64,000 nt of DNA from a virus. The stretch covers positions 9,026 to 73,025 of the IMG/VR virus record IMGVR_UViG_2937877337_000001; one strand, written 5' to 3'. The notes below the pieces were generated by a model that made no database searches, was not told the DNA's origin, and worked only from the letters and a program-made list of their open reading frames with translations. This document shows, piece after piece, positions 1 to 64,000 of this stretch. How positions within the stretch are numbered: the stretch's first letter is position 1; every line of letters starts with the position of its first letter. Position numbers and translations under genes: made by a program.

Positions 1-297
1 CAGGTCTTCAACCTCCCACCAGGGTACCCTGCCCTTGATGATGCGATCCGACGCCGCCTTCAATTTCTCGTTGGTCACGCTCTCGTCGAGCGAATACCAG
101 AGCATCGGCAAATCGTAGGAGAGGCTGTTGAAGCCGACCGTCGTGTTACGCAGGAGCACGCTGCGGACATAGGCCCGGTCATAGTTCGGCTGGCGCCGGC
201 TGAACTCGACGCCAACGCGCTTCCCGTCTTCCTCGCGCTTGAAGCCGATGTAGAAATAGTCGTGGAAGCACTCGATGTCGGTAAAGATTGTGCTCAA
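1..297 (-). CDS. Family A (T7-like) DNA polymerase, N-terminal 3'-5' exonuclease domain only; gene continues past the left window edge
   Basis: Minus-strand translation MSTIFTDIECFHDYFYIGF...GFNSLSYDLPML matches Exo I (D-x-E) and Exo II (N-x3-Y-D-x-P) motifs of T7-type DNAP. TTG start at 297, 9 nt after the upstream stop, with AGGG upstream. No compositional bias. Confidence 0.55.
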   Translation of the reverse strand, partial: MSTIFTDIECFHDYFYIGFKREEDGKRVGVEFSRRQPNYDRAYVRSVLLRNTTVGFNSLSYDLPMLWYSLDESVTNEKLKAASDRIIKGRVPWWEVEDL

Positions 298-306
298 GGC
301 GGACCC

Positions 307-639
307 TCAGAGCCCGTCGAACGAAAGTGTGCCCTTCGCGGGCATGGCTTCGCCGCGCTCGATCTTTTGGGCGACTTCCAGGTTTGCCCTGGCTATATCG
401 TGGGAGTTCGCGGCGTGCTGCATCTGCCGCTGTTTGCGGATGATGTAGGACATCAACGCAAGCTCCTTGGTAGGATATGCGTATCGCCTGCCCTCTGGAT
501 TTTTCAGGACGAACCGATCGACTCCATATTCGTCCAGAACGACGCATTTCGCGGTATGTCGAGCCACGGGCAGTTCCTGCAGAAATGGAACCTCGCCTGC
601 CGTCCACGGGTCCACATACCGATAGTAAATTTCAACCAT
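307..639 (-). CDS. hypothetical protein (110 aa)
   Basis: ORF 307..690 trimmed to the internal ATG at 639 (MVEIYYRYVDPW...). That ATG is directly preceded by the recurring TTCAC-type motif at 641-672. Normal amino-acid composition. Confidence 0.5.
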   Translation of the reverse strand: MVEIYYRYVDPWTAGEVPFLQELPVARHTAKCVVLDEYGVDRFVLKNPEGRRYAYPTKELALMSYIIRKQRQMQHAANSHDIARANLEVAQKIERGEAMPAKGTLSFDGL

Positions 640-640
640 T

Positions 641-672
641 TTGCGTGATTTTCCCGTAAAAAGTGAAAATGG
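641..672. promoter_or_regulatory. TTCAC/GTGAA dyad motif copy (tttcactttttacgggaaaatcacg on minus strand) immediately 5' of the start codon
   Basis: Same motif family as at about 20 other intergenic sites. AT-rich in a GC-rich genome. Confidence 0.5.
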
Positions 673-702
673 GTGCGGCCGAAACCGCACCCAATTGCCG
701 GA

Positions 703-1401
703 TCAGATATCCAGATCGAAATCGTCCGACTTCGGCTTGCTCGATGTGCCCGAGGTCGAAGGGCCTTCGTCGAAGCTGTCGTCGGCTTCCAGCGTGTCGA
801 AATCGTCGTCATCCACGTAGATGCCGCCGCCGCCGAGACGATCGCCGACCTGGCGCGAGCGAATTGCTTCGACCGAGCAGGTAATGCGCGGCGTGCCGCC
901 GTTCTCGGTGCCGTACCACGACACGATCACGTCGCCGTAGGTTCCATTGTAGACGACTTCGGGGATTTCGCTGACTTCGATGACGCGCTTGTTGCGATCG
1001 CGAATCTGCGGGCGCTTGAGGCCACCACTCGGCCCCTTCGCACTGACGACAATGTTGCCTTCGTAACCCTTGTAGATTTCGCCGGCATCCGTCTTGAACC
1101 GATCGCCCTTCTTGAAGGAAAGGTTATCGGGCTTGTCATCCCACAACTGCTTCCACCAGTCCTCTGGCTTCTTGAACTCGCGTCCCGCAGCCTTCATCGC
1201 GGAGATGCAGGCGGCCTTGTTGCTGTCGTAGTCCGGCGTGCCCTTTTCGAGAATGAAATTGGCGCCGTGCTTCGGCTTTGCATTCGGGTCCTTGTTCTTC
1301 TTCGGCAGCGACGCTGTATGCAGCGAGTCTGCGAAGGAGATGCGGACGTTCGTCAAGGTGACGGTTCGGCCGGTTTTGTCTTTCTCGTTTACTTTTCCCA
1401 T
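703..1401 (-). CDS. phage single-stranded DNA-binding protein, DUF2815 type, with acidic C-terminal tail (DDFDLDI)
   Basis: N-terminus MGKVNEKDKTGRTVTLTNVRISF is typical of DUF2815 phage SSBs. Gly-rich linker plus acidic C-terminal peptide. Sits in the replication module. Confidence 0.7.
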   Translation of the reverse strand: MGKVNEKDKTGRTVTLTNVRISFADSLHTASLPKKNKDPNAKPKHGANFILEKGTPDYDSNKAACISAMKAAGREFKKPEDWWKQLWDDKPDNLSFKKGDRFKTDAGEIYKGYEGNIVVSAKGPSGGLKRPQIRDRNKRVIEVSEIPEVVYNGTYGDVIVSWYGTENGGTPRITCSVEAIRSRQVGDRLGGGGIYVDDDDFDTLEADDSFDEGPSTSGTSSKPKSDDFDLDI

Positions 1402-1437
1402 GGTCTCAGTTCCTTGGTATCTCGGTTGCTAGGTTTC

Positions 1438-2667
1438 TCAGGTTTCGGCGGTATCGAGGTCGTCAAAATCATCGTCCCACTGCACAAGTGCAGGCTTCGG
1501 ATGATCTTCTGGCACCAGCTTTGGCTTTCCCGGTGGACGAACCAGAAGGGTTTGCAGGGCCTCCCACGTCTTGGGATGACCTGCCCTTTTTCTACCCGGC
1601 TTGACGAGCTTTTCGATCTCGCCGATGCCGATGAGTTCTCGGGGCTTGTATGCCTTGTCGCCGAGTGCGGCGGTCAGCAGTAACTCACCCTTTTTGACAT
1701 CCTTGATGCGACGATCGCCAAGGTCGCCGTCGACTGCCTTCGAGCCCGGATCGGGCTTTCCATCCAGCGCGGCGCGCAGCGACTCGTCATGCAATTCGGC
1801 CAGTCTGGCACGAATGTCGGGAGCGTGCTTGACCACCAGCCAGCGGCGCTCGCCGACCAGGTTCTGCCGCTCGTAGCCGGGAATGATGGTGTTGGGCAGT
1901 TCTGGATAGGCGTCCGCCGCCATCTCCATCAGCCAGCGGTCACGCGGTGGACAGCCGCCAGGTGCCTTGCGAACTTCGCACCACTTGCAAGCTTTCTCGC
2001 TCGGCTTGAACTCGACATCGCCGGATTCAATCTTCGCGTAGACGGCCTTCATTTCCTCGCCGAACGCGAGCAGTTCGTCGAGCGTGATTTCCCAATACTT
2101 CATGCCGCCCGCGCGCGGCTGATCGATGTTGATCACGATCTTCTCGACGTGCGGGCGACCGAGGAAGTGCCACATGCCGAGGGCGTAAAGGCGCAACTGC
2201 TTGTTGCCTTTCGCGTCAACAGGAACGCCGGCCCCAAACTTCAAATCGGAGATGTAGAGCACGACGCCGGAACTGAGCGCGGTGCTTGACAGCCAGCCCG
2301 TGTCGCAGGTACCGAACTGATCCGGCAGCCATGGCGACAGGTCCACCTGGATTTCGACATGCGGCGCGCCAGTGTGCTCGCGGACCCAATCAATGCCGGT
2401 CTGCAGATGATCGGCCATCGTATCATCGACGACGTAGGTGAAACCGTCTGCGCTGATCGTGGCGCCGACGAAGTGCCGCGCATCCAGCCCGAAGACCAGA
2501 CACATCTCGCGGACTTCGTGCGCAACGGTGCCCTCGGCAGACCAATCAGACGCGTCTCGATCGCCGATTGCGCCGTCAACATGCAGCTTGTCGAGCAGCC
2601 CCACGGATGCTGTGCATGTTGACCAGCGATCGCAGCCGGAAGGGGAGAGACGCGCGTGCGAACCCAT
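1438..2667 (-). CDS. DUF2800-family PD-(D/E)XK (Cas4/RecB-like) nuclease with C-terminal Cys cluster
   Basis: 409 aa. CDRW...C near the N-terminus and CKWCEV...GGC near the C-terminus are typical of DUF2800 phage exonucleases. Acidic C-terminus DDDFDDLDTAET. Adjacent to DUF2815 SSB and PolA, as in known phage modules. Confidence 0.65.
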   Translation of the reverse strand: MGSHARLSPSGCDRWSTCTASVGLLDKLHVDGAIGDRDASDWSAEGTVAHEVREMCLVFGLDARHFVGATISADGFTYVVDDTMADHLQTGIDWVREHTGAPHVEIQVDLSPWLPDQFGTCDTGWLSSTALSSGVVLYISDLKFGAGVPVDAKGNKQLRLYALGMWHFLGRPHVEKIVINIDQPRAGGMKYWEITLDELLAFGEEMKAVYAKIESGDVEFKPSEKACKWCEVRKAPGGCPPRDRWLMEMAADAYPELPNTIIPGYERQNLVGERRWLVVKHAPDIRARLAELHDESLRAALDGKPDPGSKAVDGDLGDRRIKDVKKGELLLTAALGDKAYKPRELIGIGEIEKLVKPGRKRAGHPKTWEALQTLLVRPPGKPKLVPEDHPKPALVQWDDDFDDLDTAET

Positions 2668-2945
2668 CAGAAAGGAATCTCGCCCATCGGTTCAGGGATT
2701 GAACGTGGCCGCGCCTCTACATCAACGATGTATATGGGTTCATGCCGAACACCCCGTTCGTCGATGATATGGAGACAGCCTTCCTCGCCCTCGTGGAGAA
2801 CACCTCGCCACGCGCCGTTGATGACATAGAAGGCATGTGCCGTTCCAAATTCGGCTTGGATGCGGCGGTCAGTCGGAGCGCCGCCGAGCCAAGCGATTGT
2901 TCCTGGCGTGAGTTCGTCGAAGGCGATGTGACGGGAGATTTCCAT
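2667..2945 (-). CDS. hypothetical protein (92 aa)
   Basis: ORF trimmed to MEISRH at 2945, which shares 1 nt with the upstream stop (TAATG coupling). Confidence 0.4.
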   Translation of the reverse strand: MEISRHIAFDELTPGTIAWLGGAPTDRRIQAEFGTAHAFYVINGAWRGVLHEGEEGCLHIIDERGVRHEPIYIVDVEARPRSIPEPMGEIPF

Positions 2946-3499
2946 TATGCGAACACGTCCCTCACAATGGCCCACAGGTCCGCGTCGCTCATCACGGCAT
3001 GACGCACGAAGCCGTTGTCGGGCTTCTTGCCGATCGGGCAGAAGACGCGAACGGGGATCGGCCGCACGTCGCCCTTGAGCATCAGCGTCGCGGTGGGCTG
3101 GTTGACGAAGGTCTCGTGGACCCTGCCGGCCGGCAGCCGGTAACTTTCCCCGGCCGGCACGACCTGCGCATGATAGGGCGTGAGCCTGACCGGATCGCCG
3201 AGCGGGACAAGAACAGTGTCCTCGCCCTCACGAACTTGCGGCGTGTAAACGTCATGCGTGACCGGCAAAGCTCGTGCAGGATAAGCCTGGTAGGTCGCGT
3301 TGACCATCACGCCGCGCAGCACGAAGCTGTAGAAATCGAACCGGTGGTCGTGCAGTTGCGTCGCCTGGCTCTGGCGCGGGATCGCATGGTGGCCCCACAC
3401 GTTGACCCGCTTGTTATCGGGCAGGTCGATCTGGATGAAGCCGTTGCCGTGGACGCGGATGCCGCTGCCCTGCTTCCTGATCTCGTCGAACGTGATCAT
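2945..3499 (-). CDS. hypothetical protein (184 aa), possibly cupin-like
   Basis: Start MITFDEIRK at 3499 overlaps the upstream stop (ATGA). His-rich motifs HGNGFIQID and HDHRFD. No family recognised. Confidence 0.5.
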   Translation of the reverse strand: MITFDEIRKQGSGIRVHGNGFIQIDLPDNKRVNVWGHHAIPRQSQATQLHDHRFDFYSFVLRGVMVNATYQAYPARALPVTHDVYTPQVREGEDTVLVPLGDPVRLTPYHAQVVPAGESYRLPAGRVHETFVNQPTATLMLKGDVRPIPVRVFCPIGKKPDNGFVRHAVMSDADLWAIVRDVFA

Positions 3500-3702
3500 G
3501 GCCTGTTCTCCATGTCGCCCTCGGCGGTGAACGGCCCCTCGAAGGAGACCGACCGATCGCCCCACTTGCGACGCGTTGACTTGTCGAAGGCCCCGACCGG
3601 GGTGCAGTAGACGAAGGGCGTTTCATCGACGATCCTCGCCGGGAAACGCTTCTCGCCGAGCACGACTAGGTGCCGGTATGCGGGGAAGATGTCGGGCGAC
3701 AT
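3496..3702 (-). CDS. hypothetical protein (68 aa)
   Basis: Internal ATG at 3702 overlaps the upstream stop (ATGA). Unbiased composition. Confidence 0.4.
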   Translation of the reverse strand: MSPDIFPAYRHLVVLGEKRFPARIVDETPFVYCTPVGAFDKSTRRKWGDRSVSFEGPFTAEGDMENRP

Positions 3703-4046
3703 CAGAGCGAGCCGAACTGATACTTCAACTGCTCGAAAGGAATGCCCGAGCGCTCGGCCATTTTGGCGCAAACACGCTTCTGACGGTCGGTCTCAGCAGC
3801 GGCGGAGGCGGCACGCACCATGCGCTTGCGCTGGCCGCGCGTCGTGCCGAGCGTGCGATGCACTTCCGGCTCTTTGGCAGGGGTGCGGAAGCCACGGCCG
3901 CCGCGCATGATCGCGAGTGCCGACTTTCGCGCCAAGAAAGCGCCGCTGCCTTCGCCGAGCGGGTTGCCGAGTGTCTGACCGATCTCGCGGTTCATGATCT
4001 TGGCGAAGACCGTCTGGCCGAATAGGGATTTGCCGAAAAAGTTCAC
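3702..4046 (-). CDS. hypothetical protein (114 aa)
   Basis: GTG start at 4046 with a perfect AGGAG 7 nt upstream. The 5' part of the annotated 212-aa ORF is Arg/Ser-rich junk and overlaps the neighbouring gene. Confidence 0.5.
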   Translation of the reverse strand: MNFFGKSLFGQTVFAKIMNREIGQTLGNPLGEGSGAFLARKSALAIMRGGRGFRTPAKEPEVHRTLGTTRGQRKRMVRAASAAAETDRQKRVCAKMAERSGIPFEQLKYQFGSL

Positions 4047-4203
4047 TGCTGTCTCCTTGTTTTCGAGGCGCTTGAGAAGCGAGCGGGAGGCCGCAGGGAA
4101 ACAGCCCGCATCCGAGAGCTTGGGAGGACAATTCTCGGAGCCCGCTCGCCACCGAAGCGCCTCCCGGCGTGCTGCCGGGAGGACTGCGACAGGCGAATTC
4201 GGA

Positions 4204-4719
4204 TCAGAGGTCGAGGTCGTCGTTGGACTTCTTCGGCGCCTCGGTGATGTCGCCCTTGGCGATGAGCTTCGCCACCTGGTCCTTGAACAGCGGGATCGCC
4301 GATTCCATGATGTGGTCGGCTGCCGATGCCTTCTCGACATCCGGCTTCTTGATCTTCTCGTGGTTCAGCAGGTTGCGCATCTTCTCCTTGCGCGCCTCGC
4401 GTTCCTCGGGGCGATCGGTGCCGGTGATGTAGCCGGCGATCAGGTCCTTGATGCCCTCATAGGGGTTGGTGCGGTTCTCGGGATCGGTCGAAATCTGACC
4501 CTTGCCGGCATCCTCGCCCTTCGTTTCGTCCTTCTTGCCGGCGTCGTCCTTCGCCTTGTCCTTGCCCTTGCCGGTGGCGGCGACTGCGGCTGTCACCTTC
4601 TCGACGGCATCGGTGCGCAGGGACAGCAAGTCCTTGGTGGCAGCGAGAAGAGCGTTGGTGGCGGCGGTGCTTTCTTTCAGTGCGGCCGTGTGTTCGGCGA
4701 TTACAGCTTCGAGGCTCAT
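4204..4719 (-). CDS. hypothetical phage protein (171 aa), Lys/Asp-rich, C-terminus NDDLDL
   Basis: First gene of the minus-strand replication operon, leaving the divergent control region. Acidic C-terminal peptide as in SSB. Confidence 0.55.
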   Translation of the reverse strand: MSLEAVIAEHTAALKESTAATNALLAATKDLLSLRTDAVEKVTAAVAATGKGKDKAKDDAGKKDETKGEDAGKGQISTDPENRTNPYEGIKDLIAGYITGTDRPEEREARKEKMRNLLNHEKIKKPDVEKASAADHIMESAIPLFKDQVAKLIAKGDITEAPKKSNDDLDL

Positions 4720-4739
4720 AGTGTCTCCTGGTGGATGGG

Positions 4740-4885
4740 TTGAAAATCACGATTAACGTGAATGCATGGTCGTTAAATCACGTTTAAAGTCACGTTTCAA
4801 GCCCCATGTGCAATAATTTCACGTTTAACTTGATTTTGCGGAACAGCGGCGTTAAGGTCGCCTCAAATCCAACCAAGGGGACGTG
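4740..4885. promoter_or_regulatory. divergent control region with at least 4 copies or half-sites of the TCACG(T/A)-TTAA-ACGTGA motif
   Basis: cacgattaacgtgaat / aatcacgtttaaagtcacgtttcaag / atttcacgtttaacttg lie between the minus-strand operon (start 4719) and the plus-strand operon (start 4883). Confidence 0.55.
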
Positions 4886-5227
4886 ATGGAACCGAATTCA
4901 CAGTCGGCGGAACCGAAGCCAGCCTATACCGGCCGCCCGCGCAAAGACGACAACTTCAAATTCTACGATGGCGCTTTGAACAAACTCCTGCTCGACAAGC
5001 TGCCATCGGCCTGCATCAAGTTTGGCCGCATCGACACGCTCGCGCTGGCCAAGGCCACGGGGAACGCCCGTTTCACCATCTACCGGTGGCTGAATGAGCA
5101 GAGACTTTCCAAGAATGCCATCCGGTCGCTGCTCAAGGTCTCTGCCGAGACCGAGGAACGCAAGAAAAAGGGCAAGTTGAAGAAGGACGATCTGATCCCC
5201 TTCTTCGATCTCGGCGACGACCTCTGA
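4883..5227 (+). CDS. small HTH DNA-binding protein (putative transcriptional regulator), C-terminus FFDLGDDL
   Basis: Helix-turn-helix-like segment IDTLALAKATGNARFTIYRWLNEQ. AAGGGGA ribosome-binding site. First gene after the operator-rich region. Confidence 0.55.
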   Translation: MMEPNSQSAEPKPAYTGRPRKDDNFKFYDGALNKLLLDKLPSACIKFGRIDTLALAKATGNARFTIYRWLNEQRLSKNAIRSLLKVSAETEERKKKGKLKKDDLIPFFDLGDDL

Positions 5228-5249
5228 TTCCCGCAGGGGAAGGCGTAAC

Positions 5250-7775
5250 ATGGCAAGTGCTCCCACGCTCGACAGCGTGCTTGATTCCGTCCGTCCGCTA
5301 ATCGAGGCCGGCGCGGCGCTGCATTGGTTGGTGCCGTTCGAAAAACGGCCAATCGCGAGAGATTGGTCAGCCGCAGCCGTGCAAACGGAGGCGTCGCTTC
5401 GCGCGAGCTACCGCGACAACGCCAACATCGGCATCCGGCTCGGTGAGCCGTCGAAGACCGAGGCTGGCTACCTTCATGTTTTCGATCTCGACATCCGAAA
5501 GCCCGAACTCGCCGCCGAGGCGTGGGCCGCAGTCGAGGCGCTTTGGCCCGGCGCGCGCACGCTGCCATCGGTCATCAGCGGTTCGGGCGGCGAGAGCCGC
5601 CACCTGTATTTTGTCGCCGAACAGCCATTGCGCAAGAAGACCCTGGCTCAGTCGAATGGCTTCGAGAAGCTGTGGGACGATCGGCAGCAGAAGTTCGTCG
5701 TCAAGCGCGACTGGATGATCGACCTGTTCGGCACGGGCGTCCAGGTCGTGCTGCCGCCCTCGATCCATCCCGACACCAAGCTTCCCTACCGATGGGAGCG
5801 CCCGCTCGATCTCGACATGATCGGCTTTGGCATCGGCCCAATCATTCCCGCCGAGGCGATCGAGAAATGGGGCGTGAAGACCTCCGTCGTCGAGGCCGGC
5901 GACGAGGAAGACGAACTTTTCGATCTCACCCGCTCCGAGCCAATGGACCTGGACGCGGCGCAGATCAGCGACATTCTCAAGCACATTCCCAACGACGGGG
6001 CCGGCGCCCACTATGACGACTATGTGCAGGTCGGCATGGCCTTGCATCACCAGTTCCGGGGCTCGAACGAGGGCTTCGAACGCTGGTGCGAATGGGCGAA
6101 GCAATCGGAGAAGTTTGACGCCAAGAACGCGGCTCTGCGCTGGCGTTCGTTCAGTCAGGATTCCAAGAACCCCGTCCGCATGGCGACGCTGATCCAGATC
6201 AGCCAGACCAACAAGCTCAAGGCCGAGTTCGATTTCGACGATGACGATGACGACGGCTTCGACAACCTGCCCGCTGTCATCGAGAAGAACGACCTCTCCG
6301 ATTTGCTCGGCGTGGCTGACGGCAACGATCTCTCCGATTTGCTCGGCGACGGTCCCACGTCCGCCGCGAAAGCGGACAAAAAGGACGCTGTTGATCCTGA
6401 CTGGCTGAGCAAGTTGCATCGCAACGAGGAAGGCGAGATCAAGAGCACCCTGCCCAACGTCGGCTTGATCGTCAATAATGACCAGCGGATGCGCCTGGTC
6501 GCCGCGTTCAATCAGTTCAGGCAAGAAATCGTGCTGATCGCAGAGCCGAAGCAGGCCCGAAAGAAGCGCGACTCAAGTCACGATCCGGTCAATCTGGAAG
6601 GCGAAATCTGGAAGCTCAAGGACCCGCTGAACGGCGACAACTGGACCGACAGCCACGACACAGCGATTCGCCACATCATTGAGTCCAAGACGCAGTTGAA
6701 GGGTTACGGGATCAAGGTCACTGACCGCGATCTGCGCGGTGCAATCGACATGAGCGCGCAGAAGCGCTCCTTCCACCCCGTCAAGAAGCTGCTCGCCTCC
6801 GAGACATGGGATGGCAAGCCCCGCGTTGAGAGCCTGTTCATTGATTACCTCGGCTGCGACGACAACGAGTACAACCGCCAGGCTTCGTTGATGACGTTCG
6901 TCGGCGCCGTGGCGCGCGTCATGCGGCCGGGCCACAAGTTCGACTTCGTGCCGATCCTTGAAGGCGCCCAGGGCAAGGGCAAATCCACGTTCATCGAAAT
7001 CCTCGGGTTGCAGTGGTATAACGAACTGACCGGCGACATCAGCGACCCGAAGCAGATGGTCGAAGTGATGCAGGGCTCGTGGATTTTGGAAATCGGCGAG
7101 CTTTCCTCCATGGCCCGCGCCGAAGTCAACGACCTGAAAGCCTTCGTCAGCCGCACACACGACAAGGTGCGTCTCGCCTGGGAGAAGCGAGCCAAGGAAT
7201 TCCCTCGGCAGTGCATCTTCATCGGCTCGACCAATGACCGCGAGTACCTGCGAGACCAGACCGGTGGCCGGCGCTTCTGGCCGATCGTCTGCAAGCTGGT
7301 GGGGCAGATCGACAATCCCCGGCTGCGCCGGGAAATTATGCAGGTATGGGCCGAGGCGCTGCACATCTTCCACGAGATGGAGAAGCAGTACAACGGCACC
7401 CTGCCGCTGTTCCTGACCGACCAGGCCGCCGAGCAGGCCCTCGTCATGCAGGAGAGCCGCCGCGTCGAGAGCAGTGAAGAGATGCTGGCGGGCAAGATCG
7501 AGGCGTGGCTTGACCAGCCTGTCGGCACCGACGAGGACTTCGACGATCTGGACCCGAATGCCCCGAAGACCTTCCGCAACGAGACCTCGGTTCAGCAGAT
7601 TTGGGAAGAGATGCTGCGCCGCGACGGCTCGGTCCCGCACACCGAAGCCATGAAGATCGGCAAGGCCATGCTGATCGTCGGGTGGCATCGCACCGAGGGT
7701 CCGGTTACAGCCCGAGAAATCAACAAAAAATACGGAAAGTGTCGCGTCTACGTGCGACCCGGAACTGAGATATAA
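5250..7775 (+). CDS. primase-polymerase (prim-pol N-domain) / PriCT-1 / VirE-D5-like P-loop NTPase replication initiator
   Basis: 841 aa. Prim-pol-like N-terminal region (LHWLVPFEKRPIARDW...HVFDLDI). PriCT-like HYDDYVQVGMALHHQF. Walker A GAQGKGKST and Walker B-like CIFIGSTND. Internal acidic linker with a duplicated NDLSDLLG. Confidence 0.75.
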   Translation: MASAPTLDSVLDSVRPLIEAGAALHWLVPFEKRPIARDWSAAAVQTEASLRASYRDNANIGIRLGEPSKTEAGYLHVFDLDIRKPELAAEAWAAVEALWPGARTLPSVISGSGGESRHLYFVAEQPLRKKTLAQSNGFEKLWDDRQQKFVVKRDWMIDLFGTGVQVVLPPSIHPDTKLPYRWERPLDLDMIGFGIGPIIPAEAIEKWGVKTSVVEAGDEEDELFDLTRSEPMDLDAAQISDILKHIPNDGAGAHYDDYVQVGMALHHQFRGSNEGFERWCEWAKQSEKFDAKNAALRWRSFSQDSKNPVRMATLIQISQTNKLKAEFDFDDDDDDGFDNLPAVIEKNDLSDLLGVADGNDLSDLLGDGPTSAAKADKKDAVDPDWLSKLHRNEEGEIKSTLPNVGLIVNNDQRMRLVAAFNQFRQEIVLIAEPKQARKKRDSSHDPVNLEGEIWKLKDPLNGDNWTDSHDTAIRHIIESKTQLKGYGIKVTDRDLRGAIDMSAQKRSFHPVKKLLASETWDGKPRVESLFIDYLGCDDNEYNRQASLMTFVGAVARVMRPGHKFDFVPILEGAQGKGKSTFIEILGLQWYNELTGDISDPKQMVEVMQGSWILEIGELSSMARAEVNDLKAFVSRTHDKVRLAWEKRAKEFPRQCIFIGSTNDREYLRDQTGGRRFWPIVCKLVGQIDNPRLRREIMQVWAEALHIFHEMEKQYNGTLPLFLTDQAAEQALVMQESRRVESSEEMLAGKIEAWLDQPVGTDEDFDDLDPNAPKTFRNETSVQQIWEEMLRRDGSVPHTEAMKIGKAMLIVGWHRTEGPVTAREINKKYGKCRVYVRPGTEI

Positions 7776-7796
7776 TCGATCATCGAATAGGATTGA

Positions 7797-7822
7797 ATTG
7801 ACCCGCTTCGGCGGGTTTTTTC
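7797..7822 (+). terminator. rho-independent terminator after the primase gene
   Basis: gacccgcttcggcgggtc stem followed by a T6 run. Confidence 0.6.
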
Positions 7823-7829
7823 ATGCCAA

Positions 7830-8320
7830 ATGCAATCTGTTGCATGATGGGTTCCATCGCATCTGCGCTTTTCCGCGAAATGGAATGTATTCCACTTTCT
7901 CCCCGCCATTCTCAGCCTCTCACGCTCTCAGGCGGATTCCCATATAGTTTGCAGCGGCACCTTACGACCAGTCGGCTAGGCGTATGCCTCTCCTTCAGAT
8001 CCTCCTTCTTATAAACTATATCTATTTTAGGGTGAGAAGGCTGAGAGAGTGAGACAGTACTGATTTAATTGAGCTTTTTCGCTCACCCTAGTCAAAATGA
8101 GACTGAGAATGACTGAGAAGCGGTTTTGCTGCGCCGAATTTAACCGAAATCACGTTAAGATTGAAATATTCCCATCTGCTACCCCGTTTTCGTGAGCATT
8201 CCTCATATTTCCGGGGGATTGTGAGTGATCCTCACGTTTGATCTCGTTTCTCTGCGCTGAATTTCACATTTCGCGTGAATCGCGCTCAGCGCCTCCCGCA
8301 GCCGATCGACCCACCCAGGA
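7830..8320. other. putative origin of replication: AT-rich non-coding region with iteron-like CTGAGA(A/G) repeats and an AGGGTGAG / CTCACCCT inverted repeat
   Basis: No credible ORF. tgagaaggctgagagagtgagac and aatgagactgagaatgactgagaag direct repeats. Inverted repeat about 50 bp apart at about 8028 and about 8088. Additional TTCAC motif copies at 8150-8280. Lies immediately downstream of the initiator/primase gene. Confidence 0.35.
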
Positions 8321-8625
8321 AGGACCCAAAGCCACCATGCTATTGATTTCATTGCGCTTTTCGTCGTCGATGAAGCGCGGACACAATCGATCATGCCGCC
8401 TATCGAATGTGCTAACCAATTGAATTCATTATGCAAATGTGTCCTATCCCCTGCCATGCATCATGCATCGGGCAGCGCTGCAGCATGTCAACGCGTTGAA
8501 TCCGTTGCACAAAAGGCGATTGATCCTATCGCATTTGGACCTGCCACCATGCCGGCGCGGCCGGCCTAGTTGCCACGGGGCAAAGGCTGCAGAAGCGATG
8601 CGGGATATCCCGTTTCGGGCAGCGC

Positions 8626-8710
8626 CTCGACCTGGCAGCATCGAGCACGGCAGCCTCGACCACGGCAGCGCCTCGACCACGGCAGCGCCTCGACCACGGC
8701 AGCGCCTGGC
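8626..8710. repeat. 17-bp tandem direct repeat (cgaccacggcagcgcct), 3 perfect and about 2 degenerate copies
   Basis: Read directly at 8641-8710. GC-rich. Sits in an otherwise non-coding stretch next to the AT-rich iteron region. Confidence 0.75.
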
Positions 8711-9010
8711 CGCTGGCAAGCCCGAGCACATGGCGCAATGCTACCAGGCAGCGCGGCAGCCGGCTCGGGCAGCCATGGAAGGAATCCCGCGCGCGGCCTG
8801 AGATCACATTCCCGCGCCTCGGCAGCGATAGCGCGGCACGGGCAAAAGCTGGACGCATGGCCAAGCGCAACAATGCGCCGGTAGACATTGCCCTAGCTGG
8901 CGCCGCGCCTTGGAATGAGCGCTATATCACCACGGCAAGCCCGAGCGACTTCCACGCTTCCGGCTATCGGTTCGAACGGTTGGAATAGACCGCTTGACTC
9001 GGCAGCTAGT

Positions 9011-9033
9011 TTCACGTTTAATGTGAAAGTCAC
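9011..9033 (+). promoter_or_regulatory. dyad motif tTCACGTttaatGTGAAagtcac, 16 nt upstream of the 9050 start
   Basis: Near-identical copy at 11444-11468. Confidence 0.55.
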
Positions 9034-9049
9034 TAAACGGAGTCACGCT

Positions 9050-9277
9050 ATGCAATTCGATCCTTCATACAAGCCGCGCCGCGACGGGCTGCCCGAAATG
9101 ATCGCGGCGAAGATGGACTCCATTTTCTACGCTCGCCGCGCCGCTGGCTTGAATGTCCAGTTTGTGCGCGAAAGCGACGGGCAGCTTGACGAATGGTCGC
9201 TTGCCGATACTGAGCGGCGCGACGCGTTTACAGCTTCACTGCAGCGGCAAGGCATTGCCTTTGCCATTTCCCACTAG
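9050..9277 (+). CDS. hypothetical protein (75 aa)
   Basis: ATG at 9050 preceded by GGAG and the dyad motif. The longer ORF from 8915 is Ser/Ala-rich and upstream of the motif. Confidence 0.5.
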   Translation: MQFDPSYKPRRDGLPEMIAAKMDSIFYARRAAGLNVQFVRESDGQLDEWSLADTERRDAFTASLQRQGIAFAISH

Positions 9278-9288
9278 GAGTCGAGATC

Positions 9289-9582
9289 ATGGCCACAATT
9301 CAGGAAAAGATTAAGCTTGCGCGCGCCTTCGGCAGCCTGATTCAAGGCGAACTATCCCCGCGCCAATTCCGCGCCATGTGCGACGCAAACAAGGCCGAAC
9401 CGGAAGACTCTGGCGTATGCCACTCGCACGACTACGTCGACGCGAATATGACCATGCTTGCCGCCTTTCAAGCGACGTTCAACCGCGATCCGGCATTCCT
9501 GAGCGACTCGGAAGAAACGGCAGATTTGCAGCTTTGGAATGACGCATGGGCGATTGCCAAAGCTGCCGATTTCTTCGCCTGA
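9289..9582 (+). CDS. hypothetical protein (97 aa)
   Basis: AGGAG ribosome-binding site. Clean composition. Confidence 0.55.
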   Translation: MATIQEKIKLARAFGSLIQGELSPRQFRAMCDANKAEPEDSGVCHSHDYVDANMTMLAAFQATFNRDPAFLSDSEETADLQLWNDAWAIAKAADFFA

Positions 9583-9589
9583 ATAGACT

Positions 9590-9613
9590 TTCACCTTTAA
9601 CGGGAGATTCACC
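9590..9613 (+). promoter_or_regulatory. motif variant TTCACcTTTAACGGGAGATTCACc ending 1 nt before the ATG (the GGGAGA doubles as the ribosome-binding site)
   Basis: Same 24-mer again at about 9856-9880, about 12782-12805 and about 28605-28628. Related copy at 26113-26136. Confidence 0.55.
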
Positions 9614-9614
9614 A

Positions 9615-9866
9615 ATGCTTGCCAAATTGCTTGCAACCGCTTGCGCCACGGGCATTAGCGCCTTTGCGCTTGTGTATCGCATTCCAGCCCTGCCCGAGAC
9701 GGCGCCACGGTTCGAAGTTCGAGTCGTCACCTATGACGGGCAGCTATTCATTGCCGGAAGCGGCGACGATTGCCGCGCGGCATGGCAAGGCGCCGAAGTG
9801 CCGAAGGGCTGGCAGTCAATCGAATGTGTCGACGCAAATGCGCCGCGCTTCGCCTTTCACTTTTAA
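9615..9866 (+). CDS. small exported protein (83 aa) with N-terminal signal or lipoprotein-like segment
   Basis: MLAKLLATACATGISAFALV signal-like N-terminus. Motif plus ribosome-binding site directly upstream. Confidence 0.5.
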   Translation: MLAKLLATACATGISAFALVYRIPALPETAPRFEVRVVTYDGQLFIAGSGDDCRAAWQGAEVPKGWQSIECVDANAPRFAFHF

Positions 9867-9882
9867 CGGGAGATTCACGACG

Positions 9883-10095
9883 ATGGATCACAAACACGCC
9901 ATTTCCCTTGTCACGCTGGCGCGCCACGCATGGCAGAACGGTTTCCCTATCACTGCCGACGTTTACATGCGGCAGGCGCTGGCTTGCCTCAATAGGACGC
10001 GCGACACGCGGCACAAGGCAGCGCTTTTCACCATTCGCAACAAAATGCGGCCGCGCGTCCAGGCTGCCCGCAATCCGTCGCCAATTGGAGCTTGA
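9883..10095 (+). CDS. hypothetical protein (70 aa)
   Basis: ATG at 9883 immediately after the motif copy at 9856-9880. Confidence 0.5.
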   Translation: MDHKHAISLVTLARHAWQNGFPITADVYMRQALACLNRTRDTRHKAALFTIRNKMRPRVQAARNPSPIGA

Positions 10096-10098
10096 ACC

Positions 10099-10422
10099 GT
10101 GTCCAAATATTTCCATGTCTCGCAAGGCTTGCGCGGTTGCTACATGCCCGACTCGGCCTATTGCATCAAAGTCGACACGCGGCGCGACCTGAAAAACGCG
10201 TTGGAATGGGAAGCGCGCGACATTCGCGACGCTGGATTCATTGGCTGCAGCAAAGCGGCCGTTGCAAGCCTTGCGGCTGCCGCATGGCGAGAAGCTCACA
10301 AGCGCAAGCCGTCGCTTTATCCGCACGTGGCGCCCTACGGCAGCCGCGACAATCGACATTCGGCGATTCATGTGTCGGTTGCGACGCGTGCCGAGTATCT
10401 GGAATCGCTTGACGACGAATAA
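10099..10422 (+). CDS. hypothetical protein (107 aa)
   Basis: GTG start with GGAG 8 nt upstream. Confidence 0.5.
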   Translation: MSKYFHVSQGLRGCYMPDSAYCIKVDTRRDLKNALEWEARDIRDAGFIGCSKAAVASLAAAAWREAHKRKPSLYPHVAPYGSRDNRHSAIHVSVATRAEYLESLDDE

Positions 10423-10465
10423 GCCGGCCGCGCTTTCCCCTTCACAATTTCAAGGAGTCAAGATC

Positions 10466-11431
10466 ATGAATGACCTGCTTTTGAACGCGTATCGCTTCCA
10501 CCGCTTTGAAGCTGTTGGAAACGTCTATCCTGCCCGCAAGGGATATCGCCGACACAATCCCGCGAATGAGGCGCTAAAGGCTGCCCGTCGCGACGTTGCG
10601 GCCTATGCCGAGGCGCTTGCAGCCGGCGACACGAAAACCGCAAGCCGGTTCCGGCGATATCCGCGCGACCATTACGCGGCCGTGACATGGCAGAAGCGCG
10701 ACACTGAGTCCCCTTCCTATGCCAAACGTGCCGAGTGCATTGCATTCGTCCAGGATTTCAGCGGCGCCGGCTTGCGCCATGTTGGCAACGTGGAAGCCGA
10801 TACACCGCGCGGCAAGATTTGGAGCAACCGCGACTCCTGCGGCTGGTATAGCGACTATGACCAATCGGAAACGATTTATGGAGTCGTCTATCAGCTACCA
10901 GGCCGCGACGGCAAAGCGCGGTTTGTGGCAGGCTATGCCAGCGCGGGAGATTGCGACGGGCTGCCGACTCTCGACTTCGGCGCAGTCTATTCCGAAGATA
11001 TGCGCGGCGATCGATACAATGAAAGCGCGCAAGATTTGGACGCTGCCCGCGACGCTGCCCGAGCGGCCGATTCCATGGCGCAAAGCGCGGCCGAAGATGA
11101 ACGGGCATATAAAGCCGCTTGGCAGGCTGGCAGTCAGTTTGCCGAGCGTGCCGAGACCATTGCAGCCAATCGCAAAGCCGCGCTTGAATTGCTTGCCGAG
11201 CGGCGCCGCGCTGCCACGGCAGGCAAAGGCGAGGCATTCCAGGCGATTTGCGGCGCGATCCGCGACAAGGTGGACTCGTTGCTTGCCGAGATCGCAGAAG
11301 CCCGAGCCGAGCGCAAAAAGCTAAAGGCCGGCGACTATATCAGCGAATGGCTGCCCGGCTTCTATAGCGGCGACAAGCGGTTAAAATCGGCTTTTAATGA
11401 AGGCGCCGGCAAAACCATTTTCCCCTGTTGA
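10466..11431 (+). CDS. hypothetical protein (321 aa)
   Basis: ATG at 10466 with AAGGAG ribosome-binding site. The longer ORF from 10241 overlaps the upstream gene. Confidence 0.6.
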   Translation: MNDLLLNAYRFHRFEAVGNVYPARKGYRRHNPANEALKAARRDVAAYAEALAAGDTKTASRFRRYPRDHYAAVTWQKRDTESPSYAKRAECIAFVQDFSGAGLRHVGNVEADTPRGKIWSNRDSCGWYSDYDQSETIYGVVYQLPGRDGKARFVAGYASAGDCDGLPTLDFGAVYSEDMRGDRYNESAQDLDAARDAARAADSMAQSAAEDERAYKAAWQAGSQFAERAETIAANRKAALELLAERRRAATAGKGEAFQAICGAIRDKVDSLLAEIAEARAERKKLKAGDYISEWLPGFYSGDKRLKSAFNEGAGKTIFPC

Positions 11432-11443
11432 CTCGCAACGTGA

Positions 11444-11468
11444 TTTCACGTTTAATGTGAAAGTCACG
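11444..11468 (+). promoter_or_regulatory. dyad motif tTTCACGTttaatGTGAAagtcacg
   Basis: Duplicate of the 9011 copy. Followed by GGAG and ATG at 11486. Confidence 0.55.
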
Positions 11469-11485
11469 AAACGGAGTTAGACCCA

Positions 11486-11623
11486 ATGGCACGCAAATCA
11501 AGCCTTCGCCGCAATCGCCAGCGTCGCGCCACAACCGCGCTAAACGTTGCAATCGCTTTCGCCTATGTCTCGGCAGCGATGGTTGTTGCGACGTGCTTGA
11601 TTGCCTTCGGTTCTACACTCTAA
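11486..11623 (+). CDS. small membrane protein (45 aa), not in the supplied ORF track
   Basis: MARKSSLRRNRQRRATTALNVAIAFAYVSAAMVVATCLIAFGSTL. Motif plus GGAG upstream. One predicted TM helix. Confidence 0.35.
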   Translation: MARKSSLRRNRQRRATTALNVAIAFAYVSAAMVVATCLIAFGSTL

Positions 11624-11624
11624 C

Positions 11625-11643
11625 TTTCACGATTAACGTGCAT
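11625..11643 (+). promoter_or_regulatory. motif copy TTCACGaTTAACGTGc
   Basis: Followed by AAAGGAG and ATG at 11665. Confidence 0.5.
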
Positions 11644-11664
11644 ATCAACAAAAGGAGTCATGCC

Positions 11665-11781
11665 ATGAAATATGAATCGCCCTATCGCCGCGACACTTTC
11701 GCAAATCGCACTGAAGGCCGAATCCGTCGCGACACGCGGCGCAACGCAATTGCCGCAAAGCGGCACTGGCTCGAGTCCTAG
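11665..11781 (+). CDS. small basic protein (38 aa)
   Basis: MKYESPYRRDTFANRTEGRIRRDTRRNAIAAKRHWLES. Strong ribosome-binding site plus motif upstream. Confidence 0.35.
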   Translation: MKYESPYRRDTFANRTEGRIRRDTRRNAIAAKRHWLES

Positions 11782-11832
11782 TCGGCCGCGCCTTCCATCC
11801 TTCCAAACCGTCAAACTCAGGGAATCCAAACC

Positions 11833-12756
11833 ATGTCGACCATTGTTAGAAACGAATTCGCCGGGCAGGTCTTTGGCGTTGACGGCCGCTTTCACAACGT
11901 CGTTTTGTGGGGCGATGCTGCCACGTTCGCTAATCAGCATTTCACCACGGAAGCGCGGCCGGTCTCGGGATATGGCAAAGGCGCGACCATCCGGGCAGAA
12001 TTGCGCTTCGATGATAACCCGCGCAACGGCCATAACACCTTTGCCATTACCGGCGAAGTGCGAGACCCTAGCGTTAGGCAGGATCGCGGAATCGTCGCTT
12101 GCGGTTGCTTGCACGACGAAATTGCAAAGGCTTTTCCTGAGCTTGCGCCGCTCATCCGCTGGCATTTGACGTCGACAGATGGTCCGATGCATTACGCGGC
12201 CAATGCCGTCTTTTTGGCAGGCAATCGCGACTATTGGGGAAAGCTTGCTGGCGAAGTCTCGGCGACGGAAACCGTTGTGCGCTTCGGCGATAATCCGATT
12301 TCCCATAGGCTGAAAAAGCCGTTTCTGGCCTTCCTGCAATCGGCGGCCGAAATCAATGGTCAAGGCCGGTTCGACTTCGAAGTTATCGCGGTTGCGCACG
12401 AAACCAGGCGCGGCGAGTCCTACAATTTCAAGCCGAAATACACCTTCGGAGGCTATGGCGTTGACTGGTATGGCTGCCCGTTCGACTCGGAGCGTGAGGC
12501 GCTGGAATTCCTAGGCGCTTTGCAGCGCTGCAATCCCCATTTTGACACGGTTGCGACTGCATGGGGCGAAGGCAAGGCGCGCGACCTGGACGCGGCGCGG
12601 CGTGCCGCCATTTGGCCGGAAGCAAGCGACGCGGAATTGAGCGTTGAACCGGAAGCACTGAAGGCAGCGCTTGCCGCTCGGCTGCCTGCTTTGATTGCCG
12701 AGTTTCGCCGCGACATGGAAACGGCCGGTTTCCTATGGCAGGCGCCAAACGCTTAA
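11833..12756 (+). CDS. hypothetical protein (307 aa)
   Basis: Long unbiased ORF. No family recognised. Confidence 0.6.
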   Translation: MSTIVRNEFAGQVFGVDGRFHNVVLWGDAATFANQHFTTEARPVSGYGKGATIRAELRFDDNPRNGHNTFAITGEVRDPSVRQDRGIVACGCLHDEIAKAFPELAPLIRWHLTSTDGPMHYAANAVFLAGNRDYWGKLAGEVSATETVVRFGDNPISHRLKKPFLAFLQSAAEINGQGRFDFEVIAVAHETRRGESYNFKPKYTFGGYGVDWYGCPFDSEREALEFLGALQRCNPHFDTVATAWGEGKARDLDAARRAAIWPEASDAELSVEPEALKAALAARLPALIAEFRRDMETAGFLWQAPNA

Positions 12757-12804
12757 CCGTTTTTCGGTTAATCCACCTTTCACCTTTAACGGGAGATTCA
12801 CGCT

Positions 12805-13407
12805 ATGCCCGAATTCATTTTGGACTCATCCGGCCGCGTTGACATGCCGCCACCTGCCGCGCCGCTCAGCTTTTCGGACCTGGACGCTTTCACGCAAGGC
12901 TATATCGAAGCGATTTTCTTTACCAATGAATGCCCGCAAGTCGACACGGAAGAATTCAACACGGCCGAGCATCAAGCCGCCATGGTGGAAGGCGCGGCCG
13001 ATGGAGTCTTGCCGTGCGATGTCGGTTTCGCCGATTTGGCGCCCGAGACCTTGCAAGCGATCATTGCCGATTGCAGCGCCTGGCAGGTCGCAAACGCGGA
13101 ATTGCTGGCGGCAGCCTATGCCCGCAACTATGAACCCGAGCAAGCCGGCCGCGACTATTGGTACACGCGAAACGGCCATGGAGTCGGCTTTTGGGATAGG
13201 TCCGAATTGGAACCGGACTCGGCCGAATATGAAGCGCTTACGGCCGAGATGGTCGAAAACCGCGATATCGCGGCAGCATGGCAAGCTGCCTATGACAAGC
13301 GCTCAGTTTTGAATGAGGAGTCGCTAGGCGAAAAGCTCAGCAAAGCCTGCCGCTATCGCACGGTTGACGTGTATTTCGGCGACGATGGAAAGGTGCATTT
13401 GTCATGA
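12805..13407 (+). CDS. highly acidic hypothetical protein (200 aa), DNA-mimic / anti-restriction candidate
   Basis: Very D/E-rich with aromatic patches. Motif copy directly upstream. Confidence 0.55.
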   Translation: MPEFILDSSGRVDMPPPAAPLSFSDLDAFTQGYIEAIFFTNECPQVDTEEFNTAEHQAAMVEGAADGVLPCDVGFADLAPETLQAIIADCSAWQVANAELLAAAYARNYEPEQAGRDYWYTRNGHGVGFWDRSELEPDSAEYEALTAEMVENRDIAAAWQAAYDKRSVLNEESLGEKLSKACRYRTVDVYFGDDGKVHLS

Positions 13408-13952
13408 CCTGGCACACATTCAACCGCGCGGACCTGGAGGCGTTCAAAGCGACCTGGCCTTGCCACGGGCTGCCCGACTCGCTCAATTCGCTTTCGTTCG
13501 AATTCGGCAGCAATGGCGATTTGGTCGACATCGAAGCCAAAGCCCGCAACGGGCGCCCGCTCGACTCGGCAGCCTTTGACGGACCTGCCATAGTCGCGCT
13601 TGCCGACGACGCCAAAAAGCTGGCAGCCGAGCCCGTGACTCCCGTGCTCTTTCGCGTTCATCGTGCGCCTAAGACCCATGGCGACGACGTGACGGCCGTT
13701 TTCCCTGCCGAGCCACACGACGCGGCCGGCCGCTATATGACCTGCTTTGACGGCAGCCACGGCGCTTGCGGCTGGGATTGGTACCGCCGCACGCGGCCGG
13801 CGACTCCCGCCGAATATGCCAGCTTGAAAGCTGAACTTGAAGCCGAGCCATATAACTATCGGCTGCAGGTTTTCCAGCGGATTCAGCCCGCGCACCGCGA
13901 CACACTCCGCGCGGAAGTTCAGCGGCTGAATTCCAGGGAGTCCGTGTCATGA
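13404..13952 (+). CDS. hypothetical protein (182 aa)
   Basis: ATGA-coupled to the upstream gene. Confidence 0.55.
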   Translation: MTWHTFNRADLEAFKATWPCHGLPDSLNSLSFEFGSNGDLVDIEAKARNGRPLDSAAFDGPAIVALADDAKKLAAEPVTPVLFRVHRAPKTHGDDVTAVFPAEPHDAAGRYMTCFDGSHGACGWDWYRRTRPATPAEYASLKAELEAEPYNYRLQVFQRIQPAHRDTLRAEVQRLNSRESVS

Positions 13953-14182
13953 CGGCGCTGCCATGGGATGACTTGAAAGTTTGTTTTGCGTGCGGCGACA
14001 ATACAGAACGCCTTTGGAACGCGATGGATAGCGGGCGATTGACGCTGCCAACGGGCTGGCAATTGAACGAAACCAGTATTTCTGGAGCATCTGGCTATGT
14101 CGCAATTTTCCGCGTCGACGTGCTGCCAGTTCCGGCCGATGCTTACAGGGTCAAAGCCGAATTGAGGCGCTGGACAAGATGA
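13949..14182 (+). CDS. hypothetical protein (77 aa)
   Basis: ATGA-coupled on both sides. Confidence 0.45.
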   Translation: MTALPWDDLKVCFACGDNTERLWNAMDSGRLTLPTGWQLNETSISGASGYVAIFRVDVLPVPADAYRVKAELRRWTR

Positions 14183-15333
14183 CGGCGCTGCAAATCGGCC
14201 ATGGCGTCGCTATCCCCTGGCGCTACCTGTCACGGCATATCGGCATTTTTGGCGCTACAGGAACGGGCAAGTCGACGACGCTAGGCGCCATTGCCGAGCG
14301 TTCGCCTTGCCCGGTTTTGGTTCTGGACGCGAAAGGCGATTTGGCGTCGCTCGGGCAGCATCTCTTGCGGCCGGCAATGCGCGTCGACGCCATGGGCGCC
14401 GATTTGATCGCACGCGCGCTAGACCTGAGTGAAGCGCAAGCCGGCGCCCTTCAAATCGCGCTTGCATGGGCGGAAGATTCCGGCCGCGCCGTTGCCACAC
14501 TGGCAGACTTGCGCGACCTGTTGAATGACGCCACGCGGCACGATTTAAGCCGCGACTATGGGCTGTTATCTCCCGTTTCCGTGGCTGCCGTCCAACGTGC
14601 TCTATTGCGCTTGGAACGCGGCGCCGCATGGGTCTTTCAAGACTCGCGCCATGATCCGCGCGACACGCAAGGAATCACGGTTTACGCGGCAGCCGAGTTG
14701 ACGGCGCTACCAGGTCTTTATGGCGCCTTTGTCGCTCATACGCTGGAACGGCTTTATTCCGGTCTCGGCGAAGTCGGCGACACGGCAGCGCCTGGACTCA
14801 TGGTCCTAATCGATGAGGCGCATTTGATCTTTGACGGCGCCACGGCTGCAATCGTGCGACGGATCGAACAAATCACGCGACTCATTCGATCGAAGGGAGT
14901 CGGGCTTATCTATGTCACGCAATCCCCTTCTGACTTGCCGCACATTGTCGCCGGGCAGCTTGCCACGCGGATTCAGCACGCGTTGCGCGCTTCCACGCCG
15001 CAGCATCACAAGGCGCTAAAGGCGGCTGCCGAGACCATGCCGGGCAGTATCAACGCGGCAAGCATTCTCGGGCTTGCTACCGGGCAGGCAATGGTTAGCA
15101 CGCCAGACAAGGCCGGCAAGCCGCTACCAGGTCGAGTCGTCGCAATCCAGCGCGGCCGGCTGCCATTGCACGCGGTTGATTTGCCGCCTGCCAGCGTGCC
15201 ACGGCAGCGCCTGAGACCTGGCGAGCCGAGCCGAGCGGCGCCGGCCGCGACACGTCCTAAACCGTGGTGGCATTGGCCGCTAATCCTGGCGGCCGTCCTA
15301 TGGGGACTCGTGGCGCTAGGTCTTGTGAAGTGA
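14179..15333 (+). CDS. HerA/FtsK-like (DUF87-type) P-loop ATPase with C-terminal transmembrane helix
   Basis: Walker A GIFGATGTGKSTTL. Walker B MVLIDEAHLIF. C-terminal WWHWPLILAAVLWGLVALGLVK. Confidence 0.6.
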   Translation: MTALQIGHGVAIPWRYLSRHIGIFGATGTGKSTTLGAIAERSPCPVLVLDAKGDLASLGQHLLRPAMRVDAMGADLIARALDLSEAQAGALQIALAWAEDSGRAVATLADLRDLLNDATRHDLSRDYGLLSPVSVAAVQRALLRLERGAAWVFQDSRHDPRDTQGITVYAAAELTALPGLYGAFVAHTLERLYSGLGEVGDTAAPGLMVLIDEAHLIFDGATAAIVRRIEQITRLIRSKGVGLIYVTQSPSDLPHIVAGQLATRIQHALRASTPQHHKALKAAAETMPGSINAASILGLATGQAMVSTPDKAGKPLPGRVVAIQRGRLPLHAVDLPPASVPRQRLRPGEPSRAAPAATRPKPWWHWPLILAAVLWGLVALGLVK

Positions 15334-15337
15334 ATTG

Positions 15338-15367
15338 AAGCCCGGTTGCAAGCCGGGCTTTTTCTTT
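15338..15367. terminator. bidirectional rho-independent terminator
   Basis: aagcccggttgcaagccgggcttttt hairpin between the convergent genes 14179..15333 (+) and 15377..15697 (-). Confidence 0.55.
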
Positions 15368-15376
15368 TGGCCGCGC

Positions 15377-15697
15377 CTAGCCTCTAATGCATTCGTGTTT
15401 GATGGAGTCCGCGAAATTGCGGGCTGCCAGCGCCTTTGCGTCGCCGCTTGCCGCTATCGGCTCGGCATAGGCGCGGGATACGATTTCCAGCCCGTCGCCG
15501 CTTGCCTGGCGCATGGCGGCCGACTCTTCGGTTCCTATCTGCCGTAGCGCCATTGCAGCGCCTGCCGCTTCGGCAAGCCGGTTGCACCTGGCAAAGTCGA
15601 TTTGCGCCACGGGCGCCGGCCGTTCTGGAATCTTGACCATGGCATTGGCAGCCGCGACGGCCGCGCCTATCGCCACGAGTCCCCATAGCTTGCGCAT
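15377..15697 (-). CDS. small secreted protein (106 aa), antisense moron
   Basis: Trimmed to MRKLWGLVAIGAAVAAANA (signal peptide). Opposite strand to the surrounding operon. Confidence 0.5.
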   Translation of the reverse strand: MRKLWGLVAIGAAVAAANAMVKIPERPAPVAQIDFARCNRLAEAAGAAMALRQIGTEESAAMRQASGDGLEIVSRAYAEPIAASGDAKALAARNFADSIKHECIRG

Positions 15698-15879
15698 TGC
15701 GATTTCCTCCCCTGCCCGGTCTCGATCCCGCTTCAGTATCACGGCTGCCCGGCGCCCGTCGATAGCGTAATATTATAACATATCAGAGGCGCTGCCGGCG
15801 ACCTGGCGCGCGCTCGACCTGCGAGATTGAACGGCGCTCGATGCCGCCTTGGCGGCGGGGACCAGGTGGCAGGGTCGGC

Positions 15880-15960
15880 GGCCCCGGAGAAATAGACCCC
15901 GGAGAAATAGACCCAGGTCGCCCCGGAGAAAATCACACGGCGACCCCTCAGAGAAAATCA
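15880..15960. repeat. direct repeats CCCCGGAGAAATAGAC x2 plus 2 degenerate copies; related copies again at 16262-16320
   Basis: Read directly. They flank the antisense gene 15958..16206. Confidence 0.6.
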
Positions 15961-16206
15961 TTTCGACCGCGCCAGGATCGGAACCGTTTTGGACTCCAAA
16001 TCGTAGCTGCCGGTCTTTGCCGACTCGACGCGTCGAGCCCCTTCACGCAGAAGCACATTGGAATTGGTGCGTTGCGTCAGCGCGGCCTCGAACGCTGCTT
16101 TGGCCACGGCGAAATTGTTCATCTCGCCAATGCGCTCGACGGTTGCCCCCTCCCCGTCGACACATTCGATCTGATAGCTGTAATCGTAGACACGTCGTGG
16201 TCCCAT
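15958..16206 (-). CDS. hypothetical protein (82 aa), antisense moron flanked by GGAGAAATAG repeats
   Basis: Clean composition, opposite strand. Confidence 0.45.
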   Translation of the reverse strand: MGPRRVYDYSYQIECVDGEGATVERIGEMNNFAVAKAAFEAALTQRTNSNVLLREGARRVESAKTGSYDLESKTVPILARSK

Positions 16207-16320
16207 GGCGATGCTCCTTTAGGGTATCGCCGCAACGAGTTCGAGCAAAGCATGTTCCACTTTCGTTCTCAAGATGGCGTCGGAGAAATAGGGGCTCCGA
16301 GGAAAATCAGACGGGTGTCA

Positions 16321-16365
16321 TTTTTCACTTGACGGGTTAGAGATATTCACGTTAAAAGTGAAATT
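16321..16365 (+). promoter_or_regulatory. motif pair ttttCACTTgacggg... aTTCACGTtaaaaGTGAAat
   Basis: Followed by GGGAGA and GTG at 16384. Confidence 0.5.
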
Positions 16366-16383
16366 AGCACAGGGAGACAGATC

Positions 16384-16563
16384 GTGACCTACAGCCCAAC
16401 CGCCGAGAAACTGATGCTCGCCAAGCGCCTCCTGATGGATGCGTACAAGATTGGCTATGCCGAAGGTTTGCCTGAGACGATGCTGCGCCAGATCGACGCC
16501 CTCGCAGGCAAGGCCGAGGGTCTTCAAAACCGTATCGAGCAGAGGGGGCCTACGCGGAAATGA
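16384..16563 (+). CDS. hypothetical protein (59 aa), not in ORF track
   Basis: GTG start after GGGAGACAGATC. Ends with ATGA overlap into 16560. Confidence 0.4.
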   Translation: MTYSPTAEKLMLAKRLLMDAYKIGYAEGLPETMLRQIDALAGKAEGLQNRIEQRGPTRK

Positions 16564-16988
16564 GCGCCGAAGAACGCATCCGGCAGCAGATTGCCGCGCA
16601 GGTCGAGACGGACATGTATAGAGCCATTTATGGCGTCGCGACGACATCGACGGTGACAGCAGAGGAAAAGCCGTTTCAGGTCGGCAAGATGCTAGCCTTG
16701 TGGGAAAACATCATCCGCGAGACGCGGCGAACTCAGGTGACATTTCGCGTCGATCTGGCTCACCCAGGTTCGATGTTGAAGTACGAGACGACCGACGAAG
16801 GCACCGTGATCGAGATGTCGTTCGTGCAGGCGCAGCAGCTTCATCAGAAATGGCCAATGCGGCTGCACAAGATACTGGACACGAACAGCGCTGAGTTCAC
16901 GCCGGTAACGCCGTTCGACGTTTTCGTGCCGACAATCCTGCCGATGCCTCCATTTGTCATGCAGCAAGAGACGGAGACCGAGTCATGA
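16560..16988 (+). CDS. hypothetical protein (142 aa)
   Basis: Translationally coupled. Confidence 0.55.
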   Translation: MSAEERIRQQIAAQVETDMYRAIYGVATTSTVTAEEKPFQVGKMLALWENIIRETRRTQVTFRVDLAHPGSMLKYETTDEGTVIEMSFVQAQQLHQKWPMRLHKILDTNSAEFTPVTPFDVFVPTILPMPPFVMQQETETES

Positions 16989-17443
16989 GCGATAACGCCC
17001 TACCCGATTGGGTGAAGCCCGGCGCCGTCTACAGGGTCGGCGACCGCAAATATCATGTGCGCGGAATCGTCGATGGCATGGCCGTCGTCCGTTACTGGCG
17101 GCGTGCCAAGCAGCGGTGGGAATACAGCGTGGAAGACGACACTTATTTCGCGGTCTATGGCGACCGCGTGGTTGTCGAGAAGGCTGTCGATGTCGTCCTC
17201 GATCCGGCGCCGGGCACAGTCATGCACACGCCCTTCGCCACTGCTGAGCGACTGAAGGTCGGCGACCAGGTGAGCCTTAACGCCGATGGCAAGTTGCAGA
17301 AGGCGGTGCCCGGTCAGCATCATCTCGGCGTCCTGCCGCCCGGCACGATCTTCGGCGAAGGATTCGTCCAGGTGCCGGAAGATTGGTTCAGGTTAAACGC
17401 GAGCACGGAAGTGCTGCACAACATCAAGGTCGCGATCCTATGA
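16985..17443 (+). CDS. hypothetical protein (152 aa)
   Basis: ATGA-coupled. Confidence 0.55.
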   Translation: MSDNALPDWVKPGAVYRVGDRKYHVRGIVDGMAVVRYWRRAKQRWEYSVEDDTYFAVYGDRVVVEKAVDVVLDPAPGTVMHTPFATAERLKVGDQVSLNADGKLQKAVPGQHHLGVLPPGTIFGEGFVQVPEDWFRLNASTEVLHNIKVAIL

Positions 17444-17670
17444 GCCCGCAAGCCGTAAAACACATCGCCGCTCACTATCTCGACTACACGAGGCAGCGCG
17501 CGGCCGAAATAACCAGGGCTCGCGATCCTTATGAACAGGCGGTCGCCGCCATGGATCGTGCCTTCGGCCTCGGCGCGGAAGAAGCTCACGCCATCCTGCG
17601 CACCGATGCGGAGGCAAAGCGCATCTACGATTGTGCGCTGCAGGCGTTGATGGAGCAGCAACAGTCATGA
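17439..17670 (+). CDS. hypothetical protein (76 aa)
   Basis: Start MSPQAVKH at 17439 overlaps the upstream stop. The longer ORF from 17383 would overlap by 60 nt. Confidence 0.45.
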
Positions 17671-17761
17671 GCCAGTGGGCCAAGTCATTCGTCTGCGAGG
17701 GCGTCACGGTATCCTGCCACGGCGAGACCTGGCGCGTGTCGAGCAAGAAGGGGAAGTTGCA

Positions 17762-18118
17762 ATGAACAATCGTGAACTTCCCGGCAGCTTCGACGACGTG
17801 ATCCGACTCGTCATGATCGAGATCAATAAAGCGGTCGCCGAAGGCACGTCGATTGAATCTGCTGTGCGGACGGCACTCTTTCCGGTGCTAGTGGGGCCGG
17901 TTCCCGAAAAGAAATCCACGCCGCATTTGACCGACGAACAGATTGAAGCGGTTCGCAACAGGGTGCGAAAATCGGATGACCGCCGGCCAATTGCCGACCG
18001 TCGATTTTTCCCGAAGACTGCCACTGAACGCGCTGTTTTGGAGGGTGACGGCTGGAGCACTCGCGAAGACGGCAGCATGTTCGAGCCGCAGACGGCAGGA
18101 AGGAAGCTGAAACGATGA
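17762..18118 (+). CDS. hypothetical protein (118 aa); alternative start at 17675
   Basis: MNNRELPG start has AAGGGGAA ribosome-binding site. A possible 32-aa micro-ORF at 17667..17765 fills the gap. Confidence 0.45.
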   Translation: MNNRELPGSFDDVIRLVMIEINKAVAEGTSIESAVRTALFPVLVGPVPEKKSTPHLTDEQIEAVRNRVRKSDDRRPIADRRFFPKTATERAVLEGDGWSTREDGSMFEPQTAGRKLKR

Positions 18119-18630
18119 CCGCAAACGCTGAGAAGAAAGCCACCATAAGCGGCGCCGAGAAGAAGCGCGGCCCATGTCAGTATGCGGAAATCCAGCCAAA
18201 TCGGGCAGGCAAGATCGTGATGCGCGCAGACGCAGTTTGGCCGTGCTCCGCGCCGCTGCCAGACCTTCCAGCGCTGCCGGTTTCGATCACGAAAAGCTAT
18301 GGCTACAACTGGCCGCCGCGCCGCACCTATGTCGATCGAGATGACTGCGCGGACTGCCCGTGCTGGACTCCCCGCGAGGTATTGCCGCCTGTCGATCACG
18401 TTGCGGCTGCCGTCGCTGATGGATGGATTCGCCATGACGGTGGCGAGCGCCCTGTCGGCCCGAAGGATCGCGTTCACTTCCGCACTCTGCAAGAACTTGC
18501 GGACACGCGACCAAACATCTCAGAAAATGCTGATGGGCGAGCCGCCGACACGTTGCGATGGGAATGGAAGACGTTCGCTGACAGCGATCCGCACAACGAC
18601 AACATCGCCGTCTACAAGGTAGTCGGCTGA
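18115..18630 (+). CDS. hypothetical protein (171 aa), Cys-containing (CADCPCW)
   Basis: ATGA-coupled. Confidence 0.55.
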   Translation: MTANAEKKATISGAEKKRGPCQYAEIQPNRAGKIVMRADAVWPCSAPLPDLPALPVSITKSYGYNWPPRRTYVDRDDCADCPCWTPREVLPPVDHVAAAVADGWIRHDGGERPVGPKDRVHFRTLQELADTRPNISENADGRAADTLRWEWKTFADSDPHNDNIAVYKVVG

Positions 18631-19166
18631 TGGCTGAGATCGAGACCACCTATCGCGGCCACCTGATCCGCTACGGCGAGAATTCCGACACCTGGTACGC
18701 GCATGACTTGGGCTTCGAGGCAAGCAACCAGTCGCTGGCCAAGCTCAAGACGCAGATCGACAAGATGTACCTCGATCTGCGGAAGAAGGCTGCGGTGAAG
18801 GCGTTCGAGATCAGACCCGGCTATATGGGCCAGCTACCAACGTGCGCCGAAGCGACCGTGACCGAGTACCTGAAATCGTTCTCCGAGAAGGACTACCGAA
18901 CTGGCGGGCAAACTTTGACCCGCCATAAGGTTGCAGTCGTCGCGTTGCGCAGGGACAACGACCGCGCGAGCCGGGCAGAGAAGGAACTTTCGGACCTAAT
19001 GCCCAACACGCCGGAAGCACAAGCCGCCTATGACGAGGCGCTGCGGCTCTACGAAGTCACAAAAGCCGCGCAGAAGGCCGCCGACGAGGCGTTCAAGGCT
19101 ATCCCTCGCCTGTCGATCGACGACATCCGCGAGCTTGTCAGGATCAAGGAGAGCGAAGCAGCATGA
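18630..19166 (+). CDS. hypothetical protein (178 aa)
   Basis: Coupled (TGATG). Confidence 0.55.
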   Translation: MAEIETTYRGHLIRYGENSDTWYAHDLGFEASNQSLAKLKTQIDKMYLDLRKKAAVKAFEIRPGYMGQLPTCAEATVTEYLKSFSEKDYRTGGQTLTRHKVAVVALRRDNDRASRAEKELSDLMPNTPEAQAAYDEALRLYEVTKAAQKAADEAFKAIPRLSIDDIRELVRIKESEAA

Positions 19167-19591
19167 GACACCAACGTCCAACCGCCAAGATGCTGCGCAC
19201 CAGCGATGTGCAGACCACGTGGATGATCGATTGGCCGCTCGGCCCGCAGAAGTCCTACTATGCGACGACCTACCCGAACAGCGAACTCATTTCCCTCGAA
19301 ACTTCCGCCACGCGACGGCCGGTATCGGGCCTGGTCGGCCGCAAGATCATGCCGCAAGTCCGCGACGCGATCGAGCGTGCCGGCTGGAAGTTCGCGGCGC
19401 CTGTCAAAGCGGCCAGAGAAACCGCCTACATGATCGTGCGCCATCTCCAAGTCGGCGACGAGGTTGTCATTGGCCTGTATCACCAGCAGGCGAATGCCGA
19501 CGCCAGAGCCACCAGAGAAAACGACGCTGACGGGCCAAACTCCAAGAACGTGGAAGTCGTTCCTATCGAATTCGAGGATGAGCGAGCATGA
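19163..19591 (+). CDS. hypothetical protein (142 aa)
   Basis: ATGA-coupled. Confidence 0.55.
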   Translation: MRHQRPTAKMLRTSDVQTTWMIDWPLGPQKSYYATTYPNSELISLETSATRRPVSGLVGRKIMPQVRDAIERAGWKFAAPVKAARETAYMIVRHLQVGDEVVIGLYHQQANADARATRENDADGPNSKNVEVVPIEFEDERA

Positions 19592-19896
19592 TCGCCTACA
19601 CACTGCAGCAGCGCGACGGCGAGAGGATCGTGAAGCACGGCCGCTTCCGGGTTAAGACGACCACGCTGAAAAGCTATGACGTGATCGGCGCTGAAGGCCA
19701 AATCCTAGGCCAGGTTATGCACGAGATGGCGACCTTCGAACGCACGACGCGCGGACGAATGTACGTCAATTCGCGCTGGCAGTCGCCGCGCTGGTTTTAT
19801 CGGCCTGCTGGCGAGTGGAGGCGCAGCATCGAATATACGTCGCGCAAGCAGGCGATCGAGGCCCTGTTGTTCGATGTCGCCTCGAAGCAGCCCTGA
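19588..19896 (+). CDS. hypothetical protein (102 aa)
   Basis: ATGA-coupled. Confidence 0.5.
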   Translation: MIAYTLQQRDGERIVKHGRFRVKTTTLKSYDVIGAEGQILGQVMHEMATFERTTRGRMYVNSRWQSPRWFYRPAGEWRRSIEYTSRKQAIEALLFDVASKQP

Positions 19897-19912
19897 TTTT
19901 TCCTCTCGTAAC

Positions 19913-19960
19913 TTTCACTTTTAAATTGACATTCACCATTATTCGTGTGAATTGAACCAT
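19913..19960 (+). promoter_or_regulatory. motif pair cTTTCACTTttaaaTTGACAttcacc...gtGTGAAttg
   Basis: Followed by a possible 34-aa TM micro-ORF at 19977..20081 and the gene at 20071. Confidence 0.45.
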
Positions 19961-20070
19961 CGAAAGAGAGGCGAAGTGATACCTGTCGAAGTAGCAGCCG
20001 TCGCCATCATCCTCGGCGTCATTGTGCTCAATATCCTACTGCCTCTGGCTGTCACCAAGATCATGGAGAA

Positions 20071-20349
20071 ATGGCTGTGAGCGTTCATTATCTGGTCGCC
20101 GGAAGCATGCGCCACGCGGAAACGACGGCCATCTGTGACTGGGGTTGGCGCCCTGATCACCTGCTTGGGCACAGGGGCTTCCGCAGACCGGATGGTGATT
20201 TCGTCATTCCGATAAGCGACCTTCAATATCTGCGAGGCGTCAGGGCGCCCTCCGAAATCTACCTCGGCTATGCCGCGCACTCGCTCCGATATCTTTCCGA
20301 AGCGCTGCACAGACTTCGGCTCGCCGGCTGCAAGGTGCATGACCAATGA
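20071..20349 (+). CDS. hypothetical protein (92 aa)
   Basis: ORF in track. Coupled to the upstream micro-ORF. Confidence 0.45.
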   Translation: MAVSVHYLVAGSMRHAETTAICDWGWRPDHLLGHRGFRRPDGDFVIPISDLQYLRGVRAPSEIYLGYAAHSLRYLSEALHRLRLAGCKVHDQ

Positions 20350-20380
20350 ACAGCAACCGTGAGACTAGGGGACTGCTCGC

Positions 20381-21040
20381 ATGACAATGCTTCTGAAATT
20401 GGTGCTTATATTGGCGGTGCTCGCCGCCAGCGCCTTTGGATTTGCTCATTTCACTTTGTTTGCCGTTGCCGGCCGTCGCAAATCCCTTTGGTGGGCACTT
20501 GTTTTAATTCTCTCAGCCTGTCTGCTTTCCTCTTTGGCAACGAAGCCGGCCAAAGCACAAGACACCGCGTTTCTGATCGACGGTGACATGGGCGGCGCGG
20601 TGCTGCGCTATCATGCGAAGGCCAAGATCATCGGCCGCTCCAAGGTGATCGTCGATGGCGTTTGCCTGTCAGCCTGCGCGCTGTATCTGCGCAAAGATTG
20701 GAACCTCGACATTTGCTACACGCAGGCCGCGACATTCGGCTTTCACAAGCCGTACCAGGTGCTCGACAACGGCGCCATTCTGACCGGAATTTCGGCCATT
20801 ACAACGGCTGACGCCGATTGGCGCCGCGAGTTCTATGATCAAATGCCTGCCGGCATCAGGGCCATGCTCATCGGCAAGCAGATTCCCGAGCCCGCCGCTG
20901 GCGATCCGCCCGACCGCTTCGTCTACATCAAGGCCCGCGACTTGGCCGGCGTGCTCAAGGCGTGCCCGAAGAATTGGGCGGCGAAGTACAAGACGCTCGT
21001 CGATGTTCACACCATGACCATCGGCACGGGAGCGCAGTGA
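20381..21040 (+). CDS. exported/membrane-anchored protein (219 aa), possible ClpP/crotonase-fold
   Basis: Two N-terminal hydrophobic segments. IDGDMG...GVCLSACALYL reminiscent of ClpP-class folds. Weak call. Confidence 0.5.
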   Translation: MTMLLKLVLILAVLAASAFGFAHFTLFAVAGRRKSLWWALVLILSACLLSSLATKPAKAQDTAFLIDGDMGGAVLRYHAKAKIIGRSKVIVDGVCLSACALYLRKDWNLDICYTQAATFGFHKPYQVLDNGAILTGISAITTADADWRREFYDQMPAGIRAMLIGKQIPEPAAGDPPDRFVYIKARDLAGVLKACPKNWAAKYKTLVDVHTMTIGTGAQ

Positions 21041-21216
21041 TGTTCAGGCTCAAAATCACACCACCAGACGTTCTGAATTTGGCGTCCGCCGTCATGGCCG
21101 AATGCCAGCAGCCGAGACCGAGCTATCACCAGGCAAACGGATGGGCCTGCAAGCTTTGGTTCGACGAGAGCAACGCTCTCGCTGATCGCATCATGTTCGA
21201 GAGCGGAAACCGATGA
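21040..21216 (+). CDS. hypothetical protein (58 aa)
   Basis: TGATG overlap with the upstream gene. Within the frame of ORF 20962..21216. Confidence 0.4.
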   Translation: MFRLKITPPDVLNLASAVMAECQQPRPSYHQANGWACKLWFDESNALADRIMFESGNR

Positions 21217-21725
21217 CCTGCATCGTCGCAATCGTCCATCAGGGCGCCGTCTATGTCGGCGGCGACAGCGCGGCCAGCACCGATGTCGCAGTGGAGACCC
21301 GTCGCAACGCCAAGGTCTTCAACAACGGCGACTATCTGTTCGGCTACACCGGTTCCATCCGCGTCGGCCAGCAACTGGAATACTCGGAGGCGGTGCAGCC
21401 CCTGCCGGAGGGCACCGATCTCGTGCGCCATTTGGTCGTTCACCTGGTGCCGCTGCTGCAGAAGCTCGCAGGCAAGGAAGGCATCGACGAACTGATCGTC
21501 GCTCACGGCGATCGGCTCTGCAAGATCGCGGCAGACTACTCGGTCGCCGACTATCCCGAGCACGCGGCGGCCGGTAGCGGCGAACAATATGCCATTGGAA
21601 ACCTGTTCGGCAGCCACGATGCGCCCGTGGTGCGGATACGCCGCGCTTTGGCCGCAGCCGAAGCCAACTGCCCCGGCGTCCGTGCGCCGTTCGTTATCAA
21701 ATCAACGCAAAGGAGACAGTCATGA
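21213..21725 (+). CDS. HslV / proteasome-beta-like Ntn-hydrolase (170 aa)
   Basis: MTCIVAIVHQGAVYVGGDSAAS aligns with HslV [21 protein letters not shown] (Thr2 nucleophile). K in AKVF aligns with Lys33. GSGEQYA aligns with GSGGPYA. Confidence 0.5.
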   Translation: MTCIVAIVHQGAVYVGGDSAASTDVAVETRRNAKVFNNGDYLFGYTGSIRVGQQLEYSEAVQPLPEGTDLVRHLVVHLVPLLQKLAGKEGIDELIVAHGDRLCKIAADYSVADYPEHAAAGSGEQYAIGNLFGSHDAPVVRIRRALAAAEANCPGVRAPFVIKSTQRRQS

Positions 21726-21850
21726 AAGAGCTTTTGGAATTCTACGTCTCGGGCTTCGGCACCTGGGCCGGCCTGACCATCGGTCTCGCCATCGTGTGCG
21801 GCGGCGTCCGAAACTCGTTCTGCTTTCTGCTGAATGTGTGGCGCTCATGA
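21722..21850 (+). CDS. small membrane protein (42 aa), not in ORF track
   Basis: AAAGGAGA ribosome-binding site. MKELLEFYVSGFGTWAGLTIGLAIVCGG TM helix. ATGA-coupled both sides. Confidence 0.35.
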   Translation: MKELLEFYVSGFGTWAGLTIGLAIVCGGVRNSFCFLLNVWRS

Positions 21851-22497
21851 GCGAAGCATTGCTCCTACACCCGTCGCGCCATCCGACAATTCCAATCTTC
21901 AACTTCGAACGGGAGCCCCGTAACATGCATTTCATTCTCGATTGCGACGGCGTGCTGCTCGACTGGACGCGCGGCTTCCGGCATTGGGTCTTTGCCAACC
22001 ACGGAATCAAGCCGAGCGCCACCGGCCCACGTTCCTGGTCGCTGTTCAAATGGCTGGGCCAGCCCGAGGCGCGCTGTTTCGAACTGATCCAGGAATTCAA
22101 CGCGTCGCAGGCATTCGGCGAACTTTATCCGCTGGACGGTGCCAAGGATGCTGTCGCCAAGCTCAAGGCGGCCGGCCACAAGCTGACCGTGCTGACAAGC
22201 TGCTCGGACGATCCTTTTGCGATCAAGCGCCGCAAGCAGAACCTCGATCGCGAGTTCGACGGCGCCCTCGATCGCGTCATCTGCCTCGCCCTTCGCGAGA
22301 GCAAGTCCGCCTGGCTCGAAGTGCTGCGCGGCGGCATCTGGATCGAGGACAACTACAAGAACGCCATGATGGGCGTAGAGGCCGGCCACAAGACGATCAT
22401 GTTGCGGCAGTCGCACAATCGCGACGACGAACGCAGCACCGATCCCCGCATCCACTGGGTCGATGATTGGCGTCCGGTGATTTCACTTTTTAGTTGA
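21847..22497 (+). CDS. 5'(3')-deoxyribonucleotidase-like HAD-superfamily hydrolase (NT5C-like)
   Basis: MHFILDCDGVLLDW gives the HAD DxDG(V/T) motif I in the NT5C configuration. Start at 21847 (ATGA-coupled) or 21925. Confidence 0.5.
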   Translation: MSEALLLHPSRHPTIPIFNFEREPRNMHFILDCDGVLLDWTRGFRHWVFANHGIKPSATGPRSWSLFKWLGQPEARCFELIQEFNASQAFGELYPLDGAKDAVAKLKAAGHKLTVLTSCSDDPFAIKRRKQNLDREFDGALDRVICLALRESKSAWLEVLRGGIWIEDNYKNAMMGVEAGHKTIMLRQSHNRDDERSTDPRIHWVDDWRPVISLFS

Positions 22498-22522
22498 TTT
22501 TCACTCAGTAACGTGAAAGTCT
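22478..22522 (+). promoter_or_regulatory. motif pair gaTTTCACTTtttagttgaTTTTCACtcagtaACGTGAAagtc
   Basis: Followed by AGGAGA and ATG at 22542. Confidence 0.5.
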
Positions 22523-22541
22523 GAGAACAACAGGAGACACC

Positions 22542-23111
22542 ATGCCAAACACCGATATCACCTTCTTCCACCCCGGCCTGAGCGAACTCGAACTGGCCGC
22601 ATTCGACGGACTGCGCGCCGCGCAGAAGCTCGCTCACGAGACGGCCACCAACGCCGGCTGGTACGTCGATCGCGAGACCGGCAAGCCGATCGAGCGCAAC
22701 TTCGGCGAAGTGATCGCGCTCATGCACTCGGAACTGTCCGAAGCGCTTGAGGCCGATCGCAAGGGCAAGCGTCGGGACGACAAACTGCCCCATCGCGGAG
22801 CGGTGGAGGTCGAGTTCAGCGACGGCATCATTCGCATTCTGGACACCGCTGCCGCGAACCGCATCGACGTGGCGTCGGCGATGATCCACTGCATTCGGCA
22901 TCTGGCGCTCTACGGCGATCTGCCGAAGCGGTTGCCGGGCGTGGATCAGTGCGCGGTCAACTTCGCCAATGCCATCGTTCGCATTCTCGAAGTGTCGCAG
23001 GCAAACGGCTACGACCAGGCCGGCTCCGTGCTCGACAAAAATGCCTACAACCGCACCCGTGCGGATCACCAGCTTGCCAACCGGCAGGCCGAGGGCGGGA
23101 AGCGTTACTGA
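22542..23111 (+). CDS. MazG-like nucleoside triphosphate pyrophosphohydrolase
   Basis: EVIALMHSELSEALEADRKG all-alpha NTP-PPase signature (E-x2-E ... E-x2-E/D). Confidence 0.55.
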   Translation: MPNTDITFFHPGLSELELAAFDGLRAAQKLAHETATNAGWYVDRETGKPIERNFGEVIALMHSELSEALEADRKGKRRDDKLPHRGAVEVEFSDGIIRILDTAAANRIDVASAMIHCIRHLALYGDLPKRLPGVDQCAVNFANAIVRILEVSQANGYDQAGSVLDKNAYNRTRADHQLANRQAEGGKRY

Positions 23112-23339
23112 ATGCGCCGCCACCTAGCCACCATCAAGCACCTGTGGCGCGGCCGGCGCGAGTTCCTTTTCGCCATGCGTCCCGTGCTCGTGGCCTACGC
23201 CTGGCACGCCGCCTTCGTGACCGTGCTGACCTTCGTCGTCGGTGACTTCACCACTGCGGCGCTCGGCTGGCTCGTCTTCTGCAACGCCGGCCGCGACGCG
23301 GCGCTCGGCTACGGCTTCATCAACCAGCGCCAGTTCTGA
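23112..23339 (+). CDS. small membrane protein (75 aa)
   Basis: Two hydrophobic helices. TGATG coupling. Confidence 0.45.
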   Translation: MRRHLATIKHLWRGRREFLFAMRPVLVAYAWHAAFVTVLTFVVGDFTTAALGWLVFCNAGRDAALGYGFINQRQF

Positions 23340-23366
23340 GCGCTCCAATCGAAGGAGACACGAGAA

Positions 23367-23528
23367 ATGAGTATCAAGCATCTTTGGATCATCGGCGCCA
23401 TGTTGCTCGCGGCCGGCTGCACCAGCACCGGTACCCATGGCAACCGCGACTATGCGCGCAATTGCGGCAACGCCATGGACGAACTGCTGCTCTGCAACGG
23501 CAGCTATGTGTCGCCGCACGAGTTCTGA
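23367..23528 (+). CDS. small lipoprotein (53 aa), not in ORF track
   Basis: AAGGAGA ribosome-binding site. MSIKHLWIIGAMLLAAGC signal peptide with LAAGC lipobox. Confidence 0.45.
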   Translation: MSIKHLWIIGAMLLAAGCTSTGTHGNRDYARNCGNAMDELLLCNGSYVSPHEF

Positions 23529-23531
23529 GCC

Positions 23532-24416
23532 ATGGAAAACGTGCCTGTCAAAGTGAAGCCGCTCGATCTGTCCACGGTGCTGCGCGACGCGTTTCTAGCC
23601 GGCCGTGGGCTCACGACTGGCGACAAGCTCAGCGAAGCCGATCAAGCCGCCTGGACGGAATATGATCCGACCAGGATGAACGCCTTCAACCGGATCACCG
23701 GGGCGCTGGAGGCATCCGAAAAACCTCTCGCCAACGCCGTCGCCCTCGTCGACAAGCACATCAACGCGGCCGTGCGGTGCAAGGACGAACCGATCTACAA
23801 GAACGGCGTGCCGATCGGCATAGTGATCCAGGACTACCGGGAACTGCGCGAGAGCATCGCAGCGCTCGCCGACCACCCGGCGCCGATCGCCTTTGTGAAA
23901 GCATTGGAATGGGACGCCAACAATCGCGCCGATGTCTACGCAGTCAGCGACTCCTACGGACAAGGCCCTAAGCCCTACTTTCTTTCCCGAGGCAGTCGCA
24001 TAATCGGATGGTTCGAAACCGCCGAAGCCGCGAAAGTCTTTGCCCAAATCGATTTCGAGACGCGGACCCGTGCGGCTCTTGTCGATGCGGAGCGTCAGCC
24101 GGGACAACCGTTGCAGGTTGAAGTCGTAAGCGGTCGTCTGGTGATTTCGATCGGGGTTGCGGCGCTCGCGTTCGCAGTTCAGCACGCCGACAACCAGTGG
24201 CCCGAAGACATCTACATCACGGACCCCTACGACTTCGCAAAGGATGTCGCGCGGCAACTGAAAGCCGAAGCTGAAGACGGCACGACGCCTGTTTACGTCA
24301 TGCTCGATCAAGCGGCTGTAAAGGCGAGCGAGCAAGGCTCTGACGGCGCTGACTATGGGCCTGTAACCGAAGGGATCGAGCTTGCTCGTATCCTCATGGA
24401 AAAGGGGCGGCGCTGA
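23532..24416 (+). CDS. hypothetical protein (294 aa)
   Basis: Unbiased ORF. Confidence 0.55.
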   Translation: MENVPVKVKPLDLSTVLRDAFLAGRGLTTGDKLSEADQAAWTEYDPTRMNAFNRITGALEASEKPLANAVALVDKHINAAVRCKDEPIYKNGVPIGIVIQDYRELRESIAALADHPAPIAFVKALEWDANNRADVYAVSDSYGQGPKPYFLSRGSRIIGWFETAEAAKVFAQIDFETRTRAALVDAERQPGQPLQVEVVSGRLVISIGVAALAFAVQHADNQWPEDIYITDPYDFAKDVARQLKAEAEDGTTPVYVMLDQAAVKASEQGSDGADYGPVTEGIELARILMEKGRR

Positions 24417-24634
24417 TGCACACCGCCGTACAGATTGGTCTCGGATACGACCAGTGGGGCAATGCTCCTGAACTGCTCACCGAGGCCGACAAGCGCAACA
24501 TCGATCGAGGGCGTTACTTGCGAGTTGGCGGTGACGCGCCTTGCCCCGGTTGCCGGGAAGCCTATCGCCTTCATCCGCAGGTCCAGGGCGCACTTTGGCT
24601 CAGGCGCGGCTGCCACCAACTGGTGAAGCTCTGA
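24416..24634 (+). CDS. hypothetical protein (72 aa), CxxC
   Basis: Coupled. Confidence 0.45.
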   Translation: MHTAVQIGLGYDQWGNAPELLTEADKRNIDRGRYLRVGGDAPCPGCREAYRLHPQVQGALWLRRGCHQLVKL

Positions 24635-24825
24635 TGAAACGCGTCCGCATCACGCTGCTTGTCACGGTCAGCGATGATCACGACGACGCGATGCCAACCA
24701 TCGCTGAAGTCGGCGCCCATGTCTGCCGCGAAGTGAATGCGGCCAAGGGGCAATACCCGCTCGAAAGCTGGCAGCACGAAGTCGCGGCGACCGTCGAGCG
24801 GGTCAACCTGGTGAGGGATACATGA
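24634..24825 (+). CDS. hypothetical protein (63 aa)
   Basis: TGATG overlap with the upstream gene. Sits inside ORF 24541..24825. Confidence 0.4.
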   Translation: MKRVRITLLVTVSDDHDDAMPTIAEVGAHVCREVNAAKGQYPLESWQHEVAATVERVNLVRDT

Positions 24826-24881
24826 GTCTCACTGTTACCATGCCTATACGGTTTTCACCCACCAACACTAGGAGTTGAGAA

Positions 24882-25262
24882 ATGTTTGACATCGTAGAGC
24901 CTCATGATGGCCCGGTAGTCGTCGGCCTTGAAAAGTTCGAAACGGTCTATGCCAAAGACCAACCTCAATATCGTCCCTTACGCACTCTACCGGGTCGGCG
25001 AGGGGATAGCGCTATCGCTCGTTTCCACTTCACCGATGAGCAGCGAAGAGCCATCGCGGAAGGGGCGGACATCTACCTTGAATTGCTGCATTTCCGGGGG
25101 CCGCTCGCGCCGAGTTTGATCATGGTCATGAGTGAGCCGGCCGATACGCACAATTTTCGCTCATGGTGGAAGGCTCAGACCAGCGCCCCATACCAATTGG
25201 ATGCCGCGCCGGCCCCCACCGATCCTGGCCGCCCCGTCCCTGAACATGGATCGGGGCCATGA
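24882..25262 (+). CDS. hypothetical protein (126 aa)
   Basis: AGGAG ribosome-binding site. Confidence 0.5.
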   Translation: MFDIVEPHDGPVVVGLEKFETVYAKDQPQYRPLRTLPGRRGDSAIARFHFTDEQRRAIAEGADIYLELLHFRGPLAPSLIMVMSEPADTHNFRSWWKAQTSAPYQLDAAPAPTDPGRPVPEHGSGP

Positions 25263-25346
25263 GCACAGGATGCAGGACCATAGGAATGGTCGCCGGAAAT
25301 GCGCGACGTTTTAGGACCTGAAACTGAACAATTAGGAGAGCCAACA

Positions 25347-25589
25347 GTGCCACCGGAGATCAGCAATAAAGAAGCCATCCAGATGATGAGCCGCTGCAAG
25401 GATGAGATTTTGTCCCTACGAGCGCGCATCGATCATCTCCAGCCGAAGGCCGATGCCTACGACAACCTCGTTACGGTGTTGGGGCTACTGCCTAAGAAGA
25501 GCATCGGCATGGGCGAAGACTTGGTGTGGATATTGAACAGGCGCATCGGCGAGTTGGAGCCGAAACCAGAAGCGACGCAACAGACATGA
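25347..25589 (+). CDS. hypothetical coiled-coil protein (80 aa)
   Basis: GTG with AGGAG 7 nt upstream. The ORF from 25299 lacks a ribosome-binding site. Confidence 0.45.
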   Translation: MPPEISNKEAIQMMSRCKDEILSLRARIDHLQPKADAYDNLVTVLGLLPKKSIGMGEDLVWILNRRIGELEPKPEATQQT

Positions 25590-25825
25590 CCACAACATCT
25601 AGGGGTGTGGGTAGCAACCGGATAGGCATGACTGTTACCATCTCGTGGTGGGTTCTTCCGCTCACCACAACCATCGTCGCCTTCGCTTGGGCTTTGTGGA
25701 ATGGCGACTACCGGCCGGCCACCGGCTACGGCTCAATTGGCAAGGGAATGGCAAACGCATTCCTGCTTGCCGTGGCGCTGATTGCGTCGCTGATCGCATG
25801 GCTGATTTGGGCCTTGCTGGCGTGA
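25586..25825 (+). CDS. small 2-TM membrane protein (79 aa)
   Basis: ATGA-coupled. Two hydrophobic helices. Not the lysis holin; the lysis cassette is elsewhere. Confidence 0.45.
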   Translation: MTTTSRGVGSNRIGMTVTISWWVLPLTTTIVAFAWALWNGDYRPATGYGSIGKGMANAFLLAVALIASLIAWLIWALLA

Positions 25826-25827
25826 CC

Positions 25828-26064
25828 CTACTCAGCCCGCCAAACCTTGGCCTCTTTCGCGGCAGCTTCAAACGCCAGGCGCGCCTCATCTACTGTGTGT
25901 TTGCCCTCCATCACGCCGTAGCAGATCGGATAGGCTGCCTTCAGCTTCGGGCCGACCTTCGGCCACGTCCGCATCTGCTCGATCGCCGTCTCGACCGACT
26001 TCACACCAAGCGCATGGCCGGTGGCGGTGTCCTTCACGTAAACGGGCGGCCAGAACCAAAGCAT
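25828..26064 (-). CDS. DUF982-like small protein (78 aa), antisense moron
   Basis: MLWFWPPVYVKDTATGHALGVKSVETAIEQMRTWPKVGPKLKAAYPICYG resembles the Rhizobiales DUF982 family. Opposite strand. Confidence 0.45.
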   Translation of the reverse strand: MLWFWPPVYVKDTATGHALGVKSVETAIEQMRTWPKVGPKLKAAYPICYGVMEGKHTVDEARLAFEAAAKEAKVWRAE

Positions 26065-26112
26065 CCCTAATATTTGTGCCGGCCACGTCGGTTGGCAAGA
26101 ACATGAGCAATA

Positions 26113-26136
26113 TTCACGTTTAACGGGAAAGACACG
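26113..26136 (+). promoter_or_regulatory. motif variant TTCACGTTTAACGGGAAAGACACG ending 3 nt before the ATG
   Basis: Same family as 9590. Confidence 0.5.
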
Positions 26137-26139
26137 AAA

Positions 26140-26952
26140 ATGAACACGGTAATTGTTTACGGACCACAGGGCTGCGGCAAGACGACAAACGCGCAGGCGC
26201 TGCTGAAGCACTTCGGATGCGACAAGCTGCGTGACGATTGGACTTTATCCCGGCACCTGACCGAAGGCGCATTGCATCTTACGTCTGACGAAATGTCGGC
26301 AGAGGCAACGACGTTTCGTCAACTTTTCAGCAACGTTCGCGCGAAGCTGGTTTCATTCGATGAGGCCGTGGCCGAGATCAACGCTATGCTTGCGAAACCG
26401 ACTGATGGCTCTAAAGCCAGCAACCCAAAGGATTCTGTCGGAGCCCGCAAGTGGCGCCAGTACGCCACAGTGCCAGCCACGGTCATCGCCGAACTCGGCG
26501 TCGCGATGCTCGAAGGCGCGGCAAAATACGGGCGTCACAACTACCGCGTAGCCGGCGTCCGCGCCTCGGTGTACGTCGATGCCGCGAAGGGTCATATCGA
26601 CCAGTGGTGGGAGGGCGAGGACTATGACCCCGACGTTCCCGGCCAACGCCTGTCCCACATCACAAAGGCGATCGCCAGCCTGGTCGTCCTGCGCGATGCG
26701 ATGATCCAGGATATGCTGAATGACGATCGGCCGCCGAAGGCGAAACTCGACAAGGTGCGGGCTGACATGCAGGTCACGGTCGAAGCGATTCTGGACAAGT
26801 ACCCCGAGCCAAAGGCGCCCTTCACCGAGATCGGCGTGAAGAACGGCCAGGGTGTAACCGAGGTCAGGGTCGACGCCAACATCCATCTGACCGATATGAA
26901 CTTCAATAAGGTGATAAGCGGCATCCTCGTACCAGGCAAGGGGATGGCGTGA
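26140..26952 (+). CDS. P-loop NTPase fused to a phage nucleotide-pyrophosphohydrolase-like domain (KYGRHNYR motif)
   Basis: N-terminal VIVYGPQGCGKTT Walker A. C-terminal GARKWRQYATVPATVIAELG...GAAKYGRHNYR resembles phage dATP/dGTP-pyrophosphohydrolase-type domains. Weak. Confidence 0.5.
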   Translation: MNTVIVYGPQGCGKTTNAQALLKHFGCDKLRDDWTLSRHLTEGALHLTSDEMSAEATTFRQLFSNVRAKLVSFDEAVAEINAMLAKPTDGSKASNPKDSVGARKWRQYATVPATVIAELGVAMLEGAAKYGRHNYRVAGVRASVYVDAAKGHIDQWWEGEDYDPDVPGQRLSHITKAIASLVVLRDAMIQDMLNDDRPPKAKLDKVRADMQVTVEAILDKYPEPKAPFTEIGVKNGQGVTEVRVDANIHLTDMNFNKVISGILVPGKGMA

Positions 26953-27200
26953 TGAGCCGCCGTCCTTTCAGAGCCGCAGCGCTCCACTTCCTGGTGCGGC
27001 GCTTTGTCAAGTCGGTCGACGGCAACTGCACCTATCGCGAGATCGAGGAAGGCACGGGAATCAACCGCGAGACGGCGCGTCGCATCTGCCATCGCTACGG
27101 CTATCCGATCGAGCACGATCGCGCAGCCCTGCCGCCTCCGGTCATGGCCGTTGACAGATTTATGGCTACCGGACGCACTTTCTCCCGCAATTCGTATTGA
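26949..27200 (+). CDS. small HTH-like DNA-binding protein (83 aa)
   Basis: CTYREIEEGTGINRETARRICHRYG. ATGA-coupled. Confidence 0.45.
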   Translation: MMSRRPFRAAALHFLVRRFVKSVDGNCTYREIEEGTGINRETARRICHRYGYPIEHDRAALPPPVMAVDRFMATGRTFSRNSY

Positions 27201-27209
27201 CGGGCTCAA

Positions 27210-27234
27210 TTTCACGTTTATAGTGATTTTCACC
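27210..27234 (+). promoter_or_regulatory. motif copy TTCACGTTTAtaGTGAttTTCACc
   Basis: Followed by GGAGA and ATG at 27251. Confidence 0.5.
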
Positions 27235-27250
27235 AAATCGGAGACATGGA

Positions 27251-27532
27251 ATGCCATATCCCAAGAACAGCGACGACGACGATATCACCGAGACCAGCCA
27301 GACAGTCGCGGCCGGTCAGCTTCGCGCTCTCATCGAGCGCATCGAGCGGCTTGAGGAAGAAAAGAAGACCATCGCCGACGACATCAAGGAAATCTACGCG
27401 GAGGCAAAGGGGACCGGTTTCGACACGGCTGCGATCCGCGTGCTCGTCAGATTGCGCAAGAAGGATCAGGCTGAGCGCCAGGAGGCCGAGGCGATCCTTG
27501 ATCTCTACAAGGCCGCGCTCGGCATGGTCTGA
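27251..27532 (+). CDS. DUF2312/GapR-like nucleoid-associated DNA-binding protein
   Basis: [37 protein letters not shown]...[12 protein letters not shown]...EAILDLY matches the conserved DUF2312 (UPF0335, Caulobacter GapR) core. Confidence 0.65.
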
Positions 27533-27573
27533 CCGCCACCCTTTCACCAACTCAACATCTCGGAGACACCATC

Positions 27574-27963
27574 ATGAAGCTCGGCGAACTGCGCGCGGCG
27601 ATCCGCAAGACGAAGGAAACCCCGTTCGTCAACATCTACCCCTTCCCCGGCACCGACAAGGGCTTCCGCTTCGCCTTGCAGAAGACGCCACTGCTCGCCG
27701 AACTCGAAGTCGTCTATCCGGGCGGCAAGGCCGTGGAAACCCACCTGGAATTCGACGTGGCGACGGGCAAGCTTTTCTGTCCTACCTACGAGTCGTACAT
27801 GGGCACCACGAAGGAGGAAACGGCCGCCGCCTTCGAAAATTCGACCGTGCAGCCCGGTTCCGACTCGAGCGACGACGATCTCGACCTCGACCTCGGCGAT
27901 GTGCCGGTACGCGGCGTGAGCCCCGTCGAACGCAGCAACGATCTCGACGACCTGTTGGTGTGA
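27574..27963 (+). CDS. hypothetical protein (129 aa), C-terminus SNDLDDLLV
   Basis: AGGAG-like ribosome-binding site. Acidic motif. Confidence 0.5.
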   Translation: MKLGELRAAIRKTKETPFVNIYPFPGTDKGFRFALQKTPLLAELEVVYPGGKAVETHLEFDVATGKLFCPTYESYMGTTKEETAAAFENSTVQPGSDSSDDDLDLDLGDVPVRGVSPVERSNDLDDLLV

Positions 27964-27966
27964 TCC

Positions 27967-28362
27967 ATGACCGACGCTGAACTCGGTCTCAAGCTCGTCA
28001 CGGCGCTGCGCTCGATCTCGGACTCGCGGGATGCTCGCGGCGCCCCGGTGAGAGGCAAGCTCACCAGCCTCGCCTTGAACATCGGGCCGGAAGGCTGGCA
28101 GGCCATTTCCCAGTTCTGGTTGACCAACGACTGGAACGTTTGCGTTGGCAAAGACCCGGCCGCTTGCCTGCTCGACGTGCTGACCAAGCAGCCCGATCTG
28201 TCGGAGCCCTACGATCCGAAGAAGCGGCTCATCGCTGCGGCGAAGCCGGTGCTTCCGGCGAAGGAGATCATGGTCGCCGGCAAGGCTGCGATGAGCGAGG
28301 CGGCAGCGGTGTTCCCGCCACCTGCGTCAAGCGCCAACGACCTGGACGATTTGCTTGTCTGA
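27967..28362 (+). CDS. hypothetical protein (131 aa), C-terminus ANDLDDLLV
   Basis: Same C-terminal heptapeptide as the upstream gene. Confidence 0.5.
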   Translation: MTDAELGLKLVTALRSISDSRDARGAPVRGKLTSLALNIGPEGWQAISQFWLTNDWNVCVGKDPAACLLDVLTKQPDLSEPYDPKKRLIAAAKPVLPAKEIMVAGKAAMSEAAAVFPPPASSANDLDDLLV

Positions 28363-28601
28363 TGCGGCGCTTTTCCTACGAGTGGATCGAGGAAGAAACG
28401 GAGCCGCATTGGACCGAAAACCTCTATGCGATATTTGACTCCGTACACGGACACAGCGAACAATGCGCCGTGGCCTATACAATAACGCGGGACGACGCAG
28501 AACGTATCGTTGACGCGCTGAACTTGGCTTACGACAATACGGCCACCACCAAATCCAAGCCGAAGACCAATATATACGATCTTAGCGATCTTCTTAACTA
28601 A
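28362..28601 (+). CDS. hypothetical protein (79 aa), C-terminus YDLSDLLN
   Basis: TGATG-coupled. Sits in ORF 28140..28601. Confidence 0.45.
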   Translation: MRRFSYEWIEEETEPHWTENLYAIFDSVHGHSEQCAVAYTITRDDAERIVDALNLAYDNTATTKSKPKTNIYDLSDLLN

Positions 28602-28630
28602 GAGTTCACTTTTAACGGGACATTCACGAG

Positions 28631-30034
28631 ATGGGCGGCAGGGTAACACTACATGCGGGCGACAACCGTGTCAGCTTGCGCCGCCTTATCGATCAGGGCG
28701 TCCGCGTCCATTCGGTTGTGTGTGATCCGCCCTACGCCTTGACCAGCATCACCAAGCGCTTCGGCAAGAAGGGCTCGGCCTGCGCGCGCACCGAAGGCAA
28801 CGACGGCAGTTTCGCGCGGCTGTCGGGTGGCTTCATGGGAAAAATTTGGGATGCCACCGGCATCGAGCGCGATCCTGAATTCTGGAAGCTTGTCTACGAA
28901 ATCCTGCTGCCGGGTGGCTACGTGTTCGCCTTCTCTGGTGCCCGCACTGGCCACTGGCAGGCTTGCGCCATGGAAATAGCCGGCTTCATCATGCACCCGA
29001 TGCACGGATGGGTGTACGGCCAAGGCTGGCCAAAGCCGACCTACATAAAGGGCGTTCCTGAATGGGAAGGATGGGGCTACGGCACGCAATCGCAAAAGCC
29101 GGCGCTTGAGCCGATCTACCTCGGCCAGCGCCCCTTCAGCACCAAGACTGCCATGCCGAGCATCCTCAAGCACGGTGTCGGCGCCTTCAACATAAAGGGC
29201 TGCACCGTTGGCGATGGCAGCGAAAGCATCTCGCGCGATGGCGAAGCCGCCATGGATCGTCGCTACAACGAGAGCGGTGCAACGGACTTCGCGGCGCTGC
29301 CTGGTGCTGCCCGTGGCGGCTCACCGGAAGGGCGCGGGCCGGCCAACCTGATCCTGGACGGCTCGCCGTCCGTCGTAGACCTGTTCCCTGTCACGCGCAG
29401 CGGCAAGCCTGGTGTGATGCGCAAGGGCCGCAACGACGGAGCCACATACGGCGCCGAGAGCCGCGCGCCAGGCACAGCGATGACCGGCTACGGCGACGAA
29501 GGCTCGAACGCCAGGTTCTTCCACCAGTTCGCGCCGACCGAGGAAGACTACCAGTGGGCGATCGATGCCGGCCGGATCTCCGACGACCGTGGCGACGCCA
29601 TCATTTACAACGCAAAGGCGAACAAGGCTGACCGCGCGGCATCCAAGCATCCGACCGTCAAGCCGATCGCCCTGCTGCAATACCTCATTCGCCACATCAC
29701 CCCGGCCGGTGGCGTCGTGCTCGATATGTTTGCCGGGTCAGGCACGACCGCCGAGGCCGCGAAGCGCGAGGGGTTCGACTGCATCCTCATGGAAGCGGAA
29801 CCAGAATACCTTGAATTTTTACACACCCGCTTTCATTTTGCGAGTGATACTGATATAGGAATAAATGCCTTGGCGCAGAAAGGAGCAACTGATGAAAATT
29901 TCATCAATGCCGATTTATGTCTGATTGACATTCTTGGTGAAAACGTGTTGTCGACGCGAGACGGCTTTGAGCCTGTCGCGCAGCCCGGATCGTTAGATTT
30001 CGCAGGCCACGATCTGACAGCCTTGTTGTATTAA
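28631..30034 (+). CDS. beta-class DNA methyltransferase (DPPY motif; N6-adenine likely), with low-GC C-terminal extension
   Basis: Motif IV VVCDPPY precedes motif I LDMFAGSGTT; HPTVKPIALLQ. Motif copy at 28605-28628 directly upstream. Confidence 0.75.
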   Translation: MGGRVTLHAGDNRVSLRRLIDQGVRVHSVVCDPPYALTSITKRFGKKGSACARTEGNDGSFARLSGGFMGKIWDATGIERDPEFWKLVYEILLPGGYVFAFSGARTGHWQACAMEIAGFIMHPMHGWVYGQGWPKPTYIKGVPEWEGWGYGTQSQKPALEPIYLGQRPFSTKTAMPSILKHGVGAFNIKGCTVGDGSESISRDGEAAMDRRYNESGATDFAALPGAARGGSPEGRGPANLILDGSPSVVDLFPVTRSGKPGVMRKGRNDGATYGAESRAPGTAMTGYGDEGSNARFFHQFAPTEEDYQWAIDAGRISDDRGDAIIYNAKANKADRAASKHPTVKPIALLQYLIRHITPAGGVVLDMFAGSGTTAEAAKREGFDCILMEAEPEYLEFLHTRFHFASDTDIGINALAQKGATDENFINADLCLIDILGENVLSTRDGFEPVAQPGSLDFAGHDLTALLY

Positions 30035-30058
30035 GCCTGCTTTTCAGGGATCAAAGGC

Positions 30059-30328
30059 ATGAAATTCGAAGAACTCACATTCGTGGGGATTGATAGCAGC
30101 GGGGAATTTCCGAAACCGTTACCGTGGAACCCGAAACGCACTGGAAACTATTCTGAAGACTGCGCCACCGGACGCGAATGCTTCCGTGAGTTGCATGAGT
30201 TTATGCTAATGTGCGACAACCCCTCTTTCCTGGTGCGCGTTTTGAGCGCTCAGGTGCAGGGCGGAACCTGGGAGGGTGTCGAGATCGGCTTTAGCCAGGC
30301 CATGAGCGAGAAGCTTTTCCTCGCCTGA
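30059..30328 (+). CDS. hypothetical protein (89 aa), low-GC moron
   Basis: GC visibly lower than surroundings. Last plus-strand gene before the convergent terminator. Confidence 0.45.
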   Translation: MKFEELTFVGIDSSGEFPKPLPWNPKRTGNYSEDCATGRECFRELHEFMLMCDNPSFLVRVLSAQVQGGTWEGVEIGFSQAMSEKLFLA

Positions 30329-30350
30329 ACTGGGCTTCCCACCTTAGACG

Positions 30351-30407
30351 ACCTGTCGATGTCTCACCGGGAACCGAGGGCTTGCGCCCCGGTGGACATC
30401 GACAGAT
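30351..30407. terminator. long nested inverted repeat between convergent operons
   Basis: cctgtcgatgtc...gacatcgacag (11-bp arms) enclosing caccggg...cccggtg. Confidence 0.6.
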
Positions 30408-31667
30408 TCAGAACCACTCGGTGAACCGCGCCCTCTGGCCTATCGTCGGGTGATAGACGAAGCACTCCACACCTTGGCGATTGACGTACGCATTGCGATC
30501 GTGCCAGCCGTCCGGTGCCGAGGGCGAGCGAACATACTCGATATTCAGATGATGGCCTTCACCCATCGGCGTTCCGCTGATGTGCGCGGTCATGCCGTTG
30601 TGGTCCTTCTCGCGCAGGAACTCGATCTCGCCCCTGGTCTTCCTGATCTTGTGGTGGACGTGATGCAAGAGCCAGTAGAGGTTCAGGCAATCCGAGATGT
30701 GCTCCCGAGCTTCCTTCACCATCACGCCGTAGAGCTTTTCTTCCTTCGCGCCATCACCATGGGTGAGGCCGAACAGGTTGCGCTCGAACCTGTAATATTT
30801 GCGATGCGCTTCCGACAGATTGTAGTCCGTGGCACGCACACGCGGATTGCCACGGAGCCGGCCGGCGACTGCCTGACTGAGAGCCCATCCCATCAGCCAA
30901 TCGTGGTTCGACATGCAGTGGATGAGATCAACGTCAGCGAGGCCCGACGCCTCGTTGATGGCGACTTCGAGCGCCGCGCCGGCATCCTTGAAGCCTTGGA
31001 AGATCGTGCCGTCCGAGTCCTGATATGTGCCGCTCGTCGTGGATGTGCGGGGACCGTCGACATGGAGGATATCGTTGCCCATGACGAACAGGATGCGGCC
31101 GATGCCCCATGGCTTTGCCATGCGGAGCAGGGATTTGGTGCCTTCGATCACGCGGTGTCGAGCCACTTCGCGATTGTAGACGTGGCCGGTCTCTGATTGG
31201 ACGCAGAGCTTCAGGAAGTGAACGTCGGCCAGGTCGATGACCAAAAGGTGGTCGCCAGCGGGCTCGATCAGACGTGGCGGTAGATGACTCAACTGCGTAG
31301 GCGTTTCCAGAATGGTTTCCCGCACCAGGTCTTCGATACGGGTATCCCGGCCGGTGCGCGGATTCTTCACGAACAGCGAATAACCACTGCCCGTGTCATC
31401 CTTCACGATCTTCCAGAAGTGCGATAGGTTGCGCGGGTCCTCGATCCCACCCGCCTCGGCAGCTTCGAGGATTGCCGCATCGTCAACGACTTGTTCGCGG
31501 GCAGCCTCGGCGCCCAACATGCCGCGCTCTCGGGCACGCGTCAGGCGGTTCTTGAAGGTCTTCAGATTGAGCCCGAGGGCGTTAGCCGCGTCTACGGCGC
31601 TGCCATGTGTGATCATGGCATCGGCCGCAGCCCTGGCTAGGTCGTCTGGCAATCGTGGTGTTGGCAA
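30408..31667 (-). CDS. N-terminal HTH fused to calcineurin-like metallophosphoesterase
   Basis: HTH-like SAVDAANALGLNLKTFKNRLTRARERGML. Phosphoesterase motifs LVIDLADVHF (D-x-H), FVMGNDILHVDG (GD...D), MSNHDW (GNHD), LTHGDG. TTG start with GGAG. Confidence 0.55.
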   Translation of the reverse strand: MPTPRLPDDLARAAADAMITHGSAVDAANALGLNLKTFKNRLTRARERGMLGAEAAREQVVDDAAILEAAEAGGIEDPRNLSHFWKIVKDDTGSGYSLFVKNPRTGRDTRIEDLVRETILETPTQLSHLPPRLIEPAGDHLLVIDLADVHFLKLCVQSETGHVYNREVARHRVIEGTKSLLRMAKPWGIGRILFVMGNDILHVDGPRTSTTSGTYQDSDGTIFQGFKDAGAALEVAINEASGLADVDLIHCMSNHDWLMGWALSQAVAGRLRGNPRVRATDYNLSEAHRKYYRFERNLFGLTHGDGAKEEKLYGVMVKEAREHISDCLNLYWLLHHVHHKIRKTRGEIEFLREKDHNGMTAHISGTPMGEGHHLNIEYVRSPSAPDGWHDRNAYVNRQGVECFVYHPTIGQRARFTEWF

Positions 31668-31698
31668 AATTATGCTCCAACTCGTTTGCGCCTGTCGC

Positions 31699-31995
31699 TC
31701 ATGGCGACGGAGTGCCTTTGATGGCGAGCCAGATCAGCCCGAGGATGCCTGCGGTGACGACGGCGGCGGCCGTAAGCATGGTTTGGCGCTTCACGGTGCC
31801 CGTGGACTCGCGCCAATTCCGCAGGAACTGCATGTCCGCCTGCGCTTCGAGCGGCTTGTCAGGGTCGAGCCCGAGCGTGATGAAGGTTTCCTTCACAGCT
31901 TCGCGCGCCGCCTGCCGGGCGATCTCGTGAATTTGAGCCTCGGTCACGGCTTCGGCTCCCGAGCCTTGAAATTTTTGTCGTACCAGGCGGCGCAT
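31699..31995 (-). CDS. hypothetical tail-anchored membrane protein (98 aa)
   Basis: C-terminal TM LTAAAVVTAGILGLIWLAI. Overlaps the o-spanin 3' end by 52 nt. Confidence 0.4.
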   Translation of the reverse strand: MRRLVRQKFQGSGAEAVTEAQIHEIARQAAREAVKETFITLGLDPDKPLEAQADMQFLRNWRESTGTVKRQTMLTAAAVVTAGILGLIWLAIKGTPSP

Positions 31996-32303
31996 TCGTC
32001 GGTCTGCTTGTTCGCATCGCCGAGCGCGTTGTCGGCCTTCTGGTTCGCGACATCGAGACGATCGTGCAGGGTCACGCCGCTGTGGTGGTGTCTGCGGCAG
32101 TCGGTCGGATAGACCGGCATCCGCCGAGCCTCCAGCACGCGCTTCTCGGCCTCGGCGAGCGCCACGCGAACGGACTCGGCCTTGGCCTTGTCGCTGTACG
32201 CCTGATTGAGCCGAAACCTATCGGTTCCGCAGCCGCTCAAGCAGACGCTGGTCAACGCGGCAGTCAGCAGCAACCGGCTGCGCTTCGATCTGTGCCAGTT
32301 CAT
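31944..32303 (-). CDS. o-spanin (outer-membrane lipoprotein, Rz1-like), overlapped architecture
   Basis: Signal peptide plus lipobox LSGC. Periplasmic Cys residues. Start embedded in the 3' end of the i-spanin gene. Confidence 0.65.
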   Translation of the reverse strand: MNWHRSKRSRLLLTAALTSVCLSGCGTDRFRLNQAYSDKAKAESVRVALAEAEKRVLEARRMPVYPTDCRRHHHSGVTLHDRLDVANQKADNALGDANKQTDECAAWYDKNFKAREPKP

Positions 32304-32649
32304 CGGCCTGGTTCTTTCTGTCGATTTCGGAAATGGTGAGTTTCGCTTCGAGATCGAAGCGCGAGCGACGTTCGGTCTCGGCGATCTGGCTGGCTTGGGC
32401 GGCGGCGCTGTCGCTCCACTCGCGGATGCGACGCTCCGAGTCGAGCTTGGCGTTCAGCGCCTCGATCTCGGCGCCCGCAACGAGTTTGGTGACGGCCCTG
32501 TCAACCGCCGTGCGGACGGCCGACGACTTGTCGAAATAGAGCCATGCGCCCGCGACCAGGAAGACCCACACGGGCAACGTGATGCCGAAGGTGAGGACGG
32601 GCAGCACCCACTTGCGCAGGAAGGCGACGACTGCGAGCCAGGTCATCAC
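32218..32649 (-). CDS. i-spanin (Rz-like)
   Basis: N-terminal TM, then coiled-coil periplasmic domain. Directly downstream of the endolysin. Confidence 0.65.
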   Translation of the reverse strand: MMTWLAVVAFLRKWVLPVLTFGITLPVWVFLVAGAWLYFDKSSAVRTAVDRAVTKLVAGAEIEALNAKLDSERRIREWSDSAAAQASQIAETERRSRFDLEAKLTISEIDRKNQADELAQIEAQPVAADCRVDQRLLERLRNR

Positions 32650-33275
32650 TGACCCCTTTTGGGGAGGCTGCTCATGCAGACCTCGCCTTCGCCAATGCGC
32701 GCTTCGTCACCCATACCCCGACGCCTGTTAAGGCCCTCGATCTCTTCGCCCCCGGCCTTGTTGAAACGAAGCTGAGCAGCGCAGCCCTTCGCGTATTCGC
32801 CGGCCATGTGGAACCGGGTCGCCGATGAGCCGGCCATACCCTTCCTCGACTTGATCGAGCCAACGCCGAAGTTGTAGGCACCGGAAAGCATCGCTGCTTG
32901 GACACCGACCGGGAAGTTGAGGAAACCGGGGACCTCGCGAACCAGCGGGAGCCAGTAGTCATGGTAGATTTGCTCGCGGGTCATTTGCTCACACTGCGGG
33001 CGCGTGAATGACATATTCGGGCCGACCGGCTTGCCGTTGATGCGGGTGATGCCGGCGCAGATGTCGTAAATCTTGGCGAACCGGTCCCAATGCGACTTCA
33101 GCACCATGCCTTCCCAGGGAAGGATCAGATAGTCCGTGGCAAGGATGACGGCCGGTGGGAGCACCTTCGGCGTGGTGTCACGCTGCGACTGCCAGCCGCC
33201 GAGGGCAGCGGCAACGATAGCAGCCGCGATTGCACCCTTGCCACGCTTCGTGGCAACGATCTTATTTATCGGCAT
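32646..33275 (-). CDS. SAR endolysin, GH24 (T4/lambda-R-type lysozyme)
   Basis: N-terminal Gly/Ala-rich signal-anchor AIAAAIVAAALGGW, then LPWEGMVLKSHWD...ITRINGKP lysozyme catalytic region. GGGAG ribosome-binding site. Confidence 0.7.
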   Translation of the reverse strand: MPINKIVATKRGKGAIAAAIVAAALGGWQSQRDTTPKVLPPAVILATDYLILPWEGMVLKSHWDRFAKIYDICAGITRINGKPVGPNMSFTRPQCEQMTREQIYHDYWLPLVREVPGFLNFPVGVQAAMLSGAYNFGVGSIKSRKGMAGSSATRFHMAGEYAKGCAAQLRFNKAGGEEIEGLNRRRGMGDEARIGEGEVCMSSLPKRGQ

Positions 33276-33504
33276 CGGGGGCTCCCGAGAGTTGCTTTTG
33301 AACGATGACGCGCGCCGGGATTGCCAGGGCGGCAAACAGACCGGCAAGTAGGGCGAATGGGACAGGCGAGATCGGCACGTAGCCGCCAAGCAGCGGCCAG
33401 GCATATTCTGCGCCACAGAGCACCCAGCAAACGAAGCCGAAGGCGTTCAGGTGCAGGCTGTGGGAATGCCGCACTACCTTGCCGGTGTTAGGAAGGAGCT
33501 TCAT
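33262..33504 (-). CDS. class II holin (pinholin candidate), 80 aa, 2 TM
   Basis: Trimmed to MKLLPNTG. Two TM helices. Immediately upstream of the SAR endolysin. Confidence 0.55.
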   Translation of the reverse strand: MKLLPNTGKVVRHSHSLHLNAFGFVCWVLCGAEYAWPLLGGYVPISPVPFALLAGLFAALAIPARVIVQKQLSGAPDADK

Positions 33505-33725
33505 CCTTGGAACTCGCCGCTCAGACAGGCGGCCTCGATCGGCTCCTGAATGTGTCGCCACTTGGCCAGTTGCAGCGCGCAGTGGTTGGGCTCGATCAGC
33601 CGCGACAGGATGCGGCAGAACAGACATTGGGCGCCGTACCGCTCGGCGATCCTGGCGCACAGCGTCTGGTCTCCGCGTCCGCCGCAGAGCCGATTCAAGA
33701 GTCCTGAGAGCCGATAAAAGTTCAT
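33501..33725 (-). CDS. Cys-rich small protein (74 aa), first gene of lysis operon
   Basis: Six Cys (CGGRG...C...C..C......HC). ATGA-coupled to the holin. Confidence 0.45.
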   Translation of the reverse strand: MNFYRLSGLLNRLCGGRGDQTLCARIAERYGAQCLFCRILSRLIEPNHCALQLAKWRHIQEPIEAACLSGEFQG

Positions 33726-33760
33726 GGGTTGCCCGCCACGCGGTCAGGTGGAAGGCCCAC

Positions 33761-33810
33761 TTATCGCACGTTCAAACGTGATTATCAAGTTAAACGTGAT
33801 TTTATGCCAC
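33761..33810. promoter_or_regulatory. motif copies aACGTGAttatcaagttaaACGTGAtttt in the divergent lysis / acyltransferase intergenic region
   Basis: AT-rich. Lies between minus-strand 33725 and plus-strand 33861. Confidence 0.5.
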
Positions 33811-33860
33811 GGAAGGCTTCAACGCTTGAATAGTGCTGCAATTTAGGCAATGAGAATTCA

Positions 33861-34991
33861 ATGCACACGGCCTACAGCAATCCAGACCCCGCGAAGACAG
33901 ATCAGCTTGATGGCTTGCGTTTTTTCGCTTTTGCCGCAGTGTTCTTCTTCCATTTCCAACCTTCGCCTGAATATTCGTCCGTGCTTATGTTTCAAAAGCA
34001 GGGCTGGGTCGGCGTCGAAGTGTTTTTCGCTTTGTCGGCATTCCTGCTTTTCCGATTGTTCGAGCAGGAACAGCGACGCAACGGCAGGATCAGTTTCTCG
34101 CGATTCTATGCGAGACGCCTGCTGCGCATTTATCCATTGATGATCCTTTTCCCGATCGCCATGCTCCTGGCCTACGGAGCACAAGGCGCGGAGGCATACG
34201 GGTGGCTGCTCAGCCTCGCCTCGTTCGTCAGCAACTATCTCTACTGGTTTCCAGAAAAGGCTCGCTCCATAACCAACACCGGCCACTTGTGGACGCTCTC
34301 CTACGAGTTCCAAATCTACCTGGTTCTCCCGATGCTGTTCCTCACCTATCGAGCCATCGGCACAAGGGCATTCATGCTTGCCCTATTGTGCGTCTTGCCG
34401 GTGTGCTTTCTCGGCCGTGCTTCGTTTGCACTCAGTGGGATGTCCGTCCAGTGGGTCTATGTGACGCCCATGCTCAGGCCAGAATCAACGGTGGCAGGTC
34501 TTCTGGTCGCTCTTGGGCTGGGGCGCAATCTACCAATTCCCGTTGTAAGCATTGCCTTCCTGGCAAGCTGCGCCGGTCTCGTTCTGCTCCCCGATATGCA
34601 CACCCAACTCGGCTCGGTTTTCGTCTATCTCACCGCCGCGATCTTCACAGGATCGCTGTTGCACCTGGCACTCTATGCCAAAGCCTTTGCGCAACTCCTA
34701 CGCTGGCGCCCCCTCGCGTACCTTGGAAGAATCTCGTTCGGCCTATACGTCTTTCATCTATGGGCCTTTGTTGAAGGAATGAGCCTGCTTCGCATGACGC
34801 CCATTCCAGAGAATTACGCTACTCGATGCCTGGCGGGCATGTCGCTCTGCATCGTGGCCGCGACGGTCAGTTATTACCTACTCGAACGCCCAATTCTGCG
34901 TTTGAAGCCTCGCGCTCAGTCGGCGAAGATCACGGTCGGATCGCCGCCGATCAGCGCAAGCATTGCCAGGGCTGTCGGATCGGTTGAGTAG
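33861..34991 (+). CDS. acyltransferase family 3 (OafA/Oac-like O-antigen O-acetyltransferase) integral membrane protein
   Basis: LDGLRFFAFAAVFFFH and about 10 TM helices typical of Acyl_transf_3. Confidence 0.75.
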   Translation: MHTAYSNPDPAKTDQLDGLRFFAFAAVFFFHFQPSPEYSSVLMFQKQGWVGVEVFFALSAFLLFRLFEQEQRRNGRISFSRFYARRLLRIYPLMILFPIAMLLAYGAQGAEAYGWLLSLASFVSNYLYWFPEKARSITNTGHLWTLSYEFQIYLVLPMLFLTYRAIGTRAFMLALLCVLPVCFLGRASFALSGMSVQWVYVTPMLRPESTVAGLLVALGLGRNLPIPVVSIAFLASCAGLVLLPDMHTQLGSVFVYLTAAIFTGSLLHLALYAKAFAQLLRWRPLAYLGRISFGLYVFHLWAFVEGMSLLRMTPIPENYATRCLAGMSLCIVAATVSYYLLERPILRLKPRAQSAKITVGSPPISASIARAVGSVE

Positions 34992-35356
34992 ATATCAGTG
35001 CGGGCGTTCCAGCGTTCCTGCGTATAGAGATCGGCAGCTTCGAGTACCGTTTTGGCTGCGGTGAGTAGTCCCGCTGTGTGTAGCCTGTCGATGATTAAGC
35101 GTTTTGGCACGAGCCGTGGCGGTTTCTGGTCTGCCGGCAAGCCTTCGGGGAAGCGTGTACGCAAGACCTCCCAAAGCTCACTTTCGCTGGCGATCCGGGT
35201 AGGTACGACATCGACCAAATCGCTCGAAAGACAGCCGGCGTTTAACGCGTCATCGACCGTGAGAAACATATCTGCCGGCAAAACGACGTAGGCCGCAGCC
35301 TCGCTCGACCATACGCGGCTCTCGTCCGCGCCGACGATCCAAAATTGACGCATCAT
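34916..35356 (-). CDS. hypothetical protein (146 aa), possible tail-fibre assembly/chaperone
   Basis: Trimmed to the MM at 35356. Immediately 3' of the tail fibre gene. 3' end overlaps the convergent acyltransferase by 75 nt. Confidence 0.45.
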   Translation of the reverse strand: MMRQFWIVGADESRVWSSEAAAYVVLPADMFLTVDDALNAGCLSSDLVDVVPTRIASESELWEVLRTRFPEGLPADQKPPRLVPKRLIIDRLHTAGLLTAAKTVLEAADLYTQERWNARTDIYSTDPTALAMLALIGGDPTVIFAD

Positions 35357-35363
35357 GACCCCT

Positions 35364-36776
35364 CTAATTGTAAAGGCCGAACGGCGTAACGCTCGGATTT
35401 GTGCCCGTGCCAGCAGCATTCCCAGGTAGATAGGAAGTGCCGGCGTTGTTGGTGTTGATGACGCCGTTCAAAGCTGCATTATATCGCGATCCTGTCGCGC
35501 TGCCCACAAACGTATTCACTGGAACGTTGATGTATCCGCCGAAGGCGTTGGCAAATTGGGTGCCGAAAGCCGGTGTCCCAGTGATGGTGATGGTCTTGCC
35601 AACACAGGCGACGAGGCCGTATGCTTCTGCCCACCAGTGCTTTGATGCCGCCCCGGTAATGTTGTAATTGGCATTTACGGTGATCGCTGCGTCATTGTCG
35701 GCCAGCATGTGACCGCCAGCGCAGGCGCCAAAGTCCATCTTGCCATCAATAGTAATCTGACTTTTGTTAGTCGCCCAAATACATTGACCGGACGTTGCTG
35801 TCTGGAGCTTGACACCACTAATCGAAAGTCGGACACCAACGCCACTAGTTGAAAAACATGTGTTGCCAGTTGTCGACACTATGACGTTCGAGGGCGTTGT
35901 CGGATCGCCGACGACGTAAACCAACCCGCCCACGAACGGACTTATAACGTTAACAGCCCCGGTATACGTTCCCGCACCGACCTGAATGTTGACGTTGAAA
36001 CCCGCCAAGTCTAGCGTGAGTGCAACATTGATCGCCTTTTGTATTGTCAGGAAGGCGCCGCCGCTACTGTCCACAAGGCCGGTATTGGCATCGTTGCCGT
36101 CTGTTCGGACATAGTAGGTCCGGTTTGCAGTCAGAACCTCGCGGCGTGCCCAACCGAGGATGGTGGCGACACTTGTTGAAAGATCACTGATCTGTTTCTG
36201 CAACTTCCCGACTGCCGACAGAACCGTGTCAGTCGCCGCAATGACACCGCCTGTCGCGACGGAAAGTCCCGTCAGAACGGCAGCCCTGACTCGCGCATCG
36301 GTATAATACTTGTTGGTTGCACCCTCGGGCACCGCGTCAGTCGAACCCGGCGAAGCGACGAGTTGGATATAGACCGAACCGCTCCAACGGTATTCGGCGT
36401 TGGTGTCGAGCGTGATGTAAATCTTGCCAGTCTCGCCGGTTCCAGGAAGCGCGGCAAAGTTAGCGAACTCCAGCACATCGTCCACGTAGGACGGCAGAAC
36501 GGCCGCCGCAATCTTGCCACTGCCGTCGAGCACCGGAACGTTGCCGGCCGACGTACCTGCGCTGAGTGCTGCGGCTGAGCCAAGCGTCGGCTTGCCGGCC
36601 AGGTCGGCATAGGCGCCCGTGGTGGCCACGGCGGCTAGTTCTGCCGAGAAGGCTGCACTGTCGGCCAGGTCCTTGATGCGGCCACGCAGATCGGCGGGAG
36701 AGATTTCCGCCGACGTGTTGTCGGGCAGAAGCGTGTCGGCGTCGCTGTTGATCTGTGCGCGAGTTCTAACGGTCAT
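35364..36776 (-). CDS. tail fibre protein (N-terminal phage-fibre motif, C-terminal Gly/Thr/Asn-rich beta-helix-like)
   Basis: N-terminus DADTLLPDNTSAEISPADLRGRIKDLADS is typical of alpha-proteobacterial phage tail fibres. Confidence 0.65.
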   Translation of the reverse strand: MTVRTRAQINSDADTLLPDNTSAEISPADLRGRIKDLADSAAFSAELAAVATTGAYADLAGKPTLGSAAALSAGTSAGNVPVLDGSGKIAAAVLPSYVDDVLEFANFAALPGTGETGKIYITLDTNAEYRWSGSVYIQLVASPGSTDAVPEGATNKYYTDARVRAAVLTGLSVATGGVIAATDTVLSAVGKLQKQISDLSTSVATILGWARREVLTANRTYYVRTDGNDANTGLVDSSGGAFLTIQKAINVALTLDLAGFNVNIQVGAGTYTGAVNVISPFVGGLVYVVGDPTTPSNVIVSTTGNTCFSTSGVGVRLSISGVKLQTATSGQCIWATNKSQITIDGKMDFGACAGGHMLADNDAAITVNANYNITGAASKHWWAEAYGLVACVGKTITITGTPAFGTQFANAFGGYINVPVNTFVGSATGSRYNAALNGVINTNNAGTSYLPGNAAGTGTNPSVTPFGLYN

Positions 36777-36788
36777 ATGCTGAATCCT

Positions 36789-39107
36789 TTAACCAAAGCC
36801 GGTGTTGAAACCAGGCGAGAAACTTGATCCGACCTGCATGGTGCGTTTCATGCCCTGCAGCGATTGCTTGCCGTCGCGCTCGGCCGTCACTGTGATGGCC
36901 AGTTGTTTGCGGCCATTCAGGTCGGCGAGCGGGATCACCTTCGACGTGCCCGTGAGCCCCGAGTAAGAGACGATCGGATTGCCGGCGAAGTCAGTGACGG
37001 TGATCTTCGTCGTCTGGCCCGCCTCGCCTGCCACGTCCGCGTCCGTCCACTTCATGGCCTGAGTGGACTCGAGAATGCGGTTGCGGTTCGACCAGGTGAC
37101 GGTGATGTCGGAGATTCCGACGCCACTGATCGCGCCGAAGGCAACGCCGTTGACCTTCACGTTCGCCGGTCGGTTGGGTTGGTACGGCCGCTCGCTCAGC
37201 GTGACGTTCACTTGCGGGGCGTCCGCAAGTGCGAGCAAGCCATTGGTCGTCCGCGTCAAAATCCAGTAGGACGCATCTTCGAAAGCCGAGCGGACGGTCG
37301 GATCGGCAACCGTGTCGCTGGCCGGAATGACGAACGCTTGCGTGCCGGCCGTCCATGCCCGTGGAATGGTGTCGAGCATCCCCCGGTTGATGTGCACACC
37401 ATCCACGTCGATCGATTGCACCGTGGCGATCTCGGTGAATTCGTCGGCTCCCGTGCCGATCATCATAAAGTCGCCTGCGGACGGAGAATATCCGCGCAGC
37501 CCGCCGAAAGTGGCGATCGTGCTCGTCGCTTCCGCCGCAAGATCAGCATCCAGTGCCCATGCGCCACGATAGGGCCGCGTGCCGAGGCTTGCCTGCGATG
37601 GCGTGCCGTTGACATCGGTGACGTTCGACACCAGGTCGAAGTTCACGTCGTCGTCGCTGTCGGGGCCGACGCTGACGGCGCTGAGCACTTCCGGGTACAC
37701 GAGTTCCGAAGGATCACTAAGGTTCAGCGCTGCTGCCGTCATGAAGGCCGGCGCGGTGCCGATTTGATAAACCGTGGCTGGCGACGGCGGAACGGAGGGA
37801 TTCACCCATCCCGTGTCGCCTGGCGTCAGGTAGCTTGCCGAGTCGAGGCCGAAGATGTCTTCGTAGAGCGACAGTTCGACGGTGTTCTCGCCCTTGCTGA
37901 CTTCGGAGACGCGGAACACGATCTGGTCGATGTTGCGTTCCGGCCAAGACAACTTCACCACGTCGCTGCTGACGGTCTTGAAGAACTCGCGCGAGACGGT
38001 CGCGGTGCACGTGGCAATCGGGTTGACCATGGTCGCGAGATCGCGATCGGCAACCTTGATGGCCAGCGCCTGGTGAGGAACGCCGTAATAGTTCTGGCCG
38101 CTGGAAACGACACCACCCTCGGCCGCGATGCCGGCCAGGTCTTGGCTCGTCACAGAGGCATCCTTGCCGGTCTCGGCATTGGTGTAGGTGACGACGACTT
38201 CGTTGGAGATGTCACCCCAAGTCTTGCGCTTGAAAGTCGACAGTTTCGCGTTGCTCGGATCGATGACGGGCAGCGTGTCAACGTCATAGTCGCCGCGCAG
38301 CAGTTTGAGCGTGTGCTTGCCGGTCGACGGATCGACGAACGCCGCGCCGCGAATATGGGTTAGAATCTCGCCGACGAACTTCCCGACTTCGCTCTGTCGG
38401 GTCCAGATCATGTTGAGGCACATGCCCTCGTCGTAGAGGGTCTGAGCGGCAGTCTCGAAGGCCGCTTTGTTGATCGCGGACGGAAGCTCGCCCATGCCCC
38501 AATCGGTATTGGTGAGGCATTCGTAGATCATGTGGCCGGGGTTCGAGGCGTATTGCTGGTTGCCGTTCGAATCGTCAGGAATGCGGATGAGCGCGATGGC
38601 CGGATTGAGGCCGATCGACGGGCGCCGTACCCGCGCTGCCAGCGCGCGCAGGTAGGGATTGTTGGCCCCGAAATAGAAGCCCGCCTTGTTGTTGGCGGGG
38701 TTGCCCATGAGGCCCATGAGAATGCCGATCGACCACCATGGCGGGTTGCTCGGCTCGGCGGCGCCCCTGATGCCCGTGAGAAAAAAGCTGGCCAGCCCTC
38801 GAAAGCCGGGGCAGGTCGCGCTGGTGAGCCCTAGCTTCTTGGCTAGTGTTTCCGGCAGCACCTGATCGGATTTGCCGGGCAGCCACCACAGCAGGCCCTT
38901 GACGCCGCCTTCTTTCTTGACGCCGCCGAACAGGTCGCCTCTGTTAATCGGGAATAGACCTTGGTCGGCGGCTGCGCCGCGCCAGAACTCCTTGTCGCCG
39001 TATTTCAAGGCGACCAGGTTCAAGCCGTCGCCGGCAGCACAGATGCCCACATGCTGGGACATCGTGTATTCGTGGATTTCGATCTTGTTATCGGATTTAC
39101 CGCCCAT
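36789..39107 (-). CDS. tail host-specificity (J-like / GTA gp15-like) protein
   Basis: 772 aa. Region LYDEGMCLNMIWTRQSEVGKFVGEILTH resembles the phage-tail_3 domain. Confidence 0.6.
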   Translation of the reverse strand: MGGKSDNKIEIHEYTMSQHVGICAAGDGLNLVALKYGDKEFWRGAAADQGLFPINRGDLFGGVKKEGGVKGLLWWLPGKSDQVLPETLAKKLGLTSATCPGFRGLASFFLTGIRGAAEPSNPPWWSIGILMGLMGNPANNKAGFYFGANNPYLRALAARVRRPSIGLNPAIALIRIPDDSNGNQQYASNPGHMIYECLTNTDWGMGELPSAINKAAFETAAQTLYDEGMCLNMIWTRQSEVGKFVGEILTHIRGAAFVDPSTGKHTLKLLRGDYDVDTLPVIDPSNAKLSTFKRKTWGDISNEVVVTYTNAETGKDASVTSQDLAGIAAEGGVVSSGQNYYGVPHQALAIKVADRDLATMVNPIATCTATVSREFFKTVSSDVVKLSWPERNIDQIVFRVSEVSKGENTVELSLYEDIFGLDSASYLTPGDTGWVNPSVPPSPATVYQIGTAPAFMTAAALNLSDPSELVYPEVLSAVSVGPDSDDDVNFDLVSNVTDVNGTPSQASLGTRPYRGAWALDADLAAEATSTIATFGGLRGYSPSAGDFMMIGTGADEFTEIATVQSIDVDGVHINRGMLDTIPRAWTAGTQAFVIPASDTVADPTVRSAFEDASYWILTRTTNGLLALADAPQVNVTLSERPYQPNRPANVKVNGVAFGAISGVGISDITVTWSNRNRILESTQAMKWTDADVAGEAGQTTKITVTDFAGNPIVSYSGLTGTSKVIPLADLNGRKQLAITVTAERDGKQSLQGMKRTMQVGSSFSPGFNTGFG

Positions 39108-39309
39108 CGCCAGTGTCCCTGGCTTGGATCATTTCCACCGCGCGATCGATCTGCGCGTCAAAGCCGTGGCCCATCAATTCGGAGGCCGACGCCCCTTCCC
39201 TGATGAACCTGGCGAAATCCACCCCGGCCGCGTCGAGATGCTTCTTGATGCCCTTGACGCAGTAGAGGACGCGAAGGTCCGCGATCGTGATGTGCGGATC
39301 ATTCGTCAT
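39097..39309 (-). CDS. hypothetical tail-module protein (70 aa)
   Basis: Trimmed to MTNDPHITIADL. ATGA-coupled. Confidence 0.4.
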   Translation of the reverse strand: MTNDPHITIADLRVLYCVKGIKKHLDAAGVDFARFIREGASASELMGHGFDAQIDRAVEMIQARDTGDGR

Positions 39310-39548
39310 GCATCGACCTGCCTGGTGGTGGTCGCCTTGTCGCCGAACCAGATGATGTTGACGCCCGTCACCCACATTTCGCCGAACACGACCGGAATGG
39401 GGCGACCACCCTCTGCCGTTGGGTTATCCATGTCGGTCACTTCCTGGGTCTTGTCGCTCTTGGGCTTCGGCATCAGCAGATAGCCGAGCACTTGCAACCC
39501 GACGCCGATGAGAAGGTTGATCAGCAATGGCAGGAGGAAGAACGGCAT
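39306..39548 (-). CDS. small N-terminally hydrophobic tail-module protein (80 aa)
   Basis: MPFFLLPLLINLLIGVGLQVLGYLL. Confidence 0.45.
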   Translation of the reverse strand: MPFFLLPLLINLLIGVGLQVLGYLLMPKPKSDKTQEVTDMDNPTAEGGRPIPVVFGEMWVTGVNIIWFGDKATTTRQVDA

Positions 39549-39571
39549 GGCACTCTCATCGCACTTTTTTG

Positions 39572-39597
39572 CGTGATTGTCACGTAAAACGTGATTT
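39572..39597. promoter_or_regulatory. motif GtCACGTaaaACGTGAtttt inside the late operon
   Basis: Perfect TCACGT-N3-ACGTGA dyad. Confidence 0.5.
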
Positions 39598-40505
39598 TAG
39601 TAGAACTGGTTCTTTTGCGAAAGAGGATTTTCCAAGGGGATGAAGGGCTGGCCGCCGTAGTTGTGAATGTTGTTGGCGACGCCCGTCACGCTGTTGGTGT
39701 GCTGGCTGCAGCCGGTCATCTGGCGGTTGCAGCCTCGGATCACCGACAGCGGCGTGCCGGGAGCCAGGCCCCGCGCTATGCCACGGATCGTGACTTCCGT
39801 GCCATCCGGGCGCACCGACGAGATCGTGCGAAGTTCCTTGCGCCCGTTGTCGGAGTTCGCCCATTCGAGCAGCCCGCCGACATAGCGATCCGCGTTCGCG
39901 ACCGCCGTATCAAGCGTGATCTTGTTTCGGGTGACGGATGCCACGGCCTTGGTAACGGTCGCCGCCGTCTTGCTGGCGCGGCACTGCGGCCCGAACAGCA
40001 CATGCGGGCACCCGACCTGGTAGTTGCGCCGCAGCCCCGGCTGCTTGATCTTGGTCGAGATCGGGAGACAGCTTAGAAGCTGCTCGTTGGTGTCGTTGTA
40101 GGCGCCTGAAACGATGCGGCCCATCCACGTCGCCGGGAAGTTTTCCTCGGTCACGGCATCGCCGATATGGCCCTCAAAGATCGTCAGGTTGACCACTTGT
40201 GACGGCGGATAGGCGAGGAACAGCGTGTCCATCTCTGGATGGCCGAATGACATGGTCACGGTGATGTCGGACTTGTCGAGCGTGCCGTCATGCGAGATGT
40301 CGCTGTTCTTGATCGGCCATGGGTCGAAGACGACGTTGACGGGATCGCCATTGTCGTCGAGCACCGGCCGCGTGATCGGCGCCTCGCCATTGTTGAAGGC
40401 GAACGGCCCGAGCGGCACGTCGTCGCTAAGGTTGGCGCCCTGGATGAGGTACAGCTTGACCGGCTGCCCGGTGTAGCGGCTTGATTCGCGCGTATCGACG
40501 GTCAT
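39597..40505 (-). CDS. DUF2163 / phage BR0599-type distal tail protein (GTA gp13-like)
   Basis: C-terminus ...NIHNYGGQPFIPLENPL matches the conserved BR0599 C-terminal signature. Trimmed to MTVDTRESS. Confidence 0.55.
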   Translation of the reverse strand: MTVDTRESSRYTGQPVKLYLIQGANLSDDVPLGPFAFNNGEAPITRPVLDDNGDPVNVVFDPWPIKNSDISHDGTLDKSDITVTMSFGHPEMDTLFLAYPPSQVVNLTIFEGHIGDAVTEENFPATWMGRIVSGAYNDTNEQLLSCLPISTKIKQPGLRRNYQVGCPHVLFGPQCRASKTAATVTKAVASVTRNKITLDTAVANADRYVGGLLEWANSDNGRKELRTISSVRPDGTEVTIRGIARGLAPGTPLSVIRGCNRQMTGCSQHTNSVTGVANNIHNYGGQPFIPLENPLSQKNQFY

Positions 40506-40516
40506 TGTAGCCCTAC

Positions 40517-42145
40517 TTAGAGATTTTGAGGCATGGCGAAGACGTAATAGCGGAGACCGAGCGGCGGCGTTGCTGGGAAGCTGCTGCCCCCGGCCCAACG
40601 CTGTGCATAGCTGACATCGTAGCTCGATCCGTTCCACTGAATGGCCACCGGATTATCACCCGACATATAGAAGTCGACGGCATCCTCGGTCGCGTGAATG
40701 TTCGCCCAACAACTGTCACAACTGGCCCGCCCTATCCACGCACCCGCGTCTGTGAACACGCGATGAAGGCCAGCCATGAGCCCGTTAGGCGAGGTTGGAG
40801 ATGGGAAGACAACAATCGTCTTGCAGAATAACTTGAATTTAGGCGACGGATTGGCGATGGACACGGTGGCCATCCGCTCTCCCTTATAGCGTTCGCTACC
40901 AGTGATGACTGTCGGGAAGTCGGTCGACCAGTTCAAGAAGCCCTCGGCCACAATCGACAGGTACGCCAGGCGACTGTCGGCGATGATGTCGTTCAGGTTC
41001 GGAGCGAGATCGGATGAACCCGGCCGCTTGATCTGCACAAAATCCTGCGTGCCGTCGTTGTCATTATAGAACACTTTCTTGCCACCAGTGGTGTAGGCGT
41101 CCTCGCTGTCGGCGAAGATAATGTAGCGAACGGTGATTGCCGTGCTGGTCCCGTTGGTAATCGTGATCTTCTGGTTCGCCACGTCGACAAAGTAAGAGAA
41201 GCCATAGTTACCGGCCGACGAGATGCCATTGTAGAAGGGCGGGTGCCAGAACTCCGCGTCCGTTTGCTTTTTGACGTGAAAGTCCATGTAGGTGAACTGC
41301 GTAATCGGCAGCGCGCAGTGGATGTCGACCGTGCCGCTGCCGGCAACATTGATGTCGCCAGCGGCCATTATTTTGGCGGGTATCTTGTTCTCGTGGAAGA
41401 CGAAGTGCTCAGGATTTGCGTCGGACACGTCGCGACCGGCCAAGGCGAGTCGGGCCGTATTTTGGTCGATGCGCATCTGTTCCTGACCTGATGCAGGCGT
41501 CGCAGAGTAATCCGGCAAAGCATCATTCCGGGCTGGCAATTGCAGAACGGATAGCTGCCACGTAAATCGCGAAATGCTCGCGTTGGTACTACTTTGCAGT
41601 GGCAGGTTATATGCCTCGCGTTGCGCTGGCGTTGCACCCGTCGAAATCATTGTCGTCTGACACGTGTATGCAACAGTGCTCAACACGTAGCCAACCAAGC
41701 CACTGTTGGTGAAATAGCTCACCGAAGGACCAGCGAATACACCGGCCGCTGCTCCGGTGCGATCTCGATACTCTACGATCGGCAAGTAGCCCCACGGCCA
41801 CCAGTCAGGGAACATAAAGAGGGTCTGCCTGCCTTGCGCGTTGTTGCTCCATTGGATCGTTGCGGCAGACGTGCCGAACGCGCTCTGGCTCGTGCTGACC
41901 ACCGTGTCGAGATCGCCATTGGCGAACGAATAGTACCGAGTAGTCCCGCCGTTGTTGTAGCGACTGTCGTAGCCCTGTTGATAGATATCGTAGACATAAC
42001 TGAGCTTTGTGCCCGCCGCCGTGTCGAGCTTAAACTTGCCGATATTGGCAGCACTCTCGTATACAAGATCGGTCGCGTAGTCATAAGCGCTCCGAAGGCA
42101 TGGAACGCCTGCGGAGTTGACTCCATATCCGAAGTTTATCGTCAT
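40517..42145 (-). CDS. tail protein (542 aa), unknown family
   Basis: Unbiased ORF in tail module. Confidence 0.55.
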   Translation of the reverse strand: MTINFGYGVNSAGVPCLRSAYDYATDLVYESAANIGKFKLDTAAGTKLSYVYDIYQQGYDSRYNNGGTTRYYSFANGDLDTVVSTSQSAFGTSAATIQWSNNAQGRQTLFMFPDWWPWGYLPIVEYRDRTGAAAGVFAGPSVSYFTNSGLVGYVLSTVAYTCQTTMISTGATPAQREAYNLPLQSSTNASISRFTWQLSVLQLPARNDALPDYSATPASGQEQMRIDQNTARLALAGRDVSDANPEHFVFHENKIPAKIMAAGDINVAGSGTVDIHCALPITQFTYMDFHVKKQTDAEFWHPPFYNGISSAGNYGFSYFVDVANQKITITNGTSTAITVRYIIFADSEDAYTTGGKKVFYNDNDGTQDFVQIKRPGSSDLAPNLNDIIADSRLAYLSIVAEGFLNWSTDFPTVITGSERYKGERMATVSIANPSPKFKLFCKTIVVFPSPTSPNGLMAGLHRVFTDAGAWIGRASCDSCWANIHATEDAVDFYMSGDNPVAIQWNGSSYDVSYAQRWAGGSSFPATPPLGLRYYVFAMPQNL

Positions 42146-44061
42146 GGGCGTTTGACCGAAATGAAGCCAACGTCGAGATCGATAGTCATCGTTCCTGTCG
42201 CACTTTGCAGTTTGCCGGTGGTCAGGACGCCCACATTGGCGGTGATGGCTGACAAGCTGGTCACGTTGAGCATTGCGGCAGTGATTGAACCGGCGACCAG
42301 GATGTTGGTGCGGAACGACGCGATATCGGCCTGCGTTGCAGTGATCGAGCCCGTCTTTATCTGTGATCCGTCGATGATCGTGCGGCCGTAGTCAGCCACC
42401 AGGTCTAGCGCACCCTTGTAGGCGGCCAGCACCACGCGATCCGACTGGAATGCCGTCGCCACGGTCGAGGTCGCGGCAAGGACCGTGGTGCCCTTCACGA
42501 AATAGACGTAGAGCGTCCCGGTGGACCAGGTGGCGTTGCCGGCCGTGATGTTGAAGGTCGCAATGTTGCCGTCGTCGCCGATGTACTTGATCGTGCCAGC
42601 GGACCAGGAAACCTTGTTGGTGGTCGGGCTGTTCGCCTGAAATTCAATCCCCTCGATCGTGAGACCGCGCTGCCCGAACACCGCCTTATCAGCGGAGATG
42701 CTGCCGGCGCTGATCATTGCGCCGTCCATGTAGGTGCCGCCGCCAGCGATCCAGTTCGACAGGGACGTGCCGCTGGAGATGTAGATTTGACCGGGCAGCA
42801 CCTTCGTCGTGCCACCGTTGACGAGCGCGCCGCCGTCGTCCAGCCGGTATGCGCCGTTGACCAGCAGCGAGCCGGTCAGGGTCGTGCCGGCCTGCAACTT
42901 TGCCGCATCCAGGTCGATGATCTTGGCGCTGCTGATAATGCCGTTCGCGATCTGCACGGTGCCGGTAATAACCGCCGAGTTGGCAACCAGTTGATTGGCG
43001 CCAATCGTCTGCGCCAGGATCAGCCCGCCGTCCTGGTATGCCTTGCCGAGTACAAGCTGGAAGTCGTTGCCGCCCTTGTAGACGCCGAGCACGATGGCGT
43101 CATTGGCGTAGAGCAGCGTCAGCGAAGTGGTCGTGGTGATTGCCGCATCGCCAGGCACGTAGCAGACGTAGGTCGTGCCCGCGATCCAATCGACTTGACC
43201 GCTCGGCAGCGCCTGCTCGGTAGGCACGTCGCCGGCCACACCATAGCTGATGCTACCAGAACTCCAAACCAGGCGATTGCCGCTCACATACTGGCCGGGC
43301 AGGAACGTGACCCCGCTCAGCGCGACCTTGATCTCGCCTCGGATTTTCCCGGTCTCGTCATTGACCGGCGCCGACCACGGCGAGGCGTTGCCGGAAGTGT
43401 CGACCGCGCGAACCCAAAAATACAGATTGGTTTCCATTGCGAGGCCGGCGCGCACGAAACTGTTCGCCAGGGTTGCGTGCGAAGGCGTGGCGCTGTCGAG
43501 CGGAGTCGTGCTGCTGGCGCTCTCGTAAATCTCGTAGCGTGCCAGATCGGCTTCCGTGTTCGCCACCCAGGTCAGCCAGATTGAATCGAGACCGGCGTTG
43601 CTGTGGAAGCCGATCGGCATGGCAGGCGGGATCGTGTCGCGAGCCGTCGTGTGGGTGACGACAGCGCAATAGATCGAGGCATTGCCGCTCTTGTCCACGG
43701 CGCGGATTTTGGCGCTGTAAGTGACGTTGGGCTTGACCGCGAGCGTGTAGGTCTCGGCGGACGTTTGAATGCCGACCCATTCGCCACTGCCTTCCTTGAT
43801 CTGCAAATCGTAATAGAGGAAGTCCGTCTCGCTGTTGAAGTCCCATGCGATGGTCAGCACCGTCGCGCCGTCCGCGACAGCCGAATCCATCACCAGGCCA
43901 GATGGCACGGCTGGTGGATCGTGGTCGAACATGGAAGCGAGTTCTTCCGGGCTCACCGAACCGAGGGAGCCGGCCGCCGCGCCAGCGATCAGCAGATTGA
44001 TCTTTTCCCTGACGCTCAGGCCGGGTTCGCCGTTCTCGATCGGTGCAATGGAAACCGGCAT
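42142..44061 (-). CDS. tail protein with two fibronectin type III-like domains (639 aa)
   Basis: YDLQIKEGSGEWVGIQTS...YSAKIRAVDKSGNAS and YEIYES...LYFWVRAVDTSGNASPWS FN3-like repeats. Confidence 0.55.
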   Translation of the reverse strand: MPVSIAPIENGEPGLSVREKINLLIAGAAAGSLGSVSPEELASMFDHDPPAVPSGLVMDSAVADGATVLTIAWDFNSETDFLYYDLQIKEGSGEWVGIQTSAETYTLAVKPNVTYSAKIRAVDKSGNASIYCAVVTHTTARDTIPPAMPIGFHSNAGLDSIWLTWVANTEADLARYEIYESASSTTPLDSATPSHATLANSFVRAGLAMETNLYFWVRAVDTSGNASPWSAPVNDETGKIRGEIKVALSGVTFLPGQYVSGNRLVWSSGSISYGVAGDVPTEQALPSGQVDWIAGTTYVCYVPGDAAITTTTSLTLLYANDAIVLGVYKGGNDFQLVLGKAYQDGGLILAQTIGANQLVANSAVITGTVQIANGIISSAKIIDLDAAKLQAGTTLTGSLLVNGAYRLDDGGALVNGGTTKVLPGQIYISSGTSLSNWIAGGGTYMDGAMISAGSISADKAVFGQRGLTIEGIEFQANSPTTNKVSWSAGTIKYIGDDGNIATFNITAGNATWSTGTLYVYFVKGTTVLAATSTVATAFQSDRVVLAAYKGALDLVADYGRTIIDGSQIKTGSITATQADIASFRTNILVAGSITAAMLNVTSLSAITANVGVLTTGKLQSATGTMTIDLDVGFISVKRP

Positions 44062-44064
44062 CGC

Positions 44065-45366
44065 CTAGTCCTCCCACACCGAGCCGTCCTGCCACTGGCC
44101 GGTATCGCGCCAGTGGCCGGTGGCCAGAATCCAGTTGTTTCCGAAGCTTTCCTCGGCAGCCAGGTTGGCCAGCGTCACGAACGACAAGGCGATGTTGGCG
44201 ACGCCGTTCGTGACCCACTGGATGGTCAGCGAGTCCGTGGCGAAGCGGGACACGAACATCCACGAAATGAGTTCGATCTGCGCTGCCGTCGCGCCGATCG
44301 GCGTCTCGGTGGCGATCAGCGTGTCGCCGCTGTCGATCTGCCAGTTGCTGATCTCGTGCGGGATCAGGCTGCCGTCCGTGGTTCGGATCAGGATCGCCTG
44401 GTGCGCCGGATCGGCATGATAGGCGTCATAGAAATCGGTGCCGGCGAAACGGATGTTCGATCCTGACATGCCCTTGATTGGCGGGAAATCCTGCGCCCAT
44501 GTCGGCACGTAGATTTCCGCAGCCCTGCCACGGGCGCGGACAAACACGTCAAGCATGGTCATCACATCGGCGTGCGAAACGCCCATGTAGGTCGCGGTGA
44601 GCGTGCGAGAGATCAGTGGAACCGGCGTATAGGTCTTGGTAATGCCTCGGCCATAGTCCACGGTCTCGAAGGCGATGTTGAAGGCCATCTGCGGCTGCTG
44701 CACGTAGTTCGGCTTCCGCAGCAGCACATAGCGGCCGTAGAAAAGCGCGGCTGGACCGAAGACTTGAGTCGTCTCGCCCTGCGGGCCGCCGTCGAAAGGC
44801 AATGCATCGGCGACGCGCACGACGGTGCCCGGCTCAACGTCGAGCTTGATGGCGGACGTGGCAATCGCCGTGGTGTAGATCGAAAGCGTATTGGTGTTTT
44901 GGAGCGACGCCGGCACCAGTGGCAGAAGCGTTGCGCCCTGCCCCACGGCACCGACCACGCCGGCAGTCAGAACGACTTGGTTGCCGGATACGAAATCCAC
45001 GGTGATCTTGCGAGCCTTGCGTCCGGTCAACAGCGCGCAATCCATGCTGCCGTGCAACCAGGTTGGCACGCGATCGAGCTTCAGCACCGTTGCGCCGTCC
45101 GATACGGTCTCCACGAGCGTAGCGCTGTCGGCCGAGAAGTCGCTGACCAGAACCTTGCCATCGCGGGCCAGATGCAGAGCATCGGCGAAGGTGCGAAGGC
45201 GGTCGCCGTCGAGCAGAATGGCGGCTTCTATCGTGCGGCGCGGCTGGACGCGTTCAGACCGACGCTGTTCACTGCCATCGCGGCTGGTGAAAACGTCGGT
45301 CTTGAATTCGTAGGTGTCCCGCACACCGTTTTGCCAGTTGGGGACGATTGGGAGAAAAACGGCCAT
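44065..45366 (-). CDS. distal tail protein, DUF2460-like N-terminus (GTA gp12-like) with long C-terminal extension
   Basis: N-terminal pattern F-L-P...W-Q-N-G...F-x-T-D-V...S-x-D-G-S-E-Q-R...P-R-R resembles the TIGR02217 family. Immediately after the tape measure. Confidence 0.45.
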   Translation of the reverse strand: MAVFLPIVPNWQNGVRDTYEFKTDVFTSRDGSEQRRSERVQPRRTIEAAILLDGDRLRTFADALHLARDGKVLVSDFSADSATLVETVSDGATVLKLDRVPTWLHGSMDCALLTGRKARKITVDFVSGNQVVLTAGVVGAVGQGATLLPLVPASLQNTNTLSIYTTAIATSAIKLDVEPGTVVRVADALPFDGGPQGETTQVFGPAALFYGRYVLLRKPNYVQQPQMAFNIAFETVDYGRGITKTYTPVPLISRTLTATYMGVSHADVMTMLDVFVRARGRAAEIYVPTWAQDFPPIKGMSGSNIRFAGTDFYDAYHADPAHQAILIRTTDGSLIPHEISNWQIDSGDTLIATETPIGATAAQIELISWMFVSRFATDSLTIQWVTNGVANIALSFVTLANLAAEESFGNNWILATGHWRDTGQWQDGSVWED

Positions 45367-45372
45367 GCCATG

Positions 45373-45413
45373 CTTTCACGTCTGAAAAGTGAAAATACCG
45401 TCTAACGTGAAAA
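45373..45413. promoter_or_regulatory. motif pair TTTCACGTctgaaaaGTGAAaataccgtctaACGTGAAaa between tape measure and distal tail genes
   Basis: Inside the late operon. Confidence 0.5.
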
Positions 45414-45423
45414 TTTGCAATGG

Positions 45424-48400
45424 CTACCCGCCTTGAAGTGCCGCAGAAATCTTGCGCGCGTTCCGCGTCATGTGGTTGAGGATGACACGTTCGCCGGCCA
45501 CGGTAGCCAACGCCTGCTCAAGCACGTCGGCCGGGTCGAACAGGTTGACGTTCTTCACGTTGAGCGCTTGACCGCGACCGCCGCCGCCGTTGTTGACGTG
45601 ACGCGGATCATCCTGTGTCAGGACTTCCTCGCCCTTGAGTCCAATGATCGGAACTTCGTTCGACTTGAGACCCATGACGCCGCCCGTGTGATGGCGAGCC
45701 GCGTTGGCGAAGATTGCCGGGTTGACCATCTTCGTGCCAGAACCTTCGCCGCCGATGACGCCACCCTCGTGGAACAGCGACGTGATCCAGCCGGCGATGC
45801 CGCCACCGAGGCCACCGCTGCCGCCGCCGCCTGCGCCGCCCGAGATCGCGTTGAACAGCGCCTGCTTGACGATCGCCTTGCCGATCTCGATCAGGAAGTC
45901 GGCGATGCCCTGCAACAGCGCATCGAAGAAGGCGTGTGCTGCGTTCTCCCCGTTGGCGAGCGCCTGTGCGAACGCACTGAATGCATTGCCACCGATGTCG
46001 GCCAACTGCTCGTTGATCTGCTGCGCCTGCGGGAGGAACTGCTTGTCGATCTTTTGCAGCGTCTGGCCAATGCCCTCCTGGATCGCCTGCAACTTGGCGA
46101 TCTCCTGATCGGCACCGGAACCGCCGATCGCCTGCCAGAACGCGATGGCTGCCGGGATGGCCTCTTTCAGCTTGTCCTCAACCTGACCGATCTGGTCGAT
46201 AGTGCTGGCAACCTTGCCCTGGTCGCCGGCCGCCTGCGCGATCTGCAAGCTTTGGAACAGGGCCGTGCGCTGCGCGACAAGTTGGTTCACCTGATCATTG
46301 GCATGGGCGCGGTCAAACTCGGCGCCGGCCTGCTGTTTCACCAGGTCGAGTTGCTGTTGCGTCAGTTCGACGCCGGCCTTCTGCGCCTTGTTGGTTTCCT
46401 CGACGACGGCCTTGTTGATCGCGGCCTGGCGCGTTTCCTTGGTCTTGTATTCGAGCGTCGCGGCTGCCGCGTCGGTGCGCGCCTTGAAGTCCTTCTCGTA
46501 GTCGGCCGTGAGCTTGGCCTGCTCCGAGATGCCCTTGTAGGCAGCAAGAAGACCTTCGGCGTTCGCTGCATGGTCGCCCATCTGACCGGACACTTTGTCG
46601 AGCACAGTGCCGGGCGCGCCGCCGTTCTTCTCGTCGGAGGCGTAGATGTTTTTGGCGTTGCCAGCGTTGATGGCGGCATAGATTTGCAGCAGACCGTCGC
46701 CGGCCTTCACGCCAGCGTCGGTGAGGTACTTGGCAACAGCCTGCATCTGGCTTTCGATGCTTGAATCCTTGCCCACGCCATACCGGGCGCGAGCAGCGGG
46801 ACCGAACTGTATCAGTCCTTCATAATTGTTCCCGGCACCGCCCACGATCGAGGGATTGAACGTGCCTTTCGTCTCATAGGAGATAGCGGTCAGAACGTCC
46901 TTCACGTCGATCTTCAACTGATCGGCAATGATCGTGGCGAACTTGACGATATCGCCCATCTGCTGTGCGGACGCCGAGCCGGAATTGCGCTGCGCGACGT
47001 AATCGGCCTCGTAGTTCTTGTGCGTCGAATCGAAGGCCATGCCCGCCTGAGCGCGAATCTGCTTCGTCTGCTCGGCGGTCAGCCCGAGAATATCCTGATT
47101 GAGCCTCTTGGCTTCTTCCAGCGCCGCGTTCTTCGCCTTCAGCAGTTCGCCTTCGATATAGCGCTCACGGTTCGTCAGATTGGCCTGACGCGTTTCGTCG
47201 CTCAGCGCCTTGCCCTGCTTGTCGATGATCGCCTGAATGTCGAGGCGGGCCTTCTTGTCGGCTTCCGTGAGATCGGCAGCATTCCGCTGCTCTGCCGAGC
47301 CGTCTTTGATGGCCTGCAACTCATCCTGGCGCTTCTGCACGATGTCGGCCAGTGCCACGCGCTGCGCTTCGAGGGCGCCCATGTCGGCATAGACGGTCTG
47401 GCCGGCCTCCAGTAGCGCCTTCTGCTCGGCAAGCTGGCCGTTGATTTCTTGGAGCTTCGCGCGAACGGCTTCCAAGTCCGTCGTATCGACGTTGCCCATG
47501 AGAAAATTGGCAGCGCTTTTGAGTTGCTTGGCGTTGCGCAACGCATCGTTGGCCGCGTTGTTCAGATCGTCGCCGAACTTGTCGAGTTCCTTGCTGACGC
47601 GAGTGAGCAAGCCCGACTGCTCGATGATGGTGAGCAGCGCGTCCCACGCCTTGCCGGCAGCCTTCGCGGCTTCCGACCAGGAATTGGTCTTTTCGGCAGT
47701 GAGCGCCAGCTTTCCGGCAAGGATATCCTGCGCGAGCGTCATGGCACCGGTCGTGTTGCCGGCCTTGGCCATCGCCTCTATCTGCGCGTATTGCGTCTCG
47801 GTCAGGAAGTTGAGTTCCTTGTCGAGATCGCGAACACTTTCAACCGAGCCGGTGAAGGCAGCCGACAGCTTCTTTCCAACTTCGGTAACGTCGTCACCGG
47901 AAATGGCGCTTAGCCGCTCGGCCATCTGCGCAAGCGGGGCAAAGTCCTGCTGCTGGACTCCGTCCTTGATGAACTGTTTGACCAGGCCACGGGCCTTGTC
48001 GGTCGCAACGCCGAACTCGCCCATCTTGTCGGTGATCTTGACCAGTTCTTCGGCGCTGTAACGGCTACCGTCCGCCGAAAGTGCCAGTTCCTTGTTGAAG
48101 ATCGCGAACGAGTCGGCGGCTGTCTTGAGACGCAGGGCCTCGGCGATAAACGGCGCCAGCACAGCCGTGGTCGCGGCAATGACCGGGATCGATCGGGCAA
48201 GCACGCCCATGACATTCGGCCAGACTTGGATGATCTGGCCGGCCTGCTGGGCAAAAATCTGCATCGGCCGCTGGCCGGAAGCCAGCCCCGAGATCACGTC
48301 GTTGACCTGGTAGCCGAGGTTGGTCAACTGATAGGGCCGCAGCCCGAACGCCGTGATGTTCTGTGCCTCGCCCTTGGCATTGGTTGGGCTCAGCGACGTG

Positions 48401-49221
48401 CTGCTGCGAAGCGCATCGTTCTTCCGCTTGAGAACGTCCTGCGCCTTTGACGCGGTATTGGAGGCGGCAGAGAGCTTGTTCAGTTGCGCAACGACATTCG
48501 CCGTCGCCGCAGCCTCCCGGTTGCTCGCGTCGATTCGCCGAATCCAGTCGCCGTAGCCCGACTCGCTCGTGGCGTTCAACCTGGCCTGAATTTGAGCCTT
48601 CAGGGTCGCTACCGCGTTGGCCTTTTCGTCGGCGGCGCGGTTGCGGTTCACGGCGTCGATGTAGCGCAGCCAGTTGCCGTAACCGGACTGGACGCTGTTG
48701 TTCAGACGCTCCTGGATTTCCGTTTTTCTGGCCGCAACAGCAGCGGCCTTTTCCTCGGCGGCCGAGGCTGCGATGGCAGCCGACGCCGCAGCCTGCGACG
48801 CAGCCGCCTCCCGCTCCATCGACGTGGCGAGGCGATTGAACGCGGCAAAGCCGGTCGCTGCGGTGCTGGTGATCTGATTGAGGGCCGCGCGCTTCTGATT
48901 GAGCGTATCGACGGCTTCACGGGATCGGTCGCGGACTAGCTTGATGGTCTCGGCAAGCTCGCGCATCTCCGCTTCGTTGAGACTGCCTGACTTGCGCCCG
49001 CTGTCGAGCGCCGCCTGGTAGCGCGTGACATCTGCCGTGAGTTGCTTGTAGCCGGCAACGGCTGAGTCGATCTCGGACTGAGCGACGCCGAGGACATCGC
49101 GACGGCTGGACGTTTTGGCAGCAGCAGAGAGTTTTCCCTGCTGCTGCTCGATGTCTTTGAGAACCTTCGAATACTGGTCGCGAGCCTTAACGGTAAACTC
49201 GACAACTCTCTCGTTAGCCAT
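45424..49221 (-). CDS. tail tape measure protein with internal SLT-like lytic transglycosylase motif
   Basis: 1265 aa, coiled-coil rich. Around aa 770-860: NNYEGLIQFGP...LQIYAAINAGN (GLxQ plus AYNAG-like SLT motifs). Confidence 0.8.
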   Translation of the reverse strand: MANERVVEFTVKARDQYSKVLKDIEQQQGKLSAAAKTSSRRDVLGVAQSEIDSAVAGYKQLTADVTRYQAALDSGRKSGSLNEAEMRELAETIKLVRDRSREAVDTLNQKRAALNQITSTAATGFAAFNRLATSMEREAAASQAAASAAIAASAAEEKAAAVAARKTEIQERLNNSVQSGYGNWLRYIDAVNRNRAADEKANAVATLKAQIQARLNATSESGYGDWIRRIDASNREAAATANVVAQLNKLSAASNTASKAQDVLKRKNDALRSSTSLSPTNAKGEAQNITAFGLRPYQLTNLGYQVNDVISGLASGQRPMQIFAQQAGQIIQVWPNVMGVLARSIPVIAATTAVLAPFIAEALRLKTAADSFAIFNKELALSADGSRYSAEELVKITDKMGEFGVATDKARGLVKQFIKDGVQQQDFAPLAQMAERLSAISGDDVTEVGKKLSAAFTGSVESVRDLDKELNFLTETQYAQIEAMAKAGNTTGAMTLAQDILAGKLALTAEKTNSWSEAAKAAGKAWDALLTIIEQSGLLTRVSKELDKFGDDLNNAANDALRNAKQLKSAANFLMGNVDTTDLEAVRAKLQEINGQLAEQKALLEAGQTVYADMGALEAQRVALADIVQKRQDELQAIKDGSAEQRNAADLTEADKKARLDIQAIIDKQGKALSDETRQANLTNRERYIEGELLKAKNAALEEAKRLNQDILGLTAEQTKQIRAQAGMAFDSTHKNYEADYVAQRNSGSASAQQMGDIVKFATIIADQLKIDVKDVLTAISYETKGTFNPSIVGGAGNNYEGLIQFGPAARARYGVGKDSSIESQMQAVAKYLTDAGVKAGDGLLQIYAAINAGNAKNIYASDEKNGGAPGTVLDKVSGQMGDHAANAEGLLAAYKGISEQAKLTADYEKDFKARTDAAAATLEYKTKETRQAAINKAVVEETNKAQKAGVELTQQQLDLVKQQAGAEFDRAHANDQVNQLVAQRTALFQSLQIAQAAGDQGKVASTIDQIGQVEDKLKEAIPAAIAFWQAIGGSGADQEIAKLQAIQEGIGQTLQKIDKQFLPQAQQINEQLADIGGNAFSAFAQALANGENAAHAFFDALLQGIADFLIEIGKAIVKQALFNAISGGAGGGGSGGLGGGIAGWITSLFHEGGVIGGEGSGTKMVNPAIFANAARHHTGGVMGLKSNEVPIIGLKGEEVLTQDDPRHVNNGGGGRGQALNVKNVNLFDPADVLEQALATVAGERVILNHMTRNARKISAALQGG

Positions 49222-49435
49222 CCGTCAGTTCCTTCAACTGCTTCGCCAACTCGCTGGCCATTCGTTCGGTGCCGTGGCCTGCTACGCTCTGGTTCGGGAT
49301 GCTGGAGAGCGCCATCTGAAAGAGGGAGATTTCGGCGGCCAAGTGAGCGTTGATGCGCTTGACCACGAAACCCGCCTCTACAAAAACCTTCGAGACTGGA
49401 TAGCTGAATGCGTTTGGGTGTCCGTGATCGAGCAA
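49214..49435 (-). CDS. tail assembly chaperone T-like segment, probably expressed as G-T fusion via -1 frameshift
   Basis: -1 frame relative to the G-like gene and open through the last about 25 codons of G. Position equivalent to lambda G/GT. Confidence 0.45.
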   Translation of the reverse strand: MLDHGHPNAFSYPVSKVFVEAGFVVKRINAHLAAEISLFQMALSSIPNQSVAGHGTERMASELAKQLKELTDG

Positions 49436-49461
49436 GAGGCTGATCTGGCGATGGACACCCT

Positions 49462-49896
49462 CTATCCAGTGATCGATGGTTTCAGGGATTGCAGCTTCGT
49501 CGTTGCTGCAGTTACCCTGGTGACGATCTCCATCAGTTTTCCCGGCCCACCTTCGGCTGCCAGTGTCAGGCGGATGATTTTGTCCAGCGCGTCGATCTGA
49601 ACGGCGGTCGGCAACCCGATCTCGCTCAGCCGCTTCGCGTTTTCCGGCTCGCCGAGGCCACAGGCAATGACCAGCGACACCAGCGGCGCGAAGTCGTCCA
49701 TCAGCGCCACCGCGATTTCCTCGGCGCTGCCAGTGAGGTTCCCCGCGATGGCCTGCGCGTACAGGTTGGCAACAACGTCCCTATGATGCCGCACGATGAA
49801 GGTGATGTGGGGAAGGCTGAGTCCGTAGACCTTCAGCGCGTTGGCGCCGAAGGTCACGGTCTCGAACGGAATGGTCAGTGTCTCCAACTGGCTCAT
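49462..49896 (-). CDS. tail assembly chaperone (gpG-like)
   Basis: 144 aa between major tail and tape measure. Confidence 0.5.
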   Translation of the reverse strand: MSQLETLTIPFETVTFGANALKVYGLSLPHITFIVRHHRDVVANLYAQAIAGNLTGSAEEIAVALMDDFAPLVSLVIACGLGEPENAKRLSEIGLPTAVQIDALDKIIRLTLAAEGGPGKLMEIVTRVTAATTKLQSLKPSITG

Positions 49897-49905
49897 TGTC
49901 GTTCC

Positions 49906-50688
49906 TTACGCGGCCGGGCGGCCGTCGCGGTAGGCCAGCGCCAGGTTGCCCTTCTTGAGCGCCGTCACCGTGAGGCCCATCGTCTGCCAGGCCGGCGACT
50001 CCGGGTCGTTGACCAGTGCCAGATCGCCGTTCGGGGCGATGCTGACACGCGGGAGCGTGATGTCGGCCTGCTCGCCAGCGGCGTTGAAGGAGATGAACTT
50101 CAACTCGCCTTCGACGAGGCTGACCGTGGAGGCGATCTGCTGACGGGTCGAAACCAGGGTGTCGAAGCCCACGACCCATTTCGCCGCGTCGACCAGTGCG
50201 GTGACGAGACCGAGTTCTGCGTCGAGTTCGTAGTCCGTCCCGAGCACGAGCGGTGTCGGCGTGACAGGGGCGCCATCGGTGACTTCGACGTTGGTCAACT
50301 TGCGGGCACCAGTCGGATTGCTGTCGGTGCGGCCAAGCTGAAACGTGTCGCCGGCCTTGACCAGAAGATAGGTTTCGCTCTGATCCGTCAGCGCCGTGGC
50401 CGTTACCGTGCCGACTGCGCCCATGAACCAGTAGGACACATTCTCGGGACGCATGTCGTTGGTGCGGATGGCGCCGTTCAGGGCGGTGGTGATCGGAATC
50501 TCCGCATCGAGAACCTGAAGGCCGGCCTGCGATCCGTAGTTTTTCAGGGTGGTGCTGGCGGCCGTCAGGGTCAGTTCCGGGCAGTTGCCGAGTTCGCGCA
50601 GCGGGCCGGGCGTCTGCGTTCCGGCCAGGTAGCGGGCAAAGAACGCCTTGCCGCGCGGAACGACGAGATTGCGAGATTGGGTATCCAT
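49906..50688 (-). CDS. major tail (tube) protein, gpV-like
   Basis: 260 aa. Position and Thr/Val/Gly-rich composition. Confidence 0.6.
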   Translation of the reverse strand: MDTQSRNLVVPRGKAFFARYLAGTQTPGPLRELGNCPELTLTAASTTLKNYGSQAGLQVLDAEIPITTALNGAIRTNDMRPENVSYWFMGAVGTVTATALTDQSETYLLVKAGDTFQLGRTDSNPTGARKLTNVEVTDGAPVTPTPLVLGTDYELDAELGLVTALVDAAKWVVGFDTLVSTRQQIASTVSLVEGELKFISFNAAGEQADITLPRVSIAPNGDLALVNDPESPAWQTMGLTVTALKKGNLALAYRDGRPAA

Positions 50689-50705
50689 GTGGCAGTCACT
50701 CCTTT

Positions 50706-50735
50706 TTCGTGATTATCACGTATAACGTGATTTTC
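50706..50735. promoter_or_regulatory. motif TCGTGAttaTCACGTataACGTGAtttt upstream of major tail gene
   Basis: Perfect dyad TCACGT-ata-ACGTGA. Confidence 0.5.
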
Positions 50736-50737
50736 GG

Positions 50738-51277
50738 TTAAGCGAAAGGTGTCTCAAGATTTTCTGCCAAGATGAGCGTCACCGGGACCAGAAAATATGC
50801 GACGGCGGAAACTTCATCGTCGGGCGGCCGATGAACAGGCTCTCCGATCTGCACGGCGATGACGCAAGGCGCTACCGAACCGAGACCGAGAATGTTGTAG
50901 TCCTTGGCGACCCTGGTCTTGACGAGCGCGGCAATCACATCGGCTGACGCACGGTAGGCCGGGTCAAGCGGATGATCCTTGTCGTCTTCGACAAAGCCTT
51001 GCACCAAGAGCCGAAACTGGTTGGTGGAGAGGCCAGACGCCATTGCGCCGTCAACCGGCTCACGCGAGCGCGGGTCTTCCAGCAGCGACAGCATGGGCAG
51101 CGGATCGCTATCCCCATAGATCGTGCGACCCCGAAACACACGTTCCGCAGGGCGACCGGCCGCGTCCACGAAGTCCGAGAAGTCGTGACGATAGCCGTTT
51201 GTCGGCGTGATTGTCTTGAGGGCTTCGCCGAGCGCCATGACCGCGCGCAGGCGGAACGGATCAGGATAGTCGGCCAT
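50738..51277 (-). CDS. tail terminator (gpU-position) protein
   Basis: 179 aa. By position only. Confidence 0.4.
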   Translation of the reverse strand: MADYPDPFRLRAVMALGEALKTITPTNGYRHDFSDFVDAAGRPAERVFRGRTIYGDSDPLPMLSLLEDPRSREPVDGAMASGLSTNQFRLLVQGFVEDDKDHPLDPAYRASADVIAALVKTRVAKDYNILGLGSVAPCVIAVQIGEPVHRPPDDEVSAVAYFLVPVTLILAENLETPFA

Positions 51278-51868
51278 TCTTCATCAACTCCATTTGGCGG
51301 GTGAACTCGGCTTCGAGATCGTCCAGCGTTTCGGGCGTCATTTCTTGAAAGATACCGCCCTCGTTCGATGCGGCTGCCAACGCCTGGTCGACTGACGGGC
51401 CGTAGAGCAGCCACAGATTCTTGCCGATCGACTTTGGCTTGTAGGCGCCGGCCGGGGCTCCACCGCTCGTGCGGACGGCAAGCCCGAGATTGTTGTTCTT
51501 GAGCCGAATGATGAAGGCGCGGGAAATCGATTTCGTTTGACCGGGCTTCACGGTGACGTTGATCTTGCCACCGACGTGGCGCGAACCGCCTGAAAGGACG
51601 CCCTGCCGGCTGAAGCGTGCAAGCGAGGTTGCCTGGCCACGGCCCTCGATCGTAGCGATGAGCGCGCCGCGTCTGGCGCGAGTCTTGACCCACAGGCGCT
51701 TGCTCGACGGTGAGACATAGGACGCTGGAAAGGCGACCTGTTCCCGCGCGGCGCGCGCGGCCCGAGTGCGGCTTCGATCTGCGGTGCGGTTGATAGCGCG
51801 CACCAATGCAGTTTCCACGTCGGCCGTCACTTCGCCGATGGATGGCAGTTGAGCAAATTCGACGACAA
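51261..51868 (-). CDS. tail completion (gpZ-position) protein
   Basis: About 200 aa. GTG/TTG start overlapping the upstream stop. By position. Confidence 0.4.
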
Positions 51869-51880
51869 CCACTGCTGCGC

Positions 51881-52288
51881 TCAAGTGATGATGCCTTCCC
51901 AAACGGTGCCCGTCGTGTCGAGGCCGGCAAGAAGTGCGTCCAGGTCAGCTTGAGAAACCTCGCTTACTTCCGCTGCGACATAACCCTCCCGCTCCGGGCG
52001 GCTGGTCGACGTGCGATAGGCTTCGGAGTTTCCAAAGATGACATATGCCTTGCCGAGTGGCTTCACGCCTTGGGCAAGCTGGAAGACAATGCGATTGGTG
52101 AGATCGAGCAGCGTGGGGCCGTTTCTGAAATCCTCGGCCTGGTTCTGCGATGCCACCTGCGCCTTATGCAAACGGACGGTGACGCGAACAGGCGTCCCTG
52201 CGGCGTGTGTGATGTACACCGCAGGAATCTCGAAGGTCTCGTGGATGTCCGCGAGAGCCGTCCGTTTCTGTTCGCGCCAACCGGCCAT
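51881..52288 (-). CDS. head-tail connector (gpFII-position) protein
   Basis: 135 aa. By position. Confidence 0.4.
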   Translation of the reverse strand: MAGWREQKRTALADIHETFEIPAVYITHAAGTPVRVTVRLHKAQVASQNQAEDFRNGPTLLDLTNRIVFQLAQGVKPLGKAYVIFGNSEAYRTSTSRPEREGYVAAEVSEVSQADLDALLAGLDTTGTVWEGIIT

Positions 52289-52291
52289 GGC

Positions 52292-52783
52292 CTAGATGTC
52301 CAGGTCGTCGCTGTCGGCGGCCTTCTTGCCACCCTTCTTCTTGGCAGCAGCTTCCGCCGCTTCCTTCGCGGCCTGCTCCTTGGCAGCAGCTTCCGCCGCG
52401 TCCTTCTCGGCCTGCTCCTTGGCGGCAGCTTCCGCCGCGTCCTTCTCGGCCTGCTCCTTGGCGGCAGCTTCCGCCGCGTCCTTCTCGGCCTGCTCCTTGG
52501 CAGCAGCTTCCGCCGCGTCCTTCTCGGCCTGCTCCTTGGCGGCAGCTTCCGCCGCGTCCTTCTCGGCCTGCTCCTTGGCAGCACGCTCATCTTCTTCCTC
52601 GGCCGAGGAAATGATGCCGGCCTTCACGAGGTCCGCTTCGGTTGGAATGACCGCCGCGCGAACGTCTGGACGTAGAACGTAGTCCAGTTCCGCGCCTTCC
52701 AGTTCGACGATCTGGCCGGGCAGCACGACCGGAGGATTCGCTTTCGGATCGCGCTGAATGGTGTGAATTGCCTTGATGTACAT
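52292..52783 (-). CDS. FI-position protein with 5-6 tandem 13-aa repeats (AKEQAEKDAAEAA) and C-terminus DSDDLDI
   Basis: 163 aa. N-terminal globular part, then Ala/Glu/Lys repeats encoded by 39-bp DNA repeats. Confidence 0.55.
   Translation of the reverse strand: MYIKAIHTIQRDPKANPPVVLPGQIVELEGAELDYVLRPDVRAAVIPTEADLVKAGIISSAEEEDERAAKEQAEKDAAEAAAKEQAEKDAAEAAAKEQAEKDAAEAAAKEQAEKDAAEAAAKEQAEKDAAEAAAKEQAAKEAAEAAAKKKGGKKAADSDDLDI
52340..52590. repeat. 39-bp tandem repeat, about 6 copies, within CDS
   Basis: cttggcagcagcttccgccgcgtccttctcggcctgctc. Read directly. Confidence 0.8.
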
Positions 52784-52856
52784 TTGAGATGTCTCCGTTG
52801 GGAAAAACGGCCCGGCAGTGGTTAGCCGGGCCGTGGGGGATCACATCGCTGCCGGC

Positions 52857-53951
52857 TTACGCCAGCACGCGACCCTTGAAGGTGCGGTTCGGATACAGCG
52901 GCACCGGCAGCGGCGAAGCCTGGTGCATCAGGAAGTCTTCGCCCGGATCGTCGGTCTTGAACTGCTTGCCGAACACGCGCGCGTTCGCCAGGCCGCTCTT
53001 GATCGCCTCGTTGTCGAAAATCGCGCCGTAGCACTTGACGCCGGTCGCACCCGGAGCAACGAGCAGGATATCCTTTTCGTTGAACAGGTCGATCCGGGTT
53101 GCGCCACCAGCGCCATCCGGCACGTCGACCGTATCCTTGTAGGCCCAAACCGTCAGACCATCGGCAAGCTGGCCGATGTAGGTGAGCGGCTGTTCCTGGC
53201 GCAGGATGCCGAGCGAGATGTTCACGGTATCGTTGCCGCGATAGCGCGTGTCGAGCGCGTCCTTGATGCCGTTGTTCTTGCGGAACACCGGGGCAACCTG
53301 AGCACCCACGATCAACTGCGCGGCAGAGCCGCCGCCGTTGGCCAGGTACATCGTGTTCATCCAGCTTTGGAGATCGCCGAGGATGTCGGTGGTCGGGTCG
53401 CTCCAGTAGTTGCTCGACTTGGTGACGGTGTGACCGGCCGCGCGACCGAAGTCCAACAGGACAGACGGGTTCTTGGCGCCCTGCTCGCGGTCGTAGTCGA
53501 TCTGCACTTTGCCGTCGATGAAGGCGCGAGCCGCCATCCAGGCTTCCCGCACGTCGATCGCGCGGTTGTGCATTTCGGTGATCTCGGCGATACGCATATC
53601 GTACTTCTCGGCGAGCGTCGGAGCGCGGCCGGCGTTGATGAAGATTTCCGACGGACGGATGTTCTTCAACTCGGTCGGGCGCACCGCGTTCTTGAGCTTG
53701 ATGTACGGCGCCGTGATTTCGGAGATCGTCTCGGCCTTGGCATTCTGCATCGGCCGCCCCTGTTCATAGGGCAGCGTGAAGGGTGCCAGGAAGCGGGTCG
53801 ATGCCGGCAGGTCCGCAAAGCGGATCGCACCGTCTTCCGAGAAGTGAGTCTGCGTGAAGAAGGTGTCCAGCCAGTAGGACGGAATCGACTTGTAACGGTC
53901 GTCCTGCCGCAGGGTGTAGAGGTCTTTCGGAGTCCAGAGTTCGATACCCAT
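52857..53951 (-). CDS. major capsid protein, lambda gpE-like
   Basis: 364 aa. Resembles Phage_cap_E family proteins. Follows the decoration protein. Confidence 0.75.
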   Translation of the reverse strand: MGIELWTPKDLYTLRQDDRYKSIPSYWLDTFFTQTHFSEDGAIRFADLPASTRFLAPFTLPYEQGRPMQNAKAETISEITAPYIKLKNAVRPTELKNIRPSEIFINAGRAPTLAEKYDMRIAEITEMHNRAIDVREAWMAARAFIDGKVQIDYDREQGAKNPSVLLDFGRAAGHTVTKSSNYWSDPTTDILGDLQSWMNTMYLANGGGSAAQLIVGAQVAPVFRKNNGIKDALDTRYRGNDTVNISLGILRQEQPLTYIGQLADGLTVWAYKDTVDVPDGAGGATRIDLFNEKDILLVAPGATGVKCYGAIFDNEAIKSGLANARVFGKQFKTDDPGEDFLMHQASPLPVPLYPNRTFKGRVLA

Positions 53952-53995
53952 GGGATAACTTTCCTTCGAGTTCGAGGCTTACAGGGCCTGCGGGG

Positions 53996-54448
53996 TTACG
54001 GGGCCGCCACGGTCGAGCCGAAAAGAACTTCGCGCACGACGATGGAGGACGGGGTGGGAGCGCCAGCGAACGCGTTGAACTTCTTCGCGTCGGTGTCGAA
54101 GCTGACCGGCCAGTTCAGCATATGCTTGGCCAGGCAGCCGCTGCGCAGGACCGGGATGCCGGGGTTCTGACCGTTCGGAATCACGATCTTGAAAAGCGTG
54201 ATGCCGATGGCCTTGATGCTGTTGGCCGGCGTGACGGTATCCAGCAGCGCCGGGACCAGGTTGCCTGAACCGTCGAGGCCGACAGGGGTGAAGGCTTCCA
54301 GGGTCTGGTTGGCTGCGGCCTGCAAGTCCTGAACGACCACGGCCGGCGTCTCGCCGACGATGAGTCCTTCCAGGACGGGGTTGATGCTGTCGGTCCACTG
54401 CGACGGGAAACCAGCGGTGGGACCGAGCCTCGGAAGATTGACAGTCAT
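53996..54448 (-). CDS. head decoration protein, gpD-like
   Basis: 150 aa. Between protease/scaffold and capsid genes. Confidence 0.65.
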   Translation of the reverse strand: MTVNLPRLGPTAGFPSQWTDSINPVLEGLIVGETPAVVVQDLQAAANQTLEAFTPVGLDGSGNLVPALLDTVTPANSIKAIGITLFKIVIPNGQNPGIPVLRSGCLAKHMLNWPVSFDTDAKKFNAFAGAPTPSSIVVREVLFGSTVAAP

Positions 54449-54487
54449 TTCGACTTCTCCTTGCGTCTACGGTTGAGCCTTGGGCCG

Positions 54488-55731
54488 TTAGCCCTTGACC
54501 ATTGCGAGCGTCTTTGCGGCGCGGCTCATTTCCGTTTTGTCGGTTTCGGCGTTGGCGTCGGACTCGATGCCGGCGCCTTGGCCGCGCATGGCGTCACGCA
54601 GCATTCCTTCCGGTGCGCCTGCCGTGGGCTTGGACTCTTCGCCCAAGGTGGCGAGGAACGCGCCCGCTTCGTCAGCGGACATGCTGGTCTTGAGGGCGGC
54701 GTTGAGCGCGGCGGTCGGCCGAGTTTTGCCGGCGTCGGAGCCGAGGATCGCGCTGATGCGAGCCATTGCTTCAGCCGCGCCCTGCTTGATGCCTTCCGCG
54801 AGACCTTCGGCCTTACCGGCTGCCTTGGAATTGTCGAGGTCGACCTGGGTGAGTTCGGCCATTTGTTCATCTCCTTCTGAGAGTGTGGCCCCAAAGGCCG
54901 TGATAGCGTCGTCAAGGGCTCCGATTTCATCTGCCAAGCCGTTGTCGATCGCCTGTTGAGCCATGAAGGTGCGCGCGCCGGTCGCGTTGACCGCCTCGAC
55001 ACTCATGTCCCGGTTTCTCGCCACCGAAGCGGCGAATTGCTCGTGGAATGCATCCACGCGCTCCTGAATCCGCTCGCGCGCCCCCTCGGACAGTTTCTCG
55101 TAGGGGTTGCCCTCCATCTTGTCGGGCTGCGAGCGGATGATGTTGACCGTGATGCCCGCTTCTTCGAGCATCTTGGAATATTCGACGGCGACCACGACGA
55201 CGCCGATGGAGCCGACGCCACCAGTGCGGGCGACCGTGATATGATCACTCGCGGAAATGATGTTGTAGGCGGCCGAGTAGGCGTGTTCTGCGGCGAAGCC
55301 ACGGATCGGCTTCTTGCCTCGGAACGCGTAAATCTTGTCCACCAGGTCGAAGTTGCCCGAGACCATGCCGCCGCCAGAGTTCACGACCAGGGCGATGCCC
55401 TTGACGTTGGTGTCCTCGACGCCGCGCTTGATGGCCTGGTAGATATACTCGTAACCGGTCGCCCACGCCCCGTATGCGTAGGGGAAGTCGTTCAGCAGAA
55501 GGCCCTTCACCGGCACGTGGAGGATGCCGTTCTTCACGACGTAAGGGCGAAGGTATGAGCGCCAGTCGTCGCTCGCATACCAGAAGTTGTCATCTGCCTT
55601 TTCAGCACCGGCCTTCTCGATGACGCCCATGCGCTCGCCGAAAGCGCTCAACAGCGTCTGCAGCCAAGCGCCCTGCCCCTCGTCGATGAGTGCGGGCTGA
55701 TCCTGGAATTGTGCGATGATAGGGTTCACTG
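54488..55731 (-). CDS. S49-family (ClpP-like) prohead protease fused to scaffold region (lambda gpC/Nu3-like)
   Basis: GTG at 55731 with GGAGG ribosome-binding site, overlapping the portal stop (GTGA). ALVVNSGGGMVSG...HAYSAAYNIISA serine-protease core. Ala/Glu-rich C-terminus. Confidence 0.75.
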
Positions 55732-57405
55732 CTTGCCTCCATCGCTTGGCGTGGCCGTAAGCGCGTTCTGCATGTCTTTGCTGTTCTGGTCGTAGATCGA
55801 CGGATTGCCGTAGGACTCGTCGAGCTTGCGCTCGCGGGCGATCTGGCGAGCGGTCTTGCGCCAGTCGCCGCCTGACATTTTGGCGATCTCGATTTCCTTG
55901 GTGGAAAGGCCGTTCACGATCTTGAGGACCGCAGCCTGCGTTTCCTTCAACGGATCGATCTGACCTTGGCCGGCGCCGATCCACTCGCACGCGCTGAACG
56001 CCTCGGCGTTGAGTCCGTCATAGAAACGCGGCACGTCGCGGCGCTTGAAGCACTCAAGTTCGTTGTAGTTGATCGCTTCCTCAAGCCAGAGGCGATAGAC
56101 GAAGTTCGCCACCTTGTCGGCGACGGCTCGCTTGATCGCCATCATGGTCTTCAAGGTCTCGCCGAGCGATGCTCGGGCCGACGAATAGTTTGTCTGCGTG
56201 TAGTCGCGCGACAACTGCTCGTAGGAAACGCCAAGCGCAGCCGCGATGTAGCGCAGCAAGCTCTGCTCGAACTTGTCGCCGGCCGGGCTGTTCGCACCGG
56301 GGTTCTGGATTTTGAGTTTGGTGCCAGGTGCAAAGATCGGAATCTTCGCGCCATCCATGTGCAGGTTCTTGGCGCCGCTGGCGTACTCGGAAATCGTATT
56401 TAGGTACGCGTTCATCCAGGTCGTCGTTGCGTTGCCGTCCCCGGCACCAGCGCCGAGGGCTGCCGACACGTCCTGCGGAATCTCTGACTCGATCGACGCG
56501 GCATAGGTCGCTGCAACGACGGCTCGTTCCAGTTCCGTCTTGCGGAAGTGCTTGGTCATCCGCATTTCGCTGAGCGCGGACACCATTGCCGCCACGCCGC
56601 GCGTCTGATCGGGACGCAGTTCCTCGAAGACGTGGTTGATGATCATCCGGCCCCACGACTTGCGGGCAGGAATGCGCTTCCATGTCGGCGTCACGATCAA
56701 ATTCGAGCGATAGTCGCTCGGATGCGCGTTGCGAATGTAATAGGCGATCGGTGCGCCGAAGGTATCGGACTCGACACCCTTGCGGAGTCGGCTGCCCTTG
56801 TACGGCGTAAAAATGCGGTCGCGCGGGTCGGACAGCCGAGCCGGATCGATCATCTGCACGGCGCTTGCGAACGGTCGGCCATCGTCGAACCATTCGGCCG
56901 ACTGCAACACTTCGCCGCTCATCAGATGCACACCAACCGCGAGACGAACGATATCGGTCAGGGTCTTGGTGCGCCTGGCATCGGGCCAGCACTGATCGCT
57001 CTCAGCCCACAGCGTGAACTTGGTCTCGATTTCTTCCTGCGCCTCGGCTTCCCACTTCTCGTCATCCTTGCCGAACAGGACTTTGGTTTCCGGCTTGGCG
57101 TTCAGAAGAAAACGGGTGCCGACGATCGAGTCCTTGCGGATTGTCGCGCCGCCAGACACGTAGGCGTCGTTGCGCACCGTATCGAGCGCACGGGCATCCA
57201 GGTCGTCCTTGAGCGGGAGCAGATCGGCATCAGCCGAACGCAGCGCGGGCTGCCAGCCTGCGAGCCGGTTCAGCTTGTCGGCGCCGTCATAGGCGACACC
57301 GCCCGCTGCCACCGCCGAGGCAACGGGCGGCTGCACTACCTGGATCGCCGGGGAGACACCGGCATCCGATCCAAGCAGGTCCGAGAGATCGAGGTTGCCG
57401 CTCAT
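55726..57405 (-). CDS. portal protein, lambda gpB-like; N-terminus MSGNLDLSDLLGSD
   Basis: About 560 aa. Trimmed to the Met immediately after the gpW stop. Confidence 0.75.
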   Translation of the reverse strand: MSGNLDLSDLLGSDAGVSPAIQVVQPPVASAVAAGGVAYDGADKLNRLAGWQPALRSADADLLPLKDDLDARALDTVRNDAYVSGGATIRKDSIVGTRFLLNAKPETKVLFGKDDEKWEAEAQEEIETKFTLWAESDQCWPDARRTKTLTDIVRLAVGVHLMSGEVLQSAEWFDDGRPFASAVQMIDPARLSDPRDRIFTPYKGSRLRKGVESDTFGAPIAYYIRNAHPSDYRSNLIVTPTWKRIPARKSWGRMIINHVFEELRPDQTRGVAAMVSALSEMRMTKHFRKTELERAVVAATYAASIESEIPQDVSAALGAGAGDGNATTTWMNAYLNTISEYASGAKNLHMDGAKIPIFAPGTKLKIQNPGANSPAGDKFEQSLLRYIAAALGVSYEQLSRDYTQTNYSSARASLGETLKTMMAIKRAVADKVANFVYRLWLEEAINYNELECFKRRDVPRFYDGLNAEAFSACEWIGAGQGQIDPLKETQAAVLKIVNGLSTKEIEIAKMSGGDWRKTARQIARERKLDESYGNPSIYDQNSKDMQNALTATPSDGGKQ

Positions 57406-57617
57406 CCCCACACCGGCCTCAACGGACGCGTCGGGCCGGTGCAGCCTGCGACTTCCTGTTCGAGTTCGCGGATATAGGCTTTCAAACGGCTGGCGTTGGC
57501 TGGCGTGTAGCGAACCGATTCGCCATTGGCGTCGCGCACTTCCACCGCCGACGTGCCGGTTTGCAGTCGGTGGTAGGCGGTCTTGGCTTCGGCAAGAAGG
57601 TCGGCGGTGGTCGCCAT
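57402..57617 (-). CDS. head-tail joining protein, gpW-like
   Basis: 71 aa between TerL and portal. Confidence 0.55.
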   Translation of the reverse strand: MATTADLLAEAKTAYHRLQTGTSAVEVRDANGESVRYTPANASRLKAYIRELEQEVAGCTGPTRPLRPVWG

Positions 57618-57629
57618 CGGTCATCCAGC

Positions 57630-57666
57630 GTGAATTTCACGTATAGATACCGTAAACGTGAAACTA
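57630..57666. promoter_or_regulatory. motif TTTCACGTatagataccgtaaACGTGAAa between TerL and gpW genes
   Basis: Inside the late operon. Confidence 0.5.
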
Positions 57667-57705
57667 AAGCAATATAGAATTGATTTTCAATAATATAGTG
57701 AAATT

Positions 57706-59889
57706 CTAGGCGAGCTTGGCCGCGAGGTCTGCGAATGTCATTTCACCCTTCTTTGCCGTGGTTGGCTGAGCCACTGCCTCGCCGCCGAACACGAGATCGT
57801 TCTCATCCCACGGCGCAGCCCATCCGGGCGGCTCGTCGTAGTTCAGCCGATCGATGTTGAAGGTGACATAAGGCACCGTATTTTCCAGCGGCCGGATCGC
57901 CAGGCCGAGCGCATAGTACGCCAAGTCGAACGCTTCGTTGCGGCGCTTGCGCGGGTTTTCCCAGCCCTTCTCAGTCCGTATTTCCGTGGTCATCTGGTTG
58001 TAGAACCATTCGGGCATCCAGTCGGGGAATCGCAACATGCCGCCAACGGTGTCATCAGCGCCGGTATCCTCGACGCGGCGCGCCAGCATGACCGAGAGGC
58101 GATCCTTCATCAGGTTCGAATTGAGCAGGATCACCGGCACGTCGCCCTTGGCGATGGCGAGTTTTCCCTTCTGGCTGGAATCCGGCCAGGTGGTGCTCGC
58201 GTGCGGCTTGGTCTTCGACGGTTCACCCTTGATCAAACAGAACCGACGATGCAACCCGTCTCCCTGCTGCCGCAGCCGGCGCCAGAAATTATAGGCGTGA
58301 CCCGTGACACCCTCGGCGCCGCCCGAGTCACTTCCGGTCGCCCGGATACGCATTCGCCGGCCGCTGCCGTCCGCCAATGGGTAGGTTTTCAGGATGACCT
58401 GTTCTTTCAGTACATCCCAATCCTCGGCGAACGCGGCCGGGTCAATTGGCAGTTTCTCGCCAGCGCCGTTGAGACGATCCGACAGACGCACCTTGAAGCC
58501 GTCGATCACCACCATGTCGCCGGTCGCAGTGAAGCCGTGCACCTGGACGACAAACGCGGACTTCTGCACGTCAACCGTGGCAATCGCAAAACGAACGCCG
58601 TGCGGCACCGATGGTTCGTCCTCGGTCGATCCCCAGTCCTCGGCATTGGTCTTCAGGTCTTCCGGCGACCGCTCGGACAGGCGCGACGCGGGAATGTAAT
58701 AGGAGCCCTGGTCAGTCGTGACCGTTTTGCGCAGCGGCGCGTCGTCGCCAGTGTCGGCCAGCGCCTTGATCGCCCGCAGATGCTTTTCGACCAGTTGGCC
58801 CCAATCCTGATAGGCCGCAGCCGGCCCCTTCATCCAGAATGACGCGATGCTCGACCGCGCTGCCTTCATGCCGTTGCGCTCGACGATCTTCTGCTCGGCA
58901 GGCAGCCAGATCAGGCCGTCCTTCACCCAGCGTCCACCCTCGTTGAGTTCGTCCTTCATCTGAGGCTCAAGCACGCCGCCGCACTGGTACGTCGGACAGA
59001 GCATGTATGTCTGCTCGCGCGCCTCCATGATGTCCTCGCTATCGGGATAGCGAAGCAGCTTGAAGTCGGGTTCGAACGCCTCATTGCAATGCGGGCACGA
59101 CCAATACCAGCGGCGCCGGTCGCCACGGTTGTACAGTTCGAAAATGCCTCGGATCGGCGGCGCCTCGTGCGGGGTGCTTGGCGACCACTTTGGATCAGTG
59201 ATCTCCTTGTTCGGGTTTGGCGATGCCTCCGCGAAGGTCATGCCGAATCGCTTGAACGTCGTCGTTCGCATCTGCGCCAAGTCAAAGGGGTTGCCTTCGC
59301 CGTCTACGTTGTCGTCCATGCGCTCGTAGTCGATCAAGCCGACGCGCGGCATGGTGATGCCGGACAGGTTGCTGGCCGTTGGATAGGTCAACAGCAAGCG
59401 CATCCCCGAATCGAATTCCTTGTCGAAGGTGTTGTCGTCCTTGCGGTGTTTAAGCTGGTGCTCGCGGACAGATGTCGATGCCTGCAAATAGCGCTCAAGA
59501 TCGCCCTTCGACCACTTGCGCGCGTTCTCGCGATCCATGTGCACGAGCATCATGTCGGCCGGATCGGTCATGACAGTGTGCGATGTCCAATTCAGATGGA
59601 TCATCGTCTTGCCCGTTCGAGCGGGACCGATGAAAACGCAGCCCTGAAAGTCGAGGCTGGTCAGTTCGTCCTGCGGCTCTTGAATGTAGGGCGTGCGCTT
59701 GCGAGACCACTTGACGCTGTGACCGCCGCCGCTTCCGATGCGGGTGTATTCCTCCGCAGCCTCGGTGACGCTCATGCGCTTTTGCGGCTGCAAGGTCTCG
59801 AAGCCGCGAGCAACGATGCTCTCTATGGTCTGATGCTTCGCTTCAGCTATCAGTTCCGCCACTGATGGCGGTCGCATTCTCGCGGTCAT
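57706..59889 (-). CDS. terminase large subunit, GpA family
   Basis: 727 aa. Walker A FIGPARTGKT. Cys cluster CPHCNEAF. Lambda-like arrangement, so cos-type packaging is likely. Confidence 0.8.
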   Translation of the reverse strand: MTARMRPPSVAELIAEAKHQTIESIVARGFETLQPQKRMSVTEAAEEYTRIGSGGGHSVKWSRKRTPYIQEPQDELTSLDFQGCVFIGPARTGKTMIHLNWTSHTVMTDPADMMLVHMDRENARKWSKGDLERYLQASTSVREHQLKHRKDDNTFDKEFDSGMRLLLTYPTASNLSGITMPRVGLIDYERMDDNVDGEGNPFDLAQMRTTTFKRFGMTFAEASPNPNKEITDPKWSPSTPHEAPPIRGIFELYNRGDRRRWYWSCPHCNEAFEPDFKLLRYPDSEDIMEAREQTYMLCPTYQCGGVLEPQMKDELNEGGRWVKDGLIWLPAEQKIVERNGMKAARSSIASFWMKGPAAAYQDWGQLVEKHLRAIKALADTGDDAPLRKTVTTDQGSYYIPASRLSERSPEDLKTNAEDWGSTEDEPSVPHGVRFAIATVDVQKSAFVVQVHGFTATGDMVVIDGFKVRLSDRLNGAGEKLPIDPAAFAEDWDVLKEQVILKTYPLADGSGRRMRIRATGSDSGGAEGVTGHAYNFWRRLRQQGDGLHRRFCLIKGEPSKTKPHASTTWPDSSQKGKLAIAKGDVPVILLNSNLMKDRLSVMLARRVEDTGADDTVGGMLRFPDWMPEWFYNQMTTEIRTEKGWENPRKRRNEAFDLAYYALGLAIRPLENTVPYVTFNIDRLNYDEPPGWAAPWDENDLVFGGEAVAQPTTAKKGEMTFADLAAKLA

Positions 59890-60608
59890 TCGTCACCAGG
59901 GATCATCGTGGGCCGCGTGTCGGTGTCGGCCAGTTCCTTCTCGATCTCGCGAGAATGCGCGTTGGTCTGAAATTCGCGCGGGAAGTCTTCGAGCTTCGTC
60001 TTGATCTGCGCGTTCATGTCGGCCACGCGATCGACGAGGAAGTTGTACTGCTCGTCGCTCAGCTTCTCACGGCCGGGCATATCCTCGATCCACATCTTGC
60101 TCTCGTGCCGGATCAGCATCGAGACGCGGGCGAAGGTCATCAGCACATCTTCATCGTGCCAAAGCTGGCCGGCCGCCGTGAGCGCCCGGATGCGGGCGTT
60201 GGTCATCTCCCAATATGCCTTGGAAACGATTGGCGGAAGCGACGCCTGGTTCTGCTGCGCCAGCCAGTCTTCGATGCTGCCCTGTGGCGCGATCAGATAC
60301 GACATTGCCGTGAGGAAATCGTACATCGGCTGCTGCTTGCCGCCGTGAGTTGTCCAGTCTTCGACGGGACAGCGTTCGAGCCGCTTCTGAATTTGCTTGG
60401 GATAGGCGCCGAGAATGTTGGCGAAGAAGGTCACACCCTGCGGGCGACGGAATTCCGTGTAGTGAGGCAGCTTCTTCGCAGCCTGCTCCTGCAGCCGGCG
60501 CGCTGCTTCTTCCTTGGTCGGTCGGCCGCGCCTGGGGCGACCCGCATCAGGATTGTATGCCGGCTCGTCGTCGCCGAGCAGGTCGGAGAAGTCGTTGTCT
60601 TCGATCAT
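59886..60608 (-). CDS. terminase small subunit (putative); N-terminus MIEDNDFSDLLGDDE
   Basis: Trimmed to the ATG at 60608. Immediately upstream of TerL (ATGA-coupled). Basic DNA-binding-like N-terminal region. Confidence 0.5.
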   Translation of the reverse strand: MIEDNDFSDLLGDDEPAYNPDAGRPRRGRPTKEEAARRLQEQAAKKLPHYTEFRRPQGVTFFANILGAYPKQIQKRLERCPVEDWTTHGGKQQPMYDFLTAMSYLIAPQGSIEDWLAQQNQASLPPIVSKAYWEMTNARIRALTAAGQLWHDEDVLMTFARVSMLIRHESKMWIEDMPGREKLSDEQYNFLVDRVADMNAQIKTKLEDFPREFQTNAHSREIEKELADTDTRPTMIPGDE

Positions 60609-60764
60609 CCGTCGTCCCTGTCCAACTCGTCGAGGAACGGGCTCCGCTCCACCGCGCCGCCGCTGCCGCAAAGATCAGGGTGCCAGCGGCGCCCGTATGG
60701 CCCTTTCTCAGGAAGCCATTTCTTCCGTTGCGGCTGTTCCCGCTTGGGCTGCGGTTCGGATTTG

Positions 60765-60947
60765 TCAGCCACCGAAGACCGCCTTCTGATAAGCAATGAC
60801 TTCGCTGGCCCGCCACACCGAAACCTTGTGCGATCTCCGCGTCTGCCTCGGGAATTTGCCGGCCTTGATCTGGCGATAGATTTCGCTTCGAGAGAGCCCG
60901 GTGATCGCGATGACCTGCGGGAGTCGAAAGCTTTGGTCGATGTCCAT
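60765..60947 (-). CDS. AlpA-family HTH regulator/excisionase-like protein (60 aa)
   Basis: LPQVIAITGLSRSEIYRQIKAGKFPRQTRRSHKVSVWRASEV matches the AlpA/Phage_AlpA fold. Confidence 0.55.
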   Translation of the reverse strand: MDIDQSFRLPQVIAITGLSRSEIYRQIKAGKFPRQTRRSHKVSVWRASEVIAYQKAVFGG

Positions 60948-61027
60948 TTCACGTCTCCAAGTGCTGCTATCTTGATAGTCACTTTTAACGTGACAATCAA
61001 GCAGAAACACGATAAACGTGAAACATC
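60947..61027. promoter_or_regulatory. cluster of at least 3 motif copies (TTTCACGTct..., gTCACTTttaACGTGAca, aCACGAtaaACGTGAAa) upstream of the AlpA-like gene
   Basis: Read directly. Confidence 0.5.
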
Positions 61028-61268
61028 AGGTCGGACGCTGAACCCGAAACGATGGAGAGTTCGTACCGCCAGGGGCGGGGTGAGCGTCAGTCCCGCATTG
61101 CGATTGTTAAGGAGGCGACCATGACTTAGGCGGCTAAAACCGCCCTCAACCTGAATTTTTCGATTGTGAAAAGGTCGTCCGAGTCAGAACCGGGCGGCCT
61201 TTTTGCTATGTGTCGGTCTCAAGCCTATATACGTGGAGTCTTTCCACGGTCGAGCAGGCACAGGCAGT

Positions 61269-61655
61269 ATGGCAATTATCTACGAGCGCGGCACACGGGC
61301 CAATTTCACACCGACGAATATGGACAACGTGGACGGAACCAGGGCATTCCTGTCGCACTATAACAATTACCTGTTTTTGAAATTCGTAGCCAACAACCCG
61401 GAATCGACCCTGAGCGAAAAACTCGACGCCGAGGGCGAACTGCTGATTTGCGAGAAGAAGCTGGAATTTTGGGAGAAGCACCCCAAGTTCGTCCTGTCCG
61501 CCGCGCTGAACCAGATCAAGACCTTGAAGTCCCACTACCGCATGGATTTCGGCGATCTGAAATACCCTACCTTGGCCCCCCGTGGCGTTGAGAAGGGCAA
61601 GACGCCGTTCGTGGAATTCCGCTCTGGCGAAAGCCGGCGTGCTCGTAAGAGGTAG
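61269..61655 (+). CDS. hypothetical protein (128 aa), low-GC moron
   Basis: Trimmed to MAIIYERG. GC clearly below the genome average. Confidence 0.45.
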   Translation: MAIIYERGTRANFTPTNMDNVDGTRAFLSHYNNYLFLKFVANNPESTLSEKLDAEGELLICEKKLEFWEKHPKFVLSAALNQIKTLKSHYRMDFGDLKYPTLAPRGVEKGKTPFVEFRSGESRRARKR

Positions 61656-61954
61656 CGGAAATCGAACCTATTGCATTTGCTTTGTGGACTCATTTTTTCA
61701 AAAATGCGGACTGCTTCCTTATAACCTATTGATTTTATTGACGATGTAAGTCCCTCTCCCGCTACCACTTCAAACCCACTATCGCACGCAATGTTTGTAT
61801 TGCGGCGGCCGATTGATGCGGCCCTCTTTTCGGCATGCGGGGTCGCTGGGTGGAGAGCCACGGTCGAGGGCGGCCCAAGATCGCAGGCGCCGCCCACATC
61901 CCGGCATGTTTTCGGCAGAGCGCAAAATGGCCGGTACAACCGGCCCATCCTCGA

Positions 61955-64000
61955 TCAATCCTCCTCAACGGGTGCCGGGACCTCATCCGGTAGGATTTGC
62001 GGTCCAACCCGGTCGGCAACGAGCATCGAAAGCATCATCTCGACAAGGCCGTTGGCGGCCCCCTTCTCGCCACCGGTAGCGCCGATCTGGATCTGCGGCA
62101 CGAGCGGTAGCCTGCCATTTTCGATCGCCTCGGCGAAGCGCATGAGAACCTGCGAGTTGAGCTGATAGTCCGGGCCGCCGAAGGCCGCGACCTTCTTCTC
62201 GGTGGCTTCGGCCTCCGCCAGACCGATGGCACGAACCCTCTCGGCATCCGCAAAACCGGTCGCCTTGATGCGTTCGGCATCGGCAAGCGCGATAGCCTTG
62301 ATCATGTCGGCCTCGCCCTGGCCGCCGAGGCGCACCTTCTCGGCCTCTGCCTTGGCCGTGACCTGAATGGTTTCCGCCTGCTGGCGGGTGCGGGCGAGTT
62401 GCGCCTTGCCCTCGTTCTCGCTGATCTCGATGGTAAGCGCCGAAGTCGTGATCTTGGCTTGCTGTTCGGCGAGCGCCTCCTTCTCACGCAACGTGCGTTC
62501 CTGGATGGCCGCCTTCTCCTGCAATTTATAAGTCTCGACCTTTTCGACCGCAATCTGGCGCTCGCGTAGCTGGATAAGGATCTGCTCTATGCTGTTCTGG
62601 CCATTGCCGGCACGTGGCGTACCAATCAACACTTCCTGCAGCTCGAGGCTGTAGGAATTGAATTTCTCGCGCATCTCCTCGCCCGATTTACGCTGGATAT
62701 CGCTACGCTCCTGCAAAAGCTGGATCAGCGTCTTGGTCTGGGCGATATTCTTGAAATAAGCAGAAACCATCGGATCGAGCGTTTGTTCGACAAGCCGCTT
62801 GATGTCGCCGAAACGCTGCACCACGAGTGGCGCCTTCATATAGTCGATGTGCACGACGACGGACAGCGGCAGCACAGGCTCGAACGCATCCTTGGTGATC
62901 AACGACACTTCAGACAGGTTCTCGTCCAGCCTGTGTTCGCCAAACTGCTCCTTCGTCCATTTGAGCACGAAGTTGGTGGTCGGCACGGTGATGATATTGC
63001 CGGCATAGGTATTGAACGCATACTTGCCTGGCAGCAGCGGCGTCGACCAGACACCGCGTGCGCCGATTTCGACCAGCTCGCCGTGACGGTATGCCTGCCC
63101 GGAAATATCCGTGCCGTGGCGGCCGTTATAGGAGACGACGACACCCACCGTGCCGACGTCAATGATCGTCTTCTCGACCAGTTCGACAGTCGCGAAAATG
63201 CGATTGAGGAAGTAGCTGCCGTCGGCCAGCACCTGCAACTGGCGGCCACGGTAACCACCGGCATCGAGAAACTTCTCCGGGTCCTGGAAATTGTTGTGGA
63301 AGTTCGGGTCGTTCGGATCGTTGGCGACGGTCGGTGCGATGATCTCGCCGTCCGGCAAGGCCGGACCGTCATGGATGGTGACGATACCGATCATGTCCTC
63401 GGCATTGTGGATGACGACTGGCTCAAAGCCGCCCCGCTCCGAGATCATGCTGGACATATTGGTAAAAAGGTTTTGTTCCGACGAGCTCAGATTAACGGAA
63501 TGGATTGACTGGGCGGTGAGCACGATGAACTGTGCGAGATTGATGGCATAGGTGCCTTCACGCAAGATCTTGCGTTGGGGTCCCTTCTGTCCACCTTTTT
63601 CGAGAAAGCCGCGCACATCCTGGAAATCATCGGCATCGGTGTTGGAAGCAAGTGTCTGCGTCGGAGGCAGCGGCTTGCCATCACGGGCAAAGACATAGCC
63701 GATCTGACCCTGCGGGATGGTGACAAGATTGGCGCGATGCATCGAATATTGGAACGGCATGAAGAAATGCAGGCCGCCGCGCACGACTTCCGGCTGATAG
63801 CCTGCCTCACGGTTGAGCGCGATGAAGCCATTGCTGACCGAGCCGCGAAAACTCCATAGTTTTTCCAAGATGCCGAGCCTGTCGTTCGGGATGTAGCGGA
63901 CCACGCCGCTCCACCAGAACAGGATCGCCAGCACGATGACGAGCACGGCCACCTCGATAGCCACCCATTCCATCGGGCCGAGATATTGTAGGGCTTCCAT
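61955..64000 (-). CDS. flotillin / SPFH (band-7) family membrane protein (YqiK/FloT-like)
   Basis: 681 aa. N-terminal TM. SPFH-like domain, then long Glu/Ala/Lys coiled-coil. Start ATG is the last three bases of the window. Confidence 0.7.
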   Translation of the reverse strand: MEALQYLGPMEWVAIEVAVLVIVLAILFWWSGVVRYIPNDRLGILEKLWSFRGSVSNGFIALNREAGYQPEVVRGGLHFFMPFQYSMHRANLVTIPQGQIGYVFARDGKPLPPTQTLASNTDADDFQDVRGFLEKGGQKGPQRKILREGTYAINLAQFIVLTAQSIHSVNLSSSEQNLFTNMSSMISERGGFEPVVIHNAEDMIGIVTIHDGPALPDGEIIAPTVANDPNDPNFHNNFQDPEKFLDAGGYRGRQLQVLADGSYFLNRIFATVELVEKTIIDVGTVGVVVSYNGRHGTDISGQAYRHGELVEIGARGVWSTPLLPGKYAFNTYAGNIITVPTTNFVLKWTKEQFGEHRLDENLSEVSLITKDAFEPVLPLSVVVHIDYMKAPLVVQRFGDIKRLVEQTLDPMVSAYFKNIAQTKTLIQLLQERSDIQRKSGEEMREKFNSYSLELQEVLIGTPRAGNGQNSIEQILIQLRERQIAVEKVETYKLQEKAAIQERTLREKEALAEQQAKITTSALTIEISENEGKAQLARTRQQAETIQVTAKAEAEKVRLGGQGEADMIKAIALADAERIKATGFADAERVRAIGLAEAEATEKKVAAFGGPDYQLNSQVLMRFAEAIENGRLPLVPQIQIGATGGEKGAANGLVEMMLSMLVADRVGPQILPDEVPAPVEED

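Follow-up and report, generated by a model that had tools for sequence, protein, structure and literature searches.

A recurrent acidic peptide on unrelated proteins of a Chi-like temperate phage and its possible role as a docking tag

Why do the primase, the portal and the small terminase of one phage carry nearly the same short peptide? The question is raised by the window analysed here, a stretch of 64,000 nucleotides from a Chi-like (Casjensviridae-type) temperate phage or prophage of Mesorhizobium. The first-pass annotation had reported near-identical peptides in unrelated proteins of this DNA, and we found seven copies where it had placed them, all in the coding frame. We propose, with a probability of about 0.7 and on the basis of sequence comparison, that the peptide serves as a short linear docking tag recognised by one common receptor. 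Both the singleness of this receptor and the binding of the tag to a protein are what we infer from the patterns described below.

The peptide and its carriers in the window

The pattern D[LF][SD]DLL occurs seven times in the window (Table 1), each time within the reading frame of a genuine gene, and a scan of the whole window revealed no copy in the remaining five frames. The composition of the proteome predicts 0.007 matches, and none was obtained in any of 300 within-protein shuffles; the repetition is thus non-random, and an artefact of composition is ruled out. Synonymous sites vary between the copies (GAT/GAC, CTC/CTG/CTT/TTG, TCC/AGC/TCG). The repeat is therefore a peptide motif and not a DNA repeat, and the codon differences indicate selection on the peptide level rather than on DNA. 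The looser pattern [DENST]-Phi-x-[DE]-L-[LF] was observed 8-10 times in the window and in RcCWillis, RcRios and V16 (about 1.5 expected), compared with 1-4 times in five control phages (about 0.8-1.7 expected).

Table 1. Positions in the window of the tag copies, of related tails and of the neighbouring AlpA-family gene
Feature	Position	Strand	Carrier or context
Tag copy 1, NDLSDLLG	6288..6311	+	Primase-helicase linker, aa 347-354
Tag copy 2, NDLSDLLG	6324..6347	+	Primase-helicase linker, aa 359-366
C-terminal tag NDLDDLLV, then stop	27937..27960	+	Orphan protein 27574-27963
C-terminal tag NDLDDLLV, then stop	28336..28359	+	Orphan protein 27967-28362
C-terminal tag YDLSDLLN, then stop	28575..28598	+	Orphan protein 28362-28601
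Degenerate C-terminal copy HDLTALLY, then stop	30008..30031	+	N6/N4 DNA methylase 28631-30034
Portal N-terminal tag LDLSDLLG, aa 5-12 (MSGNLDLSDLLG)	57370..57393	-	Lambda-gpB-type portal 55726-57405
Small terminase N-terminal tag NDFSDLLG, aa 5-12 (MIEDNDFSDLLG)	60573..60596	-	Gene 59886-60608
Acidic-hydrophobic SSB tip DDFDLDI, then stop; related tail, not the strict motif	706..726	-	SSB 703-1401
Acidic tail DDFDDLD; related tail	1453..1473	-	Cas4-like (DUF2800/PD-(D/E)XK) exonuclease 1438-2604
AlpA-family small HTH gene, untagged here	60765..60947	-	Pfam Phage_AlpA; directly upstream of small terminase

The suggestion that the copies occupy flexible terminal or linker positions was borne out, as they lie at N-termini, at C-termini or in the primase-helicase (5250-7775, + strand), where both copies fall between PriCT-2 (aa 240-316) and VapE (aa 515-737). 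In the AF2 model of the portal, pLDDT is below 50 at residues 1-4 and 14-36 and averages about 51 over the motif block; the fold begins at residue 37, after a linker of about 25 residues, and the tag is not docked on it. The tag of the small terminase (TerS) is followed by an R-G-R-P basic stretch and then by a Nu1-like HTH.

The SSB of the window, which matches Pfam Enc34_ssDNA-bd and, by Foldseek, 5odl and 1je5, has a T7 gp2.5/Enc34-type fold, and its tip is of low pLDDT and unconstrained in the AF2 model. Look-alikes of bacterial SSB tips are also present in the window: gene 2667-2945 ends in GEIPF and gene 4886-5227 contains DDLIPFF. Among the three tagged orphans, the first sits after a GapR-like gene, and its orthologues end in GLDDLLI in RcCWillis and in GLDDLFV in RcRios; family searches gave no match for the other two.

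Conservation and co-variation in related phages

Conservation in related phages had been set beforehand as a test of the docking proposal, and the tag is indeed kept in orthologues. Nearly all of 120 portal homologues (57-96% identity) retain it at the N-terminus, some in two copies, with linkers that vary in length and sequence; among homologues of about 50% identity, some still have it. Prophages with the portal tag were found in four alphaproteobacterial orders (Rhizobiales, Rhodobacterales, Caulobacterales and Sphingomonadales). The N-terminal tag of TerS is likewise conserved in relatives, and it is the only clade-specific insertion in the core-protein alignments. Primase linkers of relatives carry one to four copies (one each in RcCWillis and RcRios, three in V16, which has a further C-terminal one), and copies are present in most of 24 viral contigs.

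Proteins with a related or degenerate tail in the window carry closer copies in some relatives. The Cas4-like exonuclease ends in PDVDDLLG in V16 and in LLDDLL in L118, and orthologues of the N6/N4 methylase have TDLSDLF at the same place in Rhodobacter (Rc) phages and end in IDALLG...IAALLA in V16. In SSB homologues the tip position is taken by terminal DDDLLG or DLTDLL or by five DLLG repeats; some relatives end with an identical DDLLG and some tips end in F. The AlpA family shows the strongest association of any gene family with tag-positive loci (26 of 35, versus 1 of 31 tag-negative loci), and in several relatives AlpA C-termini are themselves tagged, with VADLLG or LEDLLA at the very end or with LDQLLG followed by further residues.

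Further carriers in various relatives include integrase, AlpA/Xis-like protein, three methylase families (N6/N4 and C5 types among them), the SSB tip, Cas4-like and DEDDh exonucleases, SNF2 helicase, and DprA-like and GapR-like proteins; carriers across the clade belong to at least 15 protein families. Chi, PS6 and Carli have no tag, and neither have unrelated phages infecting the same hosts. DNA polymerase was never tagged in the phages examined, and the large terminase (TerL), universal in the clade, never has the strict tag.

We collected 159 instances: 75 N-terminal, 58 C-terminal and 26 in the primase linker. The tag has hydrophobic residues spaced i, i+3, i+4 and followed by Gly; in the instances collected, the residues before position 1 are mostly D, S, E or T, and the terminal ones mostly G, A, V or N. 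The consensus first given, [ND]-D-[LF]-S-D-L-L-[GN], is too narrow; across relatives the core is Phi-x-[DE]-L-L-[G/A/S] with acidic residues in front.

The copies of one genome also vary together. In partly hand-aligned TerS/portal pairs, copies of the same genome were alike at 3.75 of 10 positions versus 2.73 between genomes, a value reached by none of 20,000 permutations (p = 5e-5). In addition, the core switches genome-wide, to LVG in L050, LIG/VIG in L111, ELI[DE] in L113/114 and LLS in L026. This co-variation, together with the switches, points to a single receptor that co-evolves with the tag. If a mini-cassette had been copied inside genomes, that could partly account for the likeness within them, but the differing codons argue against recent copying. 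Of the original proposal of a docking tag with one common partner, a conserved and co-varying linear motif on many unrelated carriers has thus held, and the partner can be given as candidates only, with the hub, chaperone, protease adaptor and virion targeting of the first-pass annotation all among the possible readings. Full-text literature searches gave no earlier description of the motif, in agreement with the first-pass annotation. The docking-tag principle itself has precedents in beta-clamp and T4 clamp-binding tags, T7 acidic tails and SSB tips.

Candidate receptors and other readings

Under the docking proposal, an acidic segment with Phi-x-[DE]-L-L-G at its end, placed on disordered N-termini, C-termini or inter-domain linkers, would tether many otherwise unrelated phage proteins to a single receptor site, possibly a groove both basic and hydrophobic. 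The architecture would be that of many clients and one hub, comparable to sliding-clamp-binding motifs, and the hub would gather proteins of replication, recombination, DNA methylation, integration/excision and packaging at one place on the phage DNA. However, no known hub fits all of these clients: the portal and TerS do not fit a hub at the replisome, and replisome proteins do not fit one for packaging. DNA polymerase is an unlikely receptor, as the tag-positive phages include users of two unrelated polymerase types, and each type is also found in tag-negative ones. Three specific candidates are weighed below, and the probability they leave over belongs to another phage or host protein.

The first candidate, still an unlikely one, is the phage's own T7 gp2.5/Enc34-type SSB, whose basic concave surface would take up acidic-hydrophobic peptides, with the clients held on the SSB or handed over to it. 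All the complete genomes examined encode the SSB, its tip is interchangeable with the tag, and in L111, L100, L116 and L118 the tip shifts in step with the other copies. Most of the client list reads like an SSB interactome, with prim-pol, SF2/SNF2 helicase, DEDDh and RecB-like exonucleases and a DprA-like protein. A precedent is offered by eukaryotic RPA70N, an SSB-borne basic cleft on which acidic amphipathic motifs of many proteins dock, including those of ATRIP, RAD9, p53 and PrimPol; it belongs to a different kingdom and SSB family, whereas here the SSB is tagged as well and packaging proteins are among the clients. In crystals of Enc34 ORF6 the acidic C-terminus rests on the concave sheet of a neighbouring molecule (PMC5686142), but AF2 gives no cis docking of the tip in our SSB. 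Moreover, the same SSB family is found in the tag-negative Chi, PS6 and Carli, docking in the groove would free clients on ssDNA rather than recruit them, and the portal, TerS, integrase and Xis are left without a rationale.

The acidic-hydrophobic tails of T7 gp2.5 and gp4 are close relatives of this idea, as they too are found on the SSB and primase-helicase of a T7-like replication module. The gp2.5 tail binds both partners in the replisome and the DNA-binding surface of gp2.5 itself (PMC10359462), and T7 and Enc34 tails mediate protein-protein contacts and compete with ssDNA. T7 tails, however, are confined to the C-terminus, finish on an aromatic residue and bind T7 polymerase, whereas the present tag has a fixed L-L-G core and is often N-terminal or internal. 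With 75 of 159 instances at N-termini and 26 in the primase linker, it is not an extreme C-terminal aromatic tail of the T7 type. Nor is it a bacterial SSB tip (DDDIPF), as it has no P-F and is often not C-terminal.

It is rather improbable that the tag docks proteins on the packaging machine, that is, on TerL or the portal-terminase complex, as a tether first of TerS, portal and TerL to which DNA-processing enzymes acting on DNA during packaging were later co-opted. The most universal carriers, the N-termini of portal and TerS, both belong to physical partners of TerL, and TerL, which is universal and never strictly tagged, has as its C-terminal tail a basic amphipathic helix that resembles the tag in its F-A-D-L core (ending in KKGEMTFADLAAKLA). 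Precedents are the contacts of T4 terminase and portal with gp32, gp55 and endonuclease VII. On the other hand, the C-terminus of TerS is homologous to that of lambda Nu1, which we take to be the gpA-binding end, so that TerL binding does not require the N-terminal tag. The alignment of TerL has no clade-specific insertion, and a primase or methylases binding terminase are without precedent. The N-terminus of the lambda portal is, furthermore, removed in mature proheads. It emerges from the wing, on the portal's outer face (PMC10721106), which also speaks against this candidate.

To about the same low degree, the tag may be a non-canonical clamp-binding motif (CBM) that recruits phage proteins to the host beta clamp (DnaN) on replicating phage DNA, and thereby ties late functions to replication in the manner of T4 and Mu. 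T4 gp43, gp33 and gp55 share interchangeable clamp-binding epitopes (PMC2988020). Like our tag, the T4 motif is a short hydrophobic/acidic peptide on a flexible, variable linker, found interchangeably on several unrelated proteins, and it couples replication with late functions (PMC2988020, PMC7892883). The T4 tags differ in being C-terminal and in binding a clamp that the phage encodes; ours occur at N-termini, at C-termini or internally, the polymerase is untagged and the carriers extend to portal, TerS, integrase and methylases. In phage Mu, clamp motifs lie at the N- and C-termini of MuC/Mor, and Mor functions with only DLF of the consensus (PMC12867686). No phage sliding clamp was detected with Pfam or PHROGs among about 57 of the 88 open reading frames of the window, which is itself smaller than the whole genome. 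The clients are of the kind served by the clamp and PCNA (exonucleases, helicases, methylases, recombinases, small regulators and, indirectly, terminase), and the portal of the tag-negative PS6 begins with MSEQLDLLQ, a canonical CBM.

The beta-clamp motif (QL[SD]LF or QLxLxL) resembles the tag in several respects: it is position-independent, lies on disordered termini, ends in [DE/S]-L-[FL], joins many clients to one hub and is used by phage regulators. Canonical CBMs read Q-Phi-x-[LM]-[FL] or Q-Phi-x-[LM]-x-[FL] (PMC11139829). The tag does lie at termini or in a linker, and its C-terminal half [DE]-L-[LF] fits the x-[LM]-[FL] anchor, with L-L at positions 4-5 in 114 of 159 instances and L-I, L-F or L-V in the others. 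However, the LL-anchored tag has L, I, V or F in place of the conserved Gln at position 1 in 159 of 159 instances, and D, S, A, E or T in place of the aliphatic residue at position 2, and we reject its identity with the canonical CBM. The conserved Gly after LL is foreign to CBMs, the polymerase as the expected prime client is untagged, unrelated phages of the same hosts have no tag, and Chi and Carli have no terminal canonical CBM at equivalent positions.

Quite improbable, in our view, is a sorting or turnover signal in place of a functional tether. It would be either a capsid-targeting peptide, by which the scaffold or protease brings pilot proteins into procapsids, or a degron through which a host AAA+ protease keeps lytic proteins low in lysogens. 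Degrons and cargo-loading peptides are typically terminal, and co-injection of clients such as integrase, methylases and primase would be of use. Lambda gpB is cleaved to B* downstream of where the N-terminal extension of the portal lies. In the structure of the lambda virion, gpB is unresolved over its first 23 residues (PMC10721106). TerS, on the other hand, works outside the capsid, and a search for virion proteomes of the clade gave none. The clade is temperate and presence of the tag correlates with the integrase/AlpA module; this correlation is confounded by phylogeny, and tag-negative lambda-like prophages are temperate too. As to a degron, the multiple copies in primase linkers and the five tandem copies of an SSB tail fit avidity for a hub better, and the HslV-like peptidase of the window is not conserved in relatives.

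Least probable of all is that generic acidic tails without a common partner, alike through convergence or composition, fold onto their own DNA-binding surfaces as autoinhibitory DNA mimics: nearly all carriers bind DNA, such tails regulate T7 gp2.5, T4 gp32 and the Enc34 SSB, and tag-negative relatives have plain acidic tails there (WDDEDDDDEV ending the Chi exonuclease, DDLDELDD the PS6 SSB), but composition gives only the expectation of 0.007, the invariant L-L, frequent Gly and genome-wide co-variation of flanks and core would be unexpected, and the portal model has no cis docking.

Implications for the phage life cycle

A similar pattern is known from a eukaryotic system. Papillomavirus E6 binds acidic LxxLL(G) peptides, ELTLQELLGEE of E6AP and WMSDLDDLLGS of MAML1 (PMC5760104), which are nearly identical in pattern to the tag, with acidic flanks, LxxLL and Gly. 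The E6 receptor has no counterpart here, and we regard the resemblance as a convergent look-alike, useful by analogy only for showing that such peptides can bind as amphipathic helices.

A wider form of the docking proposal is tentative, and we hold it to be somewhat doubtful. One hub, phage-encoded or hijacked from the host, would read a universal acidic Phi-x-D-L-L-G label and run much of the life cycle, with primase-helicase, SSB, exonucleases, helicase, DNA methylases, integrase/excisionase, small terminase and portal as clients. Replication, modification, excision and packaging would then be coupled on the same DNA, and the orphans of 27574-28601, each a domain with a tag, may be adaptors or competitors.

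Docking motifs that organise pathways are already well known from sliding clamps and SSBs. A single tag common to proteins for replication, recombination, methylation, lysogeny and packaging within one phage has no earlier description. The system is open to experiment, since RcD-cluster relatives can be cultured on Rhodobacter capsulatus and are lysogenic there. If one receptor reads the tag, it would be a central organiser and a single vulnerable point of the phage, and the tag would serve as a handle for pull-downs. An annotation rule for orphan phage proteins would also follow, in which a domain plus a tag denotes a hub client. Such a receptor may account for the coupling of replication, DNA modification and packaging in phages without a clamp of their own.

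A peptide-level repeat in the window

We found seven matches to D[LF][SD]DLL in a six-frame scan of the 64-kb window, each in the frame of a real gene, and all seven lie where the first-pass annotation had reported them (Table). Taken as a 12-16-mer, the tag is exemplified by GNLDLSDLLGSDAG. Given the amino-acid make-up of the 88 predicted proteins, 0.007 copies would be expected, and none of 300 within-protein shuffles contained any; the concern that D/L-rich composition might explain the frequency is thus not borne out. In the proteomes of four tag-positive phages with complete or near-complete genomes, matches to the broader pattern [DENST]-Phi-x-[DE]-L-[LF] numbered 8-10 where about 1.5 would be expected. 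The counts were 1-4 against about 0.8-1.7 in the tag-negative relatives Chi, Carli and PS6 (a Marinobacter phage) and in RcSwan and Paracoccus Pyei1, two unrelated phages of the same hosts used as controls. The low expectation and this enrichment led us to reject a composition artefact. The TerS (small terminase), portal and integrase termini of Chi, Carli, PS6, RcSwan and Pyei1 never gave any match. Synonymous codons differ among the copies, which use both strands and only the coding frame; therefore the peptide is conserved and not a DNA site, and a DNA-level repeat or regulatory site is ruled out by these codons and by the zero copies in the other five frames.

All copies lie at termini or in an inter-domain linker. 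In an AlphaFold2 model of the portal (146-sequence alignment, mean pLDDT 82.7), residues 1-36 have no secondary structure, residues 1-4 and 14-36 fall below pLDDT 50, and no docking of the tag on the portal's own fold is seen. The SSB model has a confident OB core and a moderately confident proximal conserved acidic segment, DDFDTLEADDSF, which reaches pLDDT 72 at aa 201-210; the tip is free and not docked.

Tag copies, related tails and other features of the window (single-letter motifs) and of two related loci
Position (strand)	Feature	Observation
1-297 (-)	678-aa DNA polymerase	N-terminus; gene cut by window start
706-726 (-)	SSB tip	DDFDLDI, C-terminal
1453-1473 (-)	Exonuclease	DDFDDLD
2670-2684 (-)	Gene 2667-2945	GEIPF, C-terminal
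4207-4224 (-)	Gene 4204-4719	NDDLDL, C-terminal
5186-5224 (+)	HTH protein 4886-5227	KKDDLIPFFDLGDDL, C-terminal
	Primase-helicase	Tag NDLSDLLG, two copies
7536-7553 (+)	Primase, aa 763	DFDDLD
12805-13407	Gene only in tag-positive complete genomes
14179-15333 (+)	HerA-like ATPase (accessory)	Internal DLRDLLN; counterpart DLSDILS kept in RcCWillis
21213-21725 (+)	HslV-family peptidase (accessory)
26140-26952	Gene only in tag-positive complete genomes
27251-27532 (+)	GapR-like DNA-binding protein	PF10073, E = 3e-33; only in tag-positive complete genomes
27574-28601	Three consecutive small genes	Tag NDLDDLLV, NDLDDLLV and YDLSDLLN, C-terminal
27871-27900 (+)	Inside gene 27574-27963	DDDLDLDLGD
28631-30034	DNA methylase	Degenerate copy HDLTALLY, C-terminal
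33861-34991 (+)	O-antigen acetyltransferase-like moron (accessory)
52292-52783 (-)	Head-module gene between major capsid gene and head-tail genes	5-6 tandem repeats of AKEQAEKDAAEAA; acidic DDLDI tail
52295-52312 (-)	Gene 52292-52783	SDDLDI, C-terminal
57706-59862 (-)	TerL (large terminase)	Clade-conserved N-terminal RPP[ST]-Phi-x-E-L-I segment
	TerS, start of protein	Tag MIEDNDFSDLLG
~60470-60540 (-)	TerS aa 23-45	After the tag, GRPRRGRPTKEE; R-G-R-P AT-hook-like basic stretch
	Portal, start of protein	Tag MSGNLDLSDLLG
61955-64000 (-)	681-aa SPFH/Band-7 protein (accessory)	Start coincides exactly with window end
L045, 7157-7600	147-aa protein between terS and terL	Ends in IDDLLGTPTSIEDLL; little more than tag
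L106, 12242-12436	64-aa protein	Ends in IADLLGDLL; little more than tag

Conservation and carriers among relatives

Entries named 'phage portal protein' in Mesorhizobium genomes, some lying on megabase contigs, match the window portal at 86-96% identity. By DNA, the closest isolates are RcRios and RcCWillis, temperate Rhodobacter capsulatus phages of the RcD cluster that align in patches at about 70% identity, and the portal of Ruegeria phage V16 has 55% protein identity; all three phages are filed under Casjensviridae. The gene content is Chi-like (Prim-Pol/PriCT-2/VapE primase-helicase, DUF2800 PD-(D/E)XK exonuclease, Enc34/T7 gp2.5-fold SSB, GapR-like protein and N6/N4 methylase), with a lambda-type head module of Nu1-like TerS, gpA-type TerL, gpW, gpB-type portal, S49 protease and gpD-/gpE-like proteins. 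The repeat-bearing gene 52292-52783 has no family match and no homologue among the compared phages. The three tag-bearing orphan genes directly follow the GapR-like gene, which forms a conserved pair with the first of them in RcCWillis, where it is annotated 'DsbA-like', and in RcRios.

Loss of the motif from orthologues, which the first-pass annotation had considered, is not what we observed: among the 120 closest homologues of the portal (57-96% identity), almost every one starts with the tag, and a variable, A/V/S/P-rich stretch of about 25 residues separates it from the conserved fold. The tag varies, for example as DLTDLLG, DLSELLD, DLSHLLG, NLNNLLG, PELAELLGD or FEDLLG, and several of these portals carry it twice. 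At about 50% identity, Phi-x-x-L-L-G is retained in part of the homologues. In scans of species-representative genomes, tagged prophage portals were found in Rhizobiales (Mesorhizobium, Bradyrhizobium, Rhizobium, Bosea, Manganibacter), Rhodobacterales, Caulobacterales (Asticcacaulis), Sphingomonadales and one Achromobacter, and the tag was not found on gammaproteobacterial Chi-like or lambda-like portals. The lambda-like ones have another N-terminal element in common, Phi-Phi-[DG]-x-x-G-x-P-L-R. The segment MKTPTIPTLLGPDG of lambda gpB probably belongs to it, and homology of that segment to the portal tag was judged doubtful. Look-alikes in lambda gpA, Nu1 and gpC/Nu3 were no more numerous than chance.

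The N-terminus of TerS is tagged in the same genomes as the portal. In an alignment with Chi, Carli and PS6, this tag is an insertion specific to the clade and precedes the Nu1-like HTH that all of them have. GRP stretches similar to that of TerS open the HTH protein 4886-5227 and its homologues in the Rc phages. The primase linker has one copy in RcCWillis and RcRios, two in the window and three in V16, whose primase also has a C-terminal one. Of 24 viral contigs retrieved by way of their SSB, most have a tagged linker, and the linkers of Chi, Carli and PS6 have no tag.

The tagged proteins listed in the first-pass annotation are real, but carriers in relatives are far more numerous. The tag is C-terminal on the tyrosine integrase, an AlpA/Xis-like protein just upstream of terS, N6/N4 and two kinds of C5 methylase, a Cas4-like exonuclease (V16 and viral locus L118), a DEDDh (Rv2179c-like) exonuclease, a DprA/YpsA-like protein and several orphan proteins. 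It is N-terminal on an SNF2 helicase and on the GapR-like protein of V16, and it forms the very tip of SSBs (DDDLLG, DLTDLL), one of which has five DLLG repeats. Both DNA polymerase types, TerL, protease, capsid and tail proteins were never tagged in the relatives compared. The pooled consensus of 159 non-identical instances from 55 genomes or loci, D-D-D-[L/I/V/F]-[D/S/A/E]-D-L-[L/I/F/V]-[G/A], is partly imposed by the collecting pattern itself. The last helix of XRE-type HTH domains typically has an LDELL-like sequence, and 'immunity repressor' matches (LSLDDLLE) were therefore set aside. The tiny, almost tag-only genes of the related loci L045 and L106 could encode decoys or regulators of the proposed receptor.

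Co-variation within genomes and related tails

The flanks of the tag are uniform inside a genome and different between genomes: N-D-[LF]-S-D-L-L-G in the window, T-D-L-S-D-L-[LF] in the Rc phages and P-[SD]-[IV]-D-D-L-L-G in V16. In 20 genomes, TerS and portal copies had 3.75 of 10 variable positions in common within a genome versus 2.73 between genomes, a value reached in none of 20,000 permutations (p = 5e-5). Because the TerS and portal segments are not homologous, phylogeny alone does not give this signal. The core also changes genome-wide in several related loci: to LVG on TerS (twice) and portal in L050, to LIG/VIG/GIG on primase (twice), TerS and SSB in L111, to ELI[DE] on primase and TerS in L113/114, and to LLS on TerS, portal and integrase in L026. 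A co-evolving receptor would predict such changes; intragenomic copying of the tag is the alternative explanation.

Acidic tails of a further type, DD[FL]D[LI], also occur in the window: at the SSB tip, at the ends of genes 4204-4719 and 52292-52783, in the exonuclease, at primase aa 763 and inside gene 27574-27963 (Table). DD[LF]D[LI] has four matches versus 0.07 expected. These tails alternate with the L-L-G tag at orthologous positions, and therefore the two may serve the same partner. The ends of gene 2667-2945 and of the HTH protein 4886-5227, which we take to resemble the bacterial SSB C-terminal tip DDDIPF, could be SSB-tail mimics by analogy; in V16, the counterpart of the HTH protein has the L-L tag DDISDLLA at its C-terminus. 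TerL of the clade has a basic amphipathic C-terminal tail, KKGEMTFADLAAKLA, resembling the lambda gpA C-terminus KKTLADYARALSGEDE; lambda gpA also contains QLDLSALLASLQEED about 30 residues before its end.

Candidate receptors

Of the named candidates, we place the phage's own T7-type SSB first, at roughly one chance in five. The tag and the tip of this SSB can stand in for each other, proteins of this SSB family lay their tails on the DNA-binding sheet of a neighbouring molecule (PMC5686142; PMC10359462), and most clients look like an SSB interactome. However, SSB is also present in tag-negative relatives, and portal, TerS and integrase are left unexplained. The terminase/portal machine would account for the two universal carriers but not for the replisome proteins, and we consider it doubtful as the receptor. 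A host hub such as the beta clamp DnaN is a further candidate which fits the client list, but the tag falls outside the clamp-binding definition, having no Gln and no aliphatic second residue and following an i/i+3/i+4 pattern and then Gly. At the equivalent positions of tag-negative relatives, only the PS6 portal has a canonical clamp-binding pentapeptide (Q-L-D-L-L, in the N-terminal MSEQLDLLQ).

That DNA polymerase never carries the tag also speaks against such a host hub. As a receptor itself, on the T7 analogy, DNA polymerase is unlikely because both types occur without the tag and neither carries it; the window and the Rc phages have one type and V16 has that of Chi and Carli. The window type is shared distantly with PS6, and the polymerase in the same module of V16, Chi and Carli is unrelated; in this comparison, which included locus L103, the swap is a non-orthologous replacement within one phage group. 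A sorting signal, for capsid targeting or degradation, seems improbable.

Alignments of TerS, TerL, gpW, S49 protease, MCP and tail proteins contained no clade-specific insertion that could form a receptor domain, the TerS tag itself being the only clade-specific insertion. Of the genes confined to tag-positive complete genomes (12805-13407, 26140-26952 and the GapR-like gene) none is a convincing receptor; the V16 GapR-like protein is itself tagged, and Carli has a GapR-like gene without a tag. Among 66 loci, the only strongly associated families were the AlpA-like gene (26 of 35 tag-positive versus 1 of 31 tag-negative) and the integrase (19 versus 1 loci), both of them sometimes carriers, and the association follows phylogeny. 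The HslV-like peptidase was rejected as a dedicated protease since it is not conserved in relatives, and a PDB sequence search with the primase linker peptide gave no match.

The closest systems by function are the interchangeable clamp-binding tags of T4 gp43/gp33/gp55 and those of Mu MuC/Mor, and the acidic tails of T7 gp2.5 and gp4 are also functionally close. By sequence, the closest are acidic LxxLLG peptides of eukaryotes to which papillomavirus E6 binds, a resemblance regarded as convergence. The tag lies outside all of these families by their defining features, and no phage or bacterial paper with the peptide strings turned up in full-text searches. The tag is genuine and conserved, and it lends itself to experiment.

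Follow-up and report, generated by a model that had tools for sequence, protein, structure and literature searches.

A probable iteron-type replication origin beside a predicted cos site downstream of the primase-helicase gene of an RcD-like phage

The window, that is, the whole 64,000-nucleotide stretch of viral DNA that was analysed, belongs to a cos-type temperate siphovirus which is RcD/Casjensviridae-like and has a Mesorhizobium-type host. In a gene map scored by codon usage, the largest gene-free gap of the window spans 7776-9049 (1274 bp) and the runner-up measures 637 bp, in agreement with a preliminary description of this DNA that had singled out the region as the only long non-coding stretch. 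The borders given there (7823-8914) were slightly off, as the downstream gene begins with an ATG at 9050 and not at 8915. The features of the gap and of the genes that bear on it are the following.

5250-7775, plus strand: primase-helicase initiator gene (841 aa; Pfam and PHROG matches), with a Prim-Pol domain (aa 18-185), PriCT_2 (aa 240-316), a VapE/SF3 helicase (aa 515-737) and a C-terminal winged-helix-like domain (about aa 774-835)
7800-7822, plus strand: intrinsic terminator of this gene, GACCCGCTTCGGCGGGTTTTTT (terminator scan)
7910-7933, minus strand: left iteron set, three inverted 8-bp copies that read GGCTGAGA, GCGTGAGA and GCCTGAGA on the minus strand (repeat finding; equal distance in relatives)
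7934-8029, no strand: 96-bp spacer, opening with the conserved GATTCCCATATAGTTT (7935-7950) and closing with a pyrimidine-rich tract
8030-8054, plus strand: three tandem direct iterons, GGGTGAGA, GGCTGAGA and GAGTGAGA, with a period of 8-9 bp
8055-8081, no strand: AT-rich 27-bp spacer (33% GC) containing CTGATTT, a candidate melting site
8082-8089, minus strand: single inverted iteron CTCACCCT, which is AGGGTGAG on the minus strand
8097-8118, plus strand: right iteron set, a degenerate ATGAGA and two copies of GACTGAGA (8101-8108 and 8111-8118)
8120-8243, no strand: linker with small motifs conserved in alignments, of differing length among relatives; it holds GGTTTTGCTGCG (8122-8133, the first copy of GTTTCnCTGcg), the palindrome TTAACC-N7-CGTTAA (8140-8158) and the hairpin GTGAG-N5-CTCAC (8221-8235)
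8244-8340, no strand: conserved block, predicted cos site (alignments), with the motif GTTTCTCTGCG (8246-8256), the palindrome TTTCAC-N7-GTGAAT (8262-8280), a predicted 12-nt cohesive end CTCAGCGCCTCC placed by alignment (8285-8296) and the motif GGAAGGACCCAAAGCCA (8318-8334)
8471-9006, plus strand: variable GC-rich array of 12 GGCAGC copies, including a 17-bp tandem repeat (repeat finding)
8794-8988, plus strand: what is left of the C-terminal part of a small conserved gene, or else a 43-aa short form of it starting at ATG 8857
8994-9028, plus strand: promoter-like site (TTGACT at 8994-8999, TTTAAT at 9017-9022); the palindrome TTTCAC-N7-GTGAAA (9010-9028) overlaps it
9050-9277: first downstream gene, its ATG at 9050 lying behind the Shine-Dalgarno-like aaacggag
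57706-59862 and 59886-60608: TerL (Pfam GpA_ATPase and GpA_nuclease) and TerS of a lambda-type terminase

With regard to composition, the AT-rich segment described earlier is readily seen, since 8000-8199 has 41% GC against 60% window-wide. The TCACG/GTGAA half-sites placed there are also present, but as parts of separate small palindromes. The open reading frames of the gap, which had been regarded as spurious, have no codon-usage support, except for frame 1 of 8794-8988, which derives from a real small gene. GC skew in the window tracks the direction of the genes and does not point to an origin, and no DnaA-box consensus was noticed in the gap on reading by eye. A search of the gap DNA against phage records returned no match, megablast of the first 20 kb of the window gave short RcD matches only, and a metagenome scan added only three further full-length relatives.

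The gene upstream of the gap encodes what is, as judged from its sequence, a member of the SaPI Rep (VapE) family in which a primase is fused to a self-loading SF3 helicase. The protein matches the Pfam VapE-like_dom (E 6e-74), and in a phmmer search against the PDB its residues 454-767 align with residues 68-370 of SaPI1 Rep1 (7PDS chain A, E 6e-62), which was the sole PDB match returned. Moreover, when the C-terminal 110 aa of 17 relatives were combined into a profile, it matched residues 406-463 of Rep1 (E 4e-6 over the entire chain, 0.012 over that stretch). No Rep domain of the RepA/Pi/TrfA iteron-plasmid type was found in the protein with Pfam or NCBIfam. The terminator hairpin behind the gene is also found in most relatives.

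The first iteron starts 135 bp past the stop codon of the primase-helicase gene. The module comprises 9-10 8-bp copies of the (C/G)TGAGA type, arranged as three inverted, three direct, an AT-rich spacer, one inverted and two direct. CTGAGA-type repeats had been reported from part of this module, and they turn out to be more numerous than claimed, with plus-strand copies at 8032, 8041, 8049, 8103 and 8113 and minus-strand copies at 7910, 7918 and 7926. Eight of the 40 window matches to (C/G)TGAGA fall within these 209 bp, where shuffled sequences give 58.5 per whole window. A 9-bp inverted repeat that had also been pointed out is present (TAGGGTGAG at 8028-8036 and CTCACCCTA at 8082-8090, 45 nt apart), and it consists of the first direct iteron and the single inverted one. 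The right half of the 96-bp spacer is 71% C+T, and this spacer, together with the flanking iteron sets, can fold into a stem-loop or cruciform of about 150 nt, with DNA-fold z values of -2.0 in the window, -6.2 in the related locus L018 and -3.4 in L002.

In 12 tabulated relatives, among them RcCWillis, a Rhodobacter phage that has been isolated, the spacing of the iterons is kept and their core differs (TGAGA, TGTAT/GTAT, TGGTG or TGACC). The layout common to these loci is three inverted iterons followed, about 120 bp from start to start, by three direct ones. In 11 of the 12, the single inverted iteron lies 50-54 bp past the first direct iteron, the right set lies 18-21 bp past the inverted copy, and the AT-rich spacer measures 26-28 nt with 27-42% GC, in loci of 57-61% GC. 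A similar pattern was seen by eye only in L008 (TGGCC), L010 (TGTCACA), L056 (TGGAAC) and L009 (GTGAAC). The preservation of this layout in the tabulated relatives, together with the homology of the neighbouring protein to SaPI Rep, supports the idea of an origin, and the iterons next to the primase-helicase gene are, on this comparative evidence, most likely the origin, for which they are the best-supported candidate. An iteron-type origin right after the initiator gene, as had been proposed, is thus strongly supported by comparison, but only about 7900-8120 of the 1.1 kb once assigned to it fits such a role.

The closest known counterparts appear to be the pri-rep-ori segments of SaPIs and PICIs (SaPI1 Rep1, SaPI5 PriRep5 and EcCICFT073), which share with the window an SF3/VapE helicase with a homologous C-terminal domain, an origin placed directly 3' of the gene with short opposed iterons around an AT-rich stretch, and an iteron sequence that varies by lineage. 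In SaPI5, as in the present phage, primase and helicase are fused. Origins of this kind have opposed iterons, at least two per side, around an AT-rich region directly 3' of rep, and the module corresponds to them in that three direct iterons and one inverted iteron flank the 33% GC spacer, with three inverted copies further to the left and two direct copies to the right. Conversely, the iterons of RepA/Pi/TrfA-type plasmids measure 17-22 bp at about 22-bp spacing, unlike the 8-bp copies with a period of 8-9 bp found here. The iterons that the C-terminal domain of Rep1 recognises directly follow rep and flank an AT-rich region (PMC9371898), and the pri-rep-ori segment has been found by experiment to act as a replicon (PMC6092414). 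In the mechanism proposed for the window, the C-terminal winged-helix domain of the primase-helicase would bind the 8-bp iterons, and opposed iteron sets would nucleate helicase rings that flank the regions to be opened, the opposed pairs being the three inverted against the three direct copies, 120 bp apart, and the three direct copies against the single inverted one across the 27-bp AT-rich spacer. This spacer would then melt and allow the helicase to encircle the single strands, on which the N-terminal Prim-Pol domain would lay the first primers; the stem-loop of about 150 nt formed by the inverted sets may aid opening.

The phage also differs from these satellites in that the element which carries the module is a full-size cos phage with structural genes, the 8-bp iterons follow a fixed 3+3+1+2 arrangement, an extra 96-bp pyrimidine-rich spacer is present and the origin abuts cos. 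The domain order is likewise shared with ORF904 of pRN1 and with Bordetella BPP-1/BIP-1, which have a Prim-Pol domain, PriCT_2 (BIP-1), an SF3 helicase and a C-terminal winged helix. In pRN1 and BPP-1, the essential or proposed origin is a stem-loop of about 100 nt just downstream of the gene (PMC4234260). A stem-loop of about 150 nt is possible in the window from the opposed iteron sets; pRN1 was reported without iterons, whereas the stem arms here are iteron arrays whose sequence changes from lineage to lineage together with the neighbouring 3' half of the initiator gene. The alpha protein of P4 also combines a primase, an SF3-type helicase and an iteron-binding C-terminal winged helix in one polypeptide (PMC4234260), but its primase is of the Toprim (bacterial) type and that of the window is a Prim-Pol, with no similarity detected in the PDB search.

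Downstream of the linker, the conserved block (8244-8340) most likely represents cos, as judged from its alignment with phages of known ends. The RcD-cluster phages (Rhodobacter capsulatus, Casjensviridae) have the same order of primase, origin and cos as the window, and the block aligns with the RcD sequence that holds the physical ends. The RcD virion ends carry a 12-base 5' overhang, defined from read termination (PMC8601537). Consistent with this, the homologous block contains the 12-mer GGGACGCCGACC, with which RcGingersnap, RcPescado and RcSalem begin and which is also found at the very end of RcGingersnap and RcPescado. Furthermore, two 32.6-kb contigs of one metagenome (L003 and L208, one genome split in two) end on the same 12-mer in the block, and of 120 viral hits to the flanking motif GGAAGGACCCNNAGCC, 6 have it 13-34 nt away from the end of a contig and oriented as expected. 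A gpA/Nu1-type terminase, as is expected of a lambda-type cos phage, is encoded in the window, its TerS and TerL being 51% and 65% identical to those of RcD phages. Since the 12-nt overhang differs between the window (CTCAGCGCCTCC) and RcD (GGTCGGCGTCCC), the cut site of this phage was placed purely by alignment. Terminase would nick in a staggered manner around 8284/8285 and 8296/8297 to leave a 12-nt 5' overhang, and filled-in ends would overlap by CTCAGCGCCTCC/GGAGGCGCTGAG. In the window as given, cos is internal, and the records of RcPeripeteia, RcCWillis and RcAqua are linearised elsewhere than in the block. The record ends of RcCWillis were dropped as cos candidates because of a terminal redundancy of about 70 nt, and those of RcPeripeteia because the start of its record and the ends of the 2021 RcD set are about 290 bp apart. 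An exact 15-mer of the block was also searched in viral contigs, where 28 of 30 matches were due to chance and the real ones were the two contigs already known. A protein encoded in the block was rejected, as substitutions show no 3-periodicity (0.17/0.21/0.19) and relatives carry 1-nt indels; the open frames of the block are as expected for GC-rich DNA.

The gap is thus probably a composite cis-acting region, with an origin at about 7900-8120 and a cos site at 8244-8340. The proximity of the two raises an alternative, in which the iterons would be cosB-like binding sites for TerS, comparable to the R sites and the IHF site beside lambda cosN, and no origin would be present. Between 166 and 375 bp separate the iterons from the predicted cut, and they occupy the side matching the TerS-proximal end in the RcA phage RcCronus. 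Relatives hold TTGATTTT or AAAATCAA at the position of the AT-rich spacer, and in L002, L004 and L009 an IHF-like AAAATCAA-N4-TTA is found there between opposed repeats. Moreover, the primase gene and the iterons are separated by an inserted gene in 4 of 18 loci (L001, L010, L016 and L054), while no gene ever intervenes between the iterons and the cos block. Against this stands the comparison of two islands, L016 and L019, which are 97-100% identical over the flank, the tRNA and the integrase, and once more starting with the cos block; their primase genes have diverged (48-87% identity per 100-nt stretch) and their iterons differ too, so that the iterons travel with the primase gene and not with cos. 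Similarly, TerS is 88% identical between the phage of L002 and the genome of L001 despite iterons of GTGTATAG in one and GACTGAGA in the other, and the primases of this pair are 80-100% identical in the N-terminal third and about 59-67% in the C-terminal domain. Between iterons and conserved block, relatives have anywhere from 93 to 290 bp, as read from coordinates, whereas the internal geometry of the iterons is fixed. In addition, nine sites in opposed sets resemble SaPI/PICI origins, a Rep1-like initiator needs iterons, and the window has no other non-coding repeat cluster. Binding of TerS as the function of the iterons is accordingly considered unlikely.

The origin reading also predicts where the specificity of the initiator may reside. 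In a disjoint-set test on 16 sequences, only one of about 920 aligned protein columns sets both multi-member iteron classes apart from the remainder; it corresponds to aa 818 in the C-terminal domain. Four columns are GTAT-specific, and aa 801, 818 and 820 account for three of them. This covariation could be mere linkage in mosaic genomes given that these residues lie at the 3' end of the gene, beside the iterons. A naive class-consistency score over protein columns had been discarded as dominated by phylogeny, and aa 431-433 failed as a class-specific segment after L053, L084 and L054 were added. The predicted minimal replicon would span about 5250-8243, with a predicted specificity-determining segment of the initiator at about aa 800-820, of which natural variants exist.

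To the right of the block, a 17-bp GC-rich tandem array had been described and is found at 8618-8707 (5.6 copies, consensus GGCAGCGCCTCGACCAC). It is part of a wider array in which GGCAGC occurs 12 times on the plus strand of the gap (8471-9001) and never on the other strand; genome-wide, the motif has 157 matches against 66 expected. L002, L004, L017 and L053 carry arrays of other unit lengths at the equivalent place, the unit being 8, 9, 17 or 30 bp, and that of RcCWillis is different. The array corresponds to the variable "right-end repeats" of RcD genomes, at the right end of virion DNA. P4 has two separated iteron regions, ori and crr. The whole 1.1-1.3 kb could by comparison form one extended origin, with the array as a crr-like enhancer or as priming sites, which would agree with the strict co-orientation of GGCAGC and with the collinearity of the three parts in phage-type relatives from Mesorhizobium to Rhodobacter. 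Nevertheless, the ends of RcD virions and of L003/L208 lie inside the conserved block, which would place array and iterons at opposite ends of the packaged genome; of the four islands with the origin, three (L016, L018 and L019) retain primase gene, iterons and block and lack the array; and the unit length and sequence of the array change freely. An origin of this extent is hence very unlikely, as the block is probably cos, the array is variable and the last 200 bp or so consist of a gene remnant and a promoter-like site. It is scarcely credible that a transcription regulator uses the repeats as operators in an early-gene control region, or that the region encodes a non-coding RNA: the TATAGT at 7943-7948, the palindrome at 8262-8280, the promoter-like site at 8994-9028 and a terminator-like hairpin at 8220-8236 could be so read, but the primase-helicase is the sole protein gene found with iterons in every context, a promoter scan returned 1 site against 1.2 expected, Rfam 15 gave no match at E up to 1 over 7000-10000, scans for tRNA and tmRNA found none, and RNAalifold consensus folds of the conserved block contained zero and two weakly compensated pairs on the two strands.

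As for the role of the array, one guess is auxiliary binding of terminase. The GGGGCAGC motifs found near cos in RcD phages would agree with such a cosB-like function. The three islands without an array and the commonness of the motif genome-wide speak against it.

The combination of primase, origin and cos is also found in small tRNA-integrated islands of Mesorhizobium and Pseudaminobacter, in the order tRNA, P4-type integrase, primase-helicase, origin and cos block, the integrase being the only gene besides the primase-helicase. Strains with such an island include M. helmanticense CSLC115N, M. escarrei STM5069 and M. temperatum SDW018, and the tRNA sites concerned are tRNA-Leu and tRNA-Met. 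Homology between window and islands ends 40-70 bp past the predicted cut, and no attR copies of the tRNA 3' ends were found within the flanks examined. The cassette may tentatively be seen as a portable unit of full-size phages and islands, the latter possibly being a new family of cos-type satellites of Casjensviridae-like phages in rhizobia. The islands would then replicate by their own initiator/iteron specificity and be packaged via a helper-type cos, which would also serve as a recombination boundary for cassette swaps, and the 'PICI-only' origin architecture would descend from, or be common to, bona fide phages. Phage satellites might thus reside in the genomes of nitrogen-fixing symbionts. 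The SaPI/PICI origin architecture has been described as unique to those satellites (PMC6092414), and its occurrence beside a Rep1 homolog in a complete phage bears on the source of satellite replicons. In the literature searched, no origin was annotated or discussed for RcD/Casjensviridae-like phages of Alphaproteobacteria, and the probable origin and cos site and the array of the gap had not previously been described for the RcD-like group. Compatible replicons and cos-packaging vectors for Mesorhizobium are possible applications.

The right end of the gap contains the one part for which a conserved product in relatives, protein or RNA, was found, a result named in advance as speaking against an origin; this part, 8794-8988, does not overlap the iteron module. 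Homologous stretches are L002 9669-9905 and L017 8420-8665, and the peptide of the window reads ...DSAARAKAGRMAKR...PWNERYITTASPS...GYRFERLE*. In the 52-codon tail compared with L002, 28 codons are identical, 16 differ synonymously and 8 non-synonymously, with 7, 5 and 17 differences at the three codon positions. No in-frame ATG, GTG or TTG occurs between 8524 and 8857. The promoter-like site and the palindrome that follow the remnant recur in L002 and L017, likewise ahead of the first downstream genes.

The primase-helicase ORF (5250-7775) ends with a stop at 7775, followed by a canonical intrinsic terminator at 7800-7822, and the next convincing gene begins at ATG 9050, behind a Shine-Dalgarno-like aaacggag. 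The intervening gap, 7776-9049, measures 1274 bp on a gene map that takes the codon usage of the window itself for scoring, with a runner-up of 637 bp, and the ORFs mechanically listed inside the gap lack the GC3 pattern of real genes. An ORF placed at 8915..9277 in the preliminary description is in the same frame as the gene at 9050, taken from a start further upstream. The gap and the repeats described there are confirmed: the [C/G]TGAGA-type repeats, a 9-bp inverted repeat (8028-8036 / 8082-8090), an AT-rich segment (GC falls to 41% at 8000-8199) and a 17-bp tandem array (8618-8707, 5.6 copies). The reading of 7823-8914 as one candidate origin holds for about 7900-8120, and fails as an account of the whole region.

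The window derives from a tailed phage or prophage with a GC content of 60%, in which portal, S49 protease, capsid E and lysozyme genes were identified as well as the following features.

Features of the window
703-1401, minus strand: Enc34-type ssDNA-binding protein, replication module
1438-2667, minus strand: Cas4-like DUF2800 exonuclease, replication module
4883-5227, plus strand: small gene, replication module, on the same strand as the gene for the 841-aa primase-helicase
45424-49221: tape measure
57706-59862: lambda-type TerL (large terminase subunit)

Related loci, designated here by L numbers (phage genomes, prophages, islands and metagenome contigs), were fetched from viral, genome and metagenome collections and GenBank phages with the primase-helicase as query. 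Among cultured phages, the nearest relatives are those of the Rhodobacter capsulatus RcD cluster (Casjensviridae), with identities of 65% for TerL, 51% for TerS (small terminase subunit) and 60% for the C-terminal 460 aa of the primase-helicase. Closer relatives are found in Mesorhizobium and Pseudaminobacter genomes, with primase identity up to 88%, one of them within a complete Mesorhizobium chromosome. Upstream of the primase-helicase gene, a 163-bp divergent intergenic region (4720-4882) separates the minus-strand replication/recombination genes (up to 4719) from the small gene at 4883-5227, which precedes the primase gene and the RcD equivalent of which carries the annotation helix-turn-helix protein.

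Wherever a locus offers enough sequence, it presents a common plan 3' of the primase-helicase gene, in which the geometry is nearly fixed and the repeated word changes.

Common plan, in order, with start-to-start distances from 12 tabulated loci
Element 1: terminator
Element 2: short repeat in two or three inverted copies
Element 3: spacer of ~95 bp, often with (GA)TTCCCATATAGTTT at its start and a pyrimidine-rich tract at its end
Element 4: three tandem direct copies, 8-9-bp period
Element 5: AT-rich spacer, 26-28 nt; GC 27-42% (L002, 49%), against 57-61% for the loci as a whole
Element 6: one inverted copy
Element 7: two direct copies
First inverted to first direct copy: 119-134 bp (phage RcCWillis, 144)
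First direct to single inverted copy: 50-54 bp (L002, 65)
Single inverted to next direct copy: 18-21 bp (RcCWillis, 13)

Repeat words by locus
Window: GG(C/G)TGAGA
L001 and RcCWillis: GACTGAGA
L015, L017, L018 and L019: GGGTGAGA
L002: AGTGTATA
L016: GACTGTAT
L004: GGGTGTAT
L003: AGGTGGTG
L053: AACTGACC
L008: AGAGTGGCC (by eye, outside the geometry table)
L056: AGGTGGAAC (by eye)
L010: TGTCACA (by eye)
L009: GTGAAC-type (by eye)

A constant scaffold with a changing recognition word is characteristic of sites for a co-evolving, sequence-specific protein. In the window, 8 of the 40 matches to [C/G]TGAGA fall within 209 bp, while the motif is under-represented overall. Extra small genes lie between the primase-helicase stop and the iterons in L001 (8510-9200, minus strand), L010 (7530-8000), L016 (7520-7730) and L054 (4375-4860). 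Motifs of the family ATGCGAT / ATCGCAT / ACAATCGATC are present at 7826-7862, 8383-8411 and 8525-8537 of the window, and such motifs flank the iteron module and the conserved block downstream of it on both sides in many relatives, with equivalent flanks in L002, L004, L015, L018 and L053.

The protein encoded beside the iterons is predicted to be a Rep-type initiator. Its 841 residues comprise Prim-Pol, PriCT_2 and VapE/SF3 helicase domains, residues 454-767 match SaPI1 Rep1 (PDB 7PDS; E 6e-62), and a profile built on the final 110 residues from 17 relatives hits Rep1 at residues 406-463 (E 4e-6 over the chain). The SaPI Reps are self-loading helicases as well as initiators, with a C-terminal winged-helix domain that recognises penta- or hexanucleotide iterons. 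Six to twelve such iterons directly follow rep, and an AT-rich region is flanked by two or more of them on either side, in opposite directions (PMC9371898). Gram-negative PICIs have the same organisation, and a pri-rep-ori segment replicates a plasmid (PMC6092414). Bordetella phage BIP-1 and pRN1 present the order Prim-Pol, PriCT_2, SF3 and winged helix, with an origin-like stem-loop 3' of the gene (PMC4234260). The window protein shares this domain order, with a putative winged helix at its C-terminus, and here a stem-loop of ~150 nt could be formed by the opposed iteron sets themselves (fold z-scores of -2.0, -6.2 and -3.4 in three loci). The origin predicted at about 7900-8120 is described as one of a known Rep/iteron kind (SaPI/PICI, pRN1/BIP-1, P4-like logic), placed here in a complete cos phage and right beside its packaging site; where the replicon begins and ends in this phage, what its binding specificity is and where the DNA is cut are predictions.

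No gene other than that of the primase-helicase is present at all loci, and in the islands L015, L016, L018 and L019 the primase-helicase gene is the sole one in common with the window. The proteins are mosaics: that of L016 combines an L015-like N-terminal third with an L002-like C-terminal half and has L002-type iterons, while that of L001 has an L002-like N-terminus and window-type iterons. Of ~920 aligned columns, a single one sets both of the multi-member iteron classes apart from every other sequence, and it corresponds to window residue 818.

Residue 818 by iteron class
TGAGA: P or S (seven loci, including the distant RcCWillis and L054)
GTAT: V or I (three loci)
TGACC: R
TGGTG: K
TGGCC: G

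The GTAT-specific columns number four, and three of them (residues 801, 818 and 820) are in the stretch aligning with the Rep1 C-terminal domain. This pattern points to the C-terminal domain as the iteron reader and is suggestive, not proof, because residues 801-820 are encoded less than 130 bp from the 3' end of the gene, beside the iterons, so that linkage could mimic covariation. In L019, the primase sequence at ~7230-7400 (codons ~745-800) is Arg/Pro-rich and out of frame, and the frame is regained ahead of the final ~25 residues, which suggests a double frameshift through either decay or an error in sequencing.

A block of ~100 bp (8244-8340), located after the iterons and ahead of the GC-rich array, is conserved in sequence in all relatives, whatever their iteron class, with the motifs GTTTCnCTG, TTTCA(A/C)A..GCGTGAATCG, CCCCGCC and GGAAGGACCC..AGCC; in the relatives' alignment it shows neither coding potential nor RNA covariation. 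This block is most likely the cos site. Counted from the left physical end of their virion DNA, the RcD phages have the primase gene first, and 12-base 5' overhangs were determined from read termination (PMC8601537). The records of RcGingersnap, RcPescado and RcSalem all start with GGGACGCCGACC, and those of RcGingersnap (MW677513) and RcPescado (MW677521) carry the same 12-mer at the right end, followed by A or AGATC, which look like remnants of A-tailing and Illumina adapters, so that each of these two records has the 12-nt cohesive end on both sides. Aligned to the window, the 12-mer falls within the conserved block, its predicted window equivalent being GAATCGCG^CTCAGCGCCTCC^CGCAGCC (8285-8296). 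Independent support is drawn from metagenome 3300044825, where the 32.7-kb contig L003 ends in ...GAATCGGGGGTCTGTGTCCC and the 32.6-kb contig L208, in the same orientation, starts with GGTCTGTGTCCCCGCCCC..., with GGAAGGACCC after 34 nt; they look like halves of one ~65-kb genome, each ending on the same 12-mer. The 69.7-kb contig L008 ends within 2 nt of this position. Moreover, 6 of 120 viral hits have GGAAGGACCCNNAGCC 13-34 nt from an end of the contig and oriented as expected, against an estimated chance expectation of well under one. The RcA phage RcCronus, which has TerL alone in common with the RcD phages, has GAAGGAACC as part of its 13-nt end, followed 20 nt inward by GAAGGACCC. Other records differ: RcCWillis (OP009268) has a terminal redundancy of ~70 nt (1-70 and 68735-68804), probably an assembly overlap, and RcPeripeteia (OP009284) and RcAqua (OP009265) have start positions unlike the 2021 RcD set; none of these three records is a guide to the physical ends.

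Because cos adjoins the iterons, the latter might instead bind terminase, as cosB, which is the main rival to the origin reading and appears unlikely. L016 and L019 are 97-100% identical over the host flank, tRNA-Met and integrase, and again 97-99% identical for ~225 bp from the right half of the cos block, whereas in between the primase genes have diverged (48-87% per 100-nt stretch) and the iterons are different and unalignable; the iterons therefore move with the primase gene and not with cos. Likewise, TerS is 88% identical between the L002 contig and the genome in which L001 lies, despite differing iterons, while the primase-helicases of the two, otherwise 83% identical, have diverged most in the C-terminal domains. 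The distance from iterons to block is also variable (93-290 bp), whereas the internal iteron geometry is fixed.

As an origin, the module would belong to a portable cassette of primase-helicase, predicted origin and cos block. By blastn, the homology of window and islands begins where the primase gene starts and extends to 8335-8364, shortly beyond the predicted cos. The islands are hosted by Mesorhizobium helmanticense, M. escarrei, M. temperatum and a Pseudaminobacter MAG.

Islands
L015: 3281-8060
L016: 3272-8440
L018: 5001-7975
L019: 3271-8170

In each of L015, L016 and L019, a tRNA (Leu or Met) is followed by a P4-type integrase, the primase-helicase, the predicted origin and a cos-like block; no tRNA was found for L018. 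L016 and L019 are inserted at one and the same tRNA-Met site; their integrases are near-identical, but the primase and iteron cassettes are swapped. The right ends of the islands were looked for and not found, and these elements may be phage satellites, remnants or something else.

Beyond the block, 8471-9006 holds 12 co-oriented GGCAGC motifs, the 17-bp array included. Relatives have arrays of other units at the same place (23 copies of the 9-bp GGGCAGCAG in L017, the 8-bp CACGGCAG in L053, a 30-bp unit in L004 and a different 17-34-bp unit in RcCWillis), and islands L016, L018 and L019 lack the array. GGCAGC is frequent across the window (157 matches, 66 expected). It is also periodic within a gene of the structural region (52292-52783, minus strand, 163 aa), with seven plus-strand copies at 36-42-nt spacing in 52343-52582; CTCGGCC occurs seven times in 52401-52700.

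Frame 1 of 8794-8988 (plus strand) specifies 64 residues from the C-terminus of a small conserved protein, intact in L002 (9669-9905, 78 aa) and L017. With 16 synonymous and 8 non-synonymous changes relative to L002, and third-position changes dominating, the protein is under purifying selection. Lacking a canonical start ahead of ATG 8857, the copy in the window is a truncated or shortened gene; its open frame extends back through the GC-rich array to 8524. A promoter-like TTGACT-N17-TTTAAT precedes the gene at 9050 and is overlapped by the palindrome TTTCAC-N7-GTGAAA (9010-9028), an arrangement also present in L002 and L017. Such TTTCAC-N6/7-GTGAA(A/T) palindromes lie over promoter-like sites ahead of the first rightward genes in the window (9010-9028), in L002 (~9406-9424) and twice in L017 (~8380 and ~8705), and a similar one lies in the left flank of the predicted cos site (8262-8280); one regulator may bind both places. 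Elsewhere in the window, a protein that joins an N-terminal, MazZ-like dATP/dGTP diphosphohydrolase domain (PF18909) to an AAA/kinase-like part (26140-26952, plus strand) and an NT5C-type 5'-nucleotidase (21838-22497, plus strand) together hint at nucleotide-pool manipulation or DNA modification.

Follow-up and report, generated by a model that had tools for sequence, protein, structure and literature searches.

The gene at 21213..21725 of the stretch of viral DNA analysed here (64,000 nucleotides, hereafter called the window) encodes a proteasome-like peptidase that is an ordinary member of a known and widespread orphan family of proteasome homologues. The window is a prophage, since its phage genes sit inside a 760-kb Mesorhizobium contig. 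It is fairly likely that the product is a catalytically competent, compact proteasome homologue, fitting the AAH group and PHROG 1040, which is carried by the Mesorhizobium prophage and acts by the steps proposed below. By analogy with its structural relatives, this N-terminal-threonine peptidase probably forms rings and works without an unfoldase of its own.

The peptidase gene and its prophage setting

The open reading frame starts with an ATG, which is the earliest start codon past the preceding stop, and the protein sequence opens with MTCIVAIVHQGAVYVGGDSAAS. A database protein of the same 170 residues, WP_189524468.1 ("hypothetical protein [unclassified Mesorhizobium]"), shows 100% identity to it and is encoded on a 759,813-bp contig of the Mesorhizobium assembly GCA_004792105.1. 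The GC content at the three codon positions (0.68/0.44/0.77) is coding-like. These three facts indicate that the ORF, first pointed out in an earlier note on the sequence of this DNA, is genuine. The description of the gene as phage-encoded was also correct, the peptidase gene being surrounded by structural and replication genes of a prophage integrated in a bacterial contig (Table 1). Apart from the genes listed in the table, the minus strand carries those for tail proteins, a major tail protein, a tail terminator, neck proteins and a head decoration protein, and exonucleases are also encoded in the window. tRNA genes were not found in the 64 kb.

Table 1. Positions of the features discussed in the text, numbered along the window; for a C-terminal tail, the position is that of the gene whose protein ends in it
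Feature	Position	Strand	Evidence or remarks
Tail SDDFDLDI	703..1401	-	T7 gp2.5-like single-strand-binding/annealing protein, phrog_112, E=4e-25
Tail DDDFDDLDTAET	1438..2667	-	Exonuclease
Tail SNDDLDL	4204..4719	-	
Tail DDLIPFFDLGDDL	4883..5227	+	
Primase-helicase	5250..7775		
HerA/FtsK-type P-loop ATPase	14179..15333		5.9 kb upstream of the peptidase gene; PF05872, E=6e-71
Upstream 58-aa ORF	21040..21216	+	Stop overlaps the peptidase start (ATGA); no family match
Proteasome/HslV-like N-terminal-threonine hydrolase gene, 170 aa	21213..21725	+	ORF, PHROG 1040, AlphaFold, Foldseek
Thr2 codon, predicted nucleophile (residue 1 after removal of the start Met, no propeptide)	21216..21218	+	T2 in 150/150
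Asp18 codon (proteasome Asp17), in G-G-D-S motif	21264..21266	+	150/150; aligns with HslV GGD
Lys34 codon (proteasome Lys33)	21312..21314	+	150/150; aligns with the HslV catalytic Lys
G44-Y-T-G-S48 segment	21342..21356	+	G44 and S48 each 150/150
G121-S-G-E-Q-Y-A127, counterpart of HslV G-S-G-G-x-Y-A (proteasome Ser129 region)	21573..21593	+	Aligned to HslV GSGG
Downstream 42-aa hydrophobic ORF	21722..21850	+	Start overlaps the peptidase stop (ATGA)
NT5C/HAD-type 5'(3')-deoxyribonucleotidase-like gene	21847..22497	+	PF06941 NT5C, E=8.2e-7
MazG-like nucleotide pyrophosphatase gene	22542..23111	+	phrog_5658, 3301, 9236 "pyrophosphatase", E down to 1.2e-42
Nucleotide-metabolism P-loop protein, 270 aa	26140..26952		4.4 kb downstream of the peptidase gene; Walker A at residue 8
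Tail SNDLDDLLV	27574..27963	+	
Tail ANDLDDLLV	27967..28362	+	
Tape measure	45424..49221	-	
Major head protein	52857..53951	-	
Head maturation protease, lambda-C/S49-type	54488..55990	-	
Portal	55726..57624	-	
Large terminase	57706..59889	-	

The peptidase gene belongs to a co-directional array of overlapping, translationally coupled genes and stands beside genes of nucleotide metabolism. The short hydrophobic ORF that follows it overlaps in turn the NT5C-type gene; it is missing from the gene calls of the contig (L001), and copies that are 71% and 67% identical occupy the same place in L005 and L006, the prophages closest to this one. In the NT5C-type gene, conservation with these two prophages begins near residue 17-19 counted from the start at 21847, and if the gene began at 21589, as in the database call, it would share 137 nt with the peptidase gene. 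A promoter or terminator belonging to the peptidase gene itself, as in a moron-like unit, was searched for and nothing above chance was obtained.

The earlier note had suggested that the peptidase could process phage proteins. As regards the head proteins this is unlikely, since the prophage possesses a head maturation protease of the lambda-C/S49 type; a role of the peptidase as prohead protease was rejected for this reason.

Active site and conservation

The hallmarks of HslV, namely an N-terminal Thr together with Asp17, Lys33, an oxyanion Gly and a G-S-G segment, are all found in the peptidase. The conservation of these residues was followed in 150 distinct homologues coming from 163 related loci (80 from viral contigs, 80 from genomes and three from phages). 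T2, D18, K34, G44, S48, G121 and G123 are identical in every one of the 150 sequences. Position 122, within the G-S-G segment, is more variable and can be occupied by Cys (100/150), Ser (24/150) or Val (17/150). In an alignment of 29 sequences, the invariant residues include M1, T2, G16, G17, D18, S19, K34, G44, S48, R50, G121 and G129, among others. According to our own reading of the alignment, Gly44 corresponds to the glycine of the oxyanion hole (Gly45 in HslV, Gly47 in the proteasome), and its segment to the GFAG segment of HslV. A second set of residues, namely Ser48, Arg50, Arg141 and the V-R-x-P-F motif at 156-160, is specific to the family and invariant or nearly so.

A Met immediately precedes T2 in 140/150 homologues. 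A propeptide is absent, because Thr2 comes directly after the start Met and nearly all of the best 150 of the 3,017 family representatives mentioned below align from residue 1.

The three sequence features on which the earlier note had relied, Thr at position 2, Lys33 and the GSG-x2-YA segment, are therefore all present: T2, K34 (which becomes K33 when Thr is counted as 1) and G121-S-G-E-Q-Y-A127. Its reading would have fallen if the catalytic residues were not conserved or if the fold were not that of an Ntn hydrolase. With the key residues identical in 150/150 sequences, the observation survives the first of these checks.

The same conservation bears on the idea of an inactive decoy that titrates or blocks the HslU of the host without any cleavage. 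Such a decoy would be compatible with the general resemblance to HslV and nothing else, whereas catalytic residues that are invariant in 150 sequences speak for selection on catalysis. It is thus highly improbable.

Fold and structural relatives

The AlphaFold model, which covers the monomer of the peptidase, reached a pLDDT of 94.3 and a pTM of 0.90. It displays the four-layer alpha-beta-beta-alpha fold of proteasomes, with helices at 49-56, 70-86, 124-132 and 138-152 and a last strand at 161-164; no extra strand or helix (S12/H5) is present at the C-terminus. When the model was compared with the PDB by means of Foldseek, the best match was BPH (5ovs, TMq 0.80, E=2.7e-10), followed by HslV from several species and 20S beta subunits. 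A total of 1,155 PDB structures matched at E<=0.001, the top 50 being all BPH, HslV or 20S subunits (TMq 0.67-0.82). The family profile, searched against the PDB, aligned over its full length with HslV of Thermotoga (E=3.6e-6) and BPH of Cupriavidus (E=5.7e-6), and 30 viral structures with TM values up to 0.90 were retrieved from BFVD. Model and profile thus give a proteasome-beta/HslV/BPH fold, so that the second check is passed as well. The proposal of a proteasome-beta/HslV-like Ntn hydrolase with a full catalytic constellation is upheld by the fold together with the conserved residues.

The peptidase and HslV share the fold, a similar length, a Met-Thr start without propeptide, the catalytic residues and the GSG-x2-YA segment, but they are only about 20-22% identical in structural alignments. 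The identity to BPH (PDB 5ovs and 5ovu), the best structural match, is 18-19%. The BPH of Cupriavidus also begins with T-C. However, BPH has an elongated acidic inner pore loop, while the loop that connects helix 70-86 with strand 94-98 in the peptidase is short (seven residues, A-G-K-E-G-I-D). This shortness distinguishes the Mesorhizobium prophage clade, which lacks about 10-12 residues that most relatives carry in the loop after helix 2. Proteins of this clade are 161-170 aa long through this deletion, in comparison with about 177-190 aa in the relatives.

In the abstract of the work on BPH (PMC5777263), epoxomicin is described as bound at the N-terminal nucleophile, a classical proteasome mechanism is deduced from this binding, and BPH is presented as lacking a partner unfoldase; no substrate is reported there.

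Family membership and distribution

The peptidase matches the HMM of PHROG 1040, "peptidase HslV family", over residues 1-157 (E=1.5e-14). With the Pfam Proteasome model (PF00227) it scores 17.6 bits, below the gathering cut-off of 22.4, and the match is restricted to the N-terminal 48 residues; two homologues have a precomputed PF00227 match. The equivalog models of HslV, TIGR03692 and NF003964, were missed by a wide margin (12.2 bits against a cut-off of 157.75 and 13.1 bits against 137, respectively). An assignment as HslV orthologue was rejected on account of these scores (12-13 bits versus cut-offs of 137-158) and of BPH being equally close. Thus, of the earlier label "Phage-encoded HslV / proteasome-beta-like Ntn hydrolase", the proteasome-like Ntn fold stands but HslV itself does not, the shortfall against the equivalog cut-offs being more than 120 bits.

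Homologues are very numerous. A word-indexed search yielded 687 of them, and an exhaustive profile search recovered 3,017 cluster representatives (50% identity) at E<=1e-30 and 6,507 at E<=1e-10. Viral contigs contributed 493 stretches with a homologue. Among the 80 genome loci, as counted from the titles of the records, about 37 are alphaproteobacterial and about 28 actinobacterial. By tblastn, homologues were located in 155 records of isolated phages, in many of which it bears a name such as "peptidase HslV family", "Ntn hydrolase" or "proteasome". Examples are Psychrobacter phage D'Alembert ("Ntn_hydrolase-like protein"), Geobacillus virus E3, a Moorella phage, Ochrobactrum phage vB_OspM_OC ("proteosome component protein"), Vibrio and Aeromonas phages, and more than 100 T5-like phages of Salmonella and Escherichia. 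Phages of Firmicutes are included in the distribution. The family members from isolated phages are only 26-36% identical to the peptidase. The T5-like protein gp061 of Salmonella phage S132 is a member of the family too (hhalign probability 99.5). Members of PHROG 1040, such as S132 gp061, the protein of Geobacillus virus E3 and DAL_45 of Psychrobacter phage D'Alembert, share with the peptidase the motifs MT[CA]IV, GGDS/GDR, KVF, G[FY]TSS and G-C/S-G and, like it, sit among early or nucleotide-metabolism genes.

This is a separate orphan family that has already been described (PMC8665760) and annotated in phage records. Fuchs, Alva and Lupas catalogued 22 new proteasome homologues in 2021 (PMC8665760). 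In that work the homologues of group I radiate from BPH and include the AAH and PPH clusters; PPH, the proteasome homologue of phages and their hosts, has about 140 aa and lacks helix H2. An assignment of the peptidase to PPH was rejected in view of its 170 aa and of a second helix (70-86) that is confidently predicted. The protein fits the AAH group of these authors, and not PPH, because H1-H4 are all present, no propeptide or extension exists and the family spreads through alphaproteobacteria and actinobacteria; this placement relies on architecture and taxonomic distribution, not on AAH reference sequences. In architecture, it is a compact subunit with H1-H4, an M-T start, no propeptide and no S12/H5, and Thr1, Asp17, Lys33 and the Gly are intact, as in AAH. 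In distribution, the peptidase family shares with AAH a centre in Alphaproteobacteria and Actinobacteria to which phages, including those of Firmicutes, are added, and also the lack of a co-occurring AAA+ partner (PMC8665760). The listing of 2021 comprised 240 nr90 sequences for AAH, as against the 3,017 representatives (E<=1e-30) recovered here for the family of the peptidase.

No functional data for any member of the family were found in the literature searched, and the PADLOC models of anti-phage defence gave no match at E<=0.01 for the peptidase or its immediate neighbours.

The unfoldase question

HslV is paired with an adjacent hslU, whereas no hslU adjoins the peptidase gene, either here or, as far as the families listed are concerned, in the 163 related loci. 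In the 64-kb window no AAA+ unfoldase was found. Walker A motifs are confined in the window to the primase-helicase, the HerA/FtsK-type ATPase, the nucleotide-metabolism protein encoded at 26140..26952 and the terminase. The earlier statement that no AAA+ unfoldase is adjacent is accordingly borne out, the P-loop proteins of the window being all of other kinds. That note had cited the product of 14179..15333 as an unrelated ATPase and as the nearest one; it is indeed unrelated, being HerA/FtsK-type and not an unfoldase, but it is not the nearest P-loop gene, since 26140..26952 is closer.

Across the 163 loci, the ORFs situated at up to 6 kb from the homologue were clustered. Walker A motifs were present in 39 clusters of neighbours, one of which is the peptidase family itself; representatives of the other 38 were scanned against Pfam. 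The families listed for them are ABC transporters, terminases, DnaB, clamp loader, IstB and the like. A Clp/HslU-type family does not appear among the 25 families listed, of a total of 60 Pfam families, for these Walker-A neighbours (163 loci, 6 kb), and PF00004 was touched, among the families listed, by only two of the 38 representatives scanned. The missing unfoldase is the known rule of this orphan family and is not peculiar to the Mesorhizobium prophage: neither a co-occurring AAA+ partner nor an informative gene context was found for the catalogued proteasome homologues (PMC8665760).

An unfoldase might instead be borrowed from the host. HslV-like hexameric rings of the peptidase would dock on the HslU of Mesorhizobium, or on another host AAA+ protein, creating a hybrid ATP-dependent protease of altered specificity. 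The similarity of the profile to HslV along its full length (E=3.6e-6) and the finding of no phage-encoded unfoldase are consistent with such a borrowing. The loop after helix 2, which in the prophage clade is as short as in HslV and in most relatives is longer, is a weak indication in the same direction, a short pore loop being tied to gating by HslU (PMC8665760). However, BPH, to which the structure is closest, is heptameric and lacks an unfoldase, and the HslV equivalog models are missed by more than 120 bits. Moreover, the family extends to Actinobacteria, for which Table 1 of PMC8665760 gives no HslV mark, and no hybrid complex has been reported. Capture of a host unfoldase is thus unlikely, and a peptidase that works without an unfoldase of its own is the reading followed here.

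Gene neighbourhood of the family

In the 163 loci, no neighbour at up to 6 kb from the homologue is shared beyond what is explained by genus-level synteny or by a block of small prophages, so that no conserved partner gene emerged. Genus-level synteny was seen in the loci of Azospirillum and Dactylosporangium. For instance, by our own reading of the sequence, the Azospirillum homologue is located in a chromosomal block together with genes for an ElbB-like protein, NAD synthetase and glutamyl-tRNA synthetase. In small prophages, the homologue is found just upstream of a generic block of terminase, portal, prohead protease and capsid genes. In larger phages it lies in the early region among nucleotide-metabolism genes: near genes for a MazG-like protein and NMN adenylyltransferase in the Ochrobactrum phage, and near those for thymidylate synthase and RNase H in the T5-like phage. 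The neighbours that the peptidase gene has in the window were seen again only in L005 and L006; NT5C recurs in only 2/163 loci and a MazG-like gene in only 4/163.

The 42-aa ORF downstream of the peptidase gene and a 77-aa ORF in Azospirillum had suggested the idea of a membrane partner. A small membrane protein is encoded downstream of the homologue in 4/158 loci, in comparison with 63/2,457 for other genes. No enrichment is thus apparent at these strict thresholds, which missed both of the cases that had prompted the idea.

Different settings of the gene could reflect a cargo function, in which a bacterial, stress-related peptidase would benefit the lysogen and have no role in the phage cycle. 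The conserved chromosomal surroundings of the Azospirillum and Dactylosporangium homologues, with genes of housekeeping type, agree with this, as does the fact that no phage link was found in Actinobacteria (PMC8665760). Nevertheless, the gene studied here forms part of a phage gene array read in one direction, its start and stop codons overlap those of its neighbours, and the search for a separate promoter or terminator gave nothing above chance. In addition, the family is represented in the 493 viral-contig stretches and 155 isolated phage genomes, including those of strictly lytic T5-like phages. A cargo gene is therefore a distinctly improbable explanation.

The neighbours have also to be considered with regard to a specific, non-degradative Ntn enzyme. 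According to this alternative, the protein would work as a monomer or small oligomer, as an amidase, transpeptidase or ligase directed at one protein or at a small-molecule amide connected with nucleotide or DNA modification. There is a monomeric ligase among the proteasome homologues, and Ntn hydrolases use many amide substrates (PMC8665760). The nucleotide-metabolism genes that accompany the homologue here (NT5C, MazG-like), in the Ochrobactrum phage and in the T5-like phage could be understood in this way, and so could the (near-)invariant residues that are the family's own (Ser48, Arg50, Arg141 and V-R-x-P-F). On the other hand, no neighbour is conserved family-wide, as the low counts of NT5C and MazG-like genes illustrate, the substrate-covering insertion typical of connectase, which lies between strands 3 and 4 (PMC8665760), is absent from the secondary structure of the model, and the fold closely matches that of ring-forming proteases. 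This alternative is rather unlikely, and a peptidase that probably forms rings continues to be preferred.

Acidic C-terminal tails

Six proteins of the window end in acidic-hydrophobic tails (Table 1). In T7, gp2.5 and the helicase-primase contact the DNA polymerase through their acidic C-termini, which serve as contact motifs of the replisome. Degradation tags are read in known systems by an unfoldase or an adaptor and not by the peptidase core, as in ClpXP and HslUV. The suggestion that the peptidase could read the acidic tags shared by these proteins is without support, in view of one tail being carried by a gp2.5-like single-strand-binding protein and another by an exonuclease, and of peptidase cores not being tag readers. 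By analogy with T7, the tails more likely represent a replisome-contact motif, which is a better lead than a peptidase tag; this reading is preferred because one of them sits on the gp2.5-like protein and another on the exonuclease.

Proposed mode of action and biological meaning

The chemistry and the ring steps of the proposed mechanism are taken from the proteasome and HslV and from BPH, for which epoxomicin binding and the lack of an unfoldase are described (PMC5777263). Removal of the start Met by the methionine aminopeptidase of the host would expose Thr1. The hydroxyl of this Thr would be activated by its free amino group, Lys33 and Asp17, and would then attack the peptide (amide) bond, as happens in HslV and the 20S proteasome. 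The subunits would probably assemble into stacked rings like those of HslV (2x6) and BPH (2x7), which would admit only unfolded chains or peptides to the active sites. The peptidase may be active early or midway through infection or induction, with proteins of the host or of the phage as its targets, and proteolysis would proceed either without ATP or with a borrowed host unfoldase. Proteasome homologues can also be monomeric ligases, as is the case of connectase (PMC8665760).

A more speculative role, which we regard as doubtful, is that of a free-standing proteasome-like protease which, assembled into a ring and either alone or with a captured host unfoldase such as HslU, would remove particular host proteins (for instance, those of defence or stress) early in infection, serving takeover or counter-defence. 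If this were true, the thousands of copies in phages and prophages would represent a widespread viral strategy of proteolysis.

With respect to annotation, "hypothetical protein" can be replaced by AAH-type / PHROG 1040 proteasome homologue, the name HslV being unsuitable. The question is one for the whole family: which role stand-alone proteasome homologues play in phages, in lytic T5 relatives and prophages alike. A tractable member, for which a T5-like phage is preferable to the Mesorhizobium prophage, could decide between ATP-independent proteolysis and the hijacking of a host unfoldase.

The peptidase family

Members of the Mesorhizobium prophage clade of the peptidase family (161-170 aa) lack about 10-12 residues of the loop that follows helix 2 (columns 95-107 of alignment A1, which was built from the family members). 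These residues are present in nearly all other members, with the consensus GG-x-A...N-x-x-E-x-GG, and the corresponding loop of the window protein comprises residues 87-93. If a ring assembly forms, this loop would line its pore.

In Azospirillum, the peptidase homologue is found within a conserved chromosomal block (approximately 5200..9000; loci L096, L101, L150, L153, L159 and about 13 more). From our reading of the sequences, we take the gene just upstream to be ElbB/DJ-1-like and the one just downstream to encode a 77-aa membrane protein, with NAD synthetase and glutamyl-tRNA synthetase encoded nearby. The Azospirillum homologue looks like a resident cellular gene and not prophage cargo.

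Exposure of an N-terminal threonine nucleophile requires deformylation and removal of the methionine. In Vibrio phage henriette 12B8, a peptide deformylase gene (1633..2130 of locus L165) is located two genes upstream of the proteasome homologue; this is one case and may be a coincidence.

Genes surrounding the peptidase gene

Between the peptidase gene and the NT5C-like gene lies a 42-aa hydrophobic ORF that overlaps the stop of the former and the probable start of the latter. This ORF is conserved in the two closest prophages, L005 and L006 (67-71% identity), but is missing among the gene calls returned for the contig of the window. These calls place the NT5C start at 21589 (21589..22497, +), which produces a 137-nt overlap with the peptidase gene; the true start is probably 21847.

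Features of the window
Feature	Coordinates	Strand	Tail	Remarks
T7 gp2.5-like SSB/annealing protein	703..1401	-	SDDFDLDI	
Exonuclease	1438..2667	-	DDDFDDLDTAET	
	4204..4719	-	SNDDLDL	
	4883..5227	+	DDLIPFFDLGDDL	
Short HerA/FtsK-type ATPase	14179..15333	+		384 aa; HerA_C E=6e-71
Terminator-like hairpin	15337..15361			11 pairs
Hydrophobic ORF	21722..21850	+		42 aa
NT5C-type deoxyribonucleotidase	21847..22497	+		probable start
MazG-like pyrophosphatase	22542..23111	+		
DUF982	25828..26064	-		Pfam mark on L001 (window's contig)
N-terminal P-loop protein	26140..26952			270 aa; matches dGTP_diPhyd_N and dATP/dGTP pyrophosphohydrolase families
GapR-type DNA-binding protein	27251..27532	+		PF10073, Pfam mark on L001
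	27574..27963	+	SNDLDDLLV	129 aa
	27967..28362	+	ANDLDDLLV	131 aa
N6/N4 DNA methyltransferase	28631..30034			

The HerA/FtsK-type ATPase also matches the PADLOC models 'mad8' (E=9e-17) and HerA, and directly 3' of its gene lies the strongest terminator-like hairpin of the scanned region. The DUF982 gene lies inside an otherwise co-directional + strand array but runs opposite to it; the GapR-type gene is located in this array too.

Acidic tails and nucleotide metabolism

Six window proteins carry similar acidic-hydrophobic C-terminal tails, two of them being encoded by neighbouring ORFs of like size (129 and 131 aa) whose products gave no family match. These tails, which the earlier note had called acidic tags, look like a common motif for docking onto a replication hub, not like a tag for degradation.

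Another group of window genes, arranged in a run, concerns nucleotides and DNA modification; it codes for the deoxyribonucleotidase, the MazG-like pyrophosphatase, the P-loop protein and the methyltransferase. Taken together, these four genes give a hint that dNTP pools are manipulated, or the viral DNA modified, by the phage.
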